From: a virus
Lineage: Duplodnaviria > Caudoviricetes
Direction: 5' to 3' (one strand)
Virus record (IMG/VR): IMGVR_UViG_3300037067_009128
Span: 32,001-96,000 of that record
Length of the DNA: 64,000 bases
Position numbers and translations under genes: made by a program
Shown here: in pieces, positions 1 to 64,000 of the stretch
Numbering within the stretch: position 1 is the stretch's first letter
How the letters are laid out: every line of letters begins with the position of its first letter
The notes under the pieces: model-generated
Told to the model about the DNA's origin: nothing
The model's input: the letters and a program-made list of their open reading frames with translations, nothing else
Databases searched by the model: none

Positions 1-900
1 CATTTTAAATTCAGCAGATCTTCCAGGAGGAGCAACTTTATTTTTATCAGCTTTAATACTTATTATTTTAAAATCAGGACTACCAAATGCATCTTTCTTT
101 TGAGATTGTTTTTTATAAGTCATTCTTAACCTAATTGATGCATCAAATTTTCCAGCTTCACCTCCCGATACAGATGTAGCATCACCCCATGTCACACCTG
201 GTTTTATTTTCATATGATTTATCATCAAAAGAGTTGTACATTTATCTTGAAGTTTATGTAAATGTTCTTCAAGTACTCCCCCAATTTTATAGATTTTATC
301 AGATCTTATTAAATCTCCCTTATTGTAATCACCATTCTTTTTCATTGTTCCTGGAGGTCCAATATAATAACCAGAACGTAATCTTTTGTAAAAGTCTGTT
401 AACATTTTTGCTTGTGCATAATTTTCATATTGTGAAAAATTTGCTTGATCATATCCTACTGTAGCTGCAGTATCAGGTAATATAGCAGCTTGTGAATCTA
501 TTACATACAAATCAACAATATTTAAAGCAAAAGTTAACATTGCTTGATACAAAGCATCATCTCCTGATGCTGTATCCATCATATTTAACATTTTTCTATC
601 TAAATTCATACTATCCGTATATTCAGGTCCAGGAAATGTTCCTTCTCTATCATCCCAATTAGTTATCAAACCTTCTCTCTGGTAATCACCTACAATATTA
701 ATAGCTAATGTTGTTTTACCAACTGATGGAGGAGCATATAATTCAATAGTTCTACCTCTTGGTATTCCTCCACAACCAAGAACTATATCATTTAAACTTG
801 GCAAATGAGTAGGAACTATTTCTACAGGAGCTATTTCATCTGCAGTTTTTATACCCGGAAAATATTTCTTTATATCACTATTATCAGTGTAGTCATTCAT
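1..900 (-). CDS. recA: RecA-family recombinase (runs off the window start; absent from ORF track)
   Basis: Manual translation from ATG at 900: LGCGGIPRGRTIELYAPPSVGKT (Walker A), YVIDS (Walker B), SGGEAGKFDASIRL, KNKVAPP. Confidence 0.95.
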   Translation of the reverse strand, partial: MNDYTDNSDIKKYFPGIKTADEIAPVEIVPTHLPSLNDIVLGCGGIPRGRTIELYAPPSVGKTTLAINIVGDYQREGLITNWDDREGTFPGPEYTDSMNLDRKMLNMMDTASGDDALYQAMLTFALNIVDLYVIDSQAAILPDTAATVGYDQANFSQYENYAQAKMLTDFYKRLRSGYYIGPPGTMKKNGDYNKGDLIRSDKIYKIGGVLEEHLHKLQDKCTTLLMINHMKIKPGVTWGDATSVSGGEAGKFDASIRLRMTYKKQSQKKDAFGSPDFKIISIKADKNKVAPPGRSAEFKM

Positions 901-902
901 TA

Positions 903-2051
903 TTAGAACCTCTTAACTTTTAATTTTGATAAACCACTTTTTCCAGGTACTGGAGTTTCTTTAACAGTAGTTTTAACTTCTTCTTTCGGTTCTTCTGAAG
1001 TTGTGGTTTCTTCTTGTTCTTCAGTTACTTTTTGTTCTTCAACTTTCTTTTTACCGAATGTAACACTTGATTTTACTCCAGGAGTTTGAGCAGCCTGTCT
1101 TGGTTCATTTACTTCACCATTTGCAGAAAAATGAACAGTCTTTAACCCAAGTTCATGAAGACCTTGCTCAAATTGAGGAGTCTGTGGGAACTTATAAGCT
1201 CCTGTAGAAGGAGTAATTGCAGAAAGATTAATTGGATATTTAACTAACTTTTCAATGATTTCAGTTTCAGATAATGGTTTAATTACTTCTTCTAAATCAA
1301 TTGTGCATTCATCAATTGCATCAATTAATTCTTGAGGAAATACCATTTCTCTACCTGATTGCATTAAAGTAGCATATAATTCAGGATTATTTTTAATTTG
1401 ATTAAGATCTTCAGGTAATTCGTCATCACTTGATGCAATACCAAGTTGTAAGATTATAGATTCAAAATCGAGATTTAACCATTCAGCAGGAATTTTAGCT
1501 CTAAATTGATTATCACCATAAGCAGTAGCTTCATATTTAGTTCCAAATCTTGCAGGTTTTCCCTTTTCAACAGTCTTTTCAATGTTAATATCATACATCC
1601 ACATTAAACCGTTTTCAAGACATTCTGGGTCTTTTAAATCTAATTTAGTTTCTAATTTAATGATACTTTTTTTAACACTAGTTGGGGCTTTTAAAGGTTT
1701 AATTTTAAAATCACTTTTACCTAAAACATTAGAAGCAAGATAAATCCAATTTGTTTGAGGTTTAAAACCACAATCAGGTTTTTCTTCACCGAGGTCAATT
1801 CTTGTTTTTAATTCAAAATTATAAAGTGATTCAACAATACCTGTACTTTCAAGAATATTTAATGCTACAAAAGATGCTTTTTGTTTCTTTTGTTCATCTT
1901 CGACAATAACAGGTACAAAGACAACTATTTGTTTTTGAGGACCTTGAAGAATCCTAAAAAGATTAGGACCTTCTTTCAATTCATGCATATCTTCCATAAC
2001 ATTGGTTGATTGCATTGCTTTTCTTTGACTATCACTAGTTCCGACTTTCAT
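903..2051 (-). CDS. Probable single-stranded DNA-binding protein
   Basis: 382 aa directly upstream of recA; NLFRIL N-terminal motif and long charged low-complexity tail; pol-SSB-recA synteny as in SPO1-like phages. Confidence 0.55.
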   Translation of the reverse strand: MKVGTSDSQRKAMQSTNVMEDMHELKEGPNLFRILQGPQKQIVVFVPVIVEDEQKKQKASFVALNILESTGIVESLYNFELKTRIDLGEEKPDCGFKPQTNWIYLASNVLGKSDFKIKPLKAPTSVKKSIIKLETKLDLKDPECLENGLMWMYDINIEKTVEKGKPARFGTKYEATAYGDNQFRAKIPAEWLNLDFESIILQLGIASSDDELPEDLNQIKNNPELYATLMQSGREMVFPQELIDAIDECTIDLEEVIKPLSETEIIEKLVKYPINLSAITPSTGAYKFPQTPQFEQGLHELGLKTVHFSANGEVNEPRQAAQTPGVKSSVTFGKKKVEEQKVTEEQEETTTSEEPKEEVKTTVKETPVPGKSGLSKLKVKRF

Positions 2052-2063
2052 TGTTTTCTCCTT

Positions 2064-2659
2064 TTAAGTGTTTAAAACATCTTTGATTAAATTCCAACAT
2101 TCTTCTTTATGATCCCATTTATATAATTTATGATCAGTTCCATCTTGTTTATGAATGAATATATAAATATTATTTATGTTTATATCTATTCTTTCCATTT
2201 CTTCTAACAAAATTTCAGGATCTTGTTGTAATAAACTTTCTAAATCTTTTGTAGGACCGTCAAGACCACTAAATTCATTAATTTCTCTACAAACTGCTAT
2301 TGAAAAAGTTTTTTCTCTAATAATAGGCCCTATTCCAGGTTTATATTTTCCAGGATACACTCCCATTATTTCTTCCTTTTATAAAATGGACAAGAATTAC
2401 AACTAACTAATTTTGCCCCAGTTGCTGCATATTGAGTAATATATTCATCTTCATTGCAATAAAAAATTTCAGTATTTTCACCTTTTAATTTATCAACAAA
2501 CATATGAATACAGTCTTTATTTAATTTTGTAGCAGAAATATAAAAAGGAACAGCTACAGTTTCATTACATTTTTCAATAAAATTAAAATATCTTTCAATA
2601 TTAAACAAGATTTTAAATCTTTCAACTCTTTCAAGATCTTTGATTAAATCATATGGCAT
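2064..2659 (-). CDS. Two small hypothetical proteins (2064-2366; 2366-2659 with C-terminal CxxC)
   Basis: ORF track; overlapping stop/start codons. Confidence 0.6.
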
Positions 2660-3191
2660 TTTCGTATCCTTTATTACCTTTAACTTGTTGTCTTCTATCT
2701 AACCATGCTTTTAATATCCAAATTCTTTGCGATAATATCTCATCAAATTCTTTTAAAAACTCTGTTTGTAAACTTAACTCATTAATATAATCTGTTTTTT
2801 CAGTATACATTTGCATATTTTTTGATATAACTTTATTAAATATATCTTTTTCTTTTAAAGCTGGAAATTGTCTTCTTATTTCATCAGATTGATTTGATAT
2901 AAATACTTTTAATTTTGTTTCTTCAAACCTCTTAGTTTTTTCTAAATCAATTCTTGTTGACAAGAATGTTGTTCTATATGCTGAACCATCAACTAATGAA
3001 TCATTAATATCTTTATCACTTAATTCATCAATTGGTTTATTAAATTTAACTAAAGGCTCTAAATCAAGTTTATACTGTCTTGAACCTATATACAACATAC
3101 GTTCAAATATATTCTCAGAGGCCCATAAATTTTCTATACTTATTGAGCTTTCTTCATCATTATTGTTATTATTTATTCTTCCAATTTTCAT
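2649..3191 (-). CDS. Helical protein, possible UvsY-like recombination mediator
   Basis: Coiled-coil-like pattern, size, and position upstream of SSB/recA. Confidence 0.4.
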   Translation of the reverse strand: MKIGRINNNNNDEESSISIENLWASENIFERMLYIGSRQYKLDLEPLVKFNKPIDELSDKDINDSLVDGSAYRTTFLSTRIDLEKTKRFEETKLKVFISNQSDEIRRQFPALKEKDIFNKVISKNMQMYTEKTDYINELSLQTEFLKEFDEILSQRIWILKAWLDRRQQVKGNKGYENAI

Positions 3192-3244
3192 AAATTCAAT
3201 TTTTATTGTTTACAAATATAGTACTTCATTTATTTCTTATATGT

Positions 3245-4276
3245 CTATTTGATTAGTTTTAGCCAATGTTTAAAAAGTTGAGGACCTAGAAAGTTATTAA
3301 CAAAGTATCCTATCTTTTTATATTTTTTAATACTTGGTTTTTTAACTACAATAAATTCTCTTTTTCCATCTGCATCATTACTAAATGTATACCATAGCAT
3401 ACTGTTTAAATCAAATAAAAGAAATGGGATTTTATAAACTCTACAATATTCTAAAAACCACATATCAGGAGAAACTAAATCACCTATATCAGAATTACAA
3501 GAAGATAAACAAACACCTACTTCTGACTCTCTTAAAACCATAGCAATTCTTCTAATAATTGAGTTTCTTACTTCATTGATAGATGGGAAATTATCACAAG
3601 TTATTTGAATTGATGACATTACTTGATTAACTGAACCCATGTCCAAAGGGCTCACAATCCTTTTCTCTACTGATGGTATATCTTTAACTGTTTGGTTAGC
3701 ATCAATGATTTGTATAAGTTTGACATCTTTTTTCTCTTCAATGAAATCAAAGAATTTATTATCAAAGTAAGTGTTATTTGTACAAGTTAAATATTGAGTA
3801 CCTAAGAATAGATTATTATAAATTCTAAACTCATTAGCTGTAACAGTTACCATCTCTTCAAGTTTTTTATCAATCCCATAATTTATAAGAACATCAGTTC
3901 CAGTAATATCACACCCAATTAATAATAATCTTATATTGTTAATTATATCATTGTAGAATAAAGATTCATGCTTTTTATTAATGCTTTCAAGTTTATCAGC
4001 ATTTTCTTTTGATGAGAAGAAAATATTAATAATCATAGGTCGTTGAGATTCTTTAGCAATATCATTGTAAATATTTAATGCTAATATCTCTAATTCAAAT
4101 TCAGAATTAAAAGTATGATACGTTCTGAATGTTTGATATTTTGATGTAGATTTGTCTTTTATCATTATACCATAAGCACCTCTTTTTTCAAAGTCTTTTG
4201 ATATAACTCCTTGAACATAAATATTGATATTTGATAAGTCTAGATTACTTAAATCATACATGGTTTTAACCTTCAA
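3245..4276 (-). CDS. Protein with degenerate RNase H-like N-terminal domain
   Basis: INIYVQG...GAYG...ELEILAL...INIFFSS follows the RNase HI pattern, with catalytic Asp positions replaced. Confidence 0.45.
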   Translation of the reverse strand: MKVKTMYDLSNLDLSNINIYVQGVISKDFEKRGAYGIMIKDKSTSKYQTFRTYHTFNSEFELEILALNIYNDIAKESQRPMIINIFFSSKENADKLESINKKHESLFYNDIINNIRLLLIGCDITGTDVLINYGIDKKLEEMVTVTANEFRIYNNLFLGTQYLTCTNNTYFDNKFFDFIEEKKDVKLIQIIDANQTVKDIPSVEKRIVSPLDMGSVNQVMSSIQITCDNFPSINEVRNSIIRRIAMVLRESEVGVCLSSCNSDIGDLVSPDMWFLEYCRVYKIPFLLFDLNSMLWYTFSNDADGKREFIVVKKPSIKKYKKIGYFVNNFLGPQLFKHWLKLIK

Positions 4277-5102
4277 TTAAAGGAATTTCTGGATGATTAA
4301 CTCTGTATGAGTTTAAGACTGTATCAACAATCCATTCTTCAAAATAACCATGGTCATCATTTTGAGCAAGATTAAACATTTCAAGTCTTGTTCCTTTCTT
4401 GAAATATTTTATAAATCGTCCATCTTTATATTCTTCAACTTTATTATCTTTAACCCATTGTTTTAAAGGTTCTAATTCATATGCTATTGCAACAACATTA
4501 GGTATTTTCTTACTAGTATTAGCCATGTGATTTAATCTTAAACTATAAATCTTTATTTGAGTTACTTGTCTTGTTTCCATGTTTAATCCTCATAAGCTTC
4601 TTTTTGTAATTCTTCAATATTTTCTTTAATATAATCAGATAATCCTTGAAATCCTTCATCTTCAAACTTATTATCAAATCCTCTGAATTTTACTCTAGCT
4701 GGATACGTATTTATTATATGTCCATCTTCATCAGTGTTACATATTATAGCCCATCCAAATAAATGAAGTGATCTATTAACCCACCATAATAATTTTGATT
4801 CTCTGAATTCTTCCCATGATTTTTCAAAAACCATTCGTTCTGACATTTTATATCTCCTTTTATGTGTTTAATTCTTTATTATAAAACCAATTAGCTACCC
4901 ACAAATTTCCTATAGTATCAAGTCTACACTTTGATTTAGGTATCCATTTTTCATCATAATTCCATTTTATTTGAATAGCCAATTCTGTTTCAAATAAAAC
5001 TATTGATGTATTATCTAAAATCTTTTTATAATTAAAAACATCATGAGGTAATATATCAATATTCAAGTTTACAACTGGTACATTTGGAATTTTATTAGCC
5101 AT
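4266..5102 (-). CDS. Three small hypothetical phage proteins (4266-4580, 4583-4846, 4860-5102)
   Basis: ORF track; tightly packed, same strand. Confidence 0.65.
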
Positions 5103-7835
5103 TTAATTACCCCACCTTTCTTTGAATACTTCAAATTCGGAATCAATTTTAACTTTTATTATATTAGAAATATCTATCTTTCTTTCAATACCATCGGGAT
5201 GAATTGAGAATGTTTTAGATGTCATTAGTTTAGGCGTAATTTCTTTTATCAATTCTAATTCATGTTCAGGTGATTCACCGTCAGCTTCATCATGTACTGT
5301 TATCAGGGGCCAACTTTCAAGATTATTATCCCTACAATAATCATATATTTTGATAAAACCCCATTGAGCAATATCGCTTGCTGTACCTTGTATTTGAGCG
5401 TTAATTCCGGCTCTTACAGCTTCTTCTCTAAAATATTTTTTATCACTAAATGCATCTGGTAGAATTCTACGTCTTCCAAATTTAGAATCTATCCAACCAT
5501 TACAAAGAATATGTTCTTTCATCTCAAGTTGATATTCTTTAGTTCTTTCAAATTCTGACCAAAACCATTCAGAATGTCTTTGTGCATCTTGCATTGTTAT
5601 TTTAGGTTCATCCCTTTCTAATTTCTCATTTACCTTTTCTACCTTAGTCTGATCACTCCCCAGATACATCCCTCCAAAATTACATAATTTAGTTAATTTT
5701 CTGTTTCTTTTCATTTGAAAATCAGTAGGATCATATTCAAGTTCTTTACCATTATAAAATACTTCTTTACAACCTCTCCAATGGATATCAATATTATTAT
5801 CTATATAATAAAGCATTATGGGGTCTTGTGCATAATCTGCCATGATTCTCATTTCAACTTGACTTTCATCACAACTCCAGAATCTCCAACCAGGTCTTGC
5901 TGTAAATACTCCACGTATGTTAGCAGTTTTAGTTTTTTTAGGCATATTTTGCAAATTAGGCCTTGAAGACAACCTTCCACTGACTGCTCCATGTAAGAGA
6001 TAACTCGTATGAACAAAACCATCTGGGTCCATTCTTGAATGCATTTTCTTACCTCTAAGGTAAGTAGAAATCATTTTTTGTTTTTTCTTATAATCTAATA
6101 ATGCAGCTATTAAATCTAATTCGCCTTTAAATTTATCTGGATGTTTTTCAAATTCTTCTCGTAGTCTTTTAATATGGTCTTGATCAGTACTTGCATAATC
6201 TGATGTTTGAGGTTGACCTTTTTCTTTTGTTTTAAATATAGGCCAACCAAGCTCAACAAACAATAATTCTTGTAATTGAACTGGGGAATTGAGATTGATT
6301 GTTCTTTGAAAAGTACTAAAGAACTCTTCTTCAATCTCTCTTAATTCTTTAGTATACTCATTAGCAATCTTTTCAGCATATTCTCTATCAAAGTATACCC
6401 CTCTTAATTCTGCCATTGTATAAACATGTTGTAATGGCATATAAAGATTATCCAATAAGAATTTGTTATCCAAGTAACAATTCTTTGCTCCTTGATAATT
6501 CTTTTTCTCTTCTTCAATCTCAGTAGCTAAATCTTCCCATAATCTAAGTGTTGCATCAGTATCTTTAGGGCCATATATACTCAATGTTGAAAGAGGAATG
6601 TCTGCATAATTTTCTACATCTTTTTTATCTTTTGTTAATAATCCATAAACAGATTGTTTATAACCTCTTAAATCAGGATATCTAACATCTGAGTTATATT
6701 CCAAACTATTTGGTACATTTTCATTTAATAGATAACTCATCAACATTGTGTCAGCAACAATATTATTAGGATGTATATCTAATTGCTTTATTAAGAACTG
6801 ATTATCGAATTTAACATTTTGATTACATTTCTCAATTTCTGGATTTTCTAACAATGTTTTCATTCTACCAACAACATATTCAGTAGCTGTAGGTCCTAAC
6901 CAGAAATAAAATTCATCTTTATCAAATGTTCCTAAATTATTAGTTTGTAAATATGATTCCCATTCTTTTTTTCTTTCATCATCAAAATCTTTTCCTTTAA
7001 CCCATAGAGGTAAGTAAATACCTGTATTTCTTTCACAAGAAAAACTAATACCTATGATTATATCCTCTCTCCATTCTTCAAAGATTACTTTTTTACCAAG
7101 TCTTTTCCTTTCAATTATTTCTTTCATCATTTGATATTTATTACCAGTAGTCTCAATATCATATACAAGTTTTTTACCTTGCATCAGATAATCAATGACA
7201 CCGTCAAATTCTTCAATAGTTTCTATTAAAATATAATCATTTTCTTTTTTAATATTTGTAGGTGAGTAATTTTTAATAAACTCTAAATCTTGTTCGAAAG
7301 GTAATATTAATTCTTCATTATTATATAAAGCACCTGGATGATAAGTTACAAAAATATCACAAGGATATTTTGTCATTGAATGTACTTGATTTCTTAATGA
7401 ATCTATTTTATCTTTTTTACCAAACATAGCTTCTACAACAGTTTTACCAAGAAGTATTATCTTTGGAGGTTTTACTTTAAAAAGTTCATTTGTTTTTAAG
7501 ATAGACTGAAGTATTAACTCAAGATTATCTGAACAACATTTAATATCTTTTTTATTAGGTGTCTTGTTTTCAGAATTTCTACAGAGTGTGATTGCTGTAT
7601 AAAAGAAATTAGTAATTCCTGTTTTTTCAATCTTTTCAAGAAATGTTTTTGAATCTCTTCCCCCAAGAATATTCTGATAATCTGTTCCTTTATCAGAAAT
7701 AAAAATATATTCTATGTATTTATCCCATTGACCTTCTGACACATCTTTAAACTTACCTTCATATATAAATTCTGGATTATAACAACTACAATTTATACAA
7801 TTATTATAAACTAGGTCAATCCCAAGTTTATCCAT
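5103..7835 (-). CDS. polA: Family A DNA polymerase with N-terminal UDG family-4-like domain and 3'-5' exonuclease
   Basis: CxxC, LCR, CC, IILLG, TYHP (UDG-like); YDIETTG (ExoI); SGRLSS; DESQVEMR (motif A); RKLTKLCNFGGMY (motif B); VHDE (motif C). Confidence 0.95.
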   Translation of the reverse strand: MDKLGIDLVYNNCINCSCYNPEFIYEGKFKDVSEGQWDKYIEYIFISDKGTDYQNILGGRDSKTFLEKIEKTGITNFFYTAITLCRNSENKTPNKKDIKCCSDNLELILQSILKTNELFKVKPPKIILLGKTVVEAMFGKKDKIDSLRNQVHSMTKYPCDIFVTYHPGALYNNEELILPFEQDLEFIKNYSPTNIKKENDYILIETIEEFDGVIDYLMQGKKLVYDIETTGNKYQMMKEIIERKRLGKKVIFEEWREDIIIGISFSCERNTGIYLPLWVKGKDFDDERKKEWESYLQTNNLGTFDKDEFYFWLGPTATEYVVGRMKTLLENPEIEKCNQNVKFDNQFLIKQLDIHPNNIVADTMLMSYLLNENVPNSLEYNSDVRYPDLRGYKQSVYGLLTKDKKDVENYADIPLSTLSIYGPKDTDATLRLWEDLATEIEEEKKNYQGAKNCYLDNKFLLDNLYMPLQHVYTMAELRGVYFDREYAEKIANEYTKELREIEEEFFSTFQRTINLNSPVQLQELLFVELGWPIFKTKEKGQPQTSDYASTDQDHIKRLREEFEKHPDKFKGELDLIAALLDYKKKQKMISTYLRGKKMHSRMDPDGFVHTSYLLHGAVSGRLSSRPNLQNMPKKTKTANIRGVFTARPGWRFWSCDESQVEMRIMADYAQDPIMLYYIDNNIDIHWRGCKEVFYNGKELEYDPTDFQMKRNRKLTKLCNFGGMYLGSDQTKVEKVNEKLERDEPKITMQDAQRHSEWFWSEFERTKEYQLEMKEHILCNGWIDSKFGRRRILPDAFSDKKYFREEAVRAGINAQIQGTASDIAQWGFIKIYDYCRDNNLESWPLITVHDEADGESPEHELELIKEITPKLMTSKTFSIHPDGIERKIDISNIIKVKIDSEFEVFKERWGN

Positions 7836-7893
7836 GAAACTCCTAAATTATTTTAAATTTGATTTGCAAATATAATACATCTAATATTTTGTA

Positions 7894-8580
7894 TTATAGA
7901 GGTAGTCCGAAATTTATTGCTTTTCTTTGTTTGAATAGTTCTCCATCTTTGTCAAAAAATCTCATATTCTTTTGATGAAGATCATCTCCTGGAACACCAA
8001 GATGAGCATGGAAATCATGTCTAATTAAACAAGTTCCAAAAAATGTTTGTTTTTTAAGTTTATTTGCTACTTCCATAAATTCATTGTCACACCAAAACCC
8101 TTTGTATTCTGGGTAATAAATGTAACCAAATCTATCAAAGTATTTTCTACCTATAATCGGTAATGTATTAAGATCAGTTCTGAATCCATCAAAGTACCAC
8201 AAAACTCCATCAGTATCAGGATAAAAATGTTGCATATCACTTCTAATTTGCTCATCATAGCCAATGTATACTGGAGTCATATCATCAGATGCTAATAAAA
8301 CAATATCAAAATCTTTATAAAAAACTCCAGCATTCATAGCATTAATCTTACAAGTATTATTATAAAATTGGATATCACAATAACTACCAAATTCACTAAT
8401 ATATCTAATTTTATTAATGATATCACTGTTATTCATTGTTTTATCATCAATATCACAAATAATATGAAATGATGTGTTTTTGTGGTCTTGGATTAAATCT
8501 TGATATTTTTGTAACATTTTTAAGAATTTTTCAGGTCTTTCTCTTGTGGGGAATTGAATTAAGACTTTTAATTTTGACAT
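7894..8580 (-). CDS. GT-A fold (GT2-like) glycosyltransferase
   Basis: FPTRER start, DIVLLASDDM (DxD-like), YYPEYKGFWCDNEF. Confidence 0.75.
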   Translation of the reverse strand: MSKLKVLIQFPTRERPEKFLKMLQKYQDLIQDHKNTSFHIICDIDDKTMNNSDIINKIRYISEFGSYCDIQFYNNTCKINAMNAGVFYKDFDIVLLASDDMTPVYIGYDEQIRSDMQHFYPDTDGVLWYFDGFRTDLNTLPIIGRKYFDRFGYIYYPEYKGFWCDNEFMEVANKLKKQTFFGTCLIRHDFHAHLGVPGDDLHQKNMRFFDKDGELFKQRKAINFGLPL

Positions 8581-9425
8581 TGTAATACCTCTTCTAATAA
8601 AAATTTCATTCTTTTATAATAAGTATGTTGTTTTGAAAAATTATAACCATTATTAGCTACCTCATATATATAATCAAGATGATTCTTACAATAATTAAGT
8701 TTTTCCATAAGATCATTTTTTGATTCATAACTTAAATAATCTATTTCATCTCTGAATCCTAATTCTTGATATTGTTTATCATAATTAGTTAATAAAACAG
8801 TACTGCATCCCAATGTTTCAAAACTTCTATAATTAATATCATTTGAGATATTTTTATTAAAATGAATACGATAAGAATTTATAGCTCTTACCATGTCTTT
8901 TCCTAATACCCATATATCTTTTTTTAATAAATATTTCGACTCTATTACATTGAACCATTCTTCTCTATTTAATACACTACCACAAAATCCTATAAAATAC
9001 CCTTTGATATTCATAGGATAAATCAATTCATCATCAAAACAATTTGGAAACCAAATTGTACGTATAGAATTCGAAGTTATACAATAATTTTTATTAGCTT
9101 GTAACATTGTGTGATATTTTCCACGTTTAAATTCTTGATTATAAATTTCAATTCCTCTCACATGTGCATCAATACACCATAATAATTTAATAGGTTTGGA
9201 ATATTGACTTAAATCTGGTACCCATCCAGAGTCGTAATTTTCAAGATTTATAATAACATCATAACTATTAAAATTGGGAATCTGGTTAAAATTATGATGA
9301 CCTTTACCCCAAACATCACAACTTTGTCCTAATTTAATTAATGCTCTTTGTGCAGAGAAACATTCTCTAAATTCCCTATTTGAATCATGAATCCCATTCT
9401 CTTGAATAATTAAAAATTTAAGCAT
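8568..9425 (-). CDS. GT-B fold glycosyltransferase (CgeB/Glyco_trans_1_2-like)
   Basis: WCIDAH, IGFCGS, INYRSFETLGC, HTYYKR; start moved to ATG 9425 behind GAGG. Confidence 0.8.
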   Translation of the reverse strand: MLKFLIIQENGIHDSNREFRECFSAQRALIKLGQSCDVWGKGHHNFNQIPNFNSYDVIINLENYDSGWVPDLSQYSKPIKLLWCIDAHVRGIEIYNQEFKRGKYHTMLQANKNYCITSNSIRTIWFPNCFDDELIYPMNIKGYFIGFCGSVLNREEWFNVIESKYLLKKDIWVLGKDMVRAINSYRIHFNKNISNDINYRSFETLGCSTVLLTNYDKQYQELGFRDEIDYLSYESKNDLMEKLNYCKNHLDYIYEVANNGYNFSKQHTYYKRMKFLLEEVLQCQN

Positions 9426-9927
9426 ATTGGTCCTCTGTATAAGCTGAAAAAGTATTCTCATTTTCATTTTTATGAATAGCAATATCATACCCATAACGTG
9501 CAAACATTTCAGGATTTAAAACTGAAATATGTTCTTCAAATGGGTTACCGTCTAGCGAACCTTGTGGATGTTCTCCTATAGGCATTTGATATATTACTAT
9601 TTTTTTAGCTTTTCTTTCAATGTCACCATTGATATTTAAAAAATCAAACCAAGTAATATGTTCTGGACCATGTAACCAAATAACAGCATCATAGTTAAAT
9701 TCTATCAGATCAATATTTTTAACATCTATATGGTGTACAGTTTTCACAAATTTAAAGATATCTCTACAATTATCTCCCCAAACTTCTAATACAGAAAATT
9801 CTCCCCCAATACTTTCTATATAATTTTGAATACTTCTGTCAGAATCGTGTCTGTACCCAATATTGAGTACAGACTTTACCTCCAATTCTTTAAATTTATC
9901 AATAACGAACTTTATTTGTTCAAGCAT
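9418..9927 (-). CDS. Class I SAM-dependent methyltransferase-like protein
   Basis: SVLNIG motif I, YDAVIWLHGPEH, NPFEEHIS. Confidence 0.65.
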   Translation of the reverse strand: MLEQIKFVIDKFKELEVKSVLNIGYRHDSDRSIQNYIESIGGEFSVLEVWGDNCRDIFKFVKTVHHIDVKNIDLIEFNYDAVIWLHGPEHITWFDFLNINGDIERKAKKIVIYQMPIGEHPQGSLDGNPFEEHISVLNPEMFARYGYDIAIHKNENENTFSAYTEDQYA

Positions 9928-9946
9928 TTTACTCCTAAGATTTTTT

Positions 9947-10945
9947 TTAATTTTTAACTATAGCACTTTTACCAAAATATTGAAAGTTTAATGTTTTATT
10001 GTCATATATCACATTATCATAAACAAACTTTGAAGGGAAAACTGTAATATTAAAACAAGGAGCTCCAAGATACCCAATTCTCATATGTGTTTGAGGAGAA
10101 TCTTTATACCCCTCAAAATAATCAAAATCGATCTTAATATCATAACTATAATCATTGATTTCTAATCCTAATCCACAACCTTCAATCATTCCTCTAAAAC
10201 TTGATCCTTGAGTTTTAGTTGCTGAAATACCGATAGGACATTTTTCAATGTCAAGATTAGCTCTCATTGCATTAAGCATATGTCCTTTAAAACCTATTTT
10301 ACAATCTTTTATAAATGCTTTCACATTAGATACTTGTCCTTTTAAATCCATTCCAGTTTCTGCTCCTGAAATGTATATATTTTCAAAATTAAATCTATGA
10401 TACCCATTAGGACGATTAACGGGATTAGATTTGATACCCGTAAAAACAGCTTTTGAATCACTTTTTATAATAGCAAAATTTCTAATATTCCAGTATTCTC
10501 CAGCATTCTTATCATATTTTATAGGATCTGTATTAGGTATAACTAAATCAGTAGCAATATGTTCTATTACTGGACTTCCATCAGTTATCCCTTTAACTTG
10601 CAATACAGTTCCATAATCCCAACCAGCATCTTCACCTATTATAGGAACTTCTGTTTTTATACCACCTTTAATTATTGGGTATTTACCATTAAACAATTTT
10701 ACTATTTGATGATCTTCTCTTGCTTTATAGCAAGCATCTTGTATTAAACTAGAACAATCACCATTCCTTGGTCTAACCCAGTATACAGAGTCTTCTGGAA
10801 TATCTGGAATACTCTCTTTCAATTCTTGTAGTGATTTTGCAATGTTAGTAAAATCAGTTTCATAACCTTGAACTTTTTCTTGAAATTCTTTTATAGAATT
10901 GTCTATTTGTTCAAACTTATTATTGAGATCTTCTCCTAGTGACAT
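9947..10945 (-). CDS. Coiled-coil plus right-handed beta-helix (pectate-lyase/tailspike-like) protein
   Basis: N-terminal heptads, DCSSLIQDAC...LFNGKY cap, repeated I-xx-C-xx-G rungs. Confidence 0.6.
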   Translation of the reverse strand: MSLGEDLNNKFEQIDNSIKEFQEKVQGYETDFTNIAKSLQELKESIPDIPEDSVYWVRPRNGDCSSLIQDACYKAREDHQIVKLFNGKYPIIKGGIKTEVPIIGEDAGWDYGTVLQVKGITDGSPVIEHIATDLVIPNTDPIKYDKNAGEYWNIRNFAIIKSDSKAVFTGIKSNPVNRPNGYHRFNFENIYISGAETGMDLKGQVSNVKAFIKDCKIGFKGHMLNAMRANLDIEKCPIGISATKTQGSSFRGMIEGCGLGLEINDYSYDIKIDFDYFEGYKDSPQTHMRIGYLGAPCFNITVFPSKFVYDNVIYDNKTLNFQYFGKSAIVKN

Positions 10946-10956
10946 AATATTTCCCT

Positions 10957-11670
10957 TTATAATAATTTATAATTAAGTACTTGTCTATAATTCTTTACAT
11001 CGTTACAAAATTTTGCATATAACTCCTTCCAATTTGGTTTTTGAATATCAAATATCCAGTGTAATGTTTTTATATGTGGATCATTTAAATTAATTTTATT
11101 AACATCATGGTAAGATTTTTGAAATGTAGATATTATTGGTTTAATATTGCCATAAACTAACTTATCATAATTATAAGCATTATATTCTTTATCACAAGTA
11201 TGAATCCAATTAAATTCAAATGCATTTAAAGCATCTAATGCGTCTTGTGTATAAGTATTAAAAGCAGGAATAAAATGGTCTCTATTGAATTTATTGACTT
11301 TAGACATTATATTAAAACTATGCTCAATTCTATGTTCTATTTCATGTTGAGATAAATCTTCAAATTCACCTCCATTAGGCCAAGTATTGATTATATCATC
11401 CCATCCAAATGCATGATCAAATTTATGATTAAATCCATGCATAACAATTTGTCCAACTTTAACTATTGAATTAAATAACTCTATATCTAATTCGTCTATT
11501 AATAATGGACTTACTCCTAGTAAATAAGGAACTTGATTTGATTCAAATATACTTAAAACTTCTGTAATTCTTTCTCTACACCAATTATGATTATAACCAG
11601 GATACCCATAAGGATAATCATCAATTCTAATAACCTGTATTCCTTCACGAACAAAATTATTTACTTCCAT
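10957..11670 (-). CDS. Polysaccharide deacetylase-like (DUF2334/CE4)
   Basis: IRIDD, LGVSP, MHGFNH, FIPAFN. Confidence 0.8.
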   Translation of the reverse strand: MEVNNFVREGIQVIRIDDYPYGYPGYNHNWCRERITEVLSIFESNQVPYLLGVSPLLIDELDIELFNSIVKVGQIVMHGFNHKFDHAFGWDDIINTWPNGGEFEDLSQHEIEHRIEHSFNIMSKVNKFNRDHFIPAFNTYTQDALDALNAFEFNWIHTCDKEYNAYNYDKLVYGNIKPIISTFQKSYHDVNKINLNDPHIKTLHWIFDIQKPNWKELYAKFCNDVKNYRQVLNYKLL

Positions 11671-11678
11671 TTAATTCC

Positions 11679-12233
11679 TTATAAAAATTTAAAAAATTGC
11701 ATTATATGTAATAGTCCACCACGTTCGCCATTTATGTCATAAGATTGATATCTATCTTCTTCATATATAAGTTTAGATGAAAATTCTCCAAAATCTATAA
11801 TTTTAAGCTTTCTATCTGTCATGTTATATAATATATTACTTTCATTCAAATCACCATGAACTATATTTCTTGAAAGTAAATCAATAATCATCTTACTTAG
11901 TTCAGAAATTATCCATAATTTATCTATAAGAGACAATACATATCCACAACTTTCTAAAGAAATATAACTATCTGGTATTAATTCTGTAAATATTTCAATA
12001 TGGTTATAAAAATCAGAGGCTTCTAAGAATTTAGGTACATAATCAATACCTTTTAATTCTTTTAAAAAATCTATTTCTTTATAACCTCTTAAACGATCAT
12101 TATCTACTTTACAAAATGCTTGTCTTTTTTCAGATTTATAATATTTACGATCTTTATTTATAGTTGTTGTATTAGGTATAAACTCAATAAATAAAGGATC
12201 ATTTTTAACACTTATCATTGATTTTTTCTCCAT
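11679..12233 (-). CDS. Protein-kinase-fold (RIO/Kdo/WbdD-like) kinase
   Basis: AFCK, KE helix, HGDLNESN catalytic loop, DFG. Confidence 0.8.
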   Translation of the reverse strand: MEKKSMISVKNDPLFIEFIPNTTTINKDRKYYKSEKRQAFCKVDNDRLRGYKEIDFLKELKGIDYVPKFLEASDFYNHIEIFTELIPDSYISLESCGYVLSLIDKLWIISELSKMIIDLLSRNIVHGDLNESNILYNMTDRKLKIIDFGEFSSKLIYEEDRYQSYDINGERGGLLHIMQFFKFL

Positions 12234-12886
12234 AATCTTAATACATTGTGGTATACACCATTTAATTCATGTACATTAGGTCTATTATTAGCTATAATCT
12301 GAGTATAATCTTTTAAAATTTTAGAATTCCATTGTTCATAATGATCATGCATACTTATATAAGGTACTTCATATTCTGCAGCAAGACCTAATTCAAAATT
12401 CATACAATCACTTGAATGGTCTGAATCATGAAAAAACAAATCAACTTGGTCATCTTTATAGATTTCATCAAAAACATCATATAAAACATTAAAGGTATAA
12501 TCTTTGATAAGTGTCCATCTATCTTTTAAAACTTTAAAAACTCTTTCTCCAGGTTCACCTATTGTTAGTTTATGAGACCCATCTGTAGAATTTTTACCAG
12601 AATCTATTGTTATAAGTTTACCTTTATTATTACGAAACATTCCATATAAAATTGCTTGAGTAGAAGCTCCATTTTGACATCCAGTTTCAATTACTATTTT
12701 AGGTTTTATTAATCTTGTTAATACATATAAAGGAAGATTATAAAATGAAAAAGAATCTCCAGGTCTTAACTCTTTACAAAATAATACTCCTTTATCTATT
12801 TCTTCATTGATAATATCAGAAGCTCCCAATTTTATAACTTCTTCAATAAAATCAGGCTGTAAATAATCTTTTATAATATCTTCCAT
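12215..12886 (-). CDS. SAM-dependent methyltransferase (Methyltransf_24-like)
   Basis: VIETGCQNGAST, LITID, DLFFHDSDH. Confidence 0.85.
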   Translation of the reverse strand: MEDIIKDYLQPDFIEEVIKLGASDIINEEIDKGVLFCKELRPGDSFSFYNLPLYVLTRLIKPKIVIETGCQNGASTQAILYGMFRNNKGKLITIDSGKNSTDGSHKLTIGEPGERVFKVLKDRWTLIKDYTFNVLYDVFDEIYKDDQVDLFFHDSDHSSDCMNFELGLAAEYEVPYISMHDHYEQWNSKILKDYTQIIANNRPNVHELNGVYHNVLRLWRKNQ

Positions 12887-12993
12887 TATACCCTCTTTTT
12901 AATTAATACTATTAAAATAATAATAAAAAGTTAATGTAATTATGATACCGAATGCAATCAGTATAAGTCCTCTTAAAAACCAATTATCTTCCA

Positions 12994-15057
12994 TTATATC
13001 CTCTTTTTTGAATATTCTTCATTAGTAAAACAAATCCATAAAGGTCTTCCAATTCTATCTGGGGCATTTATTCCTGGATCAGTGTTTTCTAGACGTTCAA
13101 CTTTATAAAATACATCTTTAAGTAAAGATTCATAAAATACATCTTTTCCATTTCTAATATCATCTGAATGTCCTTCAACTATTACAACACCATCCGTTAT
13201 TTCATTAATTTCTTTTAATATTAATTTTTGATTATTAAAATTTTCAATAATTGACAATAATAATACTACATTAAATCTAACATTATGAAAAACTTCTTTT
13301 GTCGATATATGATTAATATCTACATTCATAAAATTATATCTTAATTGAGGATATAATTCTTTTGACAATTCAATATAATCTTTATCAGAATCTATTCCGT
13401 AAACATTTTTGAATCCTAAAATATATTGATTAACAAAACAACCAAGATTACTTCCTATATCAATTAAGATATTATTAGGGATATTATAAGTATTGATTAC
13501 ATTATTAATTAAATTAATTCTACTTTGTGAATCTCTTAACCCTTCAAATACTATCCCTTCTATTTTAATTGTTTGATAAGGCATATAAAACTTCTTATTT
13601 TTGTATTCAAAAGTTTTGTTATCTACCCATCTTCCTTGTAATTTAGAAAGTATGTTTATTATCTTATTATCTATCATAACTAAAGCATCCTTTAATGGTT
13701 GAATAAAATTCTTTTCTCTATTGTTATTTTCATCAAAAATATCACCTACAAACTCAAAGTCTCTCCTTTCTGTAGGAAAGGGTTTTGGATTAGAGTTGTA
13801 AAAATCAAAATCACTATGTTCAATAGTTTCATCTTTAATAGATGCATATAAATTAGAAAGTAAATCCTGGTCAGCTTGTTTATAATCTTCCTTCTTTGCA
13901 TTTATAAAAAATTTTATATATTTATACAAAGCTCCATTTTTAACTCCCCACATCCCGGCCATTATCAAAGCCGTATGCCAAGGGTGGTCTCTCATTATAT
14001 GGAAATCTTTATCAGATTTTAACCATTCATCAACAGCAGCTTTTTCTCTTAAAGAAAGTCTTGAATCTGTGTCTCTAAAAATAACAATTTCTGCTTCATG
14101 TTTAAATGCAGCATTAAATCTCCATATTGTTGATGACCAATTTCCTAATTCTTCCATTTCAATAACATCAACATTATCAAAAGATTTTAACTCATCAATT
14201 ACATGTTTATAAATTTCTCCAACATAAAATAAACATCTCCAATCGGGGTATATCTCTTTAGCTAATTTAGCATTTTCGATAGCACCTTGTGTGTATTTTT
14301 TATCTATTCCCCACAAAGAGAAACTTATTACTTTTTCTTTGTATGCTATATAGTTAAGATTTAAATATTTATTATATTGTAAATAATCAATAATTCGTTT
14401 TTTTAGAAAAAAGAGAGCACCTGTTGGATTTAATGCCCAATCACCATTTTCATGAAGATTGCAATGCATTCCTCCATAACCGTAATGATCAACATAACTA
14501 GTTCTACTAATAATAACTTTATTATTATATAATTCTCCTACTCGCCAATCAAATCCCCCGTGTTTAGCTATTAACTTTCCACCATGTGTATTTGAGTCAT
14601 CAAGCACTCTTTTTACCATTTCTCTGTCAAGAAATATAGAAATTCCGGGAAGATACTCTCTTATAACTTCAAATTGTTCAGTATCATCAACTGTGAAATG
14701 AGTATGACAATTACTGTTATATAAACTTATTGGAACGTTCCACTTATCATGTAATAAGATTGCCATGTCTTCCCAGTTTGTATCATGGAAAGCATCATTA
14801 TCAGTTAAATAAAGAAACTCATATTCTGAATTATAAAAATCTTTAAAATGTTGTAATCTTTGTTCTTCAATTCCTTTATTTTTACTAATACTTACATGAT
14901 CAGAAAATTGTTTTAACCAAGTTTCATCATATTCAGTAGATCCATCATCATAAATAAAGATATCACTTTCATTTGATACTTGTTTTAATTGATTCAAACA
15001 AAGTTCTGTAATTTTCTTTCTATTGTAAGTTGTTACTGCAATATAAATCTTTTTCAA
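12994..15057 (-). CDS. Three-domain fusion: GT2 glycosyltransferase + second GT-A-like domain + methyltransferase
   Basis: TTYNR/YDDGS/TDND; KVISFSLWG...FRDTDSR...MRDHPWH...DQD; LIDIGSNLG. Confidence 0.8.
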   Translation of the reverse strand: MKKIYIAVTTYNRKKITELCLNQLKQVSNESDIFIYDDGSTEYDETWLKQFSDHVSISKNKGIEEQRLQHFKDFYNSEYEFLYLTDNDAFHDTNWEDMAILLHDKWNVPISLYNSNCHTHFTVDDTEQFEVIREYLPGISIFLDREMVKRVLDDSNTHGGKLIAKHGGFDWRVGELYNNKVIISRTSYVDHYGYGGMHCNLHENGDWALNPTGALFFLKKRIIDYLQYNKYLNLNYIAYKEKVISFSLWGIDKKYTQGAIENAKLAKEIYPDWRCLFYVGEIYKHVIDELKSFDNVDVIEMEELGNWSSTIWRFNAAFKHEAEIVIFRDTDSRLSLREKAAVDEWLKSDKDFHIMRDHPWHTALIMAGMWGVKNGALYKYIKFFINAKKEDYKQADQDLLSNLYASIKDETIEHSDFDFYNSNPKPFPTERRDFEFVGDIFDENNNREKNFIQPLKDALVMIDNKIINILSKLQGRWVDNKTFEYKNKKFYMPYQTIKIEGIVFEGLRDSQSRINLINNVINTYNIPNNILIDIGSNLGCFVNQYILGFKNVYGIDSDKDYIELSKELYPQLRYNFMNVDINHISTKEVFHNVRFNVVLLLSIIENFNNQKLILKEINEITDGVVIVEGHSDDIRNGKDVFYESLLKDVFYKVERLENTDPGINAPDRIGRPLWICFTNEEYSKKRI

Positions 15058-15240
15058 TTATTTTCCTTTTCTTTTTATTTTAGTAGCTCTTATACCTTTA
15101 TTTTTTGCTTTATCCCATAATGGTTTAAATGTTTTATTTGATAAATGAATAAGTCCAGACTCTCTTCCTTCTTGAATTAGCATTACATTAGTTAATTCTT
15201 TTATAATAGATTTCAATTCTGATTTCTTCATTTTTTATCC

Positions 15241-15672
15241 TTATATTTGAATCATGGGAACTTGGACTTCCATCATAAGCTTATCTCTTGCTTCATCTTT
15301 TATATATTTATTCAAATAAAATATTTTCTTAACATTAAATGTTATTAAAAGTTTATAACAATTAATACATGGTGGATGAGTTATATAACAAGTTAAAGAA
15401 TCATATTTTCTTTGAAGATTAGAAACAGCTGCAACTTCACCATGAGCACATCTTATACAATGATTATCATGCATTAAACAACCAACATCATCACAATGTT
15501 GAGTTTTTGAGGCAGATGAATTATAACCTATAGCTGCTATTCGATTTTTATCATCAACAAGAACACAACCTACTTTTAATCTAATACAAGTTGCACGTTG
15601 TGAAGCTAATGTTGCTATTCCCATAAATAATTCTTCTCTAGAAATACGTTTATTAACTTTCTTTTTAGGCAT
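15241..15672 (-). CDS. dCMP deaminase
   Basis: RATCIRLKVGC, GYN, HGE, PCINC. Confidence 0.9.
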   Translation of the reverse strand: MPKKKVNKRISREELFMGIATLASQRATCIRLKVGCVLVDDKNRIAAIGYNSSASKTQHCDDVGCLMHDNHCIRCAHGEVAAVSNLQRKYDSLTCYITHPPCINCYKLLITFNVKKIFYLNKYIKDEARDKLMMEVQVPMIQI

Positions 15673-17042
15673 TATATCTCCAATAATTTATTAAAAACTT
15701 CTTCAGGTAATTTTACTTTTTTGTAATAATTATTCATTTTAAAATTTAAATACTCAGAATTACTGTATACATCTTCAATTAAATCTAAATCATTTTCATT
15801 TAATTTATTCTTAAAATCAGGAAAAACTTCACAAAATAAAGCAAGTTGAGTTTCTCTTGAAAATGCAACAAATTTCTTACTTACATTTTTATTTTTTACC
15901 TTTTTATATAATGTGTCAATATTGATTTTAAAATGATTCAATAGGTTTTTATCTAAACAATCAGGTGATTCAGATTGTTTGATTATTTCAATAATTTCTT
16001 CTCTTGTATAAATCTCTTTGATAACAGTGAATCCATCATAATTCTCTAAGTCATTCAAATCACCATCTTTTTTTAAATAAGAATCTGGGTCTTCTCCGTC
16101 AGGTAATAATAATACTTCAAATGGTAATCCTATTTTAATAAATTCTTTTGCATTTCTTTTTATAGCAATTAAGCCTGCATTATCACCATCATACATCATT
16201 AACCATAATGGTGCTAAACTTTTAAGTTTCAATACTTGTTCTTGTTTTAAACTCAATCCAATAGACCCTACAGAATTTTTAAAATCATAACAATGCATAG
16301 TTATTATGTCAAATTGACCTTCAATTAAAAATCCATATCCTTTTTCTTTTATTGACTTTGAAGCTTTATTTAATCCAAAAAGATATCTACTTTTAGAAAA
16401 ATAGAAATTGTCTTGAGTATTAACATATTTAGGATTAAACTCTTTATAAATAGTTCTACCGCTAAAACCTATAGTCCCGATAAGATCATTAAGGGGAATT
16501 GTTACTCTATCAAACAATGAACTCATATAAGTTTCAACAGGAGTATTTTTATTCATTATTTGAAGTAATCCAAGTTCAACTAATTCATTTTTATAATGTT
16601 GAAACTCTTTATATAAATCAAATGAACCACCAGAATAACCTAATTCCCAAAAATCAACTATTTCTTTATTATAACCTCTTTGATTAAATAAATAATCTGA
16701 TGATTCATCTACTCTTGATACAAAATACTCTTTGATATTTTGAAGGATGTTTAAATATGTTTCACCTTCAAGATGAATACCTAATTTTTTAGCAAGATAT
16801 CTAACTGCTTCATCCTTTGTAAGATTATGCATTTTTGCTATAAAATCAAATACATCTCCTTTAAAATCACAACCAAAGCATTTAAAATATTGTTCTTTTG
16901 TATTCACTAAAAAAGAAGGATCTTTGTCAATATGTACGGGACAAACACCTTTGAGATTATCATCATTCTTAAAAGATAAATTAACATATTCAGATATTAT
17001 ATCTTCTATCTTAATTTGATTTTTAATTTCTAATAGATTCAT
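15672..17042 (-). CDS. dnaG: DNA primase
   Basis: CPVH...CFGC zinc finger, FSGR, PKYVN, EGQFD, YDGDNAG TOPRIM, DPD. Confidence 0.95.
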   Translation of the reverse strand: MNLLEIKNQIKIEDIISEYVNLSFKNDDNLKGVCPVHIDKDPSFLVNTKEQYFKCFGCDFKGDVFDFIAKMHNLTKDEAVRYLAKKLGIHLEGETYLNILQNIKEYFVSRVDESSDYLFNQRGYNKEIVDFWELGYSGGSFDLYKEFQHYKNELVELGLLQIMNKNTPVETYMSSLFDRVTIPLNDLIGTIGFSGRTIYKEFNPKYVNTQDNFYFSKSRYLFGLNKASKSIKEKGYGFLIEGQFDIITMHCYDFKNSVGSIGLSLKQEQVLKLKSLAPLWLMMYDGDNAGLIAIKRNAKEFIKIGLPFEVLLLPDGEDPDSYLKKDGDLNDLENYDGFTVIKEIYTREEIIEIIKQSESPDCLDKNLLNHFKINIDTLYKKVKNKNVSKKFVAFSRETQLALFCEVFPDFKNKLNENDLDLIEDVYSNSEYLNFKMNNYYKKVKLPEEVFNKLLEI

Positions 17043-17397
17043 ATTTATGAAAGTTCACCTTTAATAGCTTCTTGTAATTCTTCATTATCTCTTACTGCAG
17101 TAAACAATTCAGAAATCGTTATAAAACTTCCAATTTCTTTAAACCATTTTTCATTTATGAAGATATCTACTGTATATAAATCACACTTTGCTATATCATG
17201 ATAATATGGTTTAATTTTTAATGTTATTTCCATTTTTTATACTTATTTTAATTTTTTAATATTACAAATATAAATCTTCATTTAATAAATATGGATAAAA
17301 GAAACTAACCATTTTATAAATTCATACCCAAGTATAGAAATAATTGCTATTACAATTATAATTATGATTAAGTCGATGAGTTTAAATTCCGGAAACA

Positions 17398-17808
17398 TTA
17401 TTTCTCCTTATTTTTAGATTTACAATGTATACCATCATCAGTAGGCCCAAAATGAGCATTTGAGTGATTTGATACTTCAAATTCTATCATACAAAGATTT
17501 GCAACATCTACCAAATATTCTAAATTTCCTGTTTTTTGAAAATTTTCAAGTCTTTCAATACATGAACCTATTCTATCCCATTTCATTCCTTGATTTATAC
17601 GCCAATCATTATATCTTAATGTTCCCATAATCACACGATTAGTCATTAACTCAATAAATCTTTTACTCATTAGAGTTTCTTTTAAAACTGGAGCATCAGG
17701 CATAAACTCTCTTTTCTCTTCTTCTTGTTCACATTTCCATAACCATAAATTATGTAAAAAGAATGCCTCATTACCCAAAGGTTTCTTTAAGCAATTTTTA
17801 TTTTCCAT
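17398..17808 (-). CDS. All-alpha dNTP pyrophosphatase-like (MazG-related) protein
   Basis: G.LRY.DW and EYLVDVANLCMI helix; nucleotide-metabolism context. Confidence 0.45.
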   Translation of the reverse strand: MENKNCLKKPLGNEAFFLHNLWLWKCEQEEEKREFMPDAPVLKETLMSKRFIELMTNRVIMGTLRYNDWRINQGMKWDRIGSCIERLENFQKTGNLEYLVDVANLCMIEFEVSNHSNAHFGPTDDGIHCKSKNKEK

Positions 17809-17820
17809 TTTTACTCCGAT

Positions 17821-18822
17821 TTATTCAGAAAGTAATTGATGTTTGTCTACTGATTGTAAGTATTCTTTGGCTTGTTTTAATATATATTCTCCTACTTGAG
17901 GAACAATACTTTTACCTATTTGATCTGCTACTCCATTTTCACTCCCAAAGAATTGAAAATCAAGTGGATACCCCATTAAGCAAGCATTTTCTCTATTAGT
18001 AAGAGTTCTATTTTCTGTTGGATGAATATATCTTGTAGAACTTCCCATTATTACTGGAGCAGGTTTATCAAGTGCAAGTCTTCTTTGTTGAGAACCGGAA
18101 TACATTGATTCTCCAGTTCTTAATCTTGACATCTTTTCAATTTGTTCATCAGAATGTTTTGGGAATTTATCATTATATAAAACACAACCTTCACTCCTAA
18201 CTTTTTCTAACATTTCAAATGCAGATCTGATAGTTAATTGACCTCGTTTGTCTTCTAAAGGTGGTTTTAAAAAGAATCTGAATGGGTATAAACTACCAAT
18301 AACAAATAATCTATCTCGTACTTGAGCAATTCCAACTTCAGTAGGGTTAATTCTGTGTTCTTCAATATAATAATCAGGAAGTTCAATTTCTTTCTTACTT
18401 ATCATATGTTTTAAAACTGTTCCACCTGCAGTGGCTTCAAATCTTAAATAATTTCTGACACTTGGTAAGTTTTCTAATATAAATATTATAGGTTTTCTAT
18501 CTATAATTTCTTGTACAAATTGAACATATTCAAATTCATCAAAGTCTTTAGTTTGAACATTAACAACATTTTTACTACTTCTACCTGCAGAACTAATTTC
18601 ACCACAAGATGGACTTCCCCAAACAATATCAGCTTTCATATTGTAGAACGCTTTCAATTGTTGAGACCACATAGTATCTGGGAAATTAAAACGATGTGTC
18701 TTAATATTAAAGTATTTTCTAGGTTCAATTGCCCATAAAGTTTTTAAACCTACATTTCTTGCTGCTAATAAAGAGGCTCCCGCTCCGCCAAAAATTACTC
18801 CAAATGTTATGATCTTTTCCAT
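17821..18822 (-). CDS. C5 DNA cytosine methyltransferase-like protein 1 (atypical)
   Basis: FGGAG, GSPSCG, ENL, QVRDRLF, RTLTNRENACLMGYP, QIGKSIVP. Confidence 0.85.
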   Translation of the reverse strand: MEKIITFGVIFGGAGASLLAARNVGLKTLWAIEPRKYFNIKTHRFNFPDTMWSQQLKAFYNMKADIVWGSPSCGEISSAGRSSKNVVNVQTKDFDEFEYVQFVQEIIDRKPIIFILENLPSVRNYLRFEATAGGTVLKHMISKKEIELPDYYIEEHRINPTEVGIAQVRDRLFVIGSLYPFRFFLKPPLEDKRGQLTIRSAFEMLEKVRSEGCVLYNDKFPKHSDEQIEKMSRLRTGESMYSGSQQRRLALDKPAPVIMGSSTRYIHPTENRTLTNRENACLMGYPLDFQFFGSENGVADQIGKSIVPQVGEYILKQAKEYLQSVDKHQLLSE

Positions 18823-19136
18823 TATTTATAATCGTATTCTAATGAGTTGTGTAAAAAGTTAATTTCAGGAATAGATAATTCATAATTAATATTTGAACTG
18901 ATATAAAATTCTATGACTTCAAGAAATGCAATCGATTGTTCTATCAATAAAATTTCTTCTTTGATTTTATTTCTTACTTCTTCTTTTAATTCTTTACTTA
19001 AATTTCCTTTTTCAGTATCAATTATAAGATTTTCCTTTCTATCAATACTTGCTTTTAATTTTCCTATTTTTGAAGTTGAAAGAGATTGAATTTGACTACC
19101 AGAAATATTGATTTTTAATGATTCAAACATAAACAC
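18822..19136 (-). CDS. Hypothetical protein between the two MTase-like genes
   Basis: ORF track. Confidence 0.6.
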   Translation of the reverse strand: MFMFESLKINISGSQIQSLSTSKIGKLKASIDRKENLIIDTEKGNLSKELKEEVRNKIKEEILLIEQSIAFLEVIEFYISSNINYELSIPEINFLHNSLEYDYK

Positions 19137-20089
19137 CTCATTATTTGTTTTCCTAATTCTTCAGCAACTGGAGGAGAAATACTTTTGCCTATTAAATCTA
19201 AAGAATCATTTTCTTTTCCTATAAATTCAAAATCTAAAGGAAATCCTTGAAAAGTTGCACATTCTCTTACATTTAAGACTCTTGGTTCAAATGGATGTAC
19301 ATATCTTGTACAATGAGAAGTAATTGTAGGGCATACTTTTTGAGGGTTTAATTTCCTATTATTCTGACCACCATAAAACGATTCACCATATTTTAAATTT
19401 TTGAAACCTTCCATTCTTTCTTTTGAATGGTGTGGATTTTCATCATTATATAATGGAGGTTTAAAATTTAAATCTCTTATTTCTCTTTCATTATCCAAAG
19501 TTTCTAATACTTCATTTACACTTTTAACATGGTAGTTAATAGGCATCTTAAAAGTAAAATTATATTTCTTCTTATATAAAATTACGTAAATCCTGTTTCT
19601 TTGTTGTGGAACTCCAAAAAAATAACTATTGAGATTTAAAAATTCAGAATTGTATTCTCCATATTCAATAAATGCTTCAGTAGGTAAATGGATTACTCTA
19701 TCTTTTTGAAACGAAAAGAATTTTTCTATTTTTGTTAGATATTCAATAATTATAAACTCAGCATTTCTTGATAATAATTTTCTTAAAGATTTAATAAAAT
19801 CAAAATCATCAATTGTAAAGGTTTTCAATTCACTACGATCTTCTCGTTTCATTCCTAATGATGATAGCTGTGCACAAGACGGAGAAGAAATCAAAACATC
19901 AATTTTCATATTATCAAATTCATCAAAATCATCTGAGATATTTATGTTAGGAAAATGGTATTCCCAAGTTTTAATATTTTTATAGAAAAAATCTCTATCA
20001 TCTAATATAAATGAAGGTTCAAATCCAGCTTGTTTCAATCCAAGAATATTACCTATACCAGAAGAAATTCCACCACAAGTTTTATTCAT
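19115..20089 (-). CDS. C5 DNA cytosine methyltransferase-like protein 2 (atypical)
   Basis: SSGIG, SSPSCAQ, EYL in place of ENV, QQRNRIY, LNVRECATFQGFP, IGKSISP. Confidence 0.85.
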   Translation of the reverse strand: MNKTCGGISSGIGNILGLKQAGFEPSFILDDRDFFYKNIKTWEYHFPNINISDDFDEFDNMKIDVLISSPSCAQLSSLGMKREDRSELKTFTIDDFDFIKSLRKLLSRNAEFIIIEYLTKIEKFFSFQKDRVIHLPTEAFIEYGEYNSEFLNLNSYFFGVPQQRNRIYVILYKKKYNFTFKMPINYHVKSVNEVLETLDNEREIRDLNFKPPLYNDENPHHSKERMEGFKNLKYGESFYGGQNNRKLNPQKVCPTITSHCTRYVHPFEPRVLNVRECATFQGFPLDFEFIGKENDSLDLIGKSISPPVAEELGKQIMRCLCLNH

Positions 20090-20661
20090 TTAATTCCTCT
20101 CATACATTCAGTTTTATCAATTTTAGCTTGAGTTAAAACCTTTTTAACATAATCTTGTGTTAAAACAGTTTTAGTATCTATTTTAATTATAGGTGCTTCA
20201 TTCATAATTAAATAATCAACTGTTTTCATATAAATCTTTTGAATTTCTAATATTTCTTCAAATGTAAATAATCTTTCACCTCTAGTTTCAAATCTTGATT
20301 TTAAAACATTTTCATCTGAACAATAAGTAATAAAAACTTGAACATCTTTATTTAATTCTTTATTGAAAAGGTATTTATAAACATAATCAATATCTGTATC
20401 TCTATTAAAGAATTTAGAATAAACCAAAGATGAAATTAATCCTCTATCTAGTACAAAATCATATTGTTTAGCTAAAGGAAATATTGAATCAAAGAAAAAT
20501 CTTGTGATCACTTCAATTTGATTCTCATTTAATTTCTCACGTTTATCTAATTTTAAGATATCTAATCTTTTTTTAATAACAGGGATACATTTAATATCAG
20601 AAATCATTTTTGCTAAAGTTGATTTCCCCGATAAATCAACTCCGTCTACTATTATTAACAT
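20086..20661 (-). CDS. dNMP kinase (thymidylate-kinase-like)
   Basis: DGVDLSGKST P-loop, VLDRGLISSLVY, RGE lid. Confidence 0.85.
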   Translation of the reverse strand: MLIIVDGVDLSGKSTLAKMISDIKCIPVIKKRLDILKLDKREKLNENQIEVITRFFFDSIFPLAKQYDFVLDRGLISSLVYSKFFNRDTDIDYVYKYLFNKELNKDVQVFITYCSDENVLKSRFETRGERLFTFEEILEIQKIYMKTVDYLIMNEAPIIKIDTKTVLTQDYVKKVLTQAKIDKTECMRGIK

Positions 20662-21052
20662 TCTTTTTTTCTCCTACTTCTGTTGAAAAATCTTTAATAA
20701 AAATAATTGAATCATTTGTAATTTTAAACCAATCTTTCAAATCTGGGTATTCATCATCCATTATTGATTTAATTATTTTTAACATATTACTTCTACCAAT
20801 TTGATTATGTCCTTGAAAATGGTCATAAACACATATACATCCATTAGGATTCCTTATAGCCATTTCAATAAATGTTATAGCTAATAATTTGGATCTTCCT
20901 TCTCCTATATGTTCAGTAGGATCTAATAACCATCTTATTGATTGTATATGTTGTTTTTGAGTTAATGTTAATTTATCCGGGTCTTTATCAATAGATAATA
21001 TCTCATTAATATCATTTAATTTTCGAACTAATGTATTTGAATTTATAGACAT
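20636..21052 (-). CDS. Hypothetical protein with P-loop-like GEGRS
   Basis: ORF track; degenerate Walker A-like segment. Confidence 0.5.
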   Translation of the reverse strand: MSINSNTLVRKLNDINEILSIDKDPDKLTLTQKQHIQSIRWLLDPTEHIGEGRSKLLAITFIEMAIRNPNGCICVYDHFQGHNQIGRSNMLKIIKSIMDDEYPDLKDWFKITNDSIIFIKDFSTEVGEKKNVNNSRRS

Positions 21053-21099
21053 AAAATACTCCTTTTATTTTAAAAACATTATATTAAATATAATACTAC

Positions 21100-22035
21100 T
21101 TATAATTTAATAACATTAAAATCTAATAAATTTTTTGAGTTTATCGACCAGTCATCTAAAAGTTTATCCTTTTTTAGGTATGCATGTAGTATTGCAAAAT
21201 AATAACTTTTAGCAAAATTACTACTAAATTCTTTATCATTTATACCTAGTTCACTAACTTCATAATTAGGTACTTCGCACAAATCAATTAGGTCATCTAT
21301 CAACTCAACATCTTTTTTAGTAAATGATCCATCATCTTCAAAAAATATCCAATCTTGTTTTATTAGTTTTGTGATAGTATTCTTTACTGAACCGGTAACA
21401 TCTCTTTTCTTTTGATAGTATATTTCAGGTACAAAATGAAAATAACTACCTAATTTTAAATTAGTTTCTGAAGCAACATATCTTTGTAATAATGTATGGT
21501 GAAAAACATCATAAGGTAATAAATTCATAACATCATTAACTCTCATATTAACATACACATCAAGTTCACCATTTCTGTTCATAAACTGTATTGTTAGTGT
21601 ACAAGGTCTTCTTGGATAAAGATCTCTAGTCATAAGATATTTATCATCCCATATATTTAGAATACATTCAGAATATCCTTTTTTAAGACGTTTTATAATA
21701 ACAGGTAATTGAGAATTATAAACATCTCCATAACTATAACAAAATCCTTCAAAATCTTCTTCTTCATTTTTTAATTTTTTTGCCCAATTAGGTCTAAATT
21801 GATAAGCTGTTCCTGGATTATTTCTACTTTCTTTTTGAGAAAGACGATTAACTCCTTCTACAAAACACCAAGACCAATTCTTTCTAATAGATATTAAAGA
21901 ATTACAAGGATTTGTTAATTCAAAAAATACTCCTGGGTAACTCTTAAATTTTCCTACAATTTGTCCTGTTGATTCAAGAGTTTCTAAGATTTTTAAATAT
22001 ATATTATAAAAATTATTTTCTTTAAGAATTAACAT
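21100..22035 (-). CDS. Thymidylate-synthase-fold protein 1 (divergent, dCMP-type Asp)
   Basis: YSYG, QLPVII, RPCT catalytic Cys, MRVND...PYD. Confidence 0.8.
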   Translation of the reverse strand: MLILKENNFYNIYLKILETLESTGQIVGKFKSYPGVFFELTNPCNSLISIRKNWSWCFVEGVNRLSQKESRNNPGTAYQFRPNWAKKLKNEEEDFEGFCYSYGDVYNSQLPVIIKRLKKGYSECILNIWDDKYLMTRDLYPRRPCTLTIQFMNRNGELDVYVNMRVNDVMNLLPYDVFHHTLLQRYVASETNLKLGSYFHFVPEIYYQKKRDVTGSVKNTITKLIKQDWIFFEDDGSFTKKDVELIDDLIDLCEVPNYEVSELGINDKEFSSNFAKSYYFAILHAYLKKDKLLDDWSINSKNLLDFNVIKL

Positions 22036-23071
22036 AATCAACCCAATTTGGATACATTTTTTGAAATTCTTCATGTAAAGGAATCATCAATTCCCTCATT
22101 TGAGGATGTGCAGCATTAGATGTTCTCATATAAAAAATCCATTGCCATTCTTTCAGATTAGTAGTAACAACAATTTCCGTTTTTATATGGTGACTCAATT
22201 TACCTCTAGCTTGTTGAGGTTGAAGACCATAATTTATAGCATTTAAATATCTTGATTCATTAATTGCACAATCAAAGAAGAATTCTTTATCAATATCAGA
22301 ACTAAACTCAAAATTTCTTTTTTCACCTTCATGATATTCATGTTCAGATATGTTAACCCAAGGAGGTATTATATAAGTTAATTGATTTCCAAATTTATCT
22401 TTACTATAATTACAATATCTTGTACTTTCTTGTGAGAATGCAATATTGTTACGATGTCTTACAAGTTCATGAGTAACTCCTCTATCACAAACAAAATTAA
22501 CAGAAACACATTCATGAATTAACTTCTCATCAAATGTTAAAAGTTCAGTATTGTTGAGTTCAAAGAATAAGGTTTGATTATCTTTTTCATATGTATGTTT
22601 AATTACCGGAAAAGGTTCTTTGTTTATTAAATCTTTAAAAAATAATGAGTATTTATTAATTAAATAATAATACAATTCTAAAAACATAAAATTATCTTCT
22701 ATGTCATTTACTTGTTTAATATAATTAAAAACATCAATAATTAAATTTCTAAATGCTCTTACATTTCCTGAGACAAAACATCTATGATAACTATGGGCTT
22801 TATCTCTTGAGAGTTTTAAATATTTTGTTGACATTCCATCATTGAATGTAATAAACCATTTATAGAATGCTGAATTAGTTATTGCAAAAATAAGATTATG
22901 ATGTTCAAGAACTGAATAATGATTTCTTTCTTTTATTTTACTTATAAACTTAATATAACTATCATCAGTAATTAAACATTCAGATTGATAACAAACCCTT
23001 CCGCAATTTTCTATTTTTTTATAAGGGTTATCTTCTTTTATAATTTCAAAATAAGGTTTTATTAATCTCAT
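22022..23071 (-). CDS. thyX: Flavin-dependent thymidylate synthase
   Basis: GRVCYQS, HYSVLEH, RGVTHELVRHR...SQESTRY, AHPQMR. Confidence 0.95.
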   Translation of the reverse strand: MRLIKPYFEIIKEDNPYKKIENCGRVCYQSECLITDDSYIKFISKIKERNHYSVLEHHNLIFAITNSAFYKWFITFNDGMSTKYLKLSRDKAHSYHRCFVSGNVRAFRNLIIDVFNYIKQVNDIEDNFMFLELYYYLINKYSLFFKDLINKEPFPVIKHTYEKDNQTLFFELNNTELLTFDEKLIHECVSVNFVCDRGVTHELVRHRNNIAFSQESTRYCNYSKDKFGNQLTYIIPPWVNISEHEYHEGEKRNFEFSSDIDKEFFFDCAINESRYLNAINYGLQPQQARGKLSHHIKTEIVVTTNLKEWQWIFYMRTSNAAHPQMRELMIPLHEEFQKMYPNWVDYVNS

Positions 23072-23320
23072 GTTTATTCCTCATCATTTTCATCTTCTTC
23101 ATCTTGAACTAAATATTCTGGCCATTTACCAGAACTTTCATATTCTCTGACACAATCAATTGCATACTGTTCTATTTGTTTTTTCAAATCTCCTGCAGGT
23201 ATGAGTTTAGATGAATTTACATTAAAACTAGCATTAGTATTGATCTTTTTATTGTCTAAAGACTCAGATGTTATTATAATTGATATTAAACATTTATCCA
23301 TTAAATTAGCTCCTTTTTAA

Positions 23321-23956
23321 TTAATAATTACTTTCTTGTCGAAATTGATTTACTCTTGATTTTTGATAATACATATTAAGAATTTCAATAGGTTTCATTT
23401 TTAAAAATAAGATGTTAAGATATTTAATAAAAGCTTTTGATAAAAACGATTGATACTTGACAATATCTGTTGAAACATGAGTACATTTCCATGGTTTTAT
23501 TTTTAAACAATTCATAGTTTTACCAAGGATTTTTATAAAATCTCTCAATTCTATATCAAGAGTTTCATCATCTAATAATTGAGCATCAAGATATTTATCA
23601 TAAGGTTTAAAATCACAAAAAACTTCAGCATCTATACTTGATAATAAACAAAGTTCAACAATAAAATGTAAACCGTCCATCATTTCTTCTTTATAGTGTA
23701 CTTCATCATGAAAATCATCTAAAGCTTCTAAAGCCTCACCAATTTCTTCAACAATTCTCCAAGCAAAATTCTTCAATAAATTCTGATCTTTACCATTATC
23801 TATATTACAAAATAAATTCTCTGGATAATAAAATCCATTTTTAACTTCAATAGGTGCATATTTTATCGCTAATTCATGTTGACGTTTAAAGATCAGAGGA
23901 ATTAGATCGATGGTATCTTTTTCAGAAAATTCTGTGGTATAATCATTAATATTCAT
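23321..23956 (-). CDS. Dimeric all-alpha dUTPase/dCTPase (T4 gp56-like)
   Basis: EEIGE, KEEMMDGLHF, KPWK, YYQKSRVNQFRQESNY. Confidence 0.8.
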   Translation of the reverse strand: MNINDYTTEFSEKDTIDLIPLIFKRQHELAIKYAPIEVKNGFYYPENLFCNIDNGKDQNLLKNFAWRIVEEIGEALEALDDFHDEVHYKEEMMDGLHFIVELCLLSSIDAEVFCDFKPYDKYLDAQLLDDETLDIELRDFIKILGKTMNCLKIKPWKCTHVSTDIVKYQSFLSKAFIKYLNILFLKMKPIEILNMYYQKSRVNQFRQESNY

Positions 23957-23970
23957 TTAGTTTATTCCTT

Positions 23971-24879
23971 TTATAAAATTGTTTGAAGTTTACTGGGAAT
24001 CATTGTAGATTTTAATGAGTGCAATGATGATATAAATCCGTCATTTCTTAAACTATCTATTAAATCTTTACTATTAATAGCTTTAATTTCATATTCAAAA
24101 AGTTTATTATTAAGTAAATACAAATTAGGTTTTGGTAGAATTAATTCATCGTCTTCAATAGATTTAATTCTATTATCATGATTTTTTAAATCAATCAGTC
24201 TTATATTTCTTTTAACATTTTCAATTTCAGTAGGATACATTGATTCTAATGTTTTTAATGGTTCAATTTCACCATTGATGAATCTACATGTTTTAACTTC
24301 ACCAAATCCTTTTATTCCTTTAATATTATCTGATGTGTCACCTAATATAGATAAGTACAAAATAAACTGTTCTTTTGAAACTCCATATTTAGTTTTAATC
24401 ATATCTTCATCATACTTAATTAAACCATCTTTTGGATGGGGTCTTAAAACTTTTATATTATTTTCATCAGAAATTAGTTGTAATAGATCTTTATCATTTG
24501 ATATAATTGTAATATCTTTTTGAAATCGTCTTACAAGATACTCAATACAATCATCAGCTTCATATTCATCCTTTCTTATTTGAGGTATTCCAATTAAAGT
24601 ACATAAATCTTTTACATTATGAAAACACTCAATCATTTCTTCATTAATTTCTTTTCGCTTTTCTTTGTATTGGGGGTATTCTTTTCTTCTCCAATTTTTA
24701 TCTTTACTACCTTCCCAAGCAATTATGAATTTATCTGTAACTCTTGCATAAGAAATTAACATATTAAAAAATCCATAAATACCACCTGTGTGTATTCCTT
24801 TTGAAGATTTGAATTTTGAGAATACGTGATACGCTCTATATGCTAAATTAGCACCATCTATAAGACAAATATTAGACAT
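23971..24879 (-). CDS. 5'-3' exonuclease / flap endonuclease
   Basis: IDGANLAYRAY, YKEKR, EADD, SNDKDLLQL, GDTSDNIKG. Confidence 0.95.
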   Translation of the reverse strand: MSNICLIDGANLAYRAYHVFSKFKSSKGIHTGGIYGFFNMLISYARVTDKFIIAWEGSKDKNWRRKEYPQYKEKRKEINEEMIECFHNVKDLCTLIGIPQIRKDEYEADDCIEYLVRRFQKDITIISNDKDLLQLISDENNIKVLRPHPKDGLIKYDEDMIKTKYGVSKEQFILYLSILGDTSDNIKGIKGFGEVKTCRFINGEIEPLKTLESMYPTEIENVKRNIRLIDLKNHDNRIKSIEDDELILPKPNLYLLNNKLFEYEIKAINSKDLIDSLRNDGFISSLHSLKSTMIPSKLQTIL

Positions 24880-26018
24880 TTATTTCCATATTATTGTGTT
24901 AGATTCATTAAGTATAACTTTATTATTTTGAACGAGTTCTTTAACAACATTTTTAACTCGTATTCGAGATGATTTTCCTACTTCAGAATAGCCAAATTCT
25001 TTATCTACAGCTTCTATAACAGTTTTTGTAGTTATTGGGGATTTTTGTTGAATATAATTTATTATCCAATCTTTTCTAGATTCTTTTGAAGTTTTCTTTT
25101 TATATTTTTTAATCTTATAATCTTCAGTTATTTTATATTCTTCCATTGTTTTCATGTACTGATCATATGTAATTTCTAGTAATTCTTCTCTAGATTCAAT
25201 ATCATTTGGAATTGTCATTCCAAATTCTTCTTTTACTAATTGTTTTACTTCTTCTAATGAAGCATCAGATTCTACTAAAACCTTTCTAAAACTCTCTTTT
25301 GGTATAATATTCATATTTAGTCAAAATTAGTGGGAAAAAATTTTATACAAAAATAAATCATCATTGAATTAATTTCTCTTGTTCTCTTTGTTTCTCATAT
25401 TGTACTTCTTTTATATCTAAGTATACATCTTTAGCTAAATTCCAATTTGGATCATCAGATTCTTCAAGTCTTTCAACTTCTCTTTCTATTAAAGTCATTA
25501 ACCATTTAGTAAATGATTTAAAATTTATAAATTTAATATATATTGTAAAAGTTTGAAACATATCAATATGTTGATTTGATATGTATGCTTTAACTGAAGC
25601 ATTTCTTCCATGTTTATAAAAGATATTACTTCCAGGAATCCTAGTATCTTTTATACCATATCTTTTCATTACATCTTTATATTTATACTCTCTCATATTT
25701 ATCCATTCTTTTAATACCATTACTATTAGGACTACCTTCATTAAAATTTATATAAAACCATCCAGTTTTTACTAATAATTTATGATACCATCTAATTATA
25801 TATCTTCCATCATATCTAGGACCTAAATGTATATAATTTTTATCAAGTTTCATAACATTGTAATTCGGATCTACATTTGTTAAAATTTTACATTGATTAG
25901 TAGATAAACGATTTAACTGTATTATTCTCAAACCTGGGAAATACTCTTCTTTCATACTTGAATCAAATAAGTATCCTGGATGGATCATATAAATCTTTTT
26001 ATGTTTCTTTTTAACCAT
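24880..26018 (-). CDS. Three hypothetical proteins (24880-25314 with winged-helix-like C-terminus; 25361-25696; 25683-26018)
   Basis: ORF track; basic helical patterns. Confidence 0.55.
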
Positions 26019-27531
26019 TTAAAACCTCTTCTAGTTTATTTTTTATTGATACTAAATTATTTACCATAAAGATTTCTGAATGTTTAACTGATTGATAAAT
26101 TTTTAACCTTTCTTTTGATTGTTTTCTAAAATATCCTACTTTTGTTTTCCATTGATCTGTGATATTATCTTTAAATTTATGTATACCGTCATCATCATAA
26201 AAATCAAATATAAAAAGTTTATTTTTTCCTGTGGAATAGTCTATTCTTTTTCCTCGTCCAGTCTCTTGTTTAATTCTACCTTCAGCTTTTATACCTCCAG
26301 CTCTTATAACACAATCAATATTAGGGATATCTACACCTTCTTTAGAAACTGTTGTAAGTAATACTTTAATCTTACCAGATTTTAAATCATTATAAATTTT
26401 TTCTCTTTGATTATCTGATTTAGTTCTTTTAGTATCACCTGTAATAAACTGATAACCAGAATTTGAAAATAGAGTCTTTAATTGAATTTGTTTACTATCC
26501 ATCATTACAAGTGTTGAAAGATTTAATTCTTCAAATATTTTAGCTACTTTAAGGATTATATCATTTCTTTCACAATTTTCTAATAATCCTTGAAATCCTT
26601 CATGATAATCAGAATTGTATTTGTGGTTTAATTGATATAAAAATATATAACTTTTACTTAATCTTCCTTTTGAAATTAAAGTATCTTCTTTAATTTCATC
26701 AATCATATTACCTGTTATAGCTCTTAAGATTAATTCATTATCACCTGGTGTAGCTGTAAATCCATATCTATAGTATGCATTACAATTCATAGCTACTTTA
26801 AAGTAACCATTTGGTGTGTATAGTTTAGAAGTTTTATCTTGTTTAATACCAGCATGATGTCCTTCATCTAAAAATAAATTATCAAATTGATTAAACCAGT
26901 AATTTTGTTTTAACCTATCAAAATTAGTATTCAAAGTACTAATACTTGCAACAAAAATAAAATGATCTTTATCAACATTAACAATACTTTGGTTTCCTAC
27001 AATTTCAATAACTTTTTGATTTGTAGCTTTTTGAATCTCTTTTGAAACTTGAGAAACTAAATCAATTGATGGTTCTATTATTAGAGATGATCCACCTAAT
27101 TCACCTAGTAAACTTATTAAAATAGCAGTTTTTCCAGCCCCAGTAGCAGCTTTGAAATATCCTCTTTCACATTCTAATCCTTTAAGAATCACTCTTACTT
27201 GGTCAGAATCTAAATCAAATGTAAATCCATAATCAATCCCTTCACTTTCTGGTTTTATTCTTTTGTCTTCAACTTCAATGTCATCTTCATTTATAAAATT
27301 AAGTTTGTCAAGTATATTCCAAAGTAAACCTGTTGGAAAATGATTTGAATTATACAATGCATATTCTTTATTAACAGCATGAGAAGCTCCTGCATATCTT
27401 TGAAATGTTAAGAACTTATGAAGACATTCATGGTTTATTACTTGAATTATCCTTGAGGCTTCTCCAACTCCACATTTATTTGAAAATTCAAAATTAGTAT
27501 AATAATTATATAAAACGAATTTGATTTTCAT
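26011..27531 (-). CDS. SF2 DNA helicase (UvsW/XPB-like)
   Basis: AATGAGKT, DEGHH, GFTATP, EGVDIP, QETGRGKR. Confidence 0.92.
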   Translation of the reverse strand: MKIKFVLYNYYTNFEFSNKCGVGEASRIIQVINHECLHKFLTFQRYAGASHAVNKEYALYNSNHFPTGLLWNILDKLNFINEDDIEVEDKRIKPESEGIDYGFTFDLDSDQVRVILKGLECERGYFKAATGAGKTAILISLLGELGGSSLIIEPSIDLVSQVSKEIQKATNQKVIEIVGNQSIVNVDKDHFIFVASISTLNTNFDRLKQNYWFNQFDNLFLDEGHHAGIKQDKTSKLYTPNGYFKVAMNCNAYYRYGFTATPGDNELILRAITGNMIDEIKEDTLISKGRLSKSYIFLYQLNHKYNSDYHEGFQGLLENCERNDIILKVAKIFEELNLSTLVMMDSKQIQLKTLFSNSGYQFITGDTKRTKSDNQREKIYNDLKSGKIKVLLTTVSKEGVDIPNIDCVIRAGGIKAEGRIKQETGRGKRIDYSTGKNKLFIFDFYDDDGIHKFKDNITDQWKTKVGYFRKQSKERLKIYQSVKHSEIFMVNNLVSIKNKLEEVLNG

Positions 27532-27917
27532 TATGCTTTAATACAAAGTAATGGTAGTAATCCAGTTAATGACCACCAAGAACCACTGCTAATAAAAAAT
27601 ACACTTGTTAATAAAACTGCTCCTACAATTAAACAAATGTCAATAAGTTTATATAATTCTTCTTTACCAGAAATGTTGTGGTGATAAATATGAATCATTT
27701 CTTCATCATTTGTTTCATTAAGATTACTATCAATCAACTTACCTGTATTATTGACAGGTTCTCCTCCTAAAAATTCTTCCATAGAATCTGCAAAAGTTTT
27801 TTCTCTTTGTTGATTTTTATCCATTATACCTCCTTGGATTTTAGCATTTCTAATTATAACACCGTCTTCAGATGGCTTTTTAAAAAATGTATCATCAACT
27901 TCAATATCTTTTTCCAT
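27531..27917 (-). CDS. Hypothetical protein with C-terminal membrane anchor
   Basis: Hydrophobic C-terminal 35 aa. Confidence 0.6.
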   Translation of the reverse strand: MEKDIEVDDTFFKKPSEDGVIIRNAKIQGGIMDKNQQREKTFADSMEEFLGGEPVNNTGKLIDSNLNETNDEEMIHIYHHNISGKEELYKLIDICLIVGAVLLTSVFFISSGSWWSLTGLLPLLCIKA

Positions 27918-27966
27918 TTTATACCTTTATTTAATGTTTAAAAATTATTACAAAATTAATACTTCT

Positions 27967-28590
27967 TTAATCCTTAAATAAGGCATCTAGGATTTCTTTA
28001 TCAAGTTTATTATTTGACACTGTTTTGATTATTTTAACTAATTTTGCAATACCATTTCTACGTTTAGCTCCTAATATTTTAGCAATAGTTGTTCTTGAAG
28101 CATCGGGGAATGCTAATCTAAGTTGAAAAGTTTTTCCAGCTCTTTTACTTACACTAAAAATTATATCATGTAATCTGTGTATATCTTCTATAAATCTTTC
28201 ATCAATTTTAATTTCACCACTGTCGAAAACATATTCTTCAAGATTCTCAATTTCTAAATTAGGATCCATTCTTGAATTACAAGTATTTTTTCCTTCTTTA
28301 TCTGTTTTATTTATCTCTCTTATTACTCCTTGTTTAACTATGTGGTATACCCAACCTAAAGCATTGTCCCATCTATTCTGGTCGAATTTGAGTATAGCTT
28401 TCCAGAATGATTCAAATGCTATAATTTCAATATCACTTTCTTCAAATACTCCATGTTTATCATGAAAGTTTTTCAATCCAAAATATTTTTTTATCTTTTT
28501 AAAATAAAACTGTAATTCACAATCACTTGGGGATTTTTTATAATTCTCAATAAAAAGTAATAAATCTTCATTAGTTATTAGGTTTTTCAT
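27967..28590 (-). CDS. Phage RNA polymerase sigma-factor-like protein
   Basis: Region-2-like DIEIIAFESFWKAILKFDQNR...WVYHIVK; C-terminal HTH-like SRTTIAKILG. Confidence 0.65.
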   Translation of the reverse strand: MKNLITNEDLLLFIENYKKSPSDCELQFYFKKIKKYFGLKNFHDKHGVFEESDIEIIAFESFWKAILKFDQNRWDNALGWVYHIVKQGVIREINKTDKEGKNTCNSRMDPNLEIENLEEYVFDSGEIKIDERFIEDIHRLHDIIFSVSKRAGKTFQLRLAFPDASRTTIAKILGAKRRNGIAKLVKIIKTVSNNKLDKEILDALFKD

Positions 28591-30301
28591 CTTTCTTTAC
28601 CTTTTTAAACTCAACTTGTCTCATTTGAGTATTGATAATTTTTAAACATTGTGGATTGATATTTAATGCAACGTTTACTTGAGGCCCGTTACTTTGCTTT
28701 GCTATGTTAACTTCTATTGCATAATTTAATAATGTAGTATCATAAAAATTTGGATAATGTAATAACATTACTATTCTAGCAAATTCTTCATAAGCTCCAG
28801 AATCTTTTAATTCCCATAATGATGGACGAGGATCTTTTTTCTTTTCACTATTTCTGTTAATTTGTACTAATAAACAATAATGTTGTTTAAACTCTTTTGC
28901 CATTGTTAAATACCTAACAAGAGTTGCACTTACTTTTTGTGCTTTAAATTCTGGAGAATCACCTACTCCTTTTAATCTATCAAATAAATCAAAGAATACA
29001 ACTTTTACTCCCTTTTTAGCTAACATCCTCAATTCGTTTCTCATTTGATTTTCAGATTTATTTGTACCTTCAAGTAAATGGTAATTCCATTTAGATTGAA
29101 TCTCCCAAGCATTTTTTAACTTTTCTAAACGGTTATCAGATTTTAACCAAGAATGACTACCAACAATTTCTTTTATAGGAATACCAGAAATGATTGAATC
29201 AATACGGTCCGATTCTACTTCCATAGTTTGTTCAAGAGCATAACTTGCAACACCAGTTCCGAGGTTACACATATTAGTAATTAGATTCCCTTTAACAAGT
29301 GAATTATGAACTAATATATTATTAGCAATGAAATTTGAATTTTTTAATAATGTTAAATCATATGTATCATCAATATCAGTTAAATCTATAGATTTAATAG
29401 GTAAAAATATAAAATCAGATTCTATTAATGCTATTAAATCTTCATTAATACTTAAATCTTTTAAAGATTTCCAACCTGTTTTAGTTAAAAATAAATGATT
29501 ATTAGATGCTTCTATTTGATATCCTATCTTAGATAAAACTATTTTATACAATTGTTTTTTTCCAGAATCAATCTTATCAATTACTCTATCTAATTCAAGT
29601 TTATCATCATTGTTTTTAGTCCAAATTAAATCTCCTACTTTAATATTTCTCAATTCAATTAATCCATGATTTGTATTGATTAATGAATTCCCTTTTAAAC
29701 ATTTCCCGTTACTTGGACGGCCAGCAACAATTGATATTTCACCTTCTTCAAATTTATAAGTAAGATTATCATCAATCTCTTTAATTCCACAATAAATTGA
29801 AGTTTTTGATTTCCTATCTTCTAAAGTCTTTATCCTGAAATCAGTATAAGTATCACCCGTAATATATTTTTCATCTAAAATTGATGATGAATTCTCTAAT
29901 TTGAAATCTTTTATTAATTGTTGGTAAGGATCTGGGTCATTTTTTAATTTTTTGATAAGAGATTGGCATTCATCTATTGTTTTTCTTCTATCATGCCTAT
30001 CAATAAGAAGTTCAATAAGACTGTCAAGTTTTTCTGGTATGAAATATTTATCTTCAATTGATATAATCTCATCTAAAGATAATACATCCCCTATTAGTGA
30101 TAATTCACTTTTAACAGTATAAGCATTAACATCTAAATTCTTTTCAACTAAATTAGAAATTGCAATAAAACAAGTTCTAAAATCAGGTTGACTAAAATGA
30201 TCATCTGTTAATTGAGAGAGTATTTTTTGTCTAGCTTCATCAAAAGATATACTTAAACCTATAACTAATTGCTCATTTATTCTATCATTACTTATATTCA
30301 A
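28571..30301 (-). CDS. dnaB: Replicative DnaB helicase containing an intein
   Basis: AGRPSNGK|S Walker A split by intein, ALEQ, FFD, VQINR, RPSLWELKDSGAYEE, AKQSNG. Confidence 0.95.
   Translation of the reverse strand: MNISNDRINEQLVIGLSISFDEARQKILSQLTDDHFSQPDFRTCFIAISNLVEKNLDVNAYTVKSELSLIGDVLSLDEIISIEDKYFIPEKLDSLIELLIDRHDRRKTIDECQSLIKKLKNDPDPYQQLIKDFKLENSSSILDEKYITGDTYTDFRIKTLEDRKSKTSIYCGIKEIDDNLTYKFEEGEISIVAGRPSNGKCLKGNSLINTNHGLIELRNIKVGDLIWTKNNDDKLELDRVIDKIDSGKKQLYKIVLSKIGYQIEASNNHLFLTKTGWKSLKDLSINEDLIALIESDFIFLPIKSIDLTDIDDTYDLTLLKNSNFIANNILVHNSLVKGNLITNMCNLGTGVASYALEQTMEVESDRIDSIISGIPIKEIVGSHSWLKSDNRLEKLKNAWEIQSKWNYHLLEGTNKSENQMRNELRMLAKKGVKVVFFDLFDRLKGVGDSPEFKAQKVSATLVRYLTMAKEFKQHYCLLVQINRNSEKKKDPRPSLWELKDSGAYEEFARIVMLLHYPNFYDTTLLNYAIEVNIAKQSNGPQVNVALNINPQCLKIINTQMRQVEFKKVKKDEKPNN
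29303..29701 (-). mobile_element. Mini-intein (133 aa, no homing endonuclease) in DnaB Walker A
   Basis: Begins CLKGNSLI, block B ASNNHLF, ends YDLT...NFIANNILVHN followed by Ser. Confidence 0.93.
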
Positions 30302-30305
30302 ACGT

Positions 30306-30803
30306 TTATTTCCTCAAACTTATCATTAATGTATTATATTCTAAGAAGTTTTTTATAATAACTGGGGCTAATTTGATTGATTCTTTATAAGATATATTAA
30401 TAATAATGAGTTTAGTTCTCATTGATAACGTATCTAATAAATAAATAAACTCTCTCTTCTGATCATCTGTAAATAAACCAAAATCAACATAATCTAATAA
30501 AACAATATCTATATCAGTAAATGATTTTAGTAAATTAAAATCTTTAATACAAGAAATTCTTAATGCTCTTGTATTAATTTTATTATTCTCTATTAATTCA
30601 GAAACTAAAATGTTAAACAAACAATTACCTTGAACTATATTACCTTCAATTCCTATTACTTTATAGTTTTGATTAGGAAATTCATCCACAACTATACTGA
30701 GTTTATCTATTGCTTGTTGTGATATTAAATCTGGATTAAATTCTATATCGCAATATTTCATTCCCCATTGATTAAACCTAAATGTTAATTCTTCTTTTGT
30801 CAT
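30306..30803 (-). CDS. Degenerate DnaC/IstB-like helicase loader
   Basis: DIVLLDYV Walker-B-like segment, no intact Walker A, adjacent to dnaB. Confidence 0.45.
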   Translation of the reverse strand: MTKEELTFRFNQWGMKYCDIEFNPDLISQQAIDKLSIVVDEFPNQNYKVIGIEGNIVQGNCLFNILVSELIENNKINTRALRISCIKDFNLLKSFTDIDIVLLDYVDFGLFTDDQKREFIYLLDTLSMRTKLIIINISYKESIKLAPVIIKNFLEYNTLMISLRK

Positions 30804-31564
30804 ATAAATTTGATACCTTGTTCTTCTTTTGATTCAAGTGTTATATTATTATTTGTAAGGTATTTAATAAAATGTCTATTTAAAGCACCTATATTAGTTA
30901 CATACTTTTTCCAATATCCGTCATTAAGTAACCAATCAATTCCTGACTTTATTACTTCCATATTATAATCACCGTATGATTTAACAAAACTTAAAGCATT
31001 ATTATCTTCATATTTACGTTGTCTAGAGTTTAATACAGTACCGTATAAACTATTCATAACAGAATAGAAATATTCTAATACAGATTGTGCTTTTCTCCTA
31101 TCTTTCTGTCTTTGTAATTTTTTGTTGATTTGTTCTTCGGATAAAACCTGTTTTGGCGGGATTAATATTTGTTTGTTAATGTTTGTATTATAATTCATAC
31201 AATCTCCATCATATAAACCTAACGGAGTATACAATTCAACTATTAATATATCTATAATTTCTTGGTCACAAATAAGATGTGAATTAAGTAGTCTTATTGA
31301 AGTTTTTGATAAATCTGTAATGTTCATATTAAAAGATTTACTATTGAAACTTATAAATATATCTGATTCTTTTAAATAAGATACATCTATAATTTCTAAA
31401 TCCCATAAGATCTTAAGTGATGTATATATTTCTTGATCAGAAATTGATAACAAAGATTTCATTTTATCAAAACTAAACTTAAGATTCTTAAGAGATAAAA
31501 CAAATAAATAATTTAGGATTTTGTGGTCATTTGTTGATAACTTTGACAATAAAGATACATTCAT
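30800..31564 (-). CDS. Probable replication initiator (N-terminal winged helix)
   Basis: HTH-like N-terminus, IDWLLNDGYWK C-terminal motif, first gene before loader and dnaB; start moved to ATG 31564. Confidence 0.5.
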   Translation of the reverse strand: MNVSLLSKLSTNDHKILNYLFVLSLKNLKFSFDKMKSLLSISDQEIYTSLKILWDLEIIDVSYLKESDIFISFNSKSFNMNITDLSKTSIRLLNSHLICDQEIIDILIVELYTPLGLYDGDCMNYNTNINKQILIPPKQVLSEEQINKKLQRQKDRRKAQSVLEYFYSVMNSLYGTVLNSRQRKYEDNNALSFVKSYGDYNMEVIKSGIDWLLNDGYWKKYVTNIGALNRHFIKYLTNNNITLESKEEQGIKFI

Positions 31565-31599
31565 TTTTATTTTTTTGTTAAATGGATAAAATTGATTTG

Positions 31600-31614
31600 C
31601 AAAATTAAACAATC
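31600..31614 (-). promoter_or_regulatory. GA-N5-TAWWTTTG promoter-like motif (representative of about 12-15 copies)
   Basis: GATTGTTTAATTTTG heading the minus arm; near-identical GATTGTTTATATTTG at 38733(+). Confidence 0.75.
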
Positions 31615-31630
31615 AGTATACCATCAAACT

Positions 31631-34384
31631 ATGAATGAAGAAGAAGTTAAAAAGATCTTAGAAGAATTAAATTTTGAATTAAATACCCCAAAATTCTTAA
31701 ATTGGCTTTATGAGACAGGTAATATAAAAGTCTTGAAAGATTCAGTAGAAAATTTATTGTATTTATTAATTAGTTATAAGGAAAACAAATAAGTGGAAAA
31801 AGAAATAAAGATCAGTTCTAATGGTGGAAAAACTCCAGAAGATTTGCTTAAAGAATGGTCTGCTAACCAAACAGAATTAGTAGTAAATACTTTTGTGAAT
31901 AATACCAATGGTTTATGTGGATTATTCATAAGCAAAAAAGGTGATATGAATCAGATCATCGATATTTATATTAAGAACGATCCTCCACAACTGCCATCAC
32001 CGAGGTGAATGTATACGGATCATTTCGGGGGATATAAGATGTCTCTTTTAACCTAATAAGATTCATTTTATATTCAAAAATCAAAGATCACTTATATTTG
32101 TAAGTGCCTACGGGAATAATATAGTATTAAAGAATATGTCTATAAGGAATCCATTGAATCCAAGATAAATTGATATATTATTAATTTGTATATTACAATT
32201 TATATTATATAAAAATTTAAATGTTATAAAGTATAAATCATATCCAAAAGAATAAATTAATAATGATCACATATACCATGTCCACCTCAAAATACCTTCA
32301 CGGCTGCTCATCACAAATGAATTAAAGAAGAATTAATTTTGATTTGTTCAAAAAATAAATAATTGAAAAAAGAAACACTCACTTAATCTAATAGGAGTTT
32401 TATTATGGCAAAAGTTAAAGTTAATAATCCAAAAGAAATAAAAAATCAAGCATCTTTATCAATCCCTGGGATTGATTTAACCAATGAAGATCTGAAACAA
32501 TTCAAGGCTAAACTTATTGATGGCCTTATTGACAAGATACTTGACACTACAGTTATTGAAAATGCAGTAAGTAATATTATTTCTGATCTTAATATAAATA
32601 TCAATATTCCTACAATTAATATTCCTATTGAAAAAGTACAAAAAACAGTTGAAAAATTATTAATAGATGATTTGAAAATGAATCCCGAAAATTACGTAAA
32701 CAGTAATTCACTTTCAAAAGGTCTTTCTATAAAAATAGTAGCTAAAGATTAAAAAGAGGTAAAAGATTTATGCCAAAAGTAAATAAAAGAGTTGCTAGAA
32801 AAGATTATCCTGAATTTGGGATTCTTAAAGGTGAAGAATATTACAATTGGGCTTTTAATTATGGTCCTAAGTTTAAAAGCAAAACTCCTCCTACAAGAAG
32901 TCAACTAACTCAAAGTAGTTTCTTAAAGAATCTTTATGATATCCAAGATGGATTGGATAAAAGATTTAAAGATACTACTTATGACTCATTTGATAGTGAT
33001 CTTCAAGAATTAGTTGATGATATAACTTCTTTAAAAGATGAATGTGAAAATAGTCTTGACAATATACCAGAACAATTAAGAGAAGCTCCTGCAGGTAGTA
33101 CTTTACAAGAAAGAATTGATGCACTTGAAGAATGGATATCAGAATTAGAAGGAGTACAAATTGAAGAACTTGATGAAGAAAATCCTGATAATAAACAAGA
33201 TGAAGCATTAACAAATGCAATAGAAGAAGCTTTATCAACAACATGTAACTTATAAAAAGAGACTAGAATGATTAATTATTGTACTATAGAAGAAATAGAA
33301 TCTTATTTTACAAAAACATGTATTGAATTATTACAAAAATGCAAAGATCCTGGGTACATAGTTCTTGGTAAGAATATTTATAATATGTTTTGTACTAAAA
33401 AAGAAAGATTAGTTGACCATTTAGATATAAATGGAATGACATTAGAAGTTGTATTACTATTTGGTGATGATGTAGTTGATTATTTTGAAGTTTGTTTAAG
33501 ATATCCAAGTTCAAATTTTATAGAAAGGAATTAAAATGAAAAATAAATTTGAACCAAATATATGGGTTATAATAATAAGTTTAATTTTAACAATAGTGTT
33601 TGGGGTTTTATCATTTCCTTTAATTAAAAAACTTTTTATTTGGGGATATCAATAAAACAAGAGGTATTAAAATGAGTCTTATTTATTGTTTAGTAAAAAA
33701 TAATGGGAAAATCATTGCTTCTGAAGAAGATGATAAAGTTAATTATCATATAAGACATAGTGCATTAAAAGGTAATTGGAATTTAGTTGTTGATTTACAA
33801 GATGTAATAATCTACCATTGTCAAGATACTGATTATTTTATTATAAATGATTGTGGATTATCAACTATTTATGAATTAAAAGGATATAAATAGTTATGGA
33901 TATTAAAACTTGGTTAAAGACAAATGAGAAAGAACTTGATTACATAAATGAAAATGTAGGATTGGCTATTGATGATAATAGTAGAGAACTCCGCAAGATA
34001 TACTGGAATAACGGAAGACATGTTGCCGTAAACTATTGTGGAGGAGGAATTGAAATATATCATATTTATGTAAATGGGGTTAGACTAATAGAACTGTATC
34101 ACAAGTATCATTCTGCAAAACAGTTCTTTTATTTAAAAGTAAACAGAAATGGAAAAGAAATTGAAGAATATTATGATACAGTCACTGATAAATGTATGTT
34201 TGAAATAAATTTTGATAAAATGAAAATATTATTAGACGAATGGTTAAAGTTTATGGTTACAAAATGTAAACTGAGAGAACGTATTAAAAAAGCACAAGAT
34301 GAGTATAATGAAAAAGAAAAGAAAAAACAACATCAAATTAAATATGAAAAAGAATTAAAAGTAATCAATAAGTATATACTATAG
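31631..34384 (+). CDS. Run of small hypothetical proteins (31631-31792, 31793-32008, 32405-32752, 32770-33255, 33268-33534, 33672-33893, 33896-34384)
   Basis: ORF track, SD-like sequences upstream. Confidence 0.6.
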
Positions 34385-34511
34385 GATATTAATGAGACAA
34401 ACTATGATTTTTGAATGGGAAAAAAATTGGAATAAAAGAGATGAAGATAATTTAAAACATTCAATAGATTTAATGAAAAAAAGTTTAAAAAAGAATCAAA
34501 AAAGGAAATTA

Positions 34512-35078
34512 ATGAATATAGGAACTAAATCATTATTATTTGGGGCACATCAATTTGTCATTCATCCAATCTTTGTATTAATTGCTTGGATTAAACTTTA
34601 TGGATTTCCTTGGGATTTTCGTATTTGGATTGCAATAATTATACATGATTGGGGATATTGGGGTAAACCTAATATGGATGGTAAAGAAGGTGATACACAT
34701 CCATTGTTTGCTGCAAAGATTATGTATAAACTCTTTGGATGGAAATGGCATGATTTTTGTCTTTACCATTCAAGGTATTATGCTAAAAAGGATAATAGTA
34801 TACCATCAAAATTATGTATGGCAGATAAATTTAGTAATTATTATATTAATGGTAAACTTTATTTATTTTTGGTTAACCTTACAGGTGAAATTAAAGAGTA
34901 TATGGATTTATCAAAGAAAAGAGAAGGTTCAAGTGAACAAATAAATAAGTATGAAAGTATGAACCTAAATTCTGAAGATCAGGTTTTATGGTTCAAAGGT
35001 GTACAGTCTTATTTATATAGATGGGTCATGAAACATAAAGATTGTGATAAATCTGATACTTGGACACCAGAATTATAA
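34512..35078 (+). CDS. HD-domain phosphohydrolase-like protein
   Basis: H...IIHDWG...HP...YHS...MADK; start at ATG 34512 after AAAGGA. Confidence 0.6.
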   Translation: MNIGTKSLLFGAHQFVIHPIFVLIAWIKLYGFPWDFRIWIAIIIHDWGYWGKPNMDGKEGDTHPLFAAKIMYKLFGWKWHDFCLYHSRYYAKKDNSIPSKLCMADKFSNYYINGKLYLFLVNLTGEIKEYMDLSKKREGSSEQINKYESMNLNSEDQVLWFKGVQSYLYRWVMKHKDCDKSDTWTPEL

Positions 35079-35172
35079 TTTTATTTCAAAAACTCGTAAG
35101 ACTTTGTTCTTTATATATTATTATATAAAACAATTTCTTTATTTATTAAACTAATAGAAAGGAGACATAAAA

Positions 35173-35418
35173 ATGTCAGAAGAAGCAAAAGCCCCAGTAG
35201 TTGAGAAGACGGCAACATTAGCAGATCAGCAATTTGAATTAATCACAAACGTTATTAACGAAGATCTTGCAAAAGATTTTGAGAAATTCTTCGATAAGAA
35301 TCAGAAAGCTGCTTCAAGACGTATAAATCGTGCAATGACCGATTTAAGAAAAGTAACAAAGTCAATTAAACTTGCTATTAAAGAACATAAAGCTTCAATG
35401 GTGAAAGTTACAGAATAA
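35173..35418 (+). CDS. Histone H1-like (Hc1-type) protein
   Basis: DFEKFFDKNQKAASRRINRAMTDLRK resembles the Hc1 core; followed by a terminator. Confidence 0.7.
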   Translation: MSEEAKAPVVEKTATLADQQFELITNVINEDLAKDFEKFFDKNQKAASRRINRAMTDLRKVTKSIKLAIKEHKASMVKVTE

Positions 35419-35455
35419 ACTTTTGGTCTAAAAGACGATCGGTGAGACAACTAAG

Positions 35456-35488
35456 ATAGGGAGTTTTTTAAAGATTTCTCCCTATTTT
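35456..35488 (+). terminator. Intrinsic terminator
   Basis: ATAGGGAG/CTCCCTAT stem plus T-tract. Confidence 0.75.
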
Positions 35489-35559
35489 GGTGTGAAAGGA
35501 ACAATTATATTTGTAAATAAAAACAAATTGAAATTTGAACTTTTTAATTAAGGAATAAA

Positions 35560-36654
35560 ATGGTATTTCCTAAAAATATTACTTATTTAAATATATCTAT
35601 TACTAATCAATGTAATTTTAAATGTTCTTATTGTTATAAAAATAATAAATCAAAAGAACAATCAATTGATATGAGTTTTGATGATTTAGATAAAATTTTA
35701 AAAGCTTTATCCTTGAACAGTGATAGAAAATTACCTTTAACATGTTTTATTTCTGGAGGAGAACCTCTTTTAACAGATCATTTGAGTTTAATTACTCTTA
35801 TAAATAAATATAATAAAATTAAATTTCAAATATCCACTAATGGGTCTATAAAGATAGAAGATTATTTTATAAATGGTCTTATCAATAAAAATATATCTTG
35901 GGTATTATCTTATGATGGGGTAATGTGTAATCAACGTATGGGGTTTGATAAAATTACATTTAATCATAATATAGATATTTTAACTAATAATGAATTTCAT
36001 GTTCATTTAAATCCAACTTATAACCATAATAATATCAAAAACATGGTTCATATTTATTATGAAGAATTAATAAATACAAATAAGTACATAACTTATGGTT
36101 GGAATTTAGCTAAAGCAGTAACAACAGCTTTCCCAGATAATTACTATAAAGAATTTACTGATGCAATGTTTTTTATATTAAACGATATTTCTGAAAGAAA
36201 ATATAAGTATGTACCTTTATATATAAAAGGATTAATAGGTTTAAAACTTGTAGGTAGTTTATCTCCTCATTGTTATCATAAATATCGTAATATTATTGAT
36301 GTTTATGGGAATATTTATAGGTGTAATATTATAAGTCAAAATACTGATTTTAGACATGGTAATATTCATGATGATTTATATTATAACTATATAAACTACA
36401 ATTATAAATTTAATCTAAAACTTAATAAAGTAGAAGATTTCATAAATAATTATAGACATGATTTTGATTGTAAATTGATATGTACATTGCATCCAAAAGT
36501 TTATACTATTTTAGATACTTTAATTGATGAATTTATAATAAAAGCACCTAGTAATGTATCATTAGATTCTATAAGTTTTTACAATAAATGTTATCCAACT
36601 GGATTTTGTTTAGGTACAAATATGAATGCACCAGCATTTAATTTTAATTTATAA
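35560..36654 (+). CDS. Radical SAM protein with SPASM/twitch-like C-terminus
   Basis: CNFKCSYC, SGGEPLL, STNG, SYDG, C...IDVYGNIYRC. Confidence 0.9.
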   Translation: MVFPKNITYLNISITNQCNFKCSYCYKNNKSKEQSIDMSFDDLDKILKALSLNSDRKLPLTCFISGGEPLLTDHLSLITLINKYNKIKFQISTNGSIKIEDYFINGLINKNISWVLSYDGVMCNQRMGFDKITFNHNIDILTNNEFHVHLNPTYNHNNIKNMVHIYYEELINTNKYITYGWNLAKAVTTAFPDNYYKEFTDAMFFILNDISERKYKYVPLYIKGLIGLKLVGSLSPHCYHKYRNIIDVYGNIYRCNIISQNTDFRHGNIHDDLYYNYINYNYKFNLKLNKVEDFINNYRHDFDCKLICTLHPKVYTILDTLIDEFIIKAPSNVSLDSISFYNKCYPTGFCLGTNMNAPAFNFNL

Positions 36655-36665
36655 AAAGGAGTAAA

Positions 36666-38015
36666 ATGGAGAATAGTTTTATAAAAATAGCAGAATGTTT
36701 CAATAAAATAAAAGAAACATCTTCAAGTAATGAGAAGAAAAAAATCTTAGAAAGTTTTTCTGGATCAATTTCTGATATAAAGATCATATTATCATTAACA
36801 TATGATCCGTATATTATGTATTATGTAAATAAAGTAGATCTTGAGAATTTTAATGATCATGCATTGTTTTTAGGTGAATTTGATGTTGATGCTCTTTTAG
36901 ATTATCTAGGGCCTCTTACTGAAAGGAAGATTTCTGGACATGATGCATTAAATCATGTTTGTAGGATTTATAATTTACTTCCCGTTAAGTTTCAACCATA
37001 TTTAGAAAAGATTTTATGTAAAGATTTAAAAATAGGTCTTGCAACGGGTTTAATCAATCAAGTATTTCCTGGTTTGATTCCAGAATTTGACTTAGCACTC
37101 TGTGAGAGATTTAAGAAAATCAAATTGAATCAAATTAAATACCCAGTCTATGTTGAACCTAAAATTGATGGGACTCGTGCATTAGCTTTTGTTTATGAAG
37201 ATCATGTTGAAATAAAAGCAAGATCGGGTATTAAGTTTGAAAATTTTAAAGTAATAGAACAAGAATTATTAGCAATTTCTGCTTTTATTGGGTATGTACT
37301 TGATGGAGAAATACAAGATGTTGATTTTCAAACTACAATGAATAATGCTCGTAGAGTACATGATGCTCAAGCAGACAATGCAATATTTAAAATCTGGGAT
37401 AAACTCTCAATAACTGAGTTTATGTTAAAACAATGTAAGTCATCACTTGAAGAAAGAAAACATGATTTAAGAGATATTTTTAATTATGTTAGTAATAATA
37501 TCTCTTTTTATCATTTGGAGTTAATCCCTTATGATATATGTGATTCATTTGAAGAAATACTGAAAGAATTTGAATATTGGAAATTTGAGAAAGGTGAAGA
37601 AGGAGTTGTTGTAAAAGATCCACATTCAAAATATCCCTTTAAAAGAGACAGAGTTTGGTGGAAATTCAAGATTAGAGACTATTCTGAAGTAAAAGGTGAT
37701 AAATCTAAATGTGAATGTTCTGCTCAGATTTTAGATTATTATAAAGGTGAACAAGGTACTAAATACGAAAATTCATTAGGTGGTTTTGTTTGTAAAACTG
37801 TAATAAATGGGGAAAATGTATACTTTAATGTTGGTGGTGGTTTTTCAGATGAACAAAGAGAAGATTTTATTAAAAGACCTCAAGATATAATAGAATATTT
37901 TCCAATAATAGATGTTAGTTATGAGGAGGTTACTAAAAATAAAAAAGGGACTTTGTCTTTACGACATCCAATCTTTCTTAGAATTAGAGAAGACTTAAAC
38001 TCTATTGATGAATAA
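36666..38015 (+). CDS. ATP-dependent DNA ligase
   Basis: EPKIDGTR, LDGEI, EEGVVVK, WWKFK, VGGGFSD, SLRHPIF. Confidence 0.95.
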   Translation: MENSFIKIAECFNKIKETSSSNEKKKILESFSGSISDIKIILSLTYDPYIMYYVNKVDLENFNDHALFLGEFDVDALLDYLGPLTERKISGHDALNHVCRIYNLLPVKFQPYLEKILCKDLKIGLATGLINQVFPGLIPEFDLALCERFKKIKLNQIKYPVYVEPKIDGTRALAFVYEDHVEIKARSGIKFENFKVIEQELLAISAFIGYVLDGEIQDVDFQTTMNNARRVHDAQADNAIFKIWDKLSITEFMLKQCKSSLEERKHDLRDIFNYVSNNISFYHLELIPYDICDSFEEILKEFEYWKFEKGEEGVVVKDPHSKYPFKRDRVWWKFKIRDYSEVKGDKSKCECSAQILDYYKGEQGTKYENSLGGFVCKTVINGENVYFNVGGGFSDEQREDFIKRPQDIIEYFPIIDVSYEEVTKNKKGTLSLRHPIFLRIREDLNSIDE

Positions 38016-38160
38016 ATTTAAGGAATAAAAAAGAATAATTATATTTGTAATTCAAATAAAATTTAATTATTTTTAATAAAAATTTAAAGGGTAATATGGG
38101 AGTATTTTACATTATTATAATATTTGTAATTATCTCATTAATTCTTGAGTTTTGTTATGC

Positions 38161-38200
38161 TTTATTTTTATTAAGTTTATTTTTATTAAGTTTATTTTTA
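38161..38200. repeat. 15-bp tandem repeat TTTATTTTTATTAAG x2.7
   Basis: Read directly. Confidence 0.8.
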
Positions 38201-38807
38201 ATTATAAGGATTGGTCAATCTATATGGAGAAAGTTAAAATTTTAGGATTCTGTGATGGTCAACCCATAGGAACAATATATCATTTATCAAATAGTTATAT
38301 TTTATTTAATATTAAAGATGATAATAAAGGAAATTTCAATAGTGATGATATCATAAATATAAAACTGTCTAGTCCCCATTTAGAGTTTTTATATGAAAGT
38401 AATTATCAAAAAATAGAAGATATAGAAAAGATGTTTAATTATGAGGTTGTTTATAATAAATCATTAATAGAAAAAGAGGTAATATTTAATTCAAATGATA
38501 TAATTGATGATGGTTTATTATTTGATATAGCTTCAAGATGGATGGCAGATCCTGAGAAATTTTATGTAAATTAAAGAAAGGAAAATTAGATCTATGTTAG
38601 GAAGTATTAAATTATTAGGGTTACTTATTATTAATAATAAAATTAGTTTAAAAAGTTTAATTTTGTGGTATAATATTACAAAGAAACTTTTGATTTTAAG
38701 ATTGAAATTTAATTATAATTAATGAAAACAAAGATTGTTTATATTTGCAATGTGTTATTTTTCTATTTATTAAAACAATTCAATCAATAAATTAAGGAGA
38801 ACCTAAA

Positions 38808-39221
38808 ATGAGTAATGGTGTTAGTGCTTTGAAAAAATTAAAAAAATCACCTAAAACTACAGAAGATGCTGCAACTGTAAAAACAGAAGCACCTGTAAAG
38901 ACTGATGTTCCAGCTGCTGCTTTGGCTGCAACAAATGGTGGTGAAAAAACAAAGAAAGGTTCTGGGTTAATTCCACGAACGAAAGATCCTGAAAAAGCAA
39001 AACTTGAAGCTGATACTCAAGCTGCTATTACAGAATTATTAAAAGCTTCAAAAGATGGTTTAATGGCTACTGATCTTCGATTAAAACTCTGGCCTACTCT
39101 TGCAGAAGATGAAGTTAAAGAAACTGAAAGATTCATTCGTCAGCAATGTAGAGCAATGGGTTGTGATTCAGTTCCTATTGAAGGCAGCCGTAAGGTAAAA
39201 TACACATTACCTAAAAAGTAA
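38808..39221 (+). CDS. Lys/Ala-rich N-terminus plus winged-helix-like DNA-binding protein
   Basis: Low-complexity N-half; own promoter motif (38733) and terminator. Confidence 0.55.
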   Translation: MSNGVSALKKLKKSPKTTEDAATVKTEAPVKTDVPAAALAATNGGEKTKKGSGLIPRTKDPEKAKLEADTQAAITELLKASKDGLMATDLRLKLWPTLAEDEVKETERFIRQQCRAMGCDSVPIEGSRKVKYTLPKK

Positions 39222-39244
39222 AATAAGAAAGTCAAATATATAAG

Positions 39245-39270
39245 AAAGGGCAATTCTCATTGCCCTTTTT
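39245..39270 (+). terminator. Intrinsic terminator
   Basis: AAAGGGCAAT-TCTC-ATTGCCCTTT-TT. Confidence 0.85.
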
Positions 39271-39303
39271 GATTTTTAAGAAATATTTACTAAGGAATGA
39301 TAA

Positions 39304-40073
39304 ATGGAAGCTTCAATAAGTCTTAATGTAAATGATTTAATCTCATCTTTAAAAAATACTCCACAAGTCCCAAGATACAAAATAATAAACGGTCAAAGAA
39401 TTAAAATTGAAGAATATAACAATCTTGAAAATCAAGAAAAAGAAAATTTACTCTTCAAAGATGAAATAGACTATTCTGTTATAGATGATGAACTTTATGA
39501 ATTAGATAAAGAATGGAAAACAGAAATTGACCCTGTTATGAAACAGATTTTATCTTTGAAATATGACTTGATAATTTTCCAATTCTTTCATCATGAAGAG
39601 GATGTCAATTTAATTACTGAATTAACAAATCATCTTAACGATTTAACAAAATTATTAAAGAAATGAATAAATCTGATTTTAAAATATATGACCCAGTTAA
39701 ATTTGAATTGATGATTAATCAAGTTATCAGAAATGATGATTATCCTTTTAATTTTAAATGTAATATAAGAGTATGGGTAAAAGACAAAGAGATACCAGTA
39801 GTAAAAAATGCTTTTGAATTTAATCCTCTGTTATTGAAAAATTTAGATGATTTTATAAAGTTTAAAACTCATAAGTATTTTCCAGGGAAACATAAGAATT
39901 ATTTTATTAAAGAAATCAAAGATCAATTAAATTTAATTGATTTCGTTTTAATTGTAAAAGATAGAGAAAATAATGATTTTACTATAAAATTATATTTTGA
40001 TACTTCTACAAAACAATATATTATCACATCTGTAGAATCAAATTCTCTTTATCCAAAGGGCTCACAATTATAA
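39304..40073 (+). CDS. Two hypothetical proteins (39304-39666, 39663-40073)
   Basis: ORF track. Confidence 0.65.
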
Positions 40074-40158
40074 ATCTGATGACTGGATGAATTAATTTAT
40101 AATTGTTGATTTTCATTTTATAAATAAATTTAATAAAATAATTTAAAGGAGATTTTTT

Positions 40159-40551
40159 ATGGACCCTAACAAATTGAAGAATCTAAAATCCCTATCAAAC
40201 AAAGGAAAAAAAGATTCAGAAACTAAAAAAACTGAAGAAGTTGCAAAAACAGAAACACCTTCTGAAACAAAACCAGAAGTAAAATCTGAAGCAAAATCAG
40301 ATACAGCAGCAACAGTTAAGAAAGCAAAGAAAGGTTTTGATGAAGCTAAACTTGAAGAATATGTAAAAATACTTTCTGATGGGAATGCTCATTCAATTCA
40401 TGGCTTGCTTGACCATTTTAAACTTGATCACACAAGTTCTGGTAGAGAAGTCTTAAGGACAGCTAACAGGACTATCAATCAGACAGGTAAATTCAAAATA
40501 GAAACTATGTTTGTTGATAGTAAAAAAGCTAATAAATTAGTTAAATTATAA
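40159..40551 (+). CDS. Lys/Glu-rich N-terminus plus winged-helix-like DNA-binding protein
   Basis: ILSDGNAHSIHGLLDHF HTH-like segment; strong SD; terminator. Confidence 0.55.
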   Translation: MDPNKLKNLKSLSNKGKKDSETKKTEEVAKTETPSETKPEVKSEAKSDTAATVKKAKKGFDEAKLEEYVKILSDGNAHSIHGLLDHFKLDHTSSGREVLRTANRTINQTGKFKIETMFVDSKKANKLVKL

Positions 40552-40576
40552 ATTATTTTTCTTATTTGATTCATTG

Positions 40577-40604
40577 AGAGGACAACTTTAAATTGTCCTC
40601 TTTT
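40577..40604 (+). terminator. Intrinsic terminator
   Basis: AGAGGACAA-7nt-TTGTCCTCT-TTT. Confidence 0.85.
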
Positions 40605-41194
40605 AATATTAAGGATGTTTATGTTTGATGGAATTTCGTTGGTTATTTTTATCGTAATCATCTGGTTGATTAGGATTTTAATTGAACAAAATAGAGAATT
40701 AAAATCATACAGAAAGATATTTAAATTCAATAAGAGTGAATTAAAAATTTTTAAAGAAAAAACTTTTATTTACAGTTATATTCAATTTAGACTTTTTATT
40801 CTTAGGGTTAAAAGATTAAATCTAAGAATAAAAAGAATTAAAACAGAAGAAGATATTGATTTTGTAATAAAAGAATTCTAAAACTTAAAAAAGGAGTGAT
40901 TATGTACAATTATATTTATTCTCATATTCGCTATAATGCAATTATATCTATTATTGCTGATAATAAAAAAATAGCAGATGCTATTTTTAAAGAAATTGTT
41001 GGTAAAAATAAAAATTTTTGGGATTTTATAGAAAGGATAAAAAACTAAATGGAACCGAAAGTAAAAATTGTAATATTTGATGATGAAAGTTTTAAAGTCT
41101 GTTCAGAACTTCAAGCTAAAGAATACGAAAATAACCCAGAATGGCTTATGACTTTAGATTTAAACTGGATTAATGAATTAGCAAAGGAAGTAAA

Positions 41195-42022
41195 ATGAGA
41201 ATATATCAAACACTTTATGAATGTACTTCTGAAACAGAGAGGAATCTTTGGGAAATGGGTATTGACGTACCCATCAAAACAATGCAAAATAAAAAAGTTG
41301 AAGGTGATCCAAATTTGGGGATGACTAAAGAGATTATGGGTGAGACTTATAAAATAATAGATCCTTTAAATATTGAAGGAATCATTAAAGCATATAATCA
41401 TATGTTTAAATTTGATTCAAAAAATTTAAAAATTAGTGAAGAAGTAAATAAAAACTTACATTGGGTTCAAGAAGAATTTAAAGAAAGAATTTTTAATCCT
41501 AGTAAAGGTAATTGTGATTTTATTAATCCTGGGGAAGCTTGGGAAATCAGAAAAGAAACTTGGGAACCATTTTTAGTAAATGGTAAATTTGAGTATACTT
41601 ATAATGAAAGATTGCGTGCATTTAATCAATTACAAAAAGTAATTAATCATTTAAAATCTGATATCAATTCAAGAAGAGCAGTAATTAATATATATATAGG
41701 TCCACCATTTTCAGGTTATTTTAATGATGAGGATGGTATTTGTGATGGTTATGAACCAGGAGATCTACAAGGACTTAAAGATATTAAAAGAGTTCCATGT
41801 TCAGTTACTTATTCATTTTTATATAGAGAAAATAAGTTACATACATTTTACCATATGAGAAGTTCTGATTTTTATTTACATTGGATTAACGATATGCATC
41901 TTGCAGCAAAATTCGGTAAGTATGTTGCAGATGAATTGAAAGTTGATTCAGGTGAATTGATAGTTTATATCAATTCATTACATGCATATTACGGTGAACT
42001 TAAAAAAAGAAAGATATTTTAA
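41195..42022 (+). CDS. Thymidylate-synthase-fold protein 2 (dCMP hydroxymethylase/methylase-like)
   Basis: YTYNER, SRRA, VPCS, MRSSDFYLHWIND, SLHAY. Confidence 0.85.
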   Translation: MRIYQTLYECTSETERNLWEMGIDVPIKTMQNKKVEGDPNLGMTKEIMGETYKIIDPLNIEGIIKAYNHMFKFDSKNLKISEEVNKNLHWVQEEFKERIFNPSKGNCDFINPGEAWEIRKETWEPFLVNGKFEYTYNERLRAFNQLQKVINHLKSDINSRRAVINIYIGPPFSGYFNDEDGICDGYEPGDLQGLKDIKRVPCSVTYSFLYRENKLHTFYHMRSSDFYLHWINDMHLAAKFGKYVADELKVDSGELIVYINSLHAYYGELKKRKIF

Positions 42023-42070
42023 AAACTTTACTTATGATGGAGTTGATTATATTGATTGTAATTAAAAAGA

Positions 42071-43507
42071 ATGAGTATAATTAATGAGACCATTAAAGTA
42101 AAGTTTTATTTTAAATTTGAGAGGTATAAAATGGTATTACATTCAATTAGAGAATTTGATGCATTTGGTATAACTAAAGAAGAATTATTTAAAAAATTAC
42201 TTGCTGAAAATAATATACCTAAAGATAAAATACAAATAGATTATGCTATACCTCAAGGATTATTTAATGTTTTCAATAAAATTGATAATGATAATTGTTC
42301 ATGTTTTGTATATGTATATGGTAATGGATTTGAAACTGTATTACCTTTAACTATTGAAGCATTATATACTTTAATTGAGTATGATAGAATTTCAGACACA
42401 CAATATATTAAATATGGATTGAAACCATTTTTTGAATTAGGAAAAATTTGAGTGAGTTGATTCCGTAAGTCCTTTATAAGGGTTATTCTCTTGAATTAAA
42501 TATTAGACGTAATATTTTTCAATTGATAATTACAGTAGGCAGAATTGACAAACTCTTTCAACAAGAGGTAGACTTGATATCTTTGGATTTCAATATCAAG
42601 AGCTCGTTCAAAGAGGAAGTTTATCTCTTGTTTTTAATTTTATTAAAAAGGAGAATTAATTCAATGACATTAGTAGAAATGGAATCAAGAGTTAAAAAAA
42701 TAAAAGAACTTCAAGTAACATTAGAAAGACTTAATTTTTTAAGTAAAATTGAATATTTTCAAGGTATTGATTATTACATAACTCAATCTAATTCAAAAGA
42801 TATTTTAGAACAACATCGATTATACGATTCTAAATTATTAAAAGAGTTGATTAATTTAGATTTACTCAAGTGTATGACTTTGAAAAAGATAAAAGAAGTA
42901 GAGGAAGAAATTAAACAATTAGAAGCATGAAAACTTATCCAATTCAAATATTAAGGAAAGCATTCTTTCAATTAGTTGATAATAATAAATTTGTACATTT
43001 TACTTTATTTAATGCTAAACGAGGTAAACCTTTTAAAGTAAAAGCAAAGATTTCAAATTTATATGCTTCAAATCAAGGATTAAGTATTCATTTTAGTAAT
43101 GTTTATGTCAATAGAAAAAGATTTTTTAATATTTATCCATTAGTTAAAGATATTAGATGGAAAGAAACTCCATTTAATGAAGAAGTCTTACAACAAATAT
43201 GTGAATATATTAAAATTAAGAATTTAACATCAAGTTCTGATAAGAGGCTAGCAGGATCCTTGTCTGAAACTGCGTCACAACTGAATAGATCAGACTTAGA
43301 ACTTGATATTTAAAAAGATGAATTATGAAAGAAAAGAAAAAGTATTGTGTTTGTATGAATGGTCAAAATTATTATAGATATGCAACATCACCAAGTCAAG
43401 CTTTAAGATTATTTAATCAATTTTTTATGAAGAAATTTGGTAAAAGTAATATTACTGATATGTCAGTTGAATACAAACCAAGAGAATGGTCTAGAGTTGC
43501 ATTTTAA
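42071..43507 (+). CDS. Hypothetical proteins (42071-42451, 42664-42930, 42927-43313, 43325-43507)
   Basis: ORF track; second start moved to ATG 42664 after AAGGAG. Confidence 0.6.
42527..42636 (+). ncRNA. Candidate structured RNA / attenuator-like leader
   Basis: 14-bp helix 42560-73/42619-32 enclosing hairpin 42574-99, T-tract, upstream promoter-like motif. Confidence 0.45.
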
Positions 43508-43549
43508 TATAAATATATCCGAATAAAAGATGTATTATATTTAATCAAT

Positions 43550-43634
43550 CAAAAAAATAATTGAAAATAAAGTTACCATTTACTTTATTCCTTGCAAAGA
43601 AGGCCCTAGAATTGTAAAATTTTGGGGTCTTTTA
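43550..43634 (+). ncRNA. Candidate small antisense RNA complementary to the early-gene RBS motif
   Basis: Promoter motif 43529-43543, no plus-strand ORF, seed CCATTTACTTTATTCCTT (43576-43593), terminator 43601-43633. Confidence 0.65.
43601..43633 (+). terminator. Intrinsic terminator
   Basis: AGGCCCTAGAATT-GTAA-AATTTTGGGGTCT-TTT; three G-U pairs valid only on the plus strand. Confidence 0.75.
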
Positions 43635-43708
43635 GTGTTTATCGAAAATCAAAAGATGTATTAAATTTATTGTATCAATTTTAATAAAAATTAAATAAAA
43701 GGAATAAA

Positions 43709-44014
43709 ATGCCAAAAAAAGAATTTAATCCAGAAGATGTAAAAAAGATTTTAGAAACTCAGAATTTGAGTATTTCTGATGGCAATGCAATCAAATCAAC
43801 ACTTTTGAAGTTTAAAGATAAAGAATATCTTGAGATTAGAAAGTTTTATATGGATAACTCTGGTAGATTTTTACCTTCAAAAGGAGTTTGGATTCCTATT
43901 GAAACTGAGTATTCAAATATTGATGAAATTTTATTAGAGAGTATTAAGATACTTCCTAAAAAATATGTTGATAGTATTATTGAAGGATTAAAAATCTTTT
44001 CACAAGGAAAATAA
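43709..44014 (+). CDS. PC4/YdbC-like ssDNA-binding protein
   Basis: FKDKEYLEIRKFY...LPSKGVWIP. Confidence 0.75.
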   Translation: MPKKEFNPEDVKKILETQNLSISDGNAIKSTLLKFKDKEYLEIRKFYMDNSGRFLPSKGVWIPIETEYSNIDEILLESIKILPKKYVDSIIEGLKIFSQGK

Positions 44015-44020
44015 ACTATT

Positions 44021-44431
44021 ATGAGAATGGGTTTTACAGGTACTCAAAAAGGAATGACACCTAATCAATTATATATTCTTGATAAGATTATTAAAGAAAA
44101 GAATCCATATGAAGTACATCATGGTGATTGTGTTGGAGCTGATACAGAATTTCATCAAATGTGTAAAGCTTTTGGTTCAATTATTATAATACATCCTCCA
44201 GATATTTCAACAAAAAGAAGTAATTGTGAAGGAGATAAAATCTTACCGGTTAAACCTTATTTGGATAGAAATAAGGATATCGTTAATAGTTGTGATTTGT
44301 TGATAGTTTGTCCAAAAACTAGATTTGAAGAAATAAGATCTGGAACTTGGTCAACTAAACGGTATGCACAAAAAAGAGGTGTTAAATTTATTATAATTTA
44401 CTCTGATGGTTTAATATTTAATGGAGAATAA
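44021..44431 (+). CDS. SLOG-superfamily nucleotide-binding protein
   Basis: GFTGT, HHGDCVGAD, RNKDIV, SGTWST. Confidence 0.8.
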   Translation: MRMGFTGTQKGMTPNQLYILDKIIKEKNPYEVHHGDCVGADTEFHQMCKAFGSIIIIHPPDISTKRSNCEGDKILPVKPYLDRNKDIVNSCDLLIVCPKTRFEEIRSGTWSTKRYAQKRGVKFIIIYSDGLIFNGE

Positions 44432-44758
44432 AAATTGGAACAATCATTAAAAAATATATTAGCATTCATTCTTATGACATTATATACAACTGATGATTGG
44501 AATGAAATCTATGAATCATTAGATGATTGTGAAGAAGAATTAATATCTGATTTGCAAATTTATTGCTCTTCAAAAGGGATTGGGACAATAGATTCAGATG
44601 ATGATGAACTTATAAGACTTTTAATTGAAAAATTTGAAAAGTACATTTTATTCTGTCATGATTCCTCAACAACAGAAAAACTTATTTCCGGGGCAGAAAC
44701 TTTAGATAGTTTATATATTCAATGGTTAAAGTCAGAAAATAAAATAAAGGAATAAACT

Positions 44759-45463
44759 TTGATACCAAAAGAAGTTGAAGAAAAATTAAAAAAGTTATTA
44801 ACATTTAAAGAAGATGCTGAAAAAAGGGATTCTCAGGCAGAACTTGAAAATGTTACTGCAAGGATTCAAGAAGTTCTGTTTAAATATAATATAGAACTTA
44901 GTAGTTTGAATTTTAAAGAAGAACCTCAGATAAATCAATATACAATGAAGTTTGATATTTCAAAGACTGAAGGTTTGTGGGTTTATAAATTAAGTCATGT
45001 GATTGCTGAACATAATCTTTGTTCTTCAATAAGTAATAGTCAATATCATTTAGTTTATATTATAGGTAAACCTGTTAATGTTGAGATAGTTCAGTATACA
45101 ATAGAAAGTTTAATATCAAGAATTAAAATCATGAGTAAAATTGCTTATAAAGAGTATATAGGTCCTGAAAAGAAAAATGCTTTTTTAAGAGGATATTATA
45201 TGGGAGTTGTTGTTGGTATTAAATGCAAATTAGATACAGAATTTGAAAAGTTAAAGAAAGATTCTCAAATCAATGCTTTAGTATTAAGTAATAAAGATGC
45301 TATTAAAGTTTATGAGAATAAAATGTACCCAGATGCAAAAGTAAAAAAATTAAGAGAATTATCAGCAGAAGATGGATTTTACAAAGGTGTTATAGACGGT
45401 AATAATATTTCTATAAATAAAGGATTAAACTCTAACAATTTAGGACAAAAGTTAATAAAATGA
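44759..45463 (+). CDS. DUF2786-like protein
   Basis: EKLKKLL...AELEN...LFKYNI, W...L..VIA.HNLC, AFLRGY. Confidence 0.7.
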   Translation: MIPKEVEEKLKKLLTFKEDAEKRDSQAELENVTARIQEVLFKYNIELSSLNFKEEPQINQYTMKFDISKTEGLWVYKLSHVIAEHNLCSSISNSQYHLVYIIGKPVNVEIVQYTIESLISRIKIMSKIAYKEYIGPEKKNAFLRGYYMGVVVGIKCKLDTEFEKLKKDSQINALVLSNKDAIKVYENKMYPDAKVKKLRELSAEDGFYKGVIDGNNISINKGLNSNNLGQKLIK

Positions 45464-46732
45464 CAAATCAAAAAATAATACAAGAAGTATTAAAGAGAAT
45501 TGGATATCAAGAAGTCAAGATCTTCAAAATTGTATTTTTAAAGGAGTAGATCTTGATGGTAATATTATGAAAATAGTTCAGGGACTTCCATATATAATAC
45601 CATATGAAACTTTAATATTTTCACATTGGGTTTGTAAAGCTTTATTTGGTGAAAAATTAATAGCTACTAGATTAAGAAGAGTTGATGATTTTAAAGTAAA
45701 TTCAAAAGAGATAGAATTGCCTGCTTGGCAATATCATATTCAAAGATTAGCTTTAGAAAGTGATCGTTTAAGTTATCTTGAGAAGTTTTTAAATGGAACA
45801 TTAATATTAAGATAATGAAATGAATTATAAATTAAAAAAAGATGTTTTATCTGTTATTAATAGTATATATCGTATGAATGCACCTAATGCAATAGGTTAT
45901 AGATTTTTCCCGAATGAAGAAGAAGATAAAATAGCTGTAGGTATGTTTATCCATGATTTACGTGAACTATCTGGTTTGGAAGATGGATATTATGTTCCAT
46001 TTGCATATAACAATGGTATATTTAAAAGTATTAAACTTTCTAAAAGAAATTTAAATAAACTATTAAAGAAATGATATTGATTTATTTTAATTTAATAATT
46101 TCATTGAATGTGATTCAATATAAATTGATTGAATTTCAAAACCTAAAGGTGAATGATTCAATTCAGATTCAATCATATGATATTGTAGATTTTAATTCAA
46201 ATAAAATTTCAATATCAAAACTCCAAGATTGTGATGATCTTTATCAAGTGTGGATTACATACAATAAAGAGAGATATCTATTTATTTTGTTAGTTGAAAA
46301 TGATACTTTACTTAATATTCAAAAATACAAGGTGATTGATGAAAACAATAAAAACAACAAAAAGAAGAAAATTAAACCATCTTAATTTAGATGATTTAAC
46401 ATTATTAAAAAAGCAATTAGAATCTAAACGTCAAAAAGATTCTAAGGTTTACAAACATATTAAGAGAAAGATTCTTAATATTAAAGATGCAGAATTGAAG
46501 GCATCAATTCCATTGGGTTCACAAGATAAAAAGAAAAAATGTAGGCCTAAAAAGAAAGTCACTGCAGTAAAATAATTTAATGCTGACATATATTTGTATT
46601 GTTGTTTTGCAATTTTATTAAAGATAAAATAATAAAATTATGAATCTAAAATAAGGAGACTTGGATGATATTAAACTAATTCAAACATACCCAAATTACA
46701 TTTTCTCCCCAATTCAAAGAATCGTTTTCCTA

Positions 46733-46771
46733 AAGGCTCTAATAATTATCCCACAGTTAGAGCCTCCTTTT
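46733..46771 (+). terminator. Intrinsic terminator
   Basis: AGGCTCTAA/TTAGAGCCT stem followed by CCTTTT. Confidence 0.65.
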
Positions 46772-48815
46772 ATACTTCAATGTTATAAAGATGAATTAAA
46801 TTTATAATACAATAAAAATTTTATAAATTAAAATTATAATAAAATGCCTAAACAAGAAATGGAGATAAAATGAGTGATAAAATTATTGAGGAAAAACCTT
46901 TAGAATATGTTTGCTTAAAAGATGATCCAAGAAAAACACCATTAAATCAATGTATGTCTATGGGTGATCTTATGGCAACAATACAAGTATGTAAAGAATT
47001 AGATAAAAAAGATGAAGAATTAAATAAAGATGAAGAATTAAGAAAAGAAAAAATATGAAAGTTTATGAAATTCTAAAAAGAAATGATTTTGAAAAAATTA
47101 AAGTGATTTTTAATAGTAATCCAGTGAATTATTTATATCGTTGTTTAATTACTGGGGATGAAGAAGAGTACCAACTTGAAGATGAGTTTAATAATTCTAA
47201 GGAAGAATTAAGTGAAAAATATTATAACTTATCAAATGAAGTTATTAGTTTGTTATTTGATTTTTATCATGCTCTATTAGATGATAATATCAGAGATTCA
47301 ATAAATTTAAAAGATAAATTAATAGAAAGTTTAAAACCATCAATTTCTGAATTACAATTTAGTATTCAACATTATGATTTTTGGGAATTATTAGTTACAA
47401 ATGGTGATTATAAAGAAGTTTGGAATTTATTTAATGAAGATTCAATAAATTCCGAAGAAATTACAATGTTTTGTATAGAATATTGTGAAGATCACGGTTT
47501 ACTAAATTCTTGTATGAGTCTTTCAGATATTGAGTATATAAGATATGATAAGAAATTAGCAATAGATAAATTAAAAACACTTTTAGGAATTTAAAATACC
47601 TAATAAGAAAAGGAAAAAATGAAAACATTTACCCAAGAACAAGTATTAGATCTGTTAATTAATTTTGATCAGTCTATGGATCCAAAGTATTATCCAGGTT
47701 GTGAAAATTTAACGTCTGATGATTTTCTTGATGCTGCTTACTCAAATGCTAAAAGACTTGGATTATTAAAAGAATTTGAAGAATTAAGAGAACAAAGAAT
47801 AAATAAAAATGTTGTTAAATATGGTCCATTAATAAAAAACTCAAAAAGATATTGAAGATATAAATAAAGTATTCCCACAAGATTAAAAAAGTAAAATATA
47901 AAAAAAGGAGTTCAAATGAAAAATAAAGATATAATAGTTGTTGACAAGATTAAAAACAACATTAATATATTTGAGAATACTTCTGATCTAAGAGATTTTC
48001 TTTTAGAAGAATATGAGATCGACAATATATTTGATAGTGATTTAAGTAAATATATCAAACAAATAGAAGAAGATCTTTCATTTTATTTATCTTGTGGTAA
48101 ACTTCAACTGGAATTTGATATATCTGAAATTGAAGGACACAGTTCTGAATTTGATCATTTTATCGGTATTAATGAAGTTCTTGATGCTATTGAAGAACAA
48201 TGTGAAAAATTCGTTCTTAAAGAAGAATTATTCAAAAGATCTAATCTTAGAGGATTTATTATAAATGAAACTGCTATGATTCCTTTAAGATTAAATATAA
48301 ACGAGATCATCATAAATATTGATAATGTATATATGTATTTTGATGAAAATATTATAAGTAACACAGCAATTTTTGGTAATGATACTCTTAATAAATTAAA
48401 ACAATTATCTTTTTTAATTAAAAAATTAAATGGGAATGTTACTGAGTTTTATCTTTTATCATTAGATAATATTGAAGAGAATCTTTGGTTAAATTTTGAA
48501 AGTCAATGGGAAAGATTAAGTGAATATCAGGCAAGATTTATATGAAAACTATTAAATTAATAATAATCTTTATTATGTTTATGTTTATTAGTTGTAATGA
48601 TTCAATAGTTGAACCAGTTATTGAGAATCCAGATATAAACATAGAACAATATGGACATGACAAGATTCAATATTATTTTAGATATAAAAACCAAAGTTTA
48701 ACTCAATTAATCATTGTTGGTCCTAGTATGGAGTATTGTATTCAAAAGATGAAATATATTAAATTAAATACGGATGAATGGAAATTGAGTTTCACTATTC
48801 CCCCAGAGAATTAAA

Positions 48816-49202
48816 ATGTTAAAAGAGTATTTAAATCATTTCGATCTTCCAACTGAGTTAATAAATAATATTATTTGGTTTGTAGAATCATATCAAGATT
48901 ATGAAGATCCAATTAATGCAAAGAATAGTTGTATTGAAGCTTGTGAAAATTTTAGAACTTTTAAAGATCATGATCTGTATCAAGATGATATAATATTCTC
49001 AGAAAATCTTAATATGACAGATTTATATATACAAGGGATTTATAATATAGAAAAAGTGGATTGGCCTAATCAAGATATTAACCATACAGTTATTAAATAT
49101 AAAGATGTGTTTATAGATTTTACTGCTAAACAGTATAATTCAGAATTGGGTTATCCATTTGTGTTTAAACTAAGTGATTGGAATAAAAATGACAAAGATT
49201 AA
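48816..49202 (+). CDS. Transglutaminase/papain-fold Cys-His-Asp protein, paralog A
   Basis: NSCIEA, NHTV, IDFTAKQY. Confidence 0.6.
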   Translation: MLKEYLNHFDLPTELINNIIWFVESYQDYEDPINAKNSCIEACENFRTFKDHDLYQDDIIFSENLNMTDLYIQGIYNIEKVDWPNQDINHTVIKYKDVFIDFTAKQYNSELGYPFVFKLSDWNKNDKD

Positions 49203-49523
49203 AAATAGATTAAGTTTTAAAATACAAAAAAGACAAAAATGGGATATATTAAAATCATGTGATATAAAACTTGATGGGAAAGATATAGGATATATTAATG
49301 AAATAGGAGGTTTACTTGTAAAAGAAGATAACCCAAATATTGGGAAATTTTATATTATGTTAAGAATTCATAAAGAATCTACAAAAGAAAACCCATCTAA
49401 ATGGAAATATATTTATTTAAAAGCTAAATTTGAGACTATTTCTGATGCACAACAATTTATGATAAATAAAAAAGATGAATTATTAAATAAATTTAATTTT
49501 TATAAATTAAAAGACTAAAAATT

Positions 49524-50045
49524 ATGGAATGTAACAACACATTATTAGTAATTAAATCAGTTATTGAAAAGTTAACATGTTTAACTGATTTAACAGTACC
49601 TTATGCTATACGTAAATTAGATAAAGTAATAGAATATATAAATAAAAATGTTCATATTGACAATGATCGAGGATTAATTCATTTATTAAAAGTTTCTGAA
49701 AAGTTAATTCTTGAATTAGATGAGAATCTTATTAAAGATTTAGCATGGTTTATAGAAAGTTATCCTGAATATGGTGAAAAGTTTTTTGCTTTAAATGCTT
49801 GTGTATTAGCATGTAATGATTTTAAAGAAAACATACATCATACTAGCTATTCAATGAATATGGTTTTTGAATGTAATATTTATATGAATGATGATTTTAT
49901 GGAAATTTATGGGATTGATGAAATTCCAAAATATTGTGCTTGGAATCATATTGTTGTTAAGTATAAAGATATCTATATAGACTTTACAGCTAAACAATAT
50001 AATGAAGATTTACCTTTTCCTTTTATATACAAATTTGAGGATTAA
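49524..50045 (+). CDS. Transglutaminase/papain-fold Cys-His-Asp protein, paralog B
   Basis: NACVLA, NHIV, IDFTAKQY. Confidence 0.6.
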   Translation: MECNNTLLVIKSVIEKLTCLTDLTVPYAIRKLDKVIEYINKNVHIDNDRGLIHLLKVSEKLILELDENLIKDLAWFIESYPEYGEKFFALNACVLACNDFKENIHHTSYSMNMVFECNIYMNDDFMEIYGIDEIPKYCAWNHIVVKYKDIYIDFTAKQYNEDLPFPFIYKFED

Positions 50046-50577
50046 AATGGTTACTGACGAACAAAAGAAACATCCTTTAGAATTAGGTGATACTGGATTT
50101 CTTGATAGAATATGTCCAGAAGATATAAATCAAGATTCTGAAGTAGATATAAAACCTAAAAATAAAAACAGATTTATAACTTGGTTAAAATATATTTTTA
50201 ATATAACTGATTTGGTTGAAGATATTGAAATTCCTAAAATTAATAACGTTTTTAAACATAAATGTCAAAGATGTGGATATGTATATCCAAGATTACCTAG
50301 TAAAAATGAATTCAGGTTTGATTGTGGTACTAAAGGTTGTTATTGGATGATATTTAGTGATGGTTCACAAACCTATGATTCTCCAGGAGAATAAAATGAT
50401 AAGTGAAGATTCTAGTAAAGATTATACATTTTTTTATGAACATGAAATGATTAATAAAGTAGTTAATTTGTACATAGGTGGTATGGCAATAGATGATATA
50501 GCTGTTTATGTAGAAATGGATACAGCAGCTGTAAATCAATTATTAGATTCTGTAATACCACATTTATAAGGAAAGTT

Positions 50578-50943
50578 ATGGACATAGTAATGCACGGTAC
50601 TCATGGTGGTATTATTAGGTATTTAATGTTTAAATCTACATGGGCTTTTATTATTGGGTTTATTGAAGGTATATTACCTGATTTAATTGGTTATGTTGAG
50701 AAAATAATAAAGAAAGATAATAAAAAATGGGAATGGTATGTTAAAATTCATTTACCATTACCTGCAGAATATGTTGGATATGTCTTATTCTTTCAACCTA
50801 TTGCGTTACATATATTTTTAGATTCTTTTACACACCATAAAAAGAAATGGTGGAAAGAATTGTTGTGGTTAGAAATTTTATTATGGGTAGTAACACTTTT
50901 TATTTTATATTTAATATGGAGAAATAATTTATGGAGTTTATAG
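50578..50943 (+). CDS. Membrane metal-dependent hydrolase-like (YdjM-type)
   Basis: HGTHG, ILPDL, H, HIFLDSFTH with transmembrane segments. Confidence 0.6.
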   Translation: MDIVMHGTHGGIIRYLMFKSTWAFIIGFIEGILPDLIGYVEKIIKKDNKKWEWYVKIHLPLPAEYVGYVLFFQPIALHIFLDSFTHHKKKWWKELLWLEILLWVVTLFILYLIWRNNLWSL

Positions 50944-51558
50944 GAAAGTATATAAGTAAAGTAAATCATAATTATATAGTAAAAAGATTTACTATGGAAA
51001 GACAATTTTTTATTTCTAAAAGAACTATATTTAAAATTAATTTTCAAGGTGTAGATTTAAATCTCGTTGTAATGATTGAAGATACAGAATCTTGTTTCTC
51101 TTGGATTTTGGCTTTAGAAACTTTAGATGGTTGTATTATAAAATATGAATGGTCTAATGATTATCAAGGAATAATGAGTCTTGAAACTCATTATGGGACT
51201 TGGTATTTAACTACTAGTTATTGGGCTTCTATGTTTCCAGAATTTGTACCATTTCAAATAAAAACATTGGGAGAAATAAAATGACTAATGAAATAGTATT
51301 AAATAAATTACTTGCGTTTATATTAATAGAAGATGATGAACTTGAAGATTTAATTGAGAACATTGATAGTCTTAGAGTCAATTTTAGTATTGAATATCAA
51401 AAAATCTTGAATTTCATACAAGATTCCGGATTTAAATCCGGTAATGAACTTTCTGATTATTTTTATAAGAATCAACTTATTTTGAATGATATAAAAAATA
51501 ATATGAGACACAGTATTGTAAATAAAATAATAAATGAAGTAGAGATATAAGAATATAA

Positions 51559-51834
51559 ATGGGACATTATTATAAAAACGTACCAGGTCTTGGAAGTGTT
51601 GCTGTAAGTAGGCATGCTCAATATAATATAAGACAACAACAGATTCCTGAAAGTAATTTTATTAAAGTGTTATTTGAATCTAAGTCATTGGAAGAAGGAT
51701 TTGAAGTTGTTAGAAGAGAAGGATTTGGGATTAGAATCATCATACTATTAAATCCAACACCATTCAAAGGAGCTAAACTTGTAAAATCAGTATTTTCCAT
51801 TAAACCTCAAAAAGACTCTAAACATCTTCATTAG
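51559..51834 (+). CDS. Small RNase-toxin-like (DUF4258-type) protein
   Basis: VSRHA..I...I pattern and C-terminal VKSVF. Confidence 0.4.
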   Translation: MGHYYKNVPGLGSVAVSRHAQYNIRQQQIPESNFIKVLFESKSLEEGFEVVRREGFGIRIIILLNPTPFKGAKLVKSVFSIKPQKDSKHLH

Positions 51835-51914
51835 TAGCGAACCCAGTGGTAATTTGGATATTTAATATGCTTTTTACTTTATTAAAAAATTATTTTATTT
51901 TTATAAAATTTTTA

Positions 51915-51943
51915 TTGACAATTAAAATTTTATTTTATATATT
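51915..51943 (+). promoter_or_regulatory. Host sigma70-type early promoter
   Basis: TTGACA-17-TATATT with AT-rich upstream tract. Confidence 0.85.
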
Positions 51944-52545
51944 GTATTGTAAATAAATTTTGATTGATTTTTAATTATTTAATAATAAAAAGGAATAAAA
52001 TAAAATGGAACAAACAATACAATTTGGTTTTAATACAATTCAATCAAATAGATTTGTGGGAGAAAGAAAAAAAGTTTATTTAAATGATGATCAAATTGCA
52101 AAAATTGAAGAAAGAAAAAAAGAACAAAAGATTGAAAAGTTAGAATATCAATTTGATAAGTATGAATTTATTGTTAAAGAAATTAATGAAGAATTCAATA
52201 CAAAAGGGCCAAAGGGATTAAACAAATTAATGAAATCATGGAAAGATAAAAAACAATTTGAAGATTTTGATAAAGTTTATATTGATTTGATTGAAAAGTT
52301 TGGTGAAATAAAAGGTTCAATTAAGTTTATGTTTAAAATCAATAATGAATTTTTAAGATTTGATGATGGAGCAATCAATAAAACAAGAAATAGAATCAAA
52401 GTTCAAAGAAAAGAAAAGAAGTTACCAAGTACAAAAGAATTACAAACAAAAGAAGTTGTTAGTTCAATTGTCAATAGTTTTGTTACAAGGGATAAAAGAA
52501 GAAGGATTTTTTAATTAAAAGTTTTTAGTTAGTTTAAAATAATTT

Positions 52546-55500
52546 AAGGAGTAAAGTAAAAATGATTAATGTATTAAACAATGAAAAGTATCCTTCAAAA
52601 GAAGATATATTAAAAAGTTTACCTGATAAGATTGTTATTAAAACGAAACATCCTATTAACAAGGTAAAAGTTTTGAAATATGAAATTGAAAAAGAAGGAG
52701 ATACACCTTTAAATAGTAATGAATTTGAAACAATAGGGACATTTGAAGGTGAGTTAGAGATTACAGATGATATGAAATCTGCAATTTTAATATTAAATGA
52801 ATCTTTTAATAATGGTCCTTATATAAGTTTCCCTGAAAATGGAGAAAGAACATTCTCAATAAAGTTTAATGAAAAAATAACTGATGATTTTGAGATATCT
52901 CAAGAAGATCTTGATAAATTAATACTTCAAAGATCTGCTTGGGGAGCTTATACATGGATTTATTATTATAAAGACATGATATCAAGAATGAATAGTTATA
53001 ATTTTGATTTAACAAAAAAGGTTAAAAAAAATTCAAAAAGATTTCAATTGTTGTGGTTATTTGTGAATGTTTCTACATCATTTAAAAGAAGTGAATTAGT
53101 ATCAAAATTAGGTAAACCTGGTATAACAGATTTATTATGGAGCTTTGTTGGTGATAAACGAAATGATGGATTCTACAAAGCTCCTTTAATATTAAGAACT
53201 GGTAATGGTTGGTATGAATTAACTGATTATGGAAAATTAGTATACGATAATTCAAATAAATAAAAGGAGTTAAAGTTATATGTCAAGTTATATTAAAAAG
53301 TTGGTTAAAAAACAAACTAATGTAAATAAGTTTGATAGTAATTCAAATACAACAATTAATTATGTAAGAGGTAAACTTATATTAAAGGATTTTTCTGAGC
53401 TTGAATTATTATGTGTTGCAAGTAATTTGGAAAGTAATAAAGTAAAAGATAAAACAAAATTTAAAGTAATCACAGGTTAATAAAAGGAGTAAAGTAAAAA
53501 TGGAAAAGTTATTAAGTTCAGATAAATTAAAAGTAGTTGAAGCTTTATTTGATAATGAAATTCAAATATCAAGTTTCATTTTAGATCAGATTAGTGTTTC
53601 AAGAATTTCAAATTCTGATTCTGGTATAAAAATTGAAGAAGAAAATATTTTATCAATTCTAACAAGAGATTTAGAATCATTATCAAAAGTATTGGAATTT
53701 TTAAATGCTTTAGGTTGGGTAGAACATACATCCGATTGGGATCCTTGGTTAATGATTAATTTTGTTGATGAACAAGAACAGTTTGAGAGTCCTTCAGGTT
53801 ATTTTTTGTTTGATGTTGATAAGATCATCAATACAATTGTTATAGAAGCACCTGATGAAGAAAATCTTGAAGAAGACGATGAAAGAAGATTCTATAAAGA
53901 CGGGAAATATGTAATTCCTATAAATTTAATTAAGTCAATAGATATAATGAGATAAGCTAAAAAAAGGAGTAAAGTAAAATGGAAGATCATAATTTATATC
54001 AAGAGTTAAAAGATTTAATTGCAAAAGAAGTTCCAAAAGAAATTCTTGAAAAAGAAGGGTATGCAATTGAAGATGTTATTAATAGTTTGAAATGTACTCA
54101 AAATGAGTTTTGTCCTAATATGTCACTTATAGAGATATTTCAACAAGAAATTCTTTATTATAAGAATTTTGGAAGATCAGCTTTAGATTCTAATTATTGT
54201 GGGAAATCTATAGCAATTAATAATAAACCTGTTTGGAAACATTATCCTGGAGGTCATTTAGAATGTAATCCTACAGGTAGAACCACTTATAGAGAATTGA
54301 GAGATTTACTTAATCGTATGAGTGATTTTCAATTAGATTGTGATGTTACTATTGAAGACCCATATAATGAACCTTTTAATATAGTAAAAGGGGAATTAAC
54401 AATTTGTGGACCAGAACATAAGTTGGTAGATTTCTATCCTACAATAAGAATATTATATAAGGATTAAACTATGGAACAAATGATATCGTTTAATCTAGGT
54501 AAGAAATTTACCAAAAAAGAAATCAAAGAAATCAATAAAAAGAAAGATAATAATTCAGAAGTTATAACTTTTCAAGGGATTGACAAACAAACTTCTGGAT
54601 ATTATACACCTGTAAAAGATGACTTTGAAAAGGAAGATGAACAAGTTGATTGTAGATTTATTCAATTGTTACAACAATTAGATAATCAGTTGAGTCATAT
54701 AGATAACCCTATGATTGCAGATTTATTAATTCTGACAACCTTGAGAGATTTTGAAGATTCTCAAGCTGAACAAAAAATAAAAGATTATCAATTAATTTTA
54801 GGAGTAAAGTAAAATGATTAATGCAGTAAATGATATAATTGCAATATCAACAAGGATTTATGAAATCTTATTAAATGATTCTGCTGAAGGGTATATTGTA
54901 AGACTTTTTATTCATGATGAAAAGATACCAACTATATATCATTTTGATAATATACAAGAAATTAAATGGAATTGGTTTGGTACAGAAGAACAAATTAAGA
55001 ATCATACAAAACAATGGTTAATAGAACGTGAAGCAGAATTTGAGATTTTTAATTTAACTTCTGATTCATCTGAAGAGAAGTTTGTATTTCCAATGCATTA
55101 TGTTTATGAATTTTTAATAGGAATTAAGTAAAATGATTTTTATTGTAACATCTGTAATTTTAAAAAGTGAAATTTTTTCAAAAGATGTTTATCATCGTTT
55201 TAATTCAAATTCAATAGATGAAGTTGTTGTAAAATTAAAAAGAAAGTATCCAGATTTAATTAATTATTATTATCACATTCAGAGGAATAAAGTAAAATGA
55301 AATTAATTTTTTGTCCCATATGTACTGATATTATTAGATTATCTCATGATAATTCTACAGTTTATTGTGAATGTAAAAAATCATCAGGTAGATATGTTAA
55401 TCAAATTGATGCAATCATTTATGGAGAAGCAATTCCATTAGGTATTTCAAATGAATCTTTTTCAAAAGCTTTAAGGAATAGACCTCAAAATGGATTAGGT

Positions 55501-58397
55501 ATTGAATTTAAAGCATTTGTAATTCCAGTTGAATGTAAATCAATAATTATAGGATAAAGTAAGATGGAAGTAAATGATATTACAAATATGTTAAATTCTT
55601 GTGGATTAAACGTTACAACAATTGATCTTGTAGACAATAATACAAAATGTATGACTTGTCAATGTATGTATATGGTACAAGAGATGGCTTCTAGAATTTG
55701 GACATGCCCAAATTGTGGGAAAACAGGATTTAAACCTTTTGTAGATTTAATTAACAAATATGCTAAAATTGATATGATTACATATGAAGAATCTTGGAAT
55801 TTAGCAAATAATTTATTAATATTTAAACAAGAAGAATGTGAAAGTAAACATAAAATATATTTTGACGAAGACTATTTTTATAATGATTTGTTAGATTTTT
55901 ATAAAAGAAGAAAGTTAAATAAATTTCAAAAAATATTAAGGTTTTTAAGGATTAAACAATGATAATAAAAATATTAGATGAATTTGATGATGTTGTCGTT
56001 GAAGAATTTTATAATAAAGATGATTTTCAAGATTATTTTGACGAACATCCAGAATTGAATGTAGATCAAGTAATTATAAATGGTAGAATATTTTTTGATT
56101 GAGATGAAATTAATAATTATTTAGAGATACAAAATGAAATATAAAAATAGAACACTTGATGTTAATAACATGATTCAAATTTATTTAGATGTACATAAAG
56201 AAAAGATTACTTTATGTGAAGCTGAAAAAATGTTAATTGCAACAAGAACTCTTCCAAAGTTAAATTCTGTTAGAGGTAATGGAGTTCAATTAAGATCTCT
56301 TTGGAATAAAAAAGCATTACTTGGTGCTTATAAGAATGAAAATGGTAATATTATGATTAAAAGAATAGAAGAACGTGAAGAAATGTTATCTATGAAAGAG
56401 GCAGCCAATAGATTATTCTGTACTCCGGGTAATGTTTATATTTTAATTAATAATGGTAGATTACCTATAAGAATAATAGGAAAGAAAACAAAGTATTTAT
56501 ATCAATCTGATATTGATAATTATAATAAAGAATATTCAAAAGGAGTAAAGTAATGAGTGATATTAAAATTAAAAATATTCCAGAAACTGAGTATGAAGTT
56601 GTAGAAACTACAACTGGTCCAGAAAAAGTGGAAGAAAAACCTAAAAAGAAAGTTGGAATTATTGGTAATGGATCAGCAATGCAAGCATTTAGTTTATTAA
56701 TGGGTATGTCAGTTGTAAGTTTATATCCTGATAGTACTTTTTTATTCACTAAAGAAGATCATCCATCAAAAGATAATAGACCTTTAAGAAGAAATGAAAA
56801 GACTTGTCCTGATTGTGGTCAACCGTTTACACCACATGGTCATAATAAATCTGATAGATGTACACCATATTTTAAAGCAAAATTTAAAATATAAAAGGAG
56901 TAAAGTAAAATGGAAAGAAATCAATTACAACAATTAATATGTCAAAAGTTTTTAGGATTGTGGCTTGCATATCCTGAATTAAGATTTAATCAATTAGTTC
57001 TTAGCTTATCTGATTATCCGAATGATACATCTAAAATGTTTTATACAGAAGATGGGTGGTTTAATGATATGTTAACAAATGCTTCTAAGAATGGATTTTA
57101 TAGAACTATTAGTCCAGTTGATATTAAAGACAAACAATTAGAATCCATGCTTGTTGATGGGCTTATGATCGAAGATGTTATTAAAAAGGTTATTGAAATG
57201 AATGGGTTAATTGGAGTAGGATTGGTAAGTTTACAAGAAGAAATTAATAATATCATGACAAGAATTAGACTTGATATGAACAAGAATCATTAAAAGAAGC
57301 AATATATTTGTATTGATTGAAATTAAAATTTTATAATTTAATTAAAAGGCCTAAAATGAGTTTATTAAAAAAAGTTCCTAAGTATCATGCTAAAAAGATT
57401 CAAGAAATTGAGAAACTTACTGATTGTAGGTGTATAGGATATACAGGTGGACAACCTTCAAATGATATTGTACCTGAAGGAATTAATATTTTCTTATTCG
57501 TTTCTAATAAAGATGATGAAGAAATGGTAATTGATGCTAATAAAATTAGAGAAATTATGTGGAAAGGTGAAGATTTACAGTCACATATTATGTTTGGATT
57601 TAATCATAGCAATCCCGATTCATTTTGGATGATTGAAACTTATTATTATTAAAGGAAATTAAAAAAAGAAACTAAAGAGATTAAAAAGAGATAATAATGG
57701 AAACTAAAACAATTAATGCAATAGATTTATCTGTACAACTAGAAAGACTTTATCCTGTTGAATGGAATAAACAAAATGAAAGAGAAGATGATAATATTAT
57801 TCTTCAAGGTAATATTATTATTGATAAAGAATATATTTGTCCTATAGATATCTATTTTAATATAGATGATGGATTTAATTTCTTTGAAGATGCTTTACCT
57901 AAGATAAATCAAAATAGTTTTGTTGTATTTAGAAAGATTGATAATGAGATTAGGATTTACCCTATAGAATGGTTAATGTGTGAAATACCATTTTTTGGAT
58001 TAGCATCTGAAAATGATGATACTACAATCATATTAATACGAGTATACGATATAGATTATGAATTTATAAAAGTTTATTGTGATACAAAATTAATTAAGGA
58101 GTAAAGATTATGGGATCTTTAGTACGTTCTAAAAATTGTGCAAAGATAGTAAGATTATATTATAATGATATTAAAAATATTTATAAAAAAGAAAAAAATT
58201 GGGATATAGATATTTTAGATAAAAATGAATATGTTTATATTGTAATAAAAACAGCTGCTGAAAATTTTGTGTCTATTCCCATAATAGAAGGTGATGATTG
58301 TATAAGAGGAATGTGGATTGATATTAATATAACTGAAGAAAGAATGAAAGAGTTAATTCCTAATCTTTATAAGTATTTAATTAAGGAGTAAACCATG
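52546..58397 (+). repeat. Dispersed repeat (A)GGAGTAAAGTAAAA(A)TG at gene starts
   Basis: Exact GGAGTAAAGTAAAA at 52548, 53486, 53966, 54801, 56897; variants before 53280, 55133, 55297, 55564, 56553, 58110, 58395. Confidence 0.9.
56134..56553 (+). CDS. Excisionase-like (HTH_17) DNA-binding protein
   Basis: MLSMKEAANRLFCTPGNVYILINNGRLP. Confidence 0.75.
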   Translation: MKYKNRTLDVNNMIQIYLDVHKEKITLCEAEKMLIATRTLPKLNSVRGNGVQLRSLWNKKALLGAYKNENGNIMIKRIEEREEMLSMKEAANRLFCTPGNVYILINNGRLPIRIIGKKTKYLYQSDIDNYNKEYSKGVK

Positions 58398-61300
58398 TTA
58401 TTTGTTTGTGAATTTTGTGAAACTATAAATGAAATAGATGATATCCTTAAAATTAAATGTGAAAATTGTGGTCATAAAGATCCTGTTAAATTCACAAGAG
58501 TTTATAGTCAAGATGAATACGATGATAGAGTGTTAAATAAAGAAGATTTACCTAAGATTAAAGAAAAATTAAAAGATATAATACACAATATGCCTGATAA
58601 AAATAGTTTAACAGATTTAATAAATGAATCTGAATCAAATCTAATAGATGTTGTATATATGCTAAAAACATATAGTGGGTTTGAGTATGATAAAGAGCAT
58701 TTATTAAATACATTAAATTCTATTGCGATTGAAGCTAACAAGATTATTAAAATATTAAAGGATTATGTAAATTAATTTAGAATTCTTTCAAGGAATTGAA
58801 GATTATCCTGATTTTGTGCTTATGTGTACTAAATTAATTAATCTTGGAGTAGCTACAAAGGATTTATTAACTGAAGGTGAGACAAGATATTCAATTGCAT
58901 TAATAGAGGATGTTTTAAGATAAACTAATAAAGGAATATAAAGGTTAAAACAATGACTGATGAAGAGAAAATAGAATTTAGAAAAGTCTTTATTAAAGAT
59001 TTACAAAGTATAGCAAATGGTGTTTTTGGTATATGTAAAACTCTTTACACTTCTGATAAAAGAATGATTGTTTTGATGATTTGTATGCGATTTAATATAG
59101 ATTATAATCCTGATGAGAAAATTACAAGAGAAGAATTAATAAAAAAGTATCAAGAGTTGTACATCAAACAAATTGAAAAAAATATCATGGAGTTAGAATG
59201 AATAAACAAGAATGTGATTTATTAACAAATTCTGTATGGGATTGCAGTAATTGTGAAGATTATAAACAATGTCAATATTCTAGAATTGGTTGGCACAATC
59301 TATTACTCCCAATAGTATTTATAGTATGTACAATTATAGTTTTATGGAAGGTATTATGAGTTTATTTCAATGTTCAAAATGTGGTTGTATAGATAACACA
59401 GTTACTTCAAGACATGGATATGAAGGTATATATAGATTAATACCTGAAGATGTATTAAAGTCTTATAGAGAAGTTTTAAAATTAAAACCTGAAGATAATT
59501 TTGGGATTTATTGTTGTGTTTGTAGTCCCATTTGGTTTGATGAAAATGGAAAATATGGTATTGGACCAAAACCAGAAATAGATATTAAATTATATGAGTG
59601 GCATAATATATTCCCTAGAAGATTTTTACCATTAGGAGAATGGATTACTGATGAAGAAACTGGTAACCTCAAACATAAAACAACAGGTGAAAAGAATTAT
59701 TATAAATATATAATTAAAGAGGAATAATCTAATGAATAGTATTATGGTTGATGTAAGATGTTTTCATTATTTAAAAGAAAGAGATATTTTAATATTTCTA
59801 GATGCTAATGATTATAAATATTATAGAGATGATTACGATTTAACAATAATAAACCCAGATGAGTGTTGTGTTGAAGTTTTAACATCATTTGGTTATGAAT
59901 TCAGAATATTATAAAAGGAATAAAACTATGCAATATGATACAAGAAGAATTCAAGATCAAGAAATAGAACCTTTACTTAATAAGATATTTGGTTCTTGGA
60001 TTAAATTTGTTGATGTTACTCAAGATGATGGTGAATGGTATATGAATATTGAAACAATAAAAGGAAAATTAACTTCTAATGCAAGATTAACATCAGAAGG
60101 TAAAGAAGGTGATTTCGTTTCAGTATTTTGGTTTAATTTTTACCCATTAGGTGCTGGTAATATCAGGTTTGATGGGCAGTTATCCAGAAAAGTTCATGAG
60201 TTTTGTAAACCATATGAAGGTTTATATAACGAAGAAGAAATAAGAAATAAACTTATTGACAAGTATAATGAATTGTTAATTAAATATGGTGGTGCAGGAA
60301 AGAATCTAGTTAGTCATTTTGTTAATTTAGATTAAAGGAATTAAATCATGCAATTTATCGTTACTGGAGTTGATACTGGAAGATTCCCTGAAATATTATT
60401 GATAGAAGATTGGTTTATTTATTTCTGTTACAAAGATTTAGTTTATTCTGTTTGTTTTGAATTAAGTCCTGAAGAAATAAATAAAGATAATGCATTAAGT
60501 TATGTTTTGAGAAATAGAGACAACTGGAAAAAAGAAACATGGAATGCAGAGTTAAAACAGATAACAGGTTTAAATGATAATACTCAATTAACGTTAAAAG
60601 ATTGGAAATATATTACAAATCAAGGAAATAACATTTTATGAATGAATTAGAAATGGTTATATTAAAAGATCTGAAAATATTTATTGTTGATTTTTTAAAG
60701 AAAGAATTAAATTTTAATAAAGATGATGTTAGAGAGTTATTTATCAATGGACAATTTAAGGTTGATGTTATTAGTTCAATACAAATGAGTTGGGATTTAG
60801 CACGTTATTCTAAAAAAGAAGTTGATGAGTGTACATATAAACAATGGAATCAAATTAAAAGTAAATTAAGTAATGAAATACGTAAACAGTTATACCCATT
60901 ATTAAGAGAAGGAAAGATTATTACCATTACTTCTGATCTTGGTTCATGGATTGAGTTTACAATATTAGAAAAATTTTAGTTATGAAACCTCATTTAATAT
61001 TTGTTAAAAGAAAAAAACATCCTTTTAATAAGATGGTTTATAAAGATATGAATCTTAAAGTAGGTAAGAATTCTATTTTTCATAGAGGAGAAAATAAAAT
61101 ATTTTGTGGTAATACAATTGCAGAAGTTATTAACAATGCTAATGTTTATTGGATGACTCACAAAAGAACCAGAAAATTGATTAATAAATAAGGAGAAATA
61201 AAATGGCAACAAAATTAAAGTCTTTATTTGAAATAAATAATAAAGCATATTATAATTTAGGTTACGAGGAAGGGCATGGCAGCATGGGGAAAGGATATGC

Positions 61301-61591
61301 TCTTGAATATTATGCCTGTAAAGATGGGTTTATTACACGAGTTGAATTTTTTGACGAAAAGGAACATAACGAGCCTTTTTCAAAAGAAAGACACTTACGT
61401 GATTTACCTAAGTGGGCTAAAGAAAGGATAGACTTAATCCCAAAATAACTGCCGATACAAGAATTGTTAAATTATAAACAAAGACAATATTTAGAAAGTG
61501 AATTAAATAAAAGGATTATAAATGAATGAATTAGAAATAGTTATGTTGTTTTATGTAATATGGGAAATAGCATTGAGTATTTCAGAAGATT

Positions 61592-62750
61592 GATTCTCCC
61601 CTCTCAAAGTCAAATCAACCCTTTTCAATTCCAAATCTGAATTTTTGATTTCTGCAATTACCCATCTACTTTAGTATGTGTTTTTCAAATATTTATTTTT
61701 CCATTCTTTTGATACCCTTTTGCACCTCGATTTCTCAAGATTCCCAAATTCCCCACAATTTATTTAAAACTTCCTTTCTTCATTCTAACAAACGATCCGA
61801 CTCCCAACGAGGGCGCTTAAGGAAAGAATTAATCCTAAGAATAACCGTTTTAATTTAATTTAAATGATAAAAGAATTAAAAATCACTTAACTCTTTGAGA
61901 TTAAAGAAATAAATTATTGAGTATAAAATAAATAAAAGAGTAAAGAACAAAGAAATAAACTTCATCATTTGTTTTATTCTTTACAGTTTTATTCTTTATA
62001 ACATACAGATTAATTCGTTTACATCACTTTGTTCTTTGTTTCTTGAAGGTAAATATAGTTTGAAAGAAATATAAATACCTTTTTCATTCTGGAATTGGGA
62101 AACTCCAGGTAATCCCTCTAGTCGGCGATGTTGGCTCCCTGGGCCATAATATGATTCTCGGCCTACGTCTCCTCGACACAAGCCTCAAGGCTCATCTCCC
62201 TGAGACATAGAAGTACCTCTTTTTACTCATTAGATACTTGAGCTTGAATAGAGATCGAAATTTAATACAAGGGTAAATTTGATTTATTCTTTGAGATCTC
62301 TTCCCTACAGAAGATTAATCTATCCAATCATTGATAACCTCTTCTTTACGGAAGATATACAAATAATATAAAGACAACAAGCTAACTTATGATCTCTATG
62401 ATTCTATATAGACACTACTTGACCTTTCAAGGCCCAAAGTGTATGTTATAGACCTTAGAGAAATCAAAGTCAACTTCTGGCCAATGGGAATGAAAAATAA
62501 AGAACGAAGTGATATGGCCAGGCATTTATGTTTACAGCTTCATGCACGTGGCCACCACTGGGCTCGCAAAGAATGAGGATAATAAGAATGAGGGGGAGGA
62601 CTGCGAACCCACTGGATATTATTGGCCCAAAGGATTGTGTAGATTGGAAGTTGGGTTACAAGTTTCTTGGCAAGTTGGAACGTGGATTGATACAAATATA
62701 AAAACAACTTTCCATCATACTAACTCACCTTTGTTGATTGACAATTGAAT
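61592..62750. other. Long non-coding region, C-rich then GC-richer, with inverted and direct repeats
   Basis: No credible ORF; AAAGAACAAAG IR (61942/62027); GTTTTATTCTTTA x2 (61971, 61986); IR 62555-62615. Confidence 0.7.
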
Positions 62751-62872
62751 TGTTAAATTGCCTTATATCCTTGTATTATATATACAGTTTATATATGCAA
62801 TTGTATATTGAATTGTATAATTAAAATTCTAAATTATTGCTGTAGATAAGTAAAAAGATTATAAAATTTTAC

Positions 62873-62901
62873 TTGCATATGTGGAATAAATTCTTTATAC
62901 T
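62873..62901 (+). promoter_or_regulatory. Sigma70-type early promoter
   Basis: TTGCAT-17-TATACT. Confidence 0.8.
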
Positions 62902-62942
62902 TAAACAAACGATTTATTAAATAATTAAAAGGAGTTAATCTA

Positions 62943-63185
62943 ATGTTTGATAGAATAAAAAAATTGTCATTAAATTGTAAAAATTGGTTAGTAAAACAAT
63001 ATCAAATAGAAGATATTGACTTATTCTACGACCACTTAATTGGTGATAAAAAAGAAAAACCTACTACTTGTAATTATAAATTAAACAAAGCATTAAAAGA
63101 ATTTCAAAATAATTTTAATACATCAGAAATAAAAGAATTCCATATTACTTTTATTTCAATGTTAAAATCAAAACAATTATATTAA
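62943..63185 (+). CDS. Hypothetical early protein
   Basis: AAGGAG SD, behind promoter. Confidence 0.7.
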   Translation: MFDRIKKLSLNCKNWLVKQYQIEDIDLFYDHLIGDKKEKPTTCNYKLNKALKEFQNNFNTSEIKEFHITFISMLKSKQLY

Positions 63186-63299
63186 AAGGAATAAGATTTT
63201 TATTGGACTAATATCCAAGAAAATTTATCATTGAGTATGAAGGAAAGAAATATTTTTCAAAAGAAGTATAATTTATTTTTACTTTTTTTAATATTTTAC

Positions 63300-63328
63300 T
63301 TGCATATATCAAAAAACAATATTATATT
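63300..63328 (+). promoter_or_regulatory. Sigma70-type early promoter
   Basis: TTGCAT-17-TATATT; shares TTTTACTTGCATAT with the 62873 promoter. Confidence 0.8.
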
Positions 63329-63362
63329 TAAGTAGTTCTTATATGTATTTAATTTTAATTCC

Positions 63363-63402
63363 CTGTTGACTTGAGACGTTAAACAGTTTAGTTCTTTGAC
63401 AT
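63363..63402 (+). promoter_or_regulatory. Hairpin plus boxA-like antitermination element
   Basis: CTGTT...AACAG stem followed by AGTTCTTTGACAT. Confidence 0.55.
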
Positions 63403-63531
63403 TATGATGACTAAGTTTCAAAGATATTTAAGAACATATCTTTATTAGTGTATGTTAAGAAGTTATCAACCTATCATAAAAACTTCATATCATTAAAAAT
63501 ATATTTTTAATTTAATTCAAAGGAATAAAAA

Positions 63532-63978
63532 ATGGAAAATGGTAAAATCGATTTTAGTAATGTTTCACGTTCTAATGGTTCAGTTTTACAATTGGAATTG
63601 AACGATGAAAAGAAACTTGTTTCTTTAGGCTTAATTGGAAAGCCTTTAACAATGTCTGACTTGAAACAAGTAAAGGCTTATAACGATATTACAGGCAAAA
63701 TCACAAGGAATGCCTATCGTAAACAGATTTCTACTTTAATCGGAAATGAGGTATTAACCTTAAAACAGATTAGGGAAAGATTTAATGTTGTTACCTGTTT
63801 TGGTAACTTAAAATCCCTTGATTGCTTAGGTGCTTATAGCCAAAAAGAAAGCAATGGTAAAATTTCTGATAAGTACTTTATCATATTTCTGCCAAAAGAA
63901 TCAGGGAAAGTAAAAGCAGAACCAAAGGCAAAAAAGAAGGAAAATGAAGTAAAGGAAAATGAGCCTGTTATTGAATAG
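63532..63978 (+). CDS. Hypothetical early protein with charged tail
   Basis: ORF track, AAGGA SD. Confidence 0.75.
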   Translation: MENGKIDFSNVSRSNGSVLQLELNDEKKLVSLGLIGKPLTMSDLKQVKAYNDITGKITRNAYRKQISTLIGNEVLTLKQIRERFNVVTCFGNLKSLDCLGAYSQKESNGKISDKYFIIFLPKESGKVKAEPKAKKKENEVKENEPVIE

Positions 63979-64000
63979 GTAAGATTATGAGAATTTTGTT

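What the first reader, a model, noticed from the sequence alone, without database searches (positions are those of the whole stretch)
15241..42022. Probable uncharacterised cytosine-modification pathway: two Asp-type TS homologues alongside ThyX, dCTPase-like enzyme and dNMP kinase
Established: Asn177 of E. coli ThyA specifies dUMP, while Asp at this position (T4 dCMP hydroxymethylase) specifies dCMP. Seen: both TS-fold genes have Asp here (MRVNDVMNLLPYD at 21100-22035; MRSSDFYLHWIND at 41195-42022) and keep the catalytic PC. dTMP is already covered by dCMP deaminase plus ThyX. A gp56-like dUTPase/dCTPase, a dNMP kinase and a second pyrophosphatase-like gene are clustered. Inference: the phage makes a C5-modified dCTP (5mC or 5hmC) and may elaborate it further.
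Basis: partly seen in the sequence, partly recalled or inferred. Interest (0 to 1): 0.82.

Follow-up and report, generated by a model that had tools for sequence, protein, structure and literature searches.

The report
Paired cytosine-type thymidylate-synthase homologues in phage
A 117-kb groundwater phage carries a T4-like gene set for altering cytosine nucleotides before they enter DNA, built around two related enzymes of a branch of the thymidylate-synthase family whose product nobody has determined, so the modified base cannot be named from sequence.

Summary
Two TS-fold genes (TS1, 21100-22035 minus; TS2, 41195-42022 plus) keep Cys146, Arg166, Asp169, Tyr94 and Glu58. Both have Asp at the E. 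coli Asn177 position, and this Asp is invariant in both families. dCMP deaminase, ThyX, a dimeric d(C/U)TPase-family enzyme and a Tmk-like kinase are also real. The "second pyrophosphatase" was not found.

Variable glycosyl-, methyl-, sulfo- and phospho-transferase genes sit beside it.

The choice "5mC or 5hmC" cannot be made:
- TS1 and TS2 are sister clades with a Tyr/Arg pair where T4-type hydroxymethylases have the essential Ser/Asp pair and ThyA has Pro/Leu.
- Neither has the D169N mark of flavin-dependent 5-hydroxy-dCMP synthases.
- No characterised enzyme falls in this clade.

TS1 is MilA-like, with a C-terminal helical domain and altered phosphate and sugar contacts. Every near-complete relative carrying TS1 also has either a second Asp-type TS gene or ThyX.

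Two atypical C5 DNA methyltransferases, conserved inside the cluster, sit awkwardly with full cytosine replacement. No raw reads were available, so modification remains untested. This scan's other notes on these genes all come from this same genome.

Verdict: a new variant of a known kind.

The parts
21100..22035 (-). TS1: a 311-aa TS-fold enzyme with MilA-like architecture (TS core plus C-terminal helical domain). It has Cys145, Arg165, Asp168 and Asp176 (= N177D), and a Tyr100/Arg142 pair. The R127 position is Glu, the H207 position is not His, and R126 is Ser in this copy only.
   Evidence: PF00303, 36.7 bits. AF2 pLDDT 90. Foldseek best match is MilA, TM 0.74. Residue table. The Ser codon TCT is identical in an independent landfill run.
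41195..42022 (+). TS2: a 275-aa TS-fold enzyme with the full dNMP clamp (R159, R160, S223, H263, Y265). It has Cys202, Asp225 and Asp233 (= N177D), and a Tyr134/Arg199 pair. It ends 10 residues after the HxY motif.
   Evidence: PF00303, 41.9 bits. AF2 pLDDT 90. Family invariants; residue table. 32-40% identical to TS genes of C. perfringens and gut phages.
22022..23071 (-). ThyX, the flavin-dependent thymidylate synthase, with a roughly 120-aa insertion. It overlaps the TS1 start by 14 nt.
   Evidence: PF02511, 120.5 bits; TIGR02170, 87.2 bits against a cut-off of 87.9. RHR...SQESTRY motif.
23321..23956 (-). All-alpha dimeric d(C/U)TPase-family nucleotide pyrophosphohydrolase, the T4 gp56 family.
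   Evidence: PF08761, 29.9 bits; phrog_12184, 77 bits. BLASTP E 0.001 to T4 gp56. Syntenic with TS1 in relatives.
20086..20661 (-). Tmk-like P-loop dNMP kinase.
   Evidence: phrog_761, 48.6 bits; PF02223, 26.3 bits, just below the cut-off. GVDLSGKST P-loop. Next to TS1 in relatives.
15241..15672 (-). dCMP/cytidine deaminase-family zinc enzyme.
   Evidence: PF00383, 67.7 bits. HGE and PCINC motifs.
19115..20089 (-). C5 DNA methyltransferase paralogue A. Motif IV reads SPSC and motif X reads GKS instead of GN.
   Evidence: PF00145, 112.9 bits; alignment.
17821..18822 (-). C5 DNA methyltransferase paralogue B, with the same atypical motifs.
   Evidence: PF00145, 91 bits; alignment.
12994..15057 (-). 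A 687-aa fusion of a GT2 glycosyltransferase and a class-I methyltransferase. Candidate tailoring enzyme.
   Evidence: PF00535, PF13847 and PF08241; phrog_2456.
7894..12886 (-). Tailoring island: two GT-like proteins, a DUF2334 deacetylase-like protein, a small protein-kinase-fold kinase, a Methyltransf_24 protein and two unknowns.
5103..7835 (-). [quoted passage not shown] No GExPG motif was seen.
   Evidence: PF00476, 231.9 bits; PF03167, 22.2 bits, below its cut-off. Motif scan.

Best explanation
This is a T4-style pre-replicative pyrimidine-modification module. The d(C/U)TPase-family enzyme returns dCTP and dUTP to monophosphates. TS1 and TS2 bind dCMP: Asp at the N177 position reads the cytosine N3/N4 face. 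Cys attacks C6, and a one-carbon unit from methylene-tetrahydrofolate is transferred to C5. The Tmk-like kinase phosphorylates the modified dNMP, host NDP kinase completes the triphosphate, and the phage PolA incorporates it. The neighbouring glycosyl-, methyl- and phospho-transferases probably decorate the base on DNA. ThyX plus the deaminase make ordinary dTMP.

Shown: the folds, the catalytic residues, Asp177, the synteny and the co-occurrence. Inferred: every activity and the fate of the product in DNA.

The C5 substituent cannot be read from sequence. Both enzymes belong to an uncharacterised Tyr92/Arg143 clade.

My preferred division of labour is as follows. TS1 always sits with the pyrophosphatase and kinase, so it makes the precursor for hypermodification. 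TS2 also occurs alone with a deaminase in other phages and is complementary to ThyX among relatives. It is a second dCMP C5-transferase, possibly a methylase whose product is also deaminated to thymidylate.
For: - Asp177 plus the catalytic set is present in both enzymes and invariant in both families.
- Asp177 as the dCMP determinant, and the need for a cognate dNMP kinase, are stated in PMC13326640.
- The order dUTPase_2, TS1, Tmk-like kinase, C5-MTase is conserved in four relatives. Variable LicD, sulfotransferase, GT/MT, AdoMet decarboxylase and carrier-protein genes lie beside it.
- TS1 and TS2 overlap by 4 bp in L006 and L007.
- All four near-complete relatives with TS1 have a second Asp177 TS gene.
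- The closest cultured-phage relatives of TS1, VPE25 and VFW, have cytosine-modified DNA and a beta-glucosyltransferase next to the gene (PMC4999554).
- Inteins sit exactly at the catalytic Cys or inside the Y-x-Y motif of TS2 homologues, which marks these sites as essential.
- TS2-type plus deaminase without any other TS occurs in CPD4, G002 and G005. This matches the Xp12-like route described in bioRxiv 10.1101/2024.12.05.627091.
Against: - There is no chemical evidence. Only assembled contigs exist for the source runs.
- Both enzymes lack the Asp/Glu three residues before the Cys. T4 work shows this residue is required for hydroxymethylation: D145N is inactive (PMC6400193).
- One or two C5 DNA methyltransferases are conserved in every relative. 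They would have no substrate if cytosine were fully replaced.
- TS1 has Glu at R127 and no His207, and this copy has lost R126. Its substrate may therefore not be dCMP.
- The TS2/ThyX complementarity rests on six genomes.
Confidence: 0.55

Rival explanations
1. The final modified base is thymine-type. One TS homologue makes 5-hydroxymethyl-dCMP. The deaminase converts it, or its triphosphate, to the 5-hydroxymethyl-dU nucleotide. The transferase island decorates 5hmU in DNA. Cytosines stay unmodified at replication and are then handled by the two C5 methyltransferases.
For: - Several dCMP-family deaminases linked to Asp177 TS genes gave 5hmdU when co-expressed with a dCMP hydroxymethylase (bioRxiv 10.1101/2024.12.05.627091).
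[quoted passage not shown] A UDG-like domain is present here and in relatives.
- This reading explains why C5 methyltransferases are conserved.
Against: - The UDG match is below the Pfam cut-off and no GExPG motif was found. UDG-PolA fusions also occur in N4-like phages without T modification.
- ThyX would compete by making normal dTMP.
- Known 5hmU phages use Asn177 enzymes (SPO1, ViI).
Confidence: 0.15
2. There is no genome-wide base replacement. TS2, and perhaps TS1, methylates dCMP only as a route to thymidylate (dCMP to 5-methyl-dCMP to dTMP through the deaminase). This duplicates ThyX. DNA protection comes from the C5 methyltransferases alone.
For: TS2-type and ThyX are complementary among relatives. 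G002, G005, G006 and G010 have a second TS and no ThyX. The P0018-type phage has ThyX and no second TS. A deaminase is present in G002, G004, G005 and CPD4, the genomes checked for it.
Against: - This does not explain TS1, its conserved pairing with a pyrophosphatase and kinase, or the tailoring genes.
- In Xp12 the same route goes with full 5mC replacement.
- This phage keeps TS1, TS2 and ThyX together.
Confidence: 0.1
3. TS1 and TS2 work as a heterodimer. TS2 donates its Arg pair to complete the TS1 active site, giving one functional site per dimer.
For: - TS1 lacks R127 (Glu, invariant) while TS2 keeps both arginines.
- The two genes overlap by 4 bp in L006 and L007.
- The pair is present in all four near-complete relatives.
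- The two family trees are roughly congruent.
Against: - The P0018-type phage has TS1 and no second PF00303 gene. Its two fragments, G003 and G004, together span about 122 kb.
- TS2-type enzymes occur alone in many phages, such as CPD4.
- TS1 has an invariant KKR motif that could replace the missing arginines.
- No complex could be modelled with the tools available.
Confidence: 0.1
4. TS1 is a MilA/BcmA-like ribonucleotide (CMP) hydroxymethylase. Its product is a free base, a nucleoside metabolite or an RNA precursor rather than a DNA precursor.
For: - The best structural match is MilA, including the C-terminal five-helix domain (TM 0.74; PMC5175136).
- In this copy the two positions that set deoxyribose preference (Ser167, Arg126') are Val and Ser. 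This is analogous to Ala176 and Lys133' in MilA.
Against: - Most family members keep Arg126 and Ser or Thr at position 167.
- The Asp at L143 that MilA shares with hydroxymethylases is Arg here.
- No MilB-like N-glycosidase was recognised.
- TS1 is always flanked by a dNTP pyrophosphatase and a dNMP kinase inside the replication module.
Confidence: 0.07

Closest known systems
T4 dCTPase (gp56), dCMP hydroxymethylase (gp42), dNMP kinase (gp1) and glucosyltransferases
   Same: The same logic and the same protein families: a dimeric d(C/U)TPase-family enzyme, an Asp177 TS-fold enzyme, a dedicated dNMP kinase, a dCMP deaminase with a separate thymidylate synthase, and glycosyltransferases nearby.
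   Different: - The Ser94/Asp145 hydroxymethylation pair is replaced by Tyr/Arg.
- There are two TS-fold paralogues instead of one.
- The thymidylate synthase is ThyX, not ThyA.
- C5 DNA methyltransferases sit inside the cluster.
- The kinase is Tmk-like.
MilA, the CMP hydroxymethylase of mildiomycin biosynthesis (PDB 5b6d, 5jp9)
   Same: It is the best structural match of TS1. It shares the extra C-terminal helical domain, Asp at N177, and non-canonical residues at the Ser167 and Arg126' positions.
   Different: MilA keeps Asp at the L143 position and the His216/Tyr218 pair. It belongs to a Streptomyces secondary-metabolite cluster with an N-glycosidase. TS1 lies in a phage replication module.
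Phage 5-hydroxy-dCMP synthases (HY126 AfhB, PDB 9iqc and 9iqu; RB69 gp48)
   Same: They are the best sequence matches in the PDB for both TS1 and TS2. They are short TS-fold proteins that act on dCMP, and they have Asp177.
   Different: Those enzymes carry D169N and Glu at L143, and they use a flavin and O2. TS1 and TS2 keep Asp169 and have Arg at L143.
Xp12 dCMP methyltransferase with a 5mC-selective deaminase
   Same: An Asp177 TS homologue occurs with a dCMP-family deaminase and no conventional TS, as in CPD4 and most relatives of this phage.
   Different: The Xp12 enzyme is much closer to ThyA (138 bits to PF00303; keeps R21; Ser92/Asn143). It falls outside the TS1/TS2 clade in the tree.
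Bacteroides phage BF503P1 (two annotated dCMP hydroxymethylases)
   Same: It is a cultured phage with two Asp177 TS-fold genes a few kb apart.
   Different: Both BF503P1 proteins carry the classical Ser/Asp hydroxymethylase pair. No literature on its DNA was found.

Membership tests
Thymidylate synthase / pyrimidine hydroxymethylase superfamily (PF00303) | TS fold, with a score above the Pfam gathering threshold | tested here: met
   36.7 and 41.9 bits against a cut-off of 24.3. Foldseek probability 1.00 to many TS and MilA chains.
Thymidylate synthase / pyrimidine hydroxymethylase superfamily (PF00303) | Catalytic Cys146 with Arg166, Asp169, Tyr94 and Glu58 | tested here: met
   All are present in TS1 and TS2 and invariant or nearly so in both families. 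The Glu58 assignment for TS1 rests on the profile-profile alignment and the AfhB alignment.
Cytosine-specific TS-fold enzymes | Asp at the E. coli Asn177 position | tested here: met
   Asp176 in TS1 and Asp233 in TS2, invariant in 28 and 53 sequences.
T4-type dCMP hydroxymethylase (dCH) | Asp or Glu three residues before the catalytic Cys (Asp145), required for water activation | tested here: not met
   Arg in both, invariant in both families. The requirement comes from PMC6400193.
T4-type dCMP hydroxymethylase (dCH) | Ser or Thr two residues before the catalytic Tyr (Ser94) | tested here: not met
   Tyr in both.
Flavin-dependent 5-hydroxy-dCMP synthase (AfhB / RB69 gp48) | Asn in place of Asp169 (D169N) | tested here: not met
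   Asp is retained in TS1 and TS2. RB69 gp48, Atu_ph04 and P0030 show Asn in the same alignment. The criterion comes from PMC13326640.
Canonical ThyA (dUMP to dTMP) | Asn177, Leu143, His147 and the C-terminal segment that closes over folate | tested here: not met
   These positions read Asp, Arg and Thr/Ser. TS2 ends 10 residues after HxY. TS1 has a different helical C-terminal domain.
MilA/BcmA CMP hydroxymethylase | Extra C-terminal five-helix domain | tested here: met
   Met for TS1 only: TM 0.74 over 330-340 aligned columns to MilA, with five or six C-terminal helices in the model. The feature is described in PMC5175136.
MilA/BcmA CMP hydroxymethylase | Ala at the Ser167 position and Lys at Arg126' (ribose preference) | tested here: inconclusive
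   The window TS1 has Val and Ser. Most family members have Thr or Ser, and Arg.
Xp12-type dCMP methyltransferase | Asp177 with methyl product. No agreed sequence signature exists. | not testable with these tools
   The Xp12 enzyme reads Ser92/Asn143 and branches near ThyA, outside the TS1/TS2 clade.
Dimeric d(C/U)TPase (PF08761, T4 gp56 family) | Pfam match above threshold. dCTP hydrolysis is the defining activity. | tested here: inconclusive
   Family match met at 29.9 bits against a cut-off of 22.9. Weak similarity to gp56. Substrate preference cannot be tested.
ThyX | Thy1 domain with the RHR...S...S.RY motif | tested here: met
   PF02511, 120.5 bits. Motif RHRNNIAFSQESTRY. The TIGR02170 score of 87.2 is essentially at its cut-off of 87.9.

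The most novel reading that the evidence does not exclude
The Tyr92/Arg143 clade of Asp177 TS-fold enzymes installs a C5 substituent on dCMP that is none of methyl, hydroxymethyl or hydroxyl. For example, the exocyclic methylene intermediate could be trapped by an anionic nucleophile held by the Arg. Alternatively, TS1 and TS2 act as an obligate pair. Either way the product would feed an undescribed cytosine hypermodification. That modification would be completed by the variable transferases, and possibly by the atypical C5 methyltransferase-like enzymes (motif X Asn replaced by Lys or Arg) acting on the modified base rather than on plain cytosine.
Probability: 0.18. Interest if true: 0.85.

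Novelty: new variant of a known kind. Interest (0 to 1): 0.6.

Why it matters
Phage base modifications defeat restriction enzymes and CRISPR, and they supply enzymes for epigenetic sequencing. Current practice reads the product of a phage TS homologue from three positions: N177, L143 and D169. This locus shows a sizeable clade that those rules do not cover. It made up 65 of 171 sampled relatives and includes cultured Clostridium perfringens phages. In one phage lineage, two members of that clade are kept together. Expressing TS1 and TS2 with the kinase would assign a product to the whole clade. It would also test whether the Ser/Asp to Tyr/Arg swap changes the chemistry.

Tried and rejected
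- Megablast of 23 kb against 50,697 phage records gave no match.
- A literature search for PDB code 9IQC found nothing useful. The identity of the entry came from the Foldseek titles.
- Literature searches for DNA modification in CPD4-type Clostridium phages and in BF503P1 found nothing relevant.
- The second pyrophosphatase-like gene was not found among 50 ORFs scanned with Pfam, or among the 20 also scanned with PHROGs.
- The 138-aa ORF between TS1 and the kinase matches only uncharacterised viral clusters in the protein atlas.
- The 75-aa ORF after the pyrophosphatase is not the carrier protein seen in L005.
- Sequencing runs: no RNA holder is listed. Both DNA holders are kept only as contigs, so base modification, expression and read-level errors could not be examined.
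- No DHFR was found in the genome. The TET/JBP search found nothing, but its control rang nowhere, so that result is not evidence of absence.
- The L143 rule (acidic means hydroxymethyl, hydrophobic means methyl) was rejected as a predictor here. Xp12, a proven methylase, has Asn at that position, and TS1 and TS2 have Arg.
- I rejected reading TS1 as a dead pseudoenzyme. Its catalytic residues are invariant across 28 sequences that share about 45% identity.

Full report
**Setting.** The window is bases 32001-96000 of a 117,325-bp IMG/VR virus record estimated 95% complete. GC content is about 25%. The record was assembled from a groundwater metagenome. Identical fragments occur in a landfill metagenome from a different study. 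Megablast found no near relative among deposited phage genomes.

**Gene content of the flagged region.** The minus-strand block from 5.1 to 31.6 kb is a replication and nucleotide-metabolism operon. In order it holds:
- PolA with a weak N-terminal UDG-like match
- a 7-kb island with three GT-like proteins, two methyltransferase domains, a small kinase and a DUF2334 protein
- dCMP deaminase and DnaG primase
- two C5 DNA methyltransferases
- a Tmk-like kinase
- TS1 and ThyX
- a dimeric d(C/U)TPase-family pyrophosphatase
- a flap endonuclease, a helicase, a sigma-like protein and DnaB with an intein

TS2 lies 19 kb away on the plus strand. Its neighbours are small ORFs, a radical SAM protein and an ATP-dependent ligase. 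TS1 and TS2 are the only PF00303 genes in the genome.

**Check of the observation.**
- Alignments with E. coli ThyA and T4 gp42, fetched from public records, place Asp at the N177 position in both proteins. They confirm Cys146, Arg166, Asp169, Tyr94 and Trp80.
- The Asp is invariant in 28 TS1-family and 53 TS2-family sequences.
- Glu58 is also conserved once the families are aligned profile to profile.
- Both proteins give confident TS-fold models (pLDDT 90).
- The deaminase has its zinc motifs, ThyX has its RHR motif, and the kinase has a P-loop.
- The pyrophosphatase is a PF08761 member with marginal direct similarity to T4 gp56.
- I could not find the second pyrophosphatase-like gene.

**Which kind of TS-fold enzyme.** I assembled experimentally characterised references from public phage records:
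- RB69 td and E. coli ThyA (dTMP)
- Xp12 (5mC)
- T4 gp42 (5hmC)
- VPE25 (its DNA is cytosine-modified; PMC4999554)
- SPO1 gp29 and ViI (5hmU)
- RB69 gp48 and a Pootjesviridae homologue (5-hydroxy-C)

Residues were read at four positions: two before Tyr94, L143, D169 and N177.

| Enzyme class | Residues at the four positions |
|---|---|
| ThyA | Pro / Leu / Asp / Asn |
| 5hmC enzymes | Ser / Asp / Asp / Asp |
| 5-hydroxy-C enzymes | Thr or Met / Glu / Asn / Asp |
| Xp12 | Ser / Asn / Asp / Asp |
| 5hmU enzymes | Ala or Gly / Asp / Asp / Asn |
| TS1, TS2 and the C. perfringens phage CPD4 protein | Tyr / Arg / Asp / Asp |

The T4 ternary-complex study shows that Asp145 activates the water for hydroxymethylation. 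D145N is inactive, and Ser94 holds Asp145 in place. The authors propose this pair as the hydroxymethylase signature (PMC6400193).

The 2026 study of 5-hydroxycytosine gives D169N as the mark of the flavin-dependent hydroxylases (PMC13326640). These hydroxylases turned out to be the best PDB sequence matches of both TS1 and TS2 (9iqc and 9iqu). TS1 and TS2 meet neither signature.

Among 171 relatives recovered with the TS1 profile, the two positions covary. Gly/Asp occurs 70 times, Tyr/Arg 65 times and Ser/Asp 9 times, with few mixed cases. In a maximum-likelihood tree TS1 and TS2 are each monophyletic (support 100). They are sisters (support 93) and separate from every characterised enzyme. 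Profile-profile comparison gives E 4e-36. The product of this clade is therefore unassigned.

**TS1 in particular.**
- Its best structural match is MilA, the CMP hydroxymethylase. TM is 0.74 over the full length, including the C-terminal helical domain that MilA alone was known to have.
- The family has Glu at R127, no His at H207, and Thr, Ser or Val at S167.
- An invariant Lys-Lys-Arg follows the Tyr209 position. This could take over phosphate binding.
- The window copy alone has Ser at R126. The codon is TCT, at least two changes from any Arg codon, and it is identical in the landfill run. It is not an assembly slip.
- TS1 proper is rare: 28 clusters at E below 1e-30 among 1.84 billion representatives.

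**Conserved context.** Four related metagenomic phages share the order d(C/U)TPase, TS1, Tmk-like kinase, one or two C5 methyltransferases, then primase, deaminase and PolA. The genes beside TS1 vary: GT/MT fusions and a carrier protein, LicD plus a methyltransferase, a sulfotransferase, or AdoMet decarboxylase. A fixed core with variable group-transfer enzymes is the usual layout of hypermodification clusters.

**Co-occurrence of TS1, a second TS gene and ThyX.**
- TS1 and a TS2-type gene overlap by 4 bp in L006 and L007.
- Of ten IMG/VR records with TS1, eight hold a second PF00303 gene. These eight include all four that are at least 90% complete.
- Every second gene examined has Asp177 and Arg143.
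- None of those four near-complete relatives has ThyX.
- One phage type is covered by two fragments that together span about 122 kb. It has TS1 and ThyX but no second TS.
- The window phage alone has all three.
- CPD4, a complete genome, has a TS2-type gene and a deaminase but no ThyX.

This complementarity suggests that TS2-type enzymes may supply thymidylate through 5-methyl-dCMP and deamination, as proposed for Xp12-like phages. The sample is small, and many phages simply rely on the host.

**What does not fit.** The C5 methyltransferases are conserved in all relatives. They carry unusual motifs: Pro-Ser-Cys in motif IV and Gly-Lys or Gly-Arg in motif X. If cytosine were fully replaced before replication, they would have no substrate. 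Three explanations are possible:
- Replacement is partial.
- The modified nucleotide is deaminated to a thymine-type base, leaving cytosine free.
- These enzymes do something other than methylate plain cytosine.

The PolA-UDG fusion is known from T-modified phages. Here the UDG match is weak and lacks the GExPG motif.

**Verdict.** A nucleotide-level cytosine-modification pathway is the best explanation, at about 55%. The pathway type is already known, and Asp177 TS homologues next to deaminases are actively mined in metaviromes. A cultured Bacteroides phage also has two Asp177 genes. Three things are new:
- the Tyr/Arg active-site pair, which defeats current product-prediction rules
- the conserved pairing of two members of that clade
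- the MilA-like TS1 embedded with atypical C5 methyltransferases

None of this can be resolved without chemistry.

Noticed in passing
window 17821-18822 and 19115-20089 (minus); L005, L006, L008, L009: All eight C5 DNA methyltransferase homologues of this phage lineage have Pro-Ser-Cys in motif IV. In motif X they have Gly-Lys (one has Gly-Arg) where the family normally has Gly-Asn. In L009 an AdoMet decarboxylase gene lies between the two paralogues.
   Followed up: partly
L021:12036 onward and L008:16547-18286: TS2 homologues in two relatives carry inteins. One is inserted exactly between Pro145 and the catalytic Cys, so the Cys is the +1 extein residue. The other is inserted inside the Tyr-x-Tyr motif.
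   Followed up: partly
window 28571-30301 (minus): The DnaB-type replicative helicase is interrupted by an intein (PF14890, 39 bits). Relative L008 has a larger one with a LAGLIDADG domain.
   Followed up: no
whole window: CpG is strongly depleted (observed/expected 0.31), while GpC is at 0.75. This could reflect the host signature or long-term CpG methylation.
   Followed up: no
window 22022-23071 (minus): ThyX is 349 aa, with an insertion of roughly 120 residues between the N-terminal SVLEH motif and the RHR motif. It scores essentially at the TIGR02170 cut-off.
   Followed up: no
window 35560-36654 (plus): A 364-aa radical SAM protein (MoaA/SPASM-like, with weak viperin and QueE similarity) lies directly upstream of the ATP-dependent DNA ligase. 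It is not seen next to the ligase in relative L009.
   Followed up: no
window 5103-7835 (minus): [quoted passage not shown] Relatives L006 and L007 have a clearer UDG match.
   Followed up: partly
L041 (Bacteroides phage BF503P1) 3158-3964 and 6037-6717: A cultured B. fragilis phage carries two Asp177 TS-fold genes, both with the classical Ser/Asp hydroxymethylase pair. No publication on its DNA was found.
   Followed up: partly
window 20000-24000 in runs X1 and X2: The same phage sequence, with zero differences in the fragments laid, occurs in a groundwater metagenome (2022) and a landfill metagenome (2018) from different studies.
   Followed up: partly

Follow-up and report, generated by a model that had tools for sequence, protein, structure and literature searches.

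Two neighboring genes of an uncultivated phage encode homologues of DNA cytosine-C5 methyltransferases (C5-MTases) that belong to a distinct clade, in which the pocket around the transferable methyl group has been rebuilt throughout and carries a lysine or arginine. We infer from these residues that the two proteins, here called MT-A and MT-B, may act after replication to add an anionic group other than methyl to C5 of cytosine in DNA. We prefer this reading to the others considered below, and we place it slightly short of an even chance. All coordinates refer to the window, the whole stretch of 64,000 nucleotides that was analyzed.

Two atypical C5-MTase paralogues in a gene series

MT-A (17821..18822, minus strand, 333 aa) and MT-B (19115..20089, minus strand, 324 aa) are uninterrupted open reading frames. 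Both cover the full length of the PF00145 profile (positions 6-323; E 1.3e-25 for MT-A and 2.8e-32 for MT-B), and the two share 33% identity (E 3e-57). The AF2 model of MT-A shows the ordinary C5-MTase fold (pLDDT 90.9); its top Foldseek matches include 3g7u, DNMT1, M.HaeIII and, at rank 10, 8YF3.

Residue columns were set by alignment to M.HaeIII, 3g7u, M.HhaI and SpCmoX. The catalytic Cys of motif IV, the Glu of motif VI and both Arg of QxRxR in motif VIII (QVRDR in MT-A, QQRNR in MT-B) are present in both proteins. Motif I reads FGGAG in MT-A and SSGIG in MT-B, which keeps GxG and has Ser at the Phe position of FxGxG. Motif II is IEPRKYF in MT-A and LDDRDFF in MT-B, with Glu and Asp, respectively, as the acid. 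In motif IV the canonical GPPCQ is replaced by GSPSCGE in MT-A and SSPSCAQ in MT-B; the Pro-Cys-Gln of ordinary enzymes has thus become Ser-Cys-Gly and Ser-Cys-Ala. The ENV of motif VI is ENL in MT-A and EYL in MT-B. Motif X is GKSI in both, with Lys instead of Asn after the Gly, in the column of M.HhaI Asn304 and SpCmoX Arg350. The preliminary description had called the two proteins atypical C5-MTase-like paralogues in a nucleotide-modification operon, with SPSC, (E/D)xRxxF and GKSI in both, and SSGIG and EYL in the second. The full-length profile matches and the residue alignments bear this out, and the surrounding module is a T4-like one for cytosine nucleotides. Ser in place of Pro before the catalytic Cys was considered as a functional switch and set aside, as Ser is likewise found there in 2/91 ordinary enzymes with Gln and Asn in place.

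The pair adjoins a gene for a dNMP/thymidylate kinase-like protein (20086..20661, minus strand; PF02223, E 7e-6; phrog_761, E 2e-12), as had been described; the kinase gene and MT-B meet in an ATGA stop-start overlap. A conserved small ORF of about 102-104 aa (18822..19136, minus strand; likely ATG at 19130) lies between the paralogues. It starts inside the end of MT-B (an overlap of about 17 nt), has GAGG upstream of its start, and its stop overlaps the start of MT-A in the sequence TAATG. To judge by these junctions, kinase, MT-B, small ORF and MT-A are a translationally coupled series. In relatives the kinase orthologues immediately precede the MTase pair, the kinase-adjacent trio of MT-B, small ORF and MT-A is kept in all five close relatives (5/5), and homologues of the small ORF are confined to five tandem-pair phages. 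The small protein has no match in Pfam, PHROG or PADLOC. Its AF2 model (pLDDT 87) predicts a helical hairpin with a short strand on each side and finds no significant PDB match, just generic helical-hairpin folds. Neither this ORF nor the loss of Gln after the catalytic Cys had been mentioned in the preliminary description.

A rebuilt methyl-side pocket across one phage clade

The clade to which MT-A and MT-B belong comprises about 50 cluster representatives, all within one group of uncultivated aquatic phages. It is monophyletic (SH-aLRT 100), as are the MT-A and MT-B subclades within it (SH-aLRT 99 and 100, respectively), and a gap in scores sets its members (at least 192 bits) apart from ordinary MTases (at most 157 bits). 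Cultured phages gave no megablast match, and at the protein level the MTase reaches at most 26% identity to them and PolA at most 24%. Genome collections yielded matches only to contigs assigned to DPANN archaeal MAGs, a placement that is probably mis-binning; the genome contains no tRNA genes.

The number of clade members that could be scored varies by column from 47 to 53, and for comparison these columns were also read in 56-108 ordinary C5-MTases. The catalytic residues do not vary within the clade (Cys81, Glu119, Arg163 and Arg165 in M.HhaI numbering, 51-53 members each). The adenosyl cofactor appears to be still in use, because Gly22 (49/49), Gly20 (48/49) and the motif II acid, always Glu or Asp, are strictly conserved. 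The methyl-side residues behave differently: Gln82 and Asn304 are missing throughout the clade, and a Lys or Arg occupies one of these two positions in 47/47 members that could be scored. Members with Cys, Ser or Ala in motif X carry the Lys right after the catalytic Cys instead. Among 56 comparators, Gln82 is present in 43 and Asn304 in 46, and Lys or Arg occupies either position in 7. Counted over larger sets, 72/91 ordinary enzymes have Gln after the catalytic Cys and 89/108 have Asn in motif X, versus no clade member in either case. A reversal of charge from Asp42 to Arg is found in 49/49 clade members and is specific to the clade. Gly78 is replaced by Ser, a feature shared with the SPPC motif of CmoX. 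The MT-B subclade always has EY and G[KR], and it has no aromatic residue in motif I. The deviations first seen in MT-A and MT-B are not due to chance: they are fixed across about 50 representatives and almost absent from ordinary C5-MTases. For searches of metagenomes they give a simple sequence rule: Gln82 and Asn304 are both absent, one of their positions holds Lys or Arg, and Asp42 is replaced by Arg.

In M.HhaI, Gln82 and Asn304 flank the transferable carbon, and the substitutions Q82A and N304A cut methyl transfer and favor extended groups (PMC3526304). If the same geometry holds in the clade, then MT-A and MT-B would be active enzymes that attack C6 covalently through the Cys, as C5-methyltransferases do, and that continue to bind an adenosyl-sulfonium cofactor. 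The Lys or Arg of the rebuilt pocket would hold a larger, negatively charged transferable group in place of methyl.

Phages often carry several orphan MTases, and the proteins might simply be SAM-dependent 5-methylcytosine MTases of an unusual lineage, their pocket changes being neutral or serving loop closure or DNA contacts and the two copies differing only in sequence specificity. The full-length PF00145 matches and the complete set of catalytic residues agree with this explanation. So does the behavior of M.MedI N377K, which still methylates fully with SAM (PMC12015181); Lys in motif X is thus compatible with methylation, a point that also counts against our preferred reading. However, the loss of Gln82 and Asn304 in every scorable member is accompanied by a compensating Lys or Arg and by the Asp42-to-Arg change, and this pattern indicates selection rather than drift; the effects of Q82A and N304A on M.HhaI also speak against ordinary methylation. 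An internal salt bridge was considered as the reason for the Lys and set aside, since the subtypes have no consistent acidic partner in common. Two sequence specificities would further predict a divergent target-recognition region, yet in the clade, comparisons between paralogues included, this region matches the catalytic core in conservation (mean identity 0.33 vs 0.31), unlike in ordinary enzymes (0.22 vs 0.35). We consider ordinary methylation unlikely on balance.

Comparison with CmoX and engineered carboxymethyltransferases

CmoX is the DNA cytosine C5-carboxymethyltransferase of Synechococcus phage S-B43 (PDB 8YF3), and in the crystal structure Arg350 of SpCmoX binds the carboxylate of Cx-SAM (PMC12783734). 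Carboxymethyl transfer has also been gained by engineering: M.MpeI N374K and M.MedI N377K show an increase in kcat/KM of about 360-fold, and M.MpeI E45D also helps this transfer (PMC12015181). By analogy, Cx-SAM-dependent carboxymethyl transfer is the nearest functional precedent for the clade (PMC12783734, PMC12015181). Like the clade, CmoX is a phage C5-MTase homologue of the same fold with a basic residue in the Asn304 column, no Gln after the Cys, and the first Ser of S-P-x-C. The Asn-to-Lys change in motif X is identical to that in the two engineered enzymes, and MT-B naturally has Asp at the motif II Glu position, which makes it resemble the double mutant M.MpeI E45D/N374K. The M.HhaI variant Q82A/Y254S/N304A (PMC3526304) is altered at the same two positions, which gate the size of the transferred group.

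There are also differences. CmoX has S-P-P-C and MT-A and MT-B have S-P-S-C, with the first Ser and the Pro common to both; Arg350 of CmoX corresponds to Lys in the clade, or to a Lys at the position of Gln82; and the Asp42-to-Arg change is specific to the present clade, which falls outside the published filter of SPPC plus Arg350 (PMC12783734). CmoX is accompanied by the Cx-SAM synthase CmoA and usually by a CmoY ligase nearby, whereas the clade is linked to Asp-type thymidylate synthase (TS) homologues. The engineered M.MpeI and M.MedI are single-site laboratory mutants of CpG methylases with P-C-Q, whereas the clade is natural and combines four co-varying pocket changes. In the M.HhaI variant small neutral residues make room for synthetic cofactors, whereas the clade always keeps a cation. 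Membership in the CmoX family in its strict published sense is ruled out on S-P-P-C, Arg and gene context.

The clade profile scores 49 bits against 8YF3 and 71 bits against M.HhaI, and is thus no closer to the former. In unconstrained trees the CmoX-like enzymes branch apart from the clade, toward the ordinary enzymes from its stem, which speaks against our preferred reading. However, a tree constrained to unite the clade with CmoX-like enzymes is not rejected by AU tests and scores higher by 33 lnL units; in view of these tests we do not maintain that the clade gained its basic residue separately from CmoX.

For MT-A and MT-B the simplest candidate for the transferred group would be carboxymethyl from carboxy-SAM, as in CmoX. 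Against this, searches with TIGR00740, PF00733, SpCmoA, SpCmoY and a second CmoA as queries recovered no CmoA or CmoY homologue in the genome, which is 95% complete; the same holds for 14 related viral records, of which two are at least 94% complete, and for 18 clade loci. The same result favors ordinary methylation, as CmoA is found in no clade member searched. The one non-clade match with SPPC and G-R, P0147, sits in a CmoA-ligase-CmoX cassette with CmoA and CmoY adjacent and serves as a positive control. Because the phage has no CmoA, we also consider that the group may be a carboxylate-bearing moiety of SAM itself, e.g., 3-amino-3-carboxypropyl.

Natural C5-MTase homologues that transfer a group other than methyl were first shown in 2025 with CmoX, and the clade, if our preferred reading is true, would be a second such lineage, possibly a sister to the first. 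It would have no cofactor synthase and would be tied to a pre-replicative cytosine pathway, and its Lys solution would exactly mirror the neomorphic N-to-K mutants with which methylomes are sequenced. Enzymes of this kind could yield natural carboxymethyl- or alkyltransferases for DNA-labeling and sequencing chemistry, and their study could bring to light a DNA base or a donor not seen before, or a novel two-stage scheme of cytosine hypermodification.

Nucleotide-modification context and the pairing of the enzymes

Upstream of the kinase gene, the window encodes a divergent TS homologue, TS1 (21100..22074, minus strand; PF00303 match), whose motifs were extracted across relatives and read against the diagnostic residues of PMC13326640. 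TS1 has the catalytic Cys (RRPC) and an Asp at the position of Asn177 in E. coli ThyA, and it keeps Asp169. A second Asp-type homologue, TS2 (41195..42022, plus strand; RVPC ... RSSD ... ND), has canonical phosphate and 3'-OH clamps and lies directly upstream of the MTase gene in relatives with a single MTase. In both TS types the residue that corresponds to ThyA Leu143, which adjoins C5, is Arg. The predicted dTMP route runs through a ThyX-type thymidylate synthase (22022..23071, minus strand; PF02511, E 1e-34). An all-alpha NTP pyrophosphatase (dUTPase_2/MazG-like; 23321..23956, minus strand; PF08761, phrog_12184) is kept in relatives and is a candidate dCTPase/dUTPase, and a dCMP deaminase gene (15241..15672, minus strand; dCMP_cyt_deam_1) adjoins the primase gene in all of them. 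The window also has an accessory glycan-tailoring island (7894..15057, minus strand) with GT2, GT1-like, several class I MTase domains, a small kinase and DUF2334. It is not kept in all relatives, being absent from this position in L003 and L007, and provides context only; other GT cassettes adjoin the MTase genes in L012 and L140.

The preliminary description had suggested checking whether the MTases co-occur with Asp-type TS genes, and two Asp-type TS homologues are indeed present in every complete clade neighborhood. We do not treat this as independent evidence, since all loci share one replication-module backbone. Asp-type TS, dNMP kinase, all-alpha NTPase, dCMP deaminase and, in some members, GTs resemble the pre-replicative hydroxymethylcytosine pathway of T4 (gp42, gp1, gp56, cd); T4-like systems are not known to have a C5-MTase homologue. 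The 5hoC synthases (PMC13326640) are different: there are two TS paralogues here, with Arg at Leu143 and Asp169 retained, and the published 5hoC signature is unmatched. The MT-TET-glycosyltransferase islands of phages (PMC8256090; bioRxiv 10.1101/2023.12.21.572611) likewise begin hypermodification with a C5-MTase and have GTs nearby; however, their MTases are described as making plain 5mC that TET-like enzymes then oxidize to 5hmC, and the present genome has no TET/JBP gene, nor was TET found in its relatives.

On our preferred reading, a conserved cassette of two Asp-type TS homologues, the dNMP kinase and one or two MTases would set the modification state of cytosine in the phage DNA. The same neighborhood suggests another possibility, in which the MTase-like enzymes derivatize a C5 substituent that is already in place, 5-hydroxymethylcytosine made by the TS homologues: attack at C6 would drive out the hydroxyl, either as such or once activated, and leave an exocyclic methylene to which a nucleophile is coupled, and the Lys or Arg would bind the leaving group or an anionic nucleophile. 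C5-MTases reportedly perform such chemistry on 5hmC in vitro, without a cofactor (Liutkeviciute et al.). The invariable linkage of the clade to two Asp-type TS, the dNMP kinase, the NTP pyrophosphatase and the dCMP deaminase agrees with this, as do the position of TS2 immediately upstream in single-MTase relatives and the Arg at Leu143 in both TS types. Furthermore, full replacement of dC before replication by the TS/kinase/NTPase module would leave no C5-H cytosine as a substrate for C5 alkylation, which is a difficulty for our preferred reading. However, full replacement is an assumption, the NTPase is a candidate dCTPase/dUTPase and the TS homologues are putative producers of 5hmC, and the cassette has no conserved kinase that would activate 5hmC. 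The preliminary description had proposed that the proteins are repurposed base modifiers and had pointed to cofactor-free chemistry. The first part is strengthened by the clade-wide rebuilding of the methyl-side pocket, which argues against plain methylation (PMC3526304), whereas the second fits poorly with the strictly conserved adenosine-binding glycines and ribose-binding acid. We regard derivatization of 5hmC as improbable, to about the same degree as ordinary methylation.

A fully substituted genome would pose no problem if the target were something other than phage DNA, i.e., host DNA, RNA, tRNA (as for DNMT2) or a nucleotide. But the closest folds and profiles (3g7u, DNMT1, M.HaeIII, M.HhaI) are those of DNA enzymes with a DNA-type target-recognition domain, and the genes lie within the replication module. 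A target of this kind therefore seems very improbable.

The pairing of the genes raises the question of whether MT-A and MT-B work together, possibly as the heterodimer put forward in the preliminary description. In one version MT-B is a cofactor-impaired partner and the pair, perhaps with the 104-aa protein, acts as a heteromer like DNMT3A/3L; this would be compatible with any of the chemistries discussed above. Translational coupling from the kinase via MT-B and the small ORF to MT-A agrees with such a complex, as does the conservation of the trio in the close relatives. MTase pairs occur in at least four sublineages of the clade, one of which has an 88-aa ORF between the genes, and in two of the paired lineages one partner has no adenine-stacking aromatic residue and has Asp for Glu in motif II. 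However, a single enzyme suffices in many relatives. In addition, MT-B looks catalytically competent, because Cys, Glu, both Arg, GxG and the Lys/Arg are kept under purifying selection, and we hold an impaired MT-B in a heteromer to be possible but doubtful. Similarly tentative is the broader proposal that the clade adds a cytosine C5 adduct new to DNA, which might be 5-(3-amino-3-carboxypropyl)cytosine, another SAM-derived carboxylate group or an exchange product of 5-hydroxymethylcytosine, and that it does so throughout a widespread group of aquatic phages as the post-replicative half of the TS cassette, with the paralogues and the small protein joined in one complex.

The methyltransferase homologues and their clade

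The phage genome of which the window is a part (G000, an IMG/VR virus record of 117 kb, about 95% complete and about 26% G+C, in which ARAGORN found no tRNA genes) carries a replication and nucleotide-metabolism module on the minus strand of the window. On the same strand lie two homologues of C5-methyltransferases, MT-A (17821-18822, 333 aa) and MT-B (19115-20089, 324 aa), which share 33% identity and match PF00145 end to end; the AF2 model of MT-A (pLDDT 90.9) has the ordinary C5-methyltransferase fold. They are separated by a conserved small ORF (104 aa, 18822-19136, minus strand) that was absent from the preliminary description. The stop of the dNMP/thymidylate kinase-like gene (20086-20661, minus strand) overlaps the MT-B start in ATGA, the small ORF starts about 17 nt ahead of the MT-B stop with GAGG upstream, and its stop overlaps the MT-A start in TAATG. 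By these overlaps, the four genes are translationally coupled.

Alignment to M.HaeIII, 3g7u, M.HhaI and SpCmoX (the C5-carboxymethyltransferase of Synechococcus phage S-B43, PDB 8YF3) bears out the atypical motifs described previously: S-P-S-C replacing P-P-C, [E/D]-x-R-x-[Y/F]-F in motif II and G-K-S-I in motif X in both proteins, and S-S-G-I-G for FxGxG and E-Y-L for ENV in MT-B only. The motif X lysine falls exactly in the column of M.HhaI Asn304 and SpCmoX Arg350. A further change, which had been overlooked, is the loss of the glutamine after the catalytic cysteine (Gln82 in M.HhaI): MT-A has Gly at this position, and MT-B has Ala.

MT-A has 17 close relatives (47-65% identity), metagenomic without exception. 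Among 1.84 billion cluster representatives searched with a profile, about 50 scored 192-502 bits; ordinary methyltransferases came next, at 157 bits or less. A branch with an SH-aLRT support of 100 sets apart the 47 full-length members of this clade, the MT-A-type and MT-B-type subclades are supported at 99 and 100 in the same tree, and the split from ordinary enzymes recurs once a second CmoX-like sequence is added. We scored M.HhaI-numbered positions in the clade and in the ordinary hits of the search. Cys81, Glu119, Arg163, Arg165, Gly20, Gly22 and an acid at Glu40 are kept, whereas all 49 clade members, and none of the ordinary enzymes, have exchanged Asp42 for Arg. Gly78 is replaced by Ser, Gln or Asn, and Pro80 is either kept or replaced by Ser or Asp. 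Gln at position 82, present in 72 of 91 ordinary enzymes, is never found in the clade (Lys 18, Gly 16, Ala 12), and neither is Asn at position 304, present in 89 of 108 ordinary enzymes (Lys 38, Cys 7, Arg 4). All 47 scorable members have Lys or Arg at one of these two positions at least, and members with Cys, Ser or Ala in motif X always have Lys directly after the catalytic Cys. An internal salt bridge was rejected as the cause of this pattern because the clade has no consistent acidic partner. The clade is a natural Lys-type lineage of C5-methyltransferase homologues in which the cofactor pocket has been remodelled, and it is linked to thymidylate-synthase homologues.

The transferred group

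In M.HhaI, Gln82, Asn304 and Tyr254 adjoin the transferable carbon, and their replacement decreases methyl transfer and admits extended groups (PMC3526304). SpCmoX uses carboxy-SAM (Cx-SAM) as donor and refuses SAM, and in the crystal its Arg350 touches the Cx-SAM carboxylate (PMC12783734). Carboxymethyl transfer is also acquired by the laboratory mutants M.MpeI N374K and M.MedI N377K: for M.MedI, N377K raises kcat/KM from 0.04 to 14.5, and in M.MpeI the motif II change E45D brings a further gain (PMC12015181). MT-B naturally has Asp at the latter position. The clade thus keeps the nucleophilic machinery and the adenosine site, while a positive charge is the centre of the rebuilt methyl side of its pocket. 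This remodelling points to a non-methyl, anionic group, and given this combination of retained and rebuilt sites, MT-A and MT-B are read as predicted C5 alkyltransferases for a carboxylate-bearing group. The donor could be Cx-SAM from the host; alternatively, we infer that the group could come from SAM itself, for example 3-amino-3-carboxypropyl.

The N-to-K mutants retain methylation, so plain SAM-dependent methylation by MT-A and MT-B is conceivable; however, it fits the covarying changes across the whole clade poorly, and we consider it unlikely. The proposal that the two proteins are repurposed base-modifying enzymes agrees with a methyl-side pocket rebuilt clade-wide, but the cofactor-free chemistry on 5hmC that accompanied it does not agree with strictly conserved adenosine-binding residues, which argue for cofactor use. 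An exchange reaction on pre-installed 5hmC is therefore also improbable, although the idea stays alive because complete replacement of dC by the thymidylate synthase, kinase and NTPase module would remove the substrate for ordinary C5 alkylation. Returning to the predicted alkyltransferases, conservation of the target-recognition region equals that of the catalytic core, in the clade as a whole as well as between the two paralogues. Two distinct sequence specificities would fit this poorly; a heteromer or two successive steps would be compatible with it.

Simple membership of the clade in CmoX is argued against. Homologues of CmoA, which makes Cx-SAM, and of the ligase CmoY were found neither in G000, nor in 14 related viral records (among them records of 94% and 100% completeness), nor in 18 clade loci. 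As a control, the only hit outside the clade to combine S-P-P-C with G-R (P0147) directly follows genes for a homologue of CmoA (E 2e-30 against SpCmoA) and a ligase of the Asn-synthase type. The clade profile scores 8YF3 below M.HhaI, and in free trees the CmoX-like sequences fall with the ordinary enzymes; however, joining them to the clade is not rejected by AU tests, the constrained tree being about 33 lnL units better. A different phage (L145:3268-7578) has a complete cassette of CmoA, a glutamine-amidotransferase/Asn-synthase ligase and CmoX (S-P-P-C, G-R), adjoining UDG, PolA, gp32 and RecA. This cassette appears to belong to the ammonia-ligase branch, which could not be characterised in the CmoX paper.

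Thymidylate-synthase homologues

The suggested co-occurrence with Asp-type thymidylate synthases holds: every complete clade neighbourhood has two homologues, of two orthologous types, represented in the window by TS1 (21100-22074, minus strand) and TS2 (41195-42022, plus strand). Since all clade loci examined have one replication backbone in common, this reflects conservation within one phage group and not an independent association. All of these homologues have Asp at E. coli ThyA Asn177, keep Asp169 and have Arg at Leu143; by the residue rules of PMC13326640 their predicted substrate is dCMP, and they do not match the 5hoC-synthase signature of the same paper. The R-R/R-Q phosphate pair of TS2, which is donated across the dimer, is R-E or S-E in TS1, and TS1 is extended at its C terminus by about 90-100 aa. 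A TS1/TS2 heterodimer with one complete active site is conceivable. Cultured Clostridium perfringens phages, represented by CPD4 (L144, MK017819.1 47422-49645), encode a TS2-type homologue (32% identity) and the dUTPase_2-like protein (37%), and the annotation of the 12.7 kb inspected around these genes includes no C5-methyltransferase; such phages could offer a tractable system for identifying the TS2 product.

Gene neighbourhoods and accessory elements

The order kinase, MT-B, small ORF, MT-A is kept in five close relatives, with varying inserts: an N6/N4 methyltransferase and DUF1599 in L012, homing endonucleases in L007, and an AdoMet decarboxylase (PF02675) with DUF3326 between the small ORF and MT-A in L003 (L003:8616-10008), which thus has a SAM-modifying enzyme inside the methyltransferase pair. 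More distant members have a single methyltransferase directly behind a thymidylate-synthase homologue of 244-250 aa. L141 and L045 have their own pair of clade methyltransferases, L142 pairs a P-C-K/G-C type with a K-C-S/G-R type, and the pair in L143 encloses an 88-aa ORF.

Glycosyltransferase cassettes are accessory, being present in the G000 phage, L012 and L140. In the window, a glycan-tailoring island (7894-15057, minus strand: GT2, GT1-like, several class I methyltransferase domains, a small protein-kinase-like gene and DUF2334) lies between the dCMP deaminase and PolA, and is missing there in L003 and L007. Beside the methyltransferase genes lie cassettes of other kinds: L012 has methyltransferase-GT1 fusions and L140 has a UDP-glucose dehydrogenase with a GT2/GT4 protein. 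The adjacent PolA (5103-7835, minus strand) has an N-terminal UDG-superfamily domain (PF03167, weak hit), a fusion that is kept in relatives and likewise found in SPO1-like and other modified-base phages.

Two contigs of the same phage group, DATDSF010000038.1 (121 kb) and NZDU01000050.1 (14 kb), were deposited within MAGs labelled Candidatus Nanoarchaeia and Candidatus Pacearchaeota. Given their bacterial-type DnaB, DnaG, sigma-70-like, PolA and RecA genes, these are more likely phage contigs, mis-binned because of low G+C, than archaeal viruses. The relatives L007, L140 and L141 harbor many selfish elements within the same module: LAGLIDADG genes on the flanks of MT-A, inteins in PolA, DnaB and one thymidylate-synthase homologue, and an IS605-type TnpB between the methyltransferase and the primase.

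Follow-up and report, generated by a model that had tools for sequence, protein, structure and literature searches.

The DNA analysed here, a 64-kb window comprising bases 32001-96000 of a 117,325-bp IMG/VR phage record (GC 25%, completeness rating 95%), belongs to an uncultured phage, and identical DNA was found in two sequencing runs, one from groundwater and one from landfill. Positions refer to the window unless marked as genome positions, and the features are collected in Table 1. The locus of interest is a 201-nt intergenic gap between a 60-aa gene (43325-43507) and a PC4-like gene (43709-44014; PF02229 is recorded for its product), and it contains, in this order, a AAGATGTATTATATTT promoter motif (P1), a weak hairpin, an 18-mer seed, a terminator and a second copy of the promoter motif (P2).

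A preliminary description of this DNA had proposed that the gap holds a promoter-terminator unit without an ORF, encoding a small RNA of ~85 nt that would block translation of an early regulon. As sequence anatomy the unit stands: all sequences quoted for it lie where they were placed, the two promoter copies are present, and nowhere between P1 and the terminator does the plus strand contain an ORF of 20 aa or more. The length of ~85 nt holds only if transcription starts at P1. Genome-wide, this locus is the sole site at which a promoter motif is followed by a strong terminator within about 55 nt and no ORF intervenes. Rfam and tRNA scans of the 64-kb window returned no match: nothing in the window reached the Rfam gathering score, and region 43400-43800 gave only noise at E values up to 10. 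The candidate RNA lies outside every curated RNA family, c4 included.

Table 1. Features of the locus, of the tagged starts and of related sites (window positions unless marked as genome positions)
Feature	Position	Strand	Remarks
Head and tail genes	genome 1-25 kb	+	
Replication genes: SbcC, PolA, primase, helicases, methyltransferases, TS homologues	genome 25-63.6 kb	-	
Ligase, radical-SAM protein, TS homologue, numerous small ORFans	from genome 63.7 kb	+	
P1, promoter-like motif aaGATGTATTATATTTAAT	43527-43545 (core AAGATGTATTATATTT, 43527-43542)	+	class GAT-N4-TATATTT(G[TC]A)
Weak hairpin AAUAAAGU/ACUUUAUU, loop UUACCAUU	43566-43589	+	-4.3 kcal/mol; loop unpaired p ~1.0
Anti-TIR seed CCATTTACTTTATTCCTT (RNA CCAUUUACUUUAUUCCUU)	43576-43593	+	reverse complement of AAGGAATAAAGTAA-ATGG
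12-codon minus-strand ORF	43579 down to 43541	-	same 18-mer gives perfect SD and ATG
Intrinsic terminator, 16-bp stem, loop of 4, four G-U pairs, U-rich tail	43598-43633	+	from folding
P2, second exact motif copy	43653-43671 (core 43653-43668)	+	ATG of gene 43709-44014 is 40 nt downstream
TIR of gene 43709 (AAGGAAUAAA AUG)	43698-43711	+	could pair in cis with 43584-43593, ~9-10 bp
Strict promoter copies	3211, 7865, 17263	-	
Strict promoter copies	32093, 35506, 38040, 38740, 46589, 57303	+	
TTGACA-17-TATATT promoter-like site before tagged block	51915-51943	+	pattern match
Tagged start 52005	51992-52007	+	1 mismatch (GGAATAAAATAA A ATG)
Tagged start 52562	52548-52564	+	exact 12-mer
Tagged start 53500	53486-53502	+	exact 12-mer
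Tagged start 53979	53966-53981	+	exact 12-mer; joint-best pairing, -20.7 kcal/mol
Tagged start 54814	54801-54816	+	exact 12-mer; upstream gene stops at a TAA within the tag
Tagged start 55133	55120-55135	+	1 mismatch
Tagged start 55297	55284-55299	+	exact 12-mer, GGAA variant; 14 perfect bp with seed
Tagged start 55564	55551-55566	+	partial match (AGGATAAAGTAAG ATG)
Tagged start 56553	56542-56555	+	exact 12-mer; TAATG overlap
Tagged start 56910	56897-56912	+	exact 12-mer; joint-best pairing, -20.7 kcal/mol
Tagged start 58110	58098-58112	+	partial match (GGAGTAAAGATT ATG)
UUUUCAUAGCUCCUCCUU after head protease/capsid-like gene 4551-5786	genome 5787-5845, outside the window		5 nt before terminator, -17.1 kcal/mol

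The promoter motif class

The phage-specific promoter class to which P1 and P2 belong is real, because nine of the ten copies of its strict form, TATATTTG[TC]A, lie between genes and on the strand of the gene that follows, and because the relatives L126 and G001 (~45% PolA identity) keep the motif in front of pol and other genes. Allowing up to two mismatches, the motif has 12 matches against 2.25 expected. The nine intergenic strict copies are followed by an ATG at 20-63 nt (303 nt in one); strict copies precede PolA and other genes of the replication block or the plus block, often carry GA(T/A)G-N4 in front, and have no counterpart in the structural blocks. Looser copies with the GATG extension stand before three further operons, at distances of 33-66 nt. 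P1 itself deviates from the strict consensus, having TATATTTAAT where the strict form has TATATTTGTA; the same variant is found upstream of gene 20636-21052 on the minus strand.

The likeness between P1 and P2 extends past the core (43520-43550 and 43645-43680), following the pattern CGAA ... AAAAGATGTATTA.ATTTA ... ATCAAT, and these common flanking bases suggest that the RNA unit arose when the promoter of gene 43709 was duplicated. As for a protein that might recognize this class, a 207-aa ORF (27967-28590, minus strand) downstream of the DnaB-like helicase gives a sub-threshold match to Sigma70_r2 (18.9-20.4 bits, cut-off 24) and shows a hint of a C-terminal HTH; judged by these matches, the phage promoters may be read by its product.

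A private start-site tag and its inverted copy

The exact 12-mer GGA[AG]TAAAGTAA occurs eight times on the two strands of the 117-kb genome: seven copies mark gene starts in the interval 52548-56908, and the eighth, the sole exact copy outside the 52.5-57 kb block, is inverted at 43580-43591 and continues into ATGG. As the mean over 300 block-wise dinucleotide shuffles is 0.13 copies, falling to 0.007 when (A)ATG is required as well, a chance origin of the inverted stretch is excluded, and we regard it as a true copy of the tag. The pairings quoted earlier hold for the starts at 53979, 56910 and 55297; the other starts named alongside them (52005, 52562, 53500, 54814, 55133, 55564, 56553 and 58110) match the tag in whole or in part.

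Likeness between the tag copies ends at the edges of the tag. The tagged proteins show no detectable paralogy among themselves, which rejects a paralogue origin of the tag, and have no family match in Pfam or PHROG (ORFans); as the genes are non-paralogous and without family, the common tag is kept at the nucleotide level. In its GGAGTAAAGTAAA form (copies at 54801-58109), the tag contains two TAA triplets in different frames. At five of the 11 junctions the upstream gene ends on a TAA of the tag, and one more junction is an ATGA overlap; because it serves upstream stops in this way, the tag doubles as a compact stop-restart junction. The preliminary description had offered the RNA as the reason for the conservation of the spacer; other reasons may apply: the tag also provides upstream stops, and the comparable tag of phage T4 is read by protein (PMC1702504).

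The tagged block is preceded by a promoter-like site of host type. The pattern TTGACA-17-TATATT has three matches in the genome, and only the one at 51915-51943 lies outside a convincing coding region, the gene caller having put a probably spurious 36-aa ORF across it. This one sigma-70-like promoter lends the label "early regulon" its support and is the sole basis for it. The promoter classes thus differ, the RNA having the phage-specific motif and the tagged block the host-type one; however, a strict phage promoter lies inside the tagged block (57303), and temporal separation of the two is therefore not clean.

Predicted fold, pairing with gene starts and a second module

The element at 43598-43633 fits an intrinsic (Rho-independent) terminator, with a stable stem-loop and a U-rich tract. 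It had been described as a plus-strand terminator, and indeed its fold is stable on that strand only (-18.9 kcal/mol vs. -4.0 kcal/mol on the minus strand). The 89-nt RNA as a whole folds with -25.3 kcal/mol (z = -4.7), while the gap read on its minus strand gives z = -0.56. The predicted RNA has CCAUUU (anti-AUG) in the loop and CCUU (anti-SD) in the linker, both with an unpaired probability of 0.8-1.0. The hairpin proposed earlier (43566-73/43582-89) is thus predicted to present the anti-start in its loop, but the fold is weak at -4.3 kcal/mol; likewise, the proposed layout of an exposed seed applies to the predicted anti-start and anti-SD, but not to the middle 8 nt of the seed, which are predicted to lie inside this stem. 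An antiterminator role of the seed was considered and rejected, as only 4 bp (CCUU/AAGG) are able to compete with the terminator.

We calculated duplexes of the 18-nt seed with all 184 called starts. Eight starts reach -16 kcal/mol or lower, and all eight are in the tagged block; the tagged starts thus come first, as the preliminary description would have it. At -14 kcal/mol or lower there are 14 starts, vs. a mean of 0.49 for shuffled seeds, and four of the 14 fall outside the tagged set at 52.0-58.1 kb. The count at -16 kcal/mol is equalled or exceeded only by the reverse complements of the TIRs of the block and of the TIR of gene 61203. A ranking corrected for accessibility gave a different result: compared with 60 shuffles of 50 nt, the RNA is no outlier (seven starts at -10 kcal/mol or lower; shuffle mean 3.4, maximum 11). 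Counts of contiguous helices are uninformative, because U-rich windows throughout this genome of 25% GC pair with A-rich TIRs. The pairing signal is the exact inverted tag, not energy, and the seed complements the SD and start codon of distant mRNAs beyond what chance predicts.

The genome contains a second element of similar construction. Sense-strand sites of the form CAT-N4-10-(CTCCT/TTCCT/CCTCC)T number only seven in the genome, and two of them lie 5-7 nt before its two strongest intergenic terminators, one being the 43576-43593 locus and the other the UUUUCAUAGCUCCUCCUU element after the capsid-like gene. Read in reverse complement, the latter gives a full SD-spacer-AUG; it mimics the 16S 3' end and has no specific target set, and on the minus strand its region would start a 13-codon ORF. 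That two inverted TIRs abut the strongest terminators speaks for a module working at the RNA level and against a random relic.

A candidate anti-RBS RNA and its alternatives

We propose, with a probability of roughly 0.4, that the gap encodes a trans-acting anti-RBS RNA directed against the tagged block. A short plus-strand RNA would end at the terminator; it would be ~85 nt long if started at P1, and would otherwise form the 3' end of the upstream operon. An 18-nt stretch of this RNA would be antisense to the private SD-spacer-AUG tag found on about 9-11 unrelated ORFans at 52.0-58.1 kb. The exposed loop (anti-AUG) and linker (anti-SD) would begin pairing with the tagged mRNAs, and the weak hairpin would then open to give a duplex of 15-18 bp over the SD and the start codon, thereby blocking the 30S subunit and perhaps exposing the mRNA to decay. 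Because the RNA shares its promoter class with the replication genes and the block has a host-type promoter, translation of the block would be lowered once the phage promoters are active. The sequence anatomy of the locus and its non-randomness are established; from these we infer the transcription of the candidate RNA, its pairing in vivo and its timing.

A broader version can be put forward only tentatively, and we consider it somewhat doubtful: in what would be a lytic phage, an RNA of ~85 nt made from the promoter class of the phage would take the place of a RegB/RegA-type protein and silence the host-promoter ORFan block via the tag, the combination of anti-TIR and terminator being, maybe, a reusable module, since a second copy ends the capsid mRNA. 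If the RNA acts as proposed, a temporal gene class would be turned off by a simple, evolvable switch in which an RNA recognizes a private tag common to several start sites, and tag plus anti-tag would provide a rule for finding such circuits and for assigning ORFans to regulons in metagenomic phages. To our knowledge, early-gene shut-off is well understood for only a few model phages, in which it is exerted by proteins (T4 RegB, RegA).

A different and rather unlikely explanation is that the 18-mer does not act as antisense but repeats the start-site cassette of the block in inverted orientation, being either a relic of rearrangement or the working RBS of the 12-codon minus-strand ORF (MVTLFSIIFLID); the terminator would then merely end the upstream operon, and P1 would be a duplicate of P2. 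All other copies of the tag are working gene starts, and the inverted copy retains SD, spacer, ATG and an open 12-codon frame; the similar flanks of P1 and P2 suggest duplication; and the tag has the separate reasons for conservation described above, namely the upstream stop at five of 11 junctions and the precedent of a protein-read tag in T4 (PMC1702504). There is also a sigma-70-like site on the minus strand (TTGAAA-16-TATAAT, 11/12 matches, 44210-44183), which lies inside gene 44021-44431 and aims at the inverted tag 600 nt off. However, this is the nearest minus-strand promoter-like site to the 12-codon ORF, and such matches are near chance frequency on that strand (51 vs. 38.5 +/- 6.0 expected). 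Moreover, the 12-aa product is unconvincingly short, its hydrophobicity is an effect of base composition, and the structure is specific to the plus strand; an unselected relic would be unlikely to stay perfect at 18 of 18 positions, and two independent relics do not explain why a second inverted TIR adjoins a strong terminator.

It is also unlikely, to a greater degree, that the RNA is real but acts as a general anti-SD or on host mRNAs, with the same function as the CUCCUCCUU element before the capsid-gene terminator. The occurrence of two anti-TIR-plus-terminator modules in the genome, the generic nature of the capsid-gene module as a 16S 3'-end mimic with no private targets, and the ability of UUCCUU to pair with many ordinary AAGGAA starts (including the four starts beyond the tagged set noted above) would all be in keeping with such a function, but the tag match runs 12 nt past the SD and includes AUGG, which a generic anti-SD would not need.

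Highly improbable, finally, is an effect in cis, in which 43584-43593 of read-through transcripts would pair with 43698-43707 in the TIR of the next gene and silence gene 43709 while P2 transcripts escape: this pairing does appear in the centroid structure predicted for the 201-nt intergenic RNA, and P2 lies between the two halves, as promoters do in T4 e, 49, soc and I-TevI, whose TIRs can pair with a segment further upstream (PMC3014915), but here the -18.9 kcal/mol terminator stands between the halves, the complementarity is AU-rich, covers only ~10 bp and is shorter than that to the distant block, the remaining 8 nt of the seed (GTAA, ATGG) fit that block and not gene 43709, and the MFE fold favours the local hairpin.

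Comparable systems and relatives

Among known systems, the proposed anti-RBS RNA would be functionally closest to the c4 antisense RNA of phages P1 and P7, which is ~77 nt long and blocks translation through loop-borne complementarity around the RBS of a phage mRNA (PMC12197685; PMC8198154). Like c4, the candidate would be a phage small RNA with complementary stretches in loops and a target mRNA made elsewhere. However, c4 acts in the immunity circuit of a temperate phage, has icd-ant as its one target operon and is cut out of the same transcript, whereas the candidate would address about ten unrelated genes via their common tag.

The tag itself resembles that of the T4 early RBSs, which consists of GGAG and an A-rich run (consensus GGAGAAUAAAA) and is read by RegB/S1 (PMC1702504). 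As in the RegB/S1 and RegA systems, a private RBS extension, here GGAGUAAAGUAAA, would label the mRNAs of one temporal class to be shut off at the TIR (PMC1702504, PMC3014915); in T4 the reader is a protein, either nuclease or repressor, whereas the candidate reader here is an RNA. Searches of the genome for homologues of RegB (PF10715) and RegA (PF01818) gave no match at E values up to 1, so neither protein appears to be available to read the tag instead, and an unrelated RNA-binding protein possibly could.

An anti-SD stretch just before a terminator at an mRNA 3' end is also found in icaR of S. aureus, in whose 3'UTR, as between the 5'- and 3'-UTRs of B. subtilis hbs, an anti-SD near the terminator pairs with the SD (PMC3868564, PMC5737220). 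These RNAs pair with the SD of their own mRNA, whereas the candidate is complementary to genes 8-15 kb away. Self-pairing of the icaR type found no partner in the upstream genes: 42927 and 43325 are without an SD, and gene 42664 shares only AAGGAG with the complement of the seed.

The phage has few relatives in the collections searched. Megablast and tblastn against GenBank phages gave nothing close, and the nearest PolA shows 45-48% identity. Searches for a related locus with two neighbouring proteins and pol found no relative; homologue searches of the neighbouring proteins returned only the query itself or identical copies, cluster look-ups only 100% identical DNA, and no relative was among the 80 loci retrieved from metagenomes with a neighbouring protein. 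Scanning IMG/VR with the tag gave at least 118 single, unrelated matches, and with the hairpin pattern a ligase coding sequence only. The pol alignment led to one syntenic relative, G001, and alignment of lineage-specific proteins to G001 only.

G001 is a 57-kb record, 46% complete, with ~45% amino-acid identity, and it keeps the phage promoter class. The fragment has neither tag nor anti-tag, which shows only that both are lineage-specific. Before its own block of small ORFans (L213:4173-4374, minus strand), G001 has a GC-rich element followed by TTGACA-17-TATATT, and the leaders in that block, inside which the contig ends, carry a different, weaker motif, AACAAACAAGGA, in two to three copies. 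Just before a TATATTTGTA promoter (L213:8460-8661, minus strand), the same record contains a long nested hairpin, GCCTGATAGC...GCTATCAGGC, with a T run, representing a complex terminator or, alternatively, a structured small RNA.

Follow-up and report, generated by a model that had tools for sequence, protein, structure and literature searches.

In phage SPO1 the host-takeover module (genes 37-60) lies in the terminal redundancy, and in P1/P7 the c4 antisense RNA, like sar of P22, is a small RNA by which the phage blocks an RBS. Repeated control elements at gene junctions are described in T4-type phages as promoter-early stem-loop (PeSL) cassettes (Arbiol et al., 2010, PMC2839356; Comeau et al., 2014, PMC4122927), which reach from the stop codon of the upstream gene through the SD and start codon of the following one; crossovers in them have been located in the interval from the -10 box to the SD/ATG (PMC2839356).

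The repeat described here is carried by an uncultured groundwater phage of 117,325 bp (25% GC), analyzed through a window of 64,000 nt from the IMG/VR record IMGVR_UViG_3300037067_009128, which IMG/VR classes as linear and without end repeats. Each copy, termed the tag, consists of AAGGAG, a spacer of 9-10 nt, TAAAGTAAA(A), and ATG. An earlier note had placed exact copies only in the early block, and the whole-genome count bears this out, with five copies of the 13-mer core GGAGTAAAGTAAA and seven of GGAGTAAAG in the 117,325 bp, all on the + strand at window positions 52548-58098, and none of either on the other strand or outside the block. The exact 16-mer GGAGTAAAGTAAAATG occurs three times (53966, 54801, 56897) vs 0 in 100 shuffles, and nine copies of the motif with at most two mismatches are present where 0.21 are expected. 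Rather than being as common before non-early genes, GGAGTAAAG precedes 7 of 17 block genes and 0 of 155 others (Fisher p=2.5e-8), and the looser pattern GGA[GA]T[AT]AAG precedes 9 of 17 and 0 of 155 (p=8e-11). With degenerate copies counted, 13 of 19 consecutive gene starts (52005-58395) bear the tag at a fixed distance from the ATG, and this is the sole large start-region family in the genome (at least 18/22 identity). The copies are as follows, all on the + strand:

51992..52007, +: degenerate tag GGAATAAAATAAAATG, both G changed to A, gene 52005-52514
52546..52564, +: canonical tag AAGGAGTAAAGTAAAAATG, gene 52562-53263; free-standing, upstream stop 47 nt before the start
53264..53282, +: variant tag AAGGAGTTAAAGTTATATG, gene 53280-53480
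53484..53502, +: canonical tag AAGGAGTAAAGTAAAAATG, gene 53500-53955; free-standing, upstream stop 53478-53480
53964..53981, +: canonical tag AAGGAGTAAAGTAAAATG, gene 53979-54467; free-standing, upstream stop 53953-53955
54800..54816, +: canonical tag AGGAGTAAAGTAAAATG, gene 54814-55131; second TAA (54810-54812) terminates gene 54471-54812 (...LGVK*)
55120..55135, +: variant tag GGAATTAAGTAAAATG, 55-aa gene 55133-55300; second TAA (55129-55131) terminates gene 54814-55131 (...IGIK*)
55284..55300, +: variant tag GGAATAAAGTAAAATGA, gene 55297-55557; ATGA overlap terminates gene 55133-55300 (...RNKVK*)
55552..55566, +: degenerate tag GGATAAAGTAAGATG, gene 55564-55962; first TAA (55555-55557) terminates gene 55297-55557 (...IIIG*)
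56540..56555, +: shortened tag AAGGAGTAAAGTAATG, gene 56553-56894; TAATG overlap terminates gene 56134-56553 (...KGVK*)
56895..56912, +: canonical tag AAGGAGTAAAGTAAAATG, gene 56910-57293; free-standing, upstream stop 56892-56894
58096..58112, +: variant tag AAGGAGTAAAGATTATG, gene 58110-58391; first TAA (58102-58104) terminates gene 57697-58104 (...LIKE*)
58383..58397, +: variant tag AAGGAGTAAACCATG, gene 58395-58775; first TAA (58389-58391) terminates gene 58110-58391 (...LIKE*)

The 55-aa gene 55133-55300 is also called in the independent Logan assembly. The conserved columns extend from about -28 to +3, that is, from ~10 A/T-rich bases 5' of the SD through the ATG, and no similarity excess is found 3' of the ATG among block starts. 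Extended flanking homology from recent duplication was rejected, as the excess is confined to the ~10 A/T-rich upstream bases. No inverted repeat is associated with the tag copies, the tag unit has no stem-loop of the terminator or attenuator kind, no terminator-like site was found on the + strand at 52-59 kb, and no Rfam family was found in the window. The tag is very probably a block-private translation-initiation region (TIR) in which the stops are incidental.

The stops had been read as a design feature, one in each of the three frames. Those named are all correct by sequence, the two ...LIKE* ends (58104 and 58391) using the first TAA, the GVK*/GIK* ends (54812, 55131, 56553) the second TAA and NKVK* (55300) the ATGA overlap; an overlooked junction, ...IIIG* at 55557, uses the first TAA, and seven upstream genes terminate within the motif. 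The best-conserved copies, however, do not use these stops: four of the five canonical 13-mer copies (52548, 53486, 53966, 56897) are free-standing, and junctions with a stop inside the RBS are generic in this genome, so the idea of a three-frame design does not hold. An upstream stop within the SD/spacer of the next gene is as frequent in the block (6/17) as elsewhere (51/155), at about a third of all genes, while stops in all three frames within -16..+4 are found at 5/17 block starts and 16/155 other starts, and the upstream stop precedes the SD in 5/12 junctions (52562 to 58395). That TAA/TGA triplets of the tag end upstream genes follows from close gene packing at high AT content.

The highest-scoring sigma-70 match between 46 and 64 kb, at 11/12, lies upstream of the block:

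51914..51943, +: host-type promoter-like site, ATTGACA-17-TATATT, within a gap of 170 nt ahead of the block's first gene

Sigma-70-like sites matching at 11/12 occur in 46-64 kb at 51915, just before the block, and at 61228, ~2.5 kb past it, and a weaker candidate was read by eye near 57310. The extended -35 ATTGACAATTRAA is exact on the + strand only at the block promoter and at 62737, similar GC-rich 13-mers and ATTGACAATT promoters are present at 51.84/51.91 and 62.60/62.74 kb, and ATTGACAATTAAA of the block promoter also precedes the tagged genes of a distant relative, L100. Within each repeat unit a sigma-70-like early promoter is absent, the conserved columns being AAGGAG..ATG and the ~10 A/T-rich bases; a reading of TAAAGT/TAAAAT as a promoter was rejected, as there is no conserved -35 and the transcript start would fall within the gene. 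To judge by these motifs, the tag sits downstream of a host-type promoter in one early-type gene block.

No block protein belongs to a PHROG or Pfam family, and 18 of 20 block and neighbouring proteins fall in single-member clusters, the other two being matched by alternative assemblies or start calls of the same phage. For the 233-aa protein, 5.8 billion clusters yielded no homologue. No close relative of the phage was found in IMG/VR, JGI metagenomes or a 15-billion-protein collection, and no related phage DNA in INPHARED in near or distant mode; the contigs found via the protein collection are identical to the window, and the exact 17-mer occurs in 84 IMG/VR contigs, one copy each, none related to the phage. 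Protein-guided scans of IMG/VR with the 233-aa protein, the DNA polymerase and the 162-aa family returned nothing, a scan with the 123-aa protein returned one distant match and no more, and a metagenome scan with a neighbouring conserved gene returned 80 loci and no close relative. The only lead to a near relative is a landfill sequencing run (X2) containing 40% of the words. The DNA polymerase is distantly SPO1-like (24% identity). Judged from sequence comparison, the tagged genes are small ORFans of no known function and not paralogues.

The reading favoured here, to which we assign a probability of roughly 0.45, is that the repeat is a block-specific junction module, a strong TIR that is reused before 12-13 unrelated genes and has been spread by recombination, with a PeSL-like boundary. 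That unrelated genes have an identical 9-nt spacer is more than ribosome selection alone would give, which points to recombinational copying, to a common regulator or to both. In the relative L091, the 162-aa gene has a homologue whose start region, GGAGAATAAGA, is not the tag, and the tag was therefore not inherited with the gene; in L100, a different 21-mer of its own, AAAGAAAGGAAATATAAAATG, tags four non-paralogous genes. Recombination or gene conversion between junctions would both spread the copies and keep them uniform, and the tag could then serve as a minimal cassette boundary of the PeSL type, promoter-less and hairpin-less, at which genes might be gained, lost or swapped while still being expressed. 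The microhomology joint for cassette swapping suggested in the earlier note is plausible by likeness to PeSLs, and a RecA/UvsX-like recombinase is among the phage's genes. Recombinational spread as the chief source of the uniformity is put forward tentatively, at somewhat less than even odds. Against it, no related genome has an indel or replacement that ends on the motif, the identical core, at 16-24 nt, falls short of PeSL length, the Logan and ENA assemblies of the phage, made independently, are colinear and free of rearrangement, the flanks retain no homology of the kind that recent events would leave, and selection for pairing with an antisense RNA would also bound the motif sharply.

Such an RNA is central to the strongest alternative, in which selection keeps the spacer uniform because one trans-acting factor reads SD, spacer and AUG and switches the block off (or on). 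The concrete candidate is:

43548..43637, +: candidate trans-acting anti-tag RNA, ~85 nt, intergenic, with a promoter-like motif at 43526-43543 and a strong intrinsic terminator at ~43598-43633

A predicted single-stranded stretch of this RNA would pair over 15-18 nt with the SD and AUG, and its segment CCATTTACTTTATTCCTT (43576-43593), directly 5' of the terminator, mirrors AAGGA(G/A)TAAAGTAAA-TGG. No other non-self site in the genome is predicted to pair as well with the consensus tag (-21.5 kcal/mol vs -18.0 for the next), the RNA's predicted fold has an energy of -25.7 kcal/mol (z -4.35), and when 172 start regions are ranked by duplex energy against it the top seven are all block genes. 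In silico, the motif is the genome's best predicted target for this candidate, in keeping with the earlier suggestion of an sRNA target. The promoter-like motif AAAGATGTATTAWATTTA has 16 copies (3.9 expected), one of them just 5' of where the DNA polymerase gene starts (7867-7884) and several others spread over both strands, with none inside the block, which would fit later expression of the RNA. Known sRNA regulons, however, allow far more target variation than five identical 13-mers, a weak hairpin is predicted to take up some of the anti-tag, and the 14-kb fragment of L100 has no anti-tag. The RBS of the gene that follows (43710) is matched by ten anti-tag bases as well, and the anti-tag could therefore act in cis instead, masking that RBS on read-through RNA. 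Regulation as the main explanation is a serious contender, though an unlikely one. Under the favoured junction module, a uniform tag would also let the block act as one post-transcriptional unit, with the RNA at 43.57 kb as the most concrete handler. A dual role, in which one anti-tag RNA silences ~12 unrelated genes and the 18-nt tag is at the same time an integrase-free portable boundary at which new genes enter through homologous recombination and join the regulon at once, is less likely again, at perhaps one chance in several.

The tagged genes might be diverged tandem paralogues, arising by serial duplication of gene plus start region, in which the coding parts diverged and the start region stayed under purifying selection. 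They are adjacent, small and on the same strand, and the starts at 52562 and 54814 have ATGATTAATG in common; CxxC zinc-ribbon-like motifs are seen in several block proteins and have been counted in favour of kinship. The proteins, however, have no pairwise similarity at E<0.05 and vary in length from 47 to 233 aa, similarity does not continue past the ATG, homologues of the 162-aa protein elsewhere have other start regions, and the strong constraint on the spacer would still lack an explanation. Common descent is improbable. Slightly less probable is that the tag is an optimal RBS and nothing else, reached by convergent selection for efficient early translation with neither copying nor a special regulator. 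Enrichment of AAGGAG in the block (8/17 vs 22/155, p=0.003), a spacing close to the optimum, and A-rich spacers with GAA/AAA second codons typical of strong start regions would fit, but the tag precedes no gene outside the block, the untagged GGAG genes there, including the large + strand genes at the contig start, have varied spacers, and convergence is not expected to yield five identical 9-nt spacers. The predicted opening energy of tagged starts is also the same as that of the rest (p=0.31), and an unusually unstructured start region was rejected on this ground. A processing site of T4 RegB logic, at which a host or phage endoribonuclease would cut GGAG/AG-UAAAG-UAAA between SD and AUG and so inactivate early messages, agrees with the concentration of GGAG-type SDs in the early-type block, as in T4, and with the isolated G residues in A/U-rich context, but a search of the entire genome for RegB (PF10715) and RegA (PF01818) returned nothing at E<=1. 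A processing site is very improbable.

If a bare RBS tag suffices for modular gene exchange, the PeSL principle would reach a much smaller unit, lacking promoter and hairpin, in a lineage remote from T4; should the tag also be what a single antisense RNA recognises, this would be a rare virus-encoded RNA controlling a whole regulon via a common RBS. Block-private start-region signatures could, moreover, help to delimit early or host-takeover gene sets in uncultured phages whose genes lack homologues.

Among known systems, the c4 RNA offers a likeness to the candidate RNA, which in silico is likewise a short promoter-to-terminator RNA with an exposed stretch complementary to an RBS of the same phage, but c4 targets one operon leader (icd/ant), whereas here 10-13 separate genes would be targets. 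With T4 RegB/RegA the block has in common an early-gene-specific GGAG-type SD/start-region signature, which in T4 serves collective shut-off of early translation, but this phage has neither homologue, and its motif is far longer and more uniform than RegA/RegB targets. In the SPO1 host-takeover module, small unrelated early genes are also clustered behind host-type promoters and eight of them have a common leader/RBS, GTAAAAGGAGAGGTT-like and longer in most copies. Its sequence is not that of the tag, however, and SPO1 conserves the part 5' of and within the SD, after promoters, while the spacer beside the ATG varies; in the present phage the spacer is conserved and most copies lie at internal junctions. 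Like PeSLs, the tags are near-identical repeated junctions that open at the upstream stop and close on the following gene's SD and start codon, and they are placed preferentially before ORFans, as PeSLs are in a plastic early region where recombination between copies shuffles genes. Unlike PeSLs, they lack both promoter and stem-loop, conservation covers ~18-28 nt rather than a whole promoter/terminator cassette, the copies lie inside a polycistronic block, and no shuffling of genes is seen at them. By analogy, the tag is a stripped-down relative of the control cassettes of T4-like and SPO1 phages, and the tags of L100 and SPO1 are its analogues with different sequences.

One start region recurs along the block of consecutive small plus-strand genes whose starts lie between 52005 and 58395, where AAGGAGTAAAGTAAA(A)ATG, in this or a recognisably varied form and at a constant distance from the ATG, is found at 13 of 19 consecutive starts. 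This tag is a translation-initiation region, in which a fixed spacer separates the SD sequence AAGGAG from the ATG, often as ATGGAA, and AAGGAG itself is enriched in the block (8/17 genes vs 22/155 elsewhere). Upstream of the SD, the excess of similarity over 10 A/T-rich bases is small (4.56 vs 3.74 of 10, p = 1e-5), and there is none downstream of the ATG among the tagged genes. The tag was rejected as a promoter or hairpin and also as an unusually open start region, its openness being not above that of other start regions. Exact copies of GGAGTAAAGTAAAATG occur at 53966, 54801 and 56897 (0 expected), and the motif is present nine times at two or fewer mismatches (0.21 expected). In the whole genome, the 13-mer core GGAGTAAAGTAAA is found five times and GGAGTAAAG seven times, all on the plus strand at 52548-58098, with no copy of either outside that interval on either strand. 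Among 172 self-trained gene calls, which are consistent with those of an independent caller on the Logan assembly, GGAGTAAAG stands ahead of 7 of the 17 block genes and none of the 155 others (p = 2.5e-8), and the looser form GGA[GA]T[AT]AAG ahead of 9/17 vs 0/155 (p = 8e-11). When all start regions were clustered (at least 18/22 identity), the tag formed one large family, the other families having 2-4 members. With these counts, the earlier note's condition for refutation, an equal frequency of the motif before non-early genes, does not hold. The repeat is a genuine one with strong statistics, and it is private to the block, to which the note had already confined the exact copies. A second type of start region, TAAGGATTAAAC(T/A)ATG, is common to two untagged block genes, at 54458-54473 and 55946-55961, and GGATTAAAC-like spacers are also seen at a few genes elsewhere.

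The motif had also been presented as a linker with stop codons in all three frames, and the C-termini quoted for the upstream genes are all correct. Counting one more gene (55297-55557), which terminates at the first TAA within a degenerate copy, the upstream stop lies inside the motif at 7 of 12 junctions from 52562 to 58395. Of the five canonical 13-mer copies, however, four (52548, 53486, 53966, 56897) are free-standing, with the upstream stop preceding the SD, and it is the degenerate copies into which an upstream reading frame extends. An upstream stop falls within the SD or spacer of the next gene at the same rate in the block (6/17 junctions) as elsewhere (51/155), and three-frame stops between -16 and +4, found at 29% of block starts, are also present at 16 other starts (10%), vs 1.3% of random 20-mers. 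For these reasons the three-frame stops, although present and used by upstream genes, are incidental. The motif can terminate translation in whichever frame arrives from upstream, as can many other starts here, and this property is a by-product; the most fitting description of the repeat is a minimal stop-RBS-start junction module before early ORFans.

The phage contig (117,325 bp, of which the window is bases 32001-96000) came from groundwater, is ~95% complete according to CheckV and has a GC content of 25%. No DNA-level relative was found among 50,697 phage records, and its DNA polymerase shares only 24% identity with the enzymes of SPO1-like Bacillus phages. Independent assemblies of the phage are colinear with the window, in which 1-31 kb is filled by minus-strand genes, including those for DNA polymerase and a RecA-like recombinase, and 31.6-63 kb by ~100 small plus-strand genes. 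The tagged genes show no paralogy among the block proteins, and their products fall into no PHROG or Pfam family. Where tested, block proteins have no homologue except for a 162-aa protein (53979-54467), which joins two small domains found in other metagenomic phages as individual proteins of 70-90 aa; its C-terminal domain of ~65 aa (PTGRxTY...DVTIED...ICGxEH..LDDFHP) is widespread and without a Pfam or PHROG family. Because the homologue of this protein in L091, a distant relative, has a start region that differs from the tag, the tag belongs to the place and not to the gene.

Promoter-like sites were located as follows, the motif AAAGATGTATTAWATTTA having 16 copies vs 3.9 expected.

Promoter-like sites in the window
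51914-51943, plus strand, ATTGACA-17-TATATT, upstream of the block
43526-43543, plus strand, AAAGATGTATTAWATTTA copy
43652-43669, plus strand, AAAGATGTATTAWATTTA copy
46787, plus strand, AAAGATGTATTAWATTTA copy
44373, plus strand, AAAGATGTATTAWATTTA copy
39918, plus strand, AAAGATGTATTAWATTTA copy
7867-7884, minus strand, AAAGATGTATTAWATTTA copy
13102, minus strand, AAAGATGTATTAWATTTA copy
13129, minus strand, AAAGATGTATTAWATTTA copy
31373 and others, minus strand, AAAGATGTATTAWATTTA copies

The extended -35 of the site upstream of the block has only two exact plus-strand copies in the window and also stands ahead of tagged genes in L100, a 14-kb fragment of a distant relative. As read from sequence, this promoter context would support, but does not prove, an early, host-polymerase-driven character of the block. 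AAAGATGTATTAWATTTA has no copy in the tagged block and one immediately ahead of the DNA polymerase start; it may define a second class of promoter, possibly used later. Separately, GCGAACCCAGTGG (51838-51850) and GCGAACCCACTGG (62603-62615) are placed 64 and 122 nt, respectively, ahead of the two ATTGACAATT promoters, and a near reverse complement, CCAGTAGGTTCGC, is found at a similar distance from the L100 promoter (L100 ~13010-13025); this element seems linked to the ATTGACAATT promoter class. A consensus ATTGACAATTGAA promoter (62737) closes a ~1.4-kb non-coding stretch (61450-62900) that is GC-richer and has no ORFs or Rfam matches, and in L100 (11890-13160) a comparable ~1.27-kb non-coding stretch containing short tandem repeats (GACCTCCAA/GACCTACAA) is located just before the ATTGACAATTAAA promoter. 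These stretches may be a conserved region that acts as an origin or is involved in packaging or injection.

Selection by the ribosome alone is insufficient to explain five identical 9-nt spacers ahead of unrelated genes, because non-block genes with GGAG have varied spacers. Two explanations of the uniformity remain, and they are compatible with each other. In the first, copies of the tag would have spread by recombination between junctions. T4-type PeSL cassettes, in which an upstream stop is followed by a promoter and stem-loop and then by an SD and start codon, likewise sit before ORFans, and inter-PeSL recombination deletes, inserts and circularises genes (PMC2839356; PMC4122927), with crossovers localised to the interval from the -10 box to the SD/ATG (PMC2839356). 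The RecA/UvsX-like recombinase encoded by the phage also counts towards recombinational copying; its gene (PF00154, E = 6e-20) is at the left window edge (1-900, minus strand; genome 31887-32900). A role of the tag as a joint for swapping gene cassettes, which the earlier note had put forward, is plausible by this precedent. Close relatives were found in none of IMG/VR, the JGI metagenomes and a 15-billion-protein collection, and the landfill sequencing run X2 contains 40% of the block's 31-mers.

In the second explanation, for which the in-silico support is suggestive, the tag would be kept uniform by a shared regulator, the candidate being a trans-acting anti-tag RNA. Of all non-trivial complements to the consensus tag in the genome, the stretch CCATTTACTTTATTCCTT (43576-43593) is the best (-21.5 vs -18.0 kcal/mol for the next); it is intergenic, follows a promoter-like motif and directly precedes a strong terminator, and all of its top seven predicted targets, out of 172 genes, belong to the block. 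However, sRNA regulons normally accept far more target variation than the tag shows, and the RBS of the following gene is likewise matched by ten anti-tag bases, so that the anti-tag may instead mask that site in cis. Alternatively, the complementarity could have originated as an inverted relic of a junction. On the minus strand (43578-43540), the anti-tag itself has the sequence of a perfect tag, AAGGAATAAAGTAAATG, and a hydrophobic mini-ORF of 12 codons (MVTLFSIIFLID and a stop) comes after it; this is probably meaningless.

Analogous tags of other sequence, which also count towards recombinational copying, are known from two phages. L100 (27% GC) has a repeated start region of its own, AAAGAAAGGAAATATAAAATG, which precedes four genes that are not paralogues.

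Copies of AAAGAAAGGAAATATAAAATG in L100, each before one of the four genes
9985-10010
10789-10815
13138-13164
13534-13560

A run of 30 identical bases is common to two of these copies, whose upstream stretches are also similar, one of them with a TTGACAATTAAA promoter. Among 61 loci of phages with a neighbouring conserved gene, an exact 14-mer start region repeated at least three times was found only in this window and in L100. In the host-takeover module of SPO1, eight unrelated genes have a common GTAAAAGGAGAGGTT-like leader/RBS, and the tag is classed as a variant of the PeSL or SPO1-type early cassettes.
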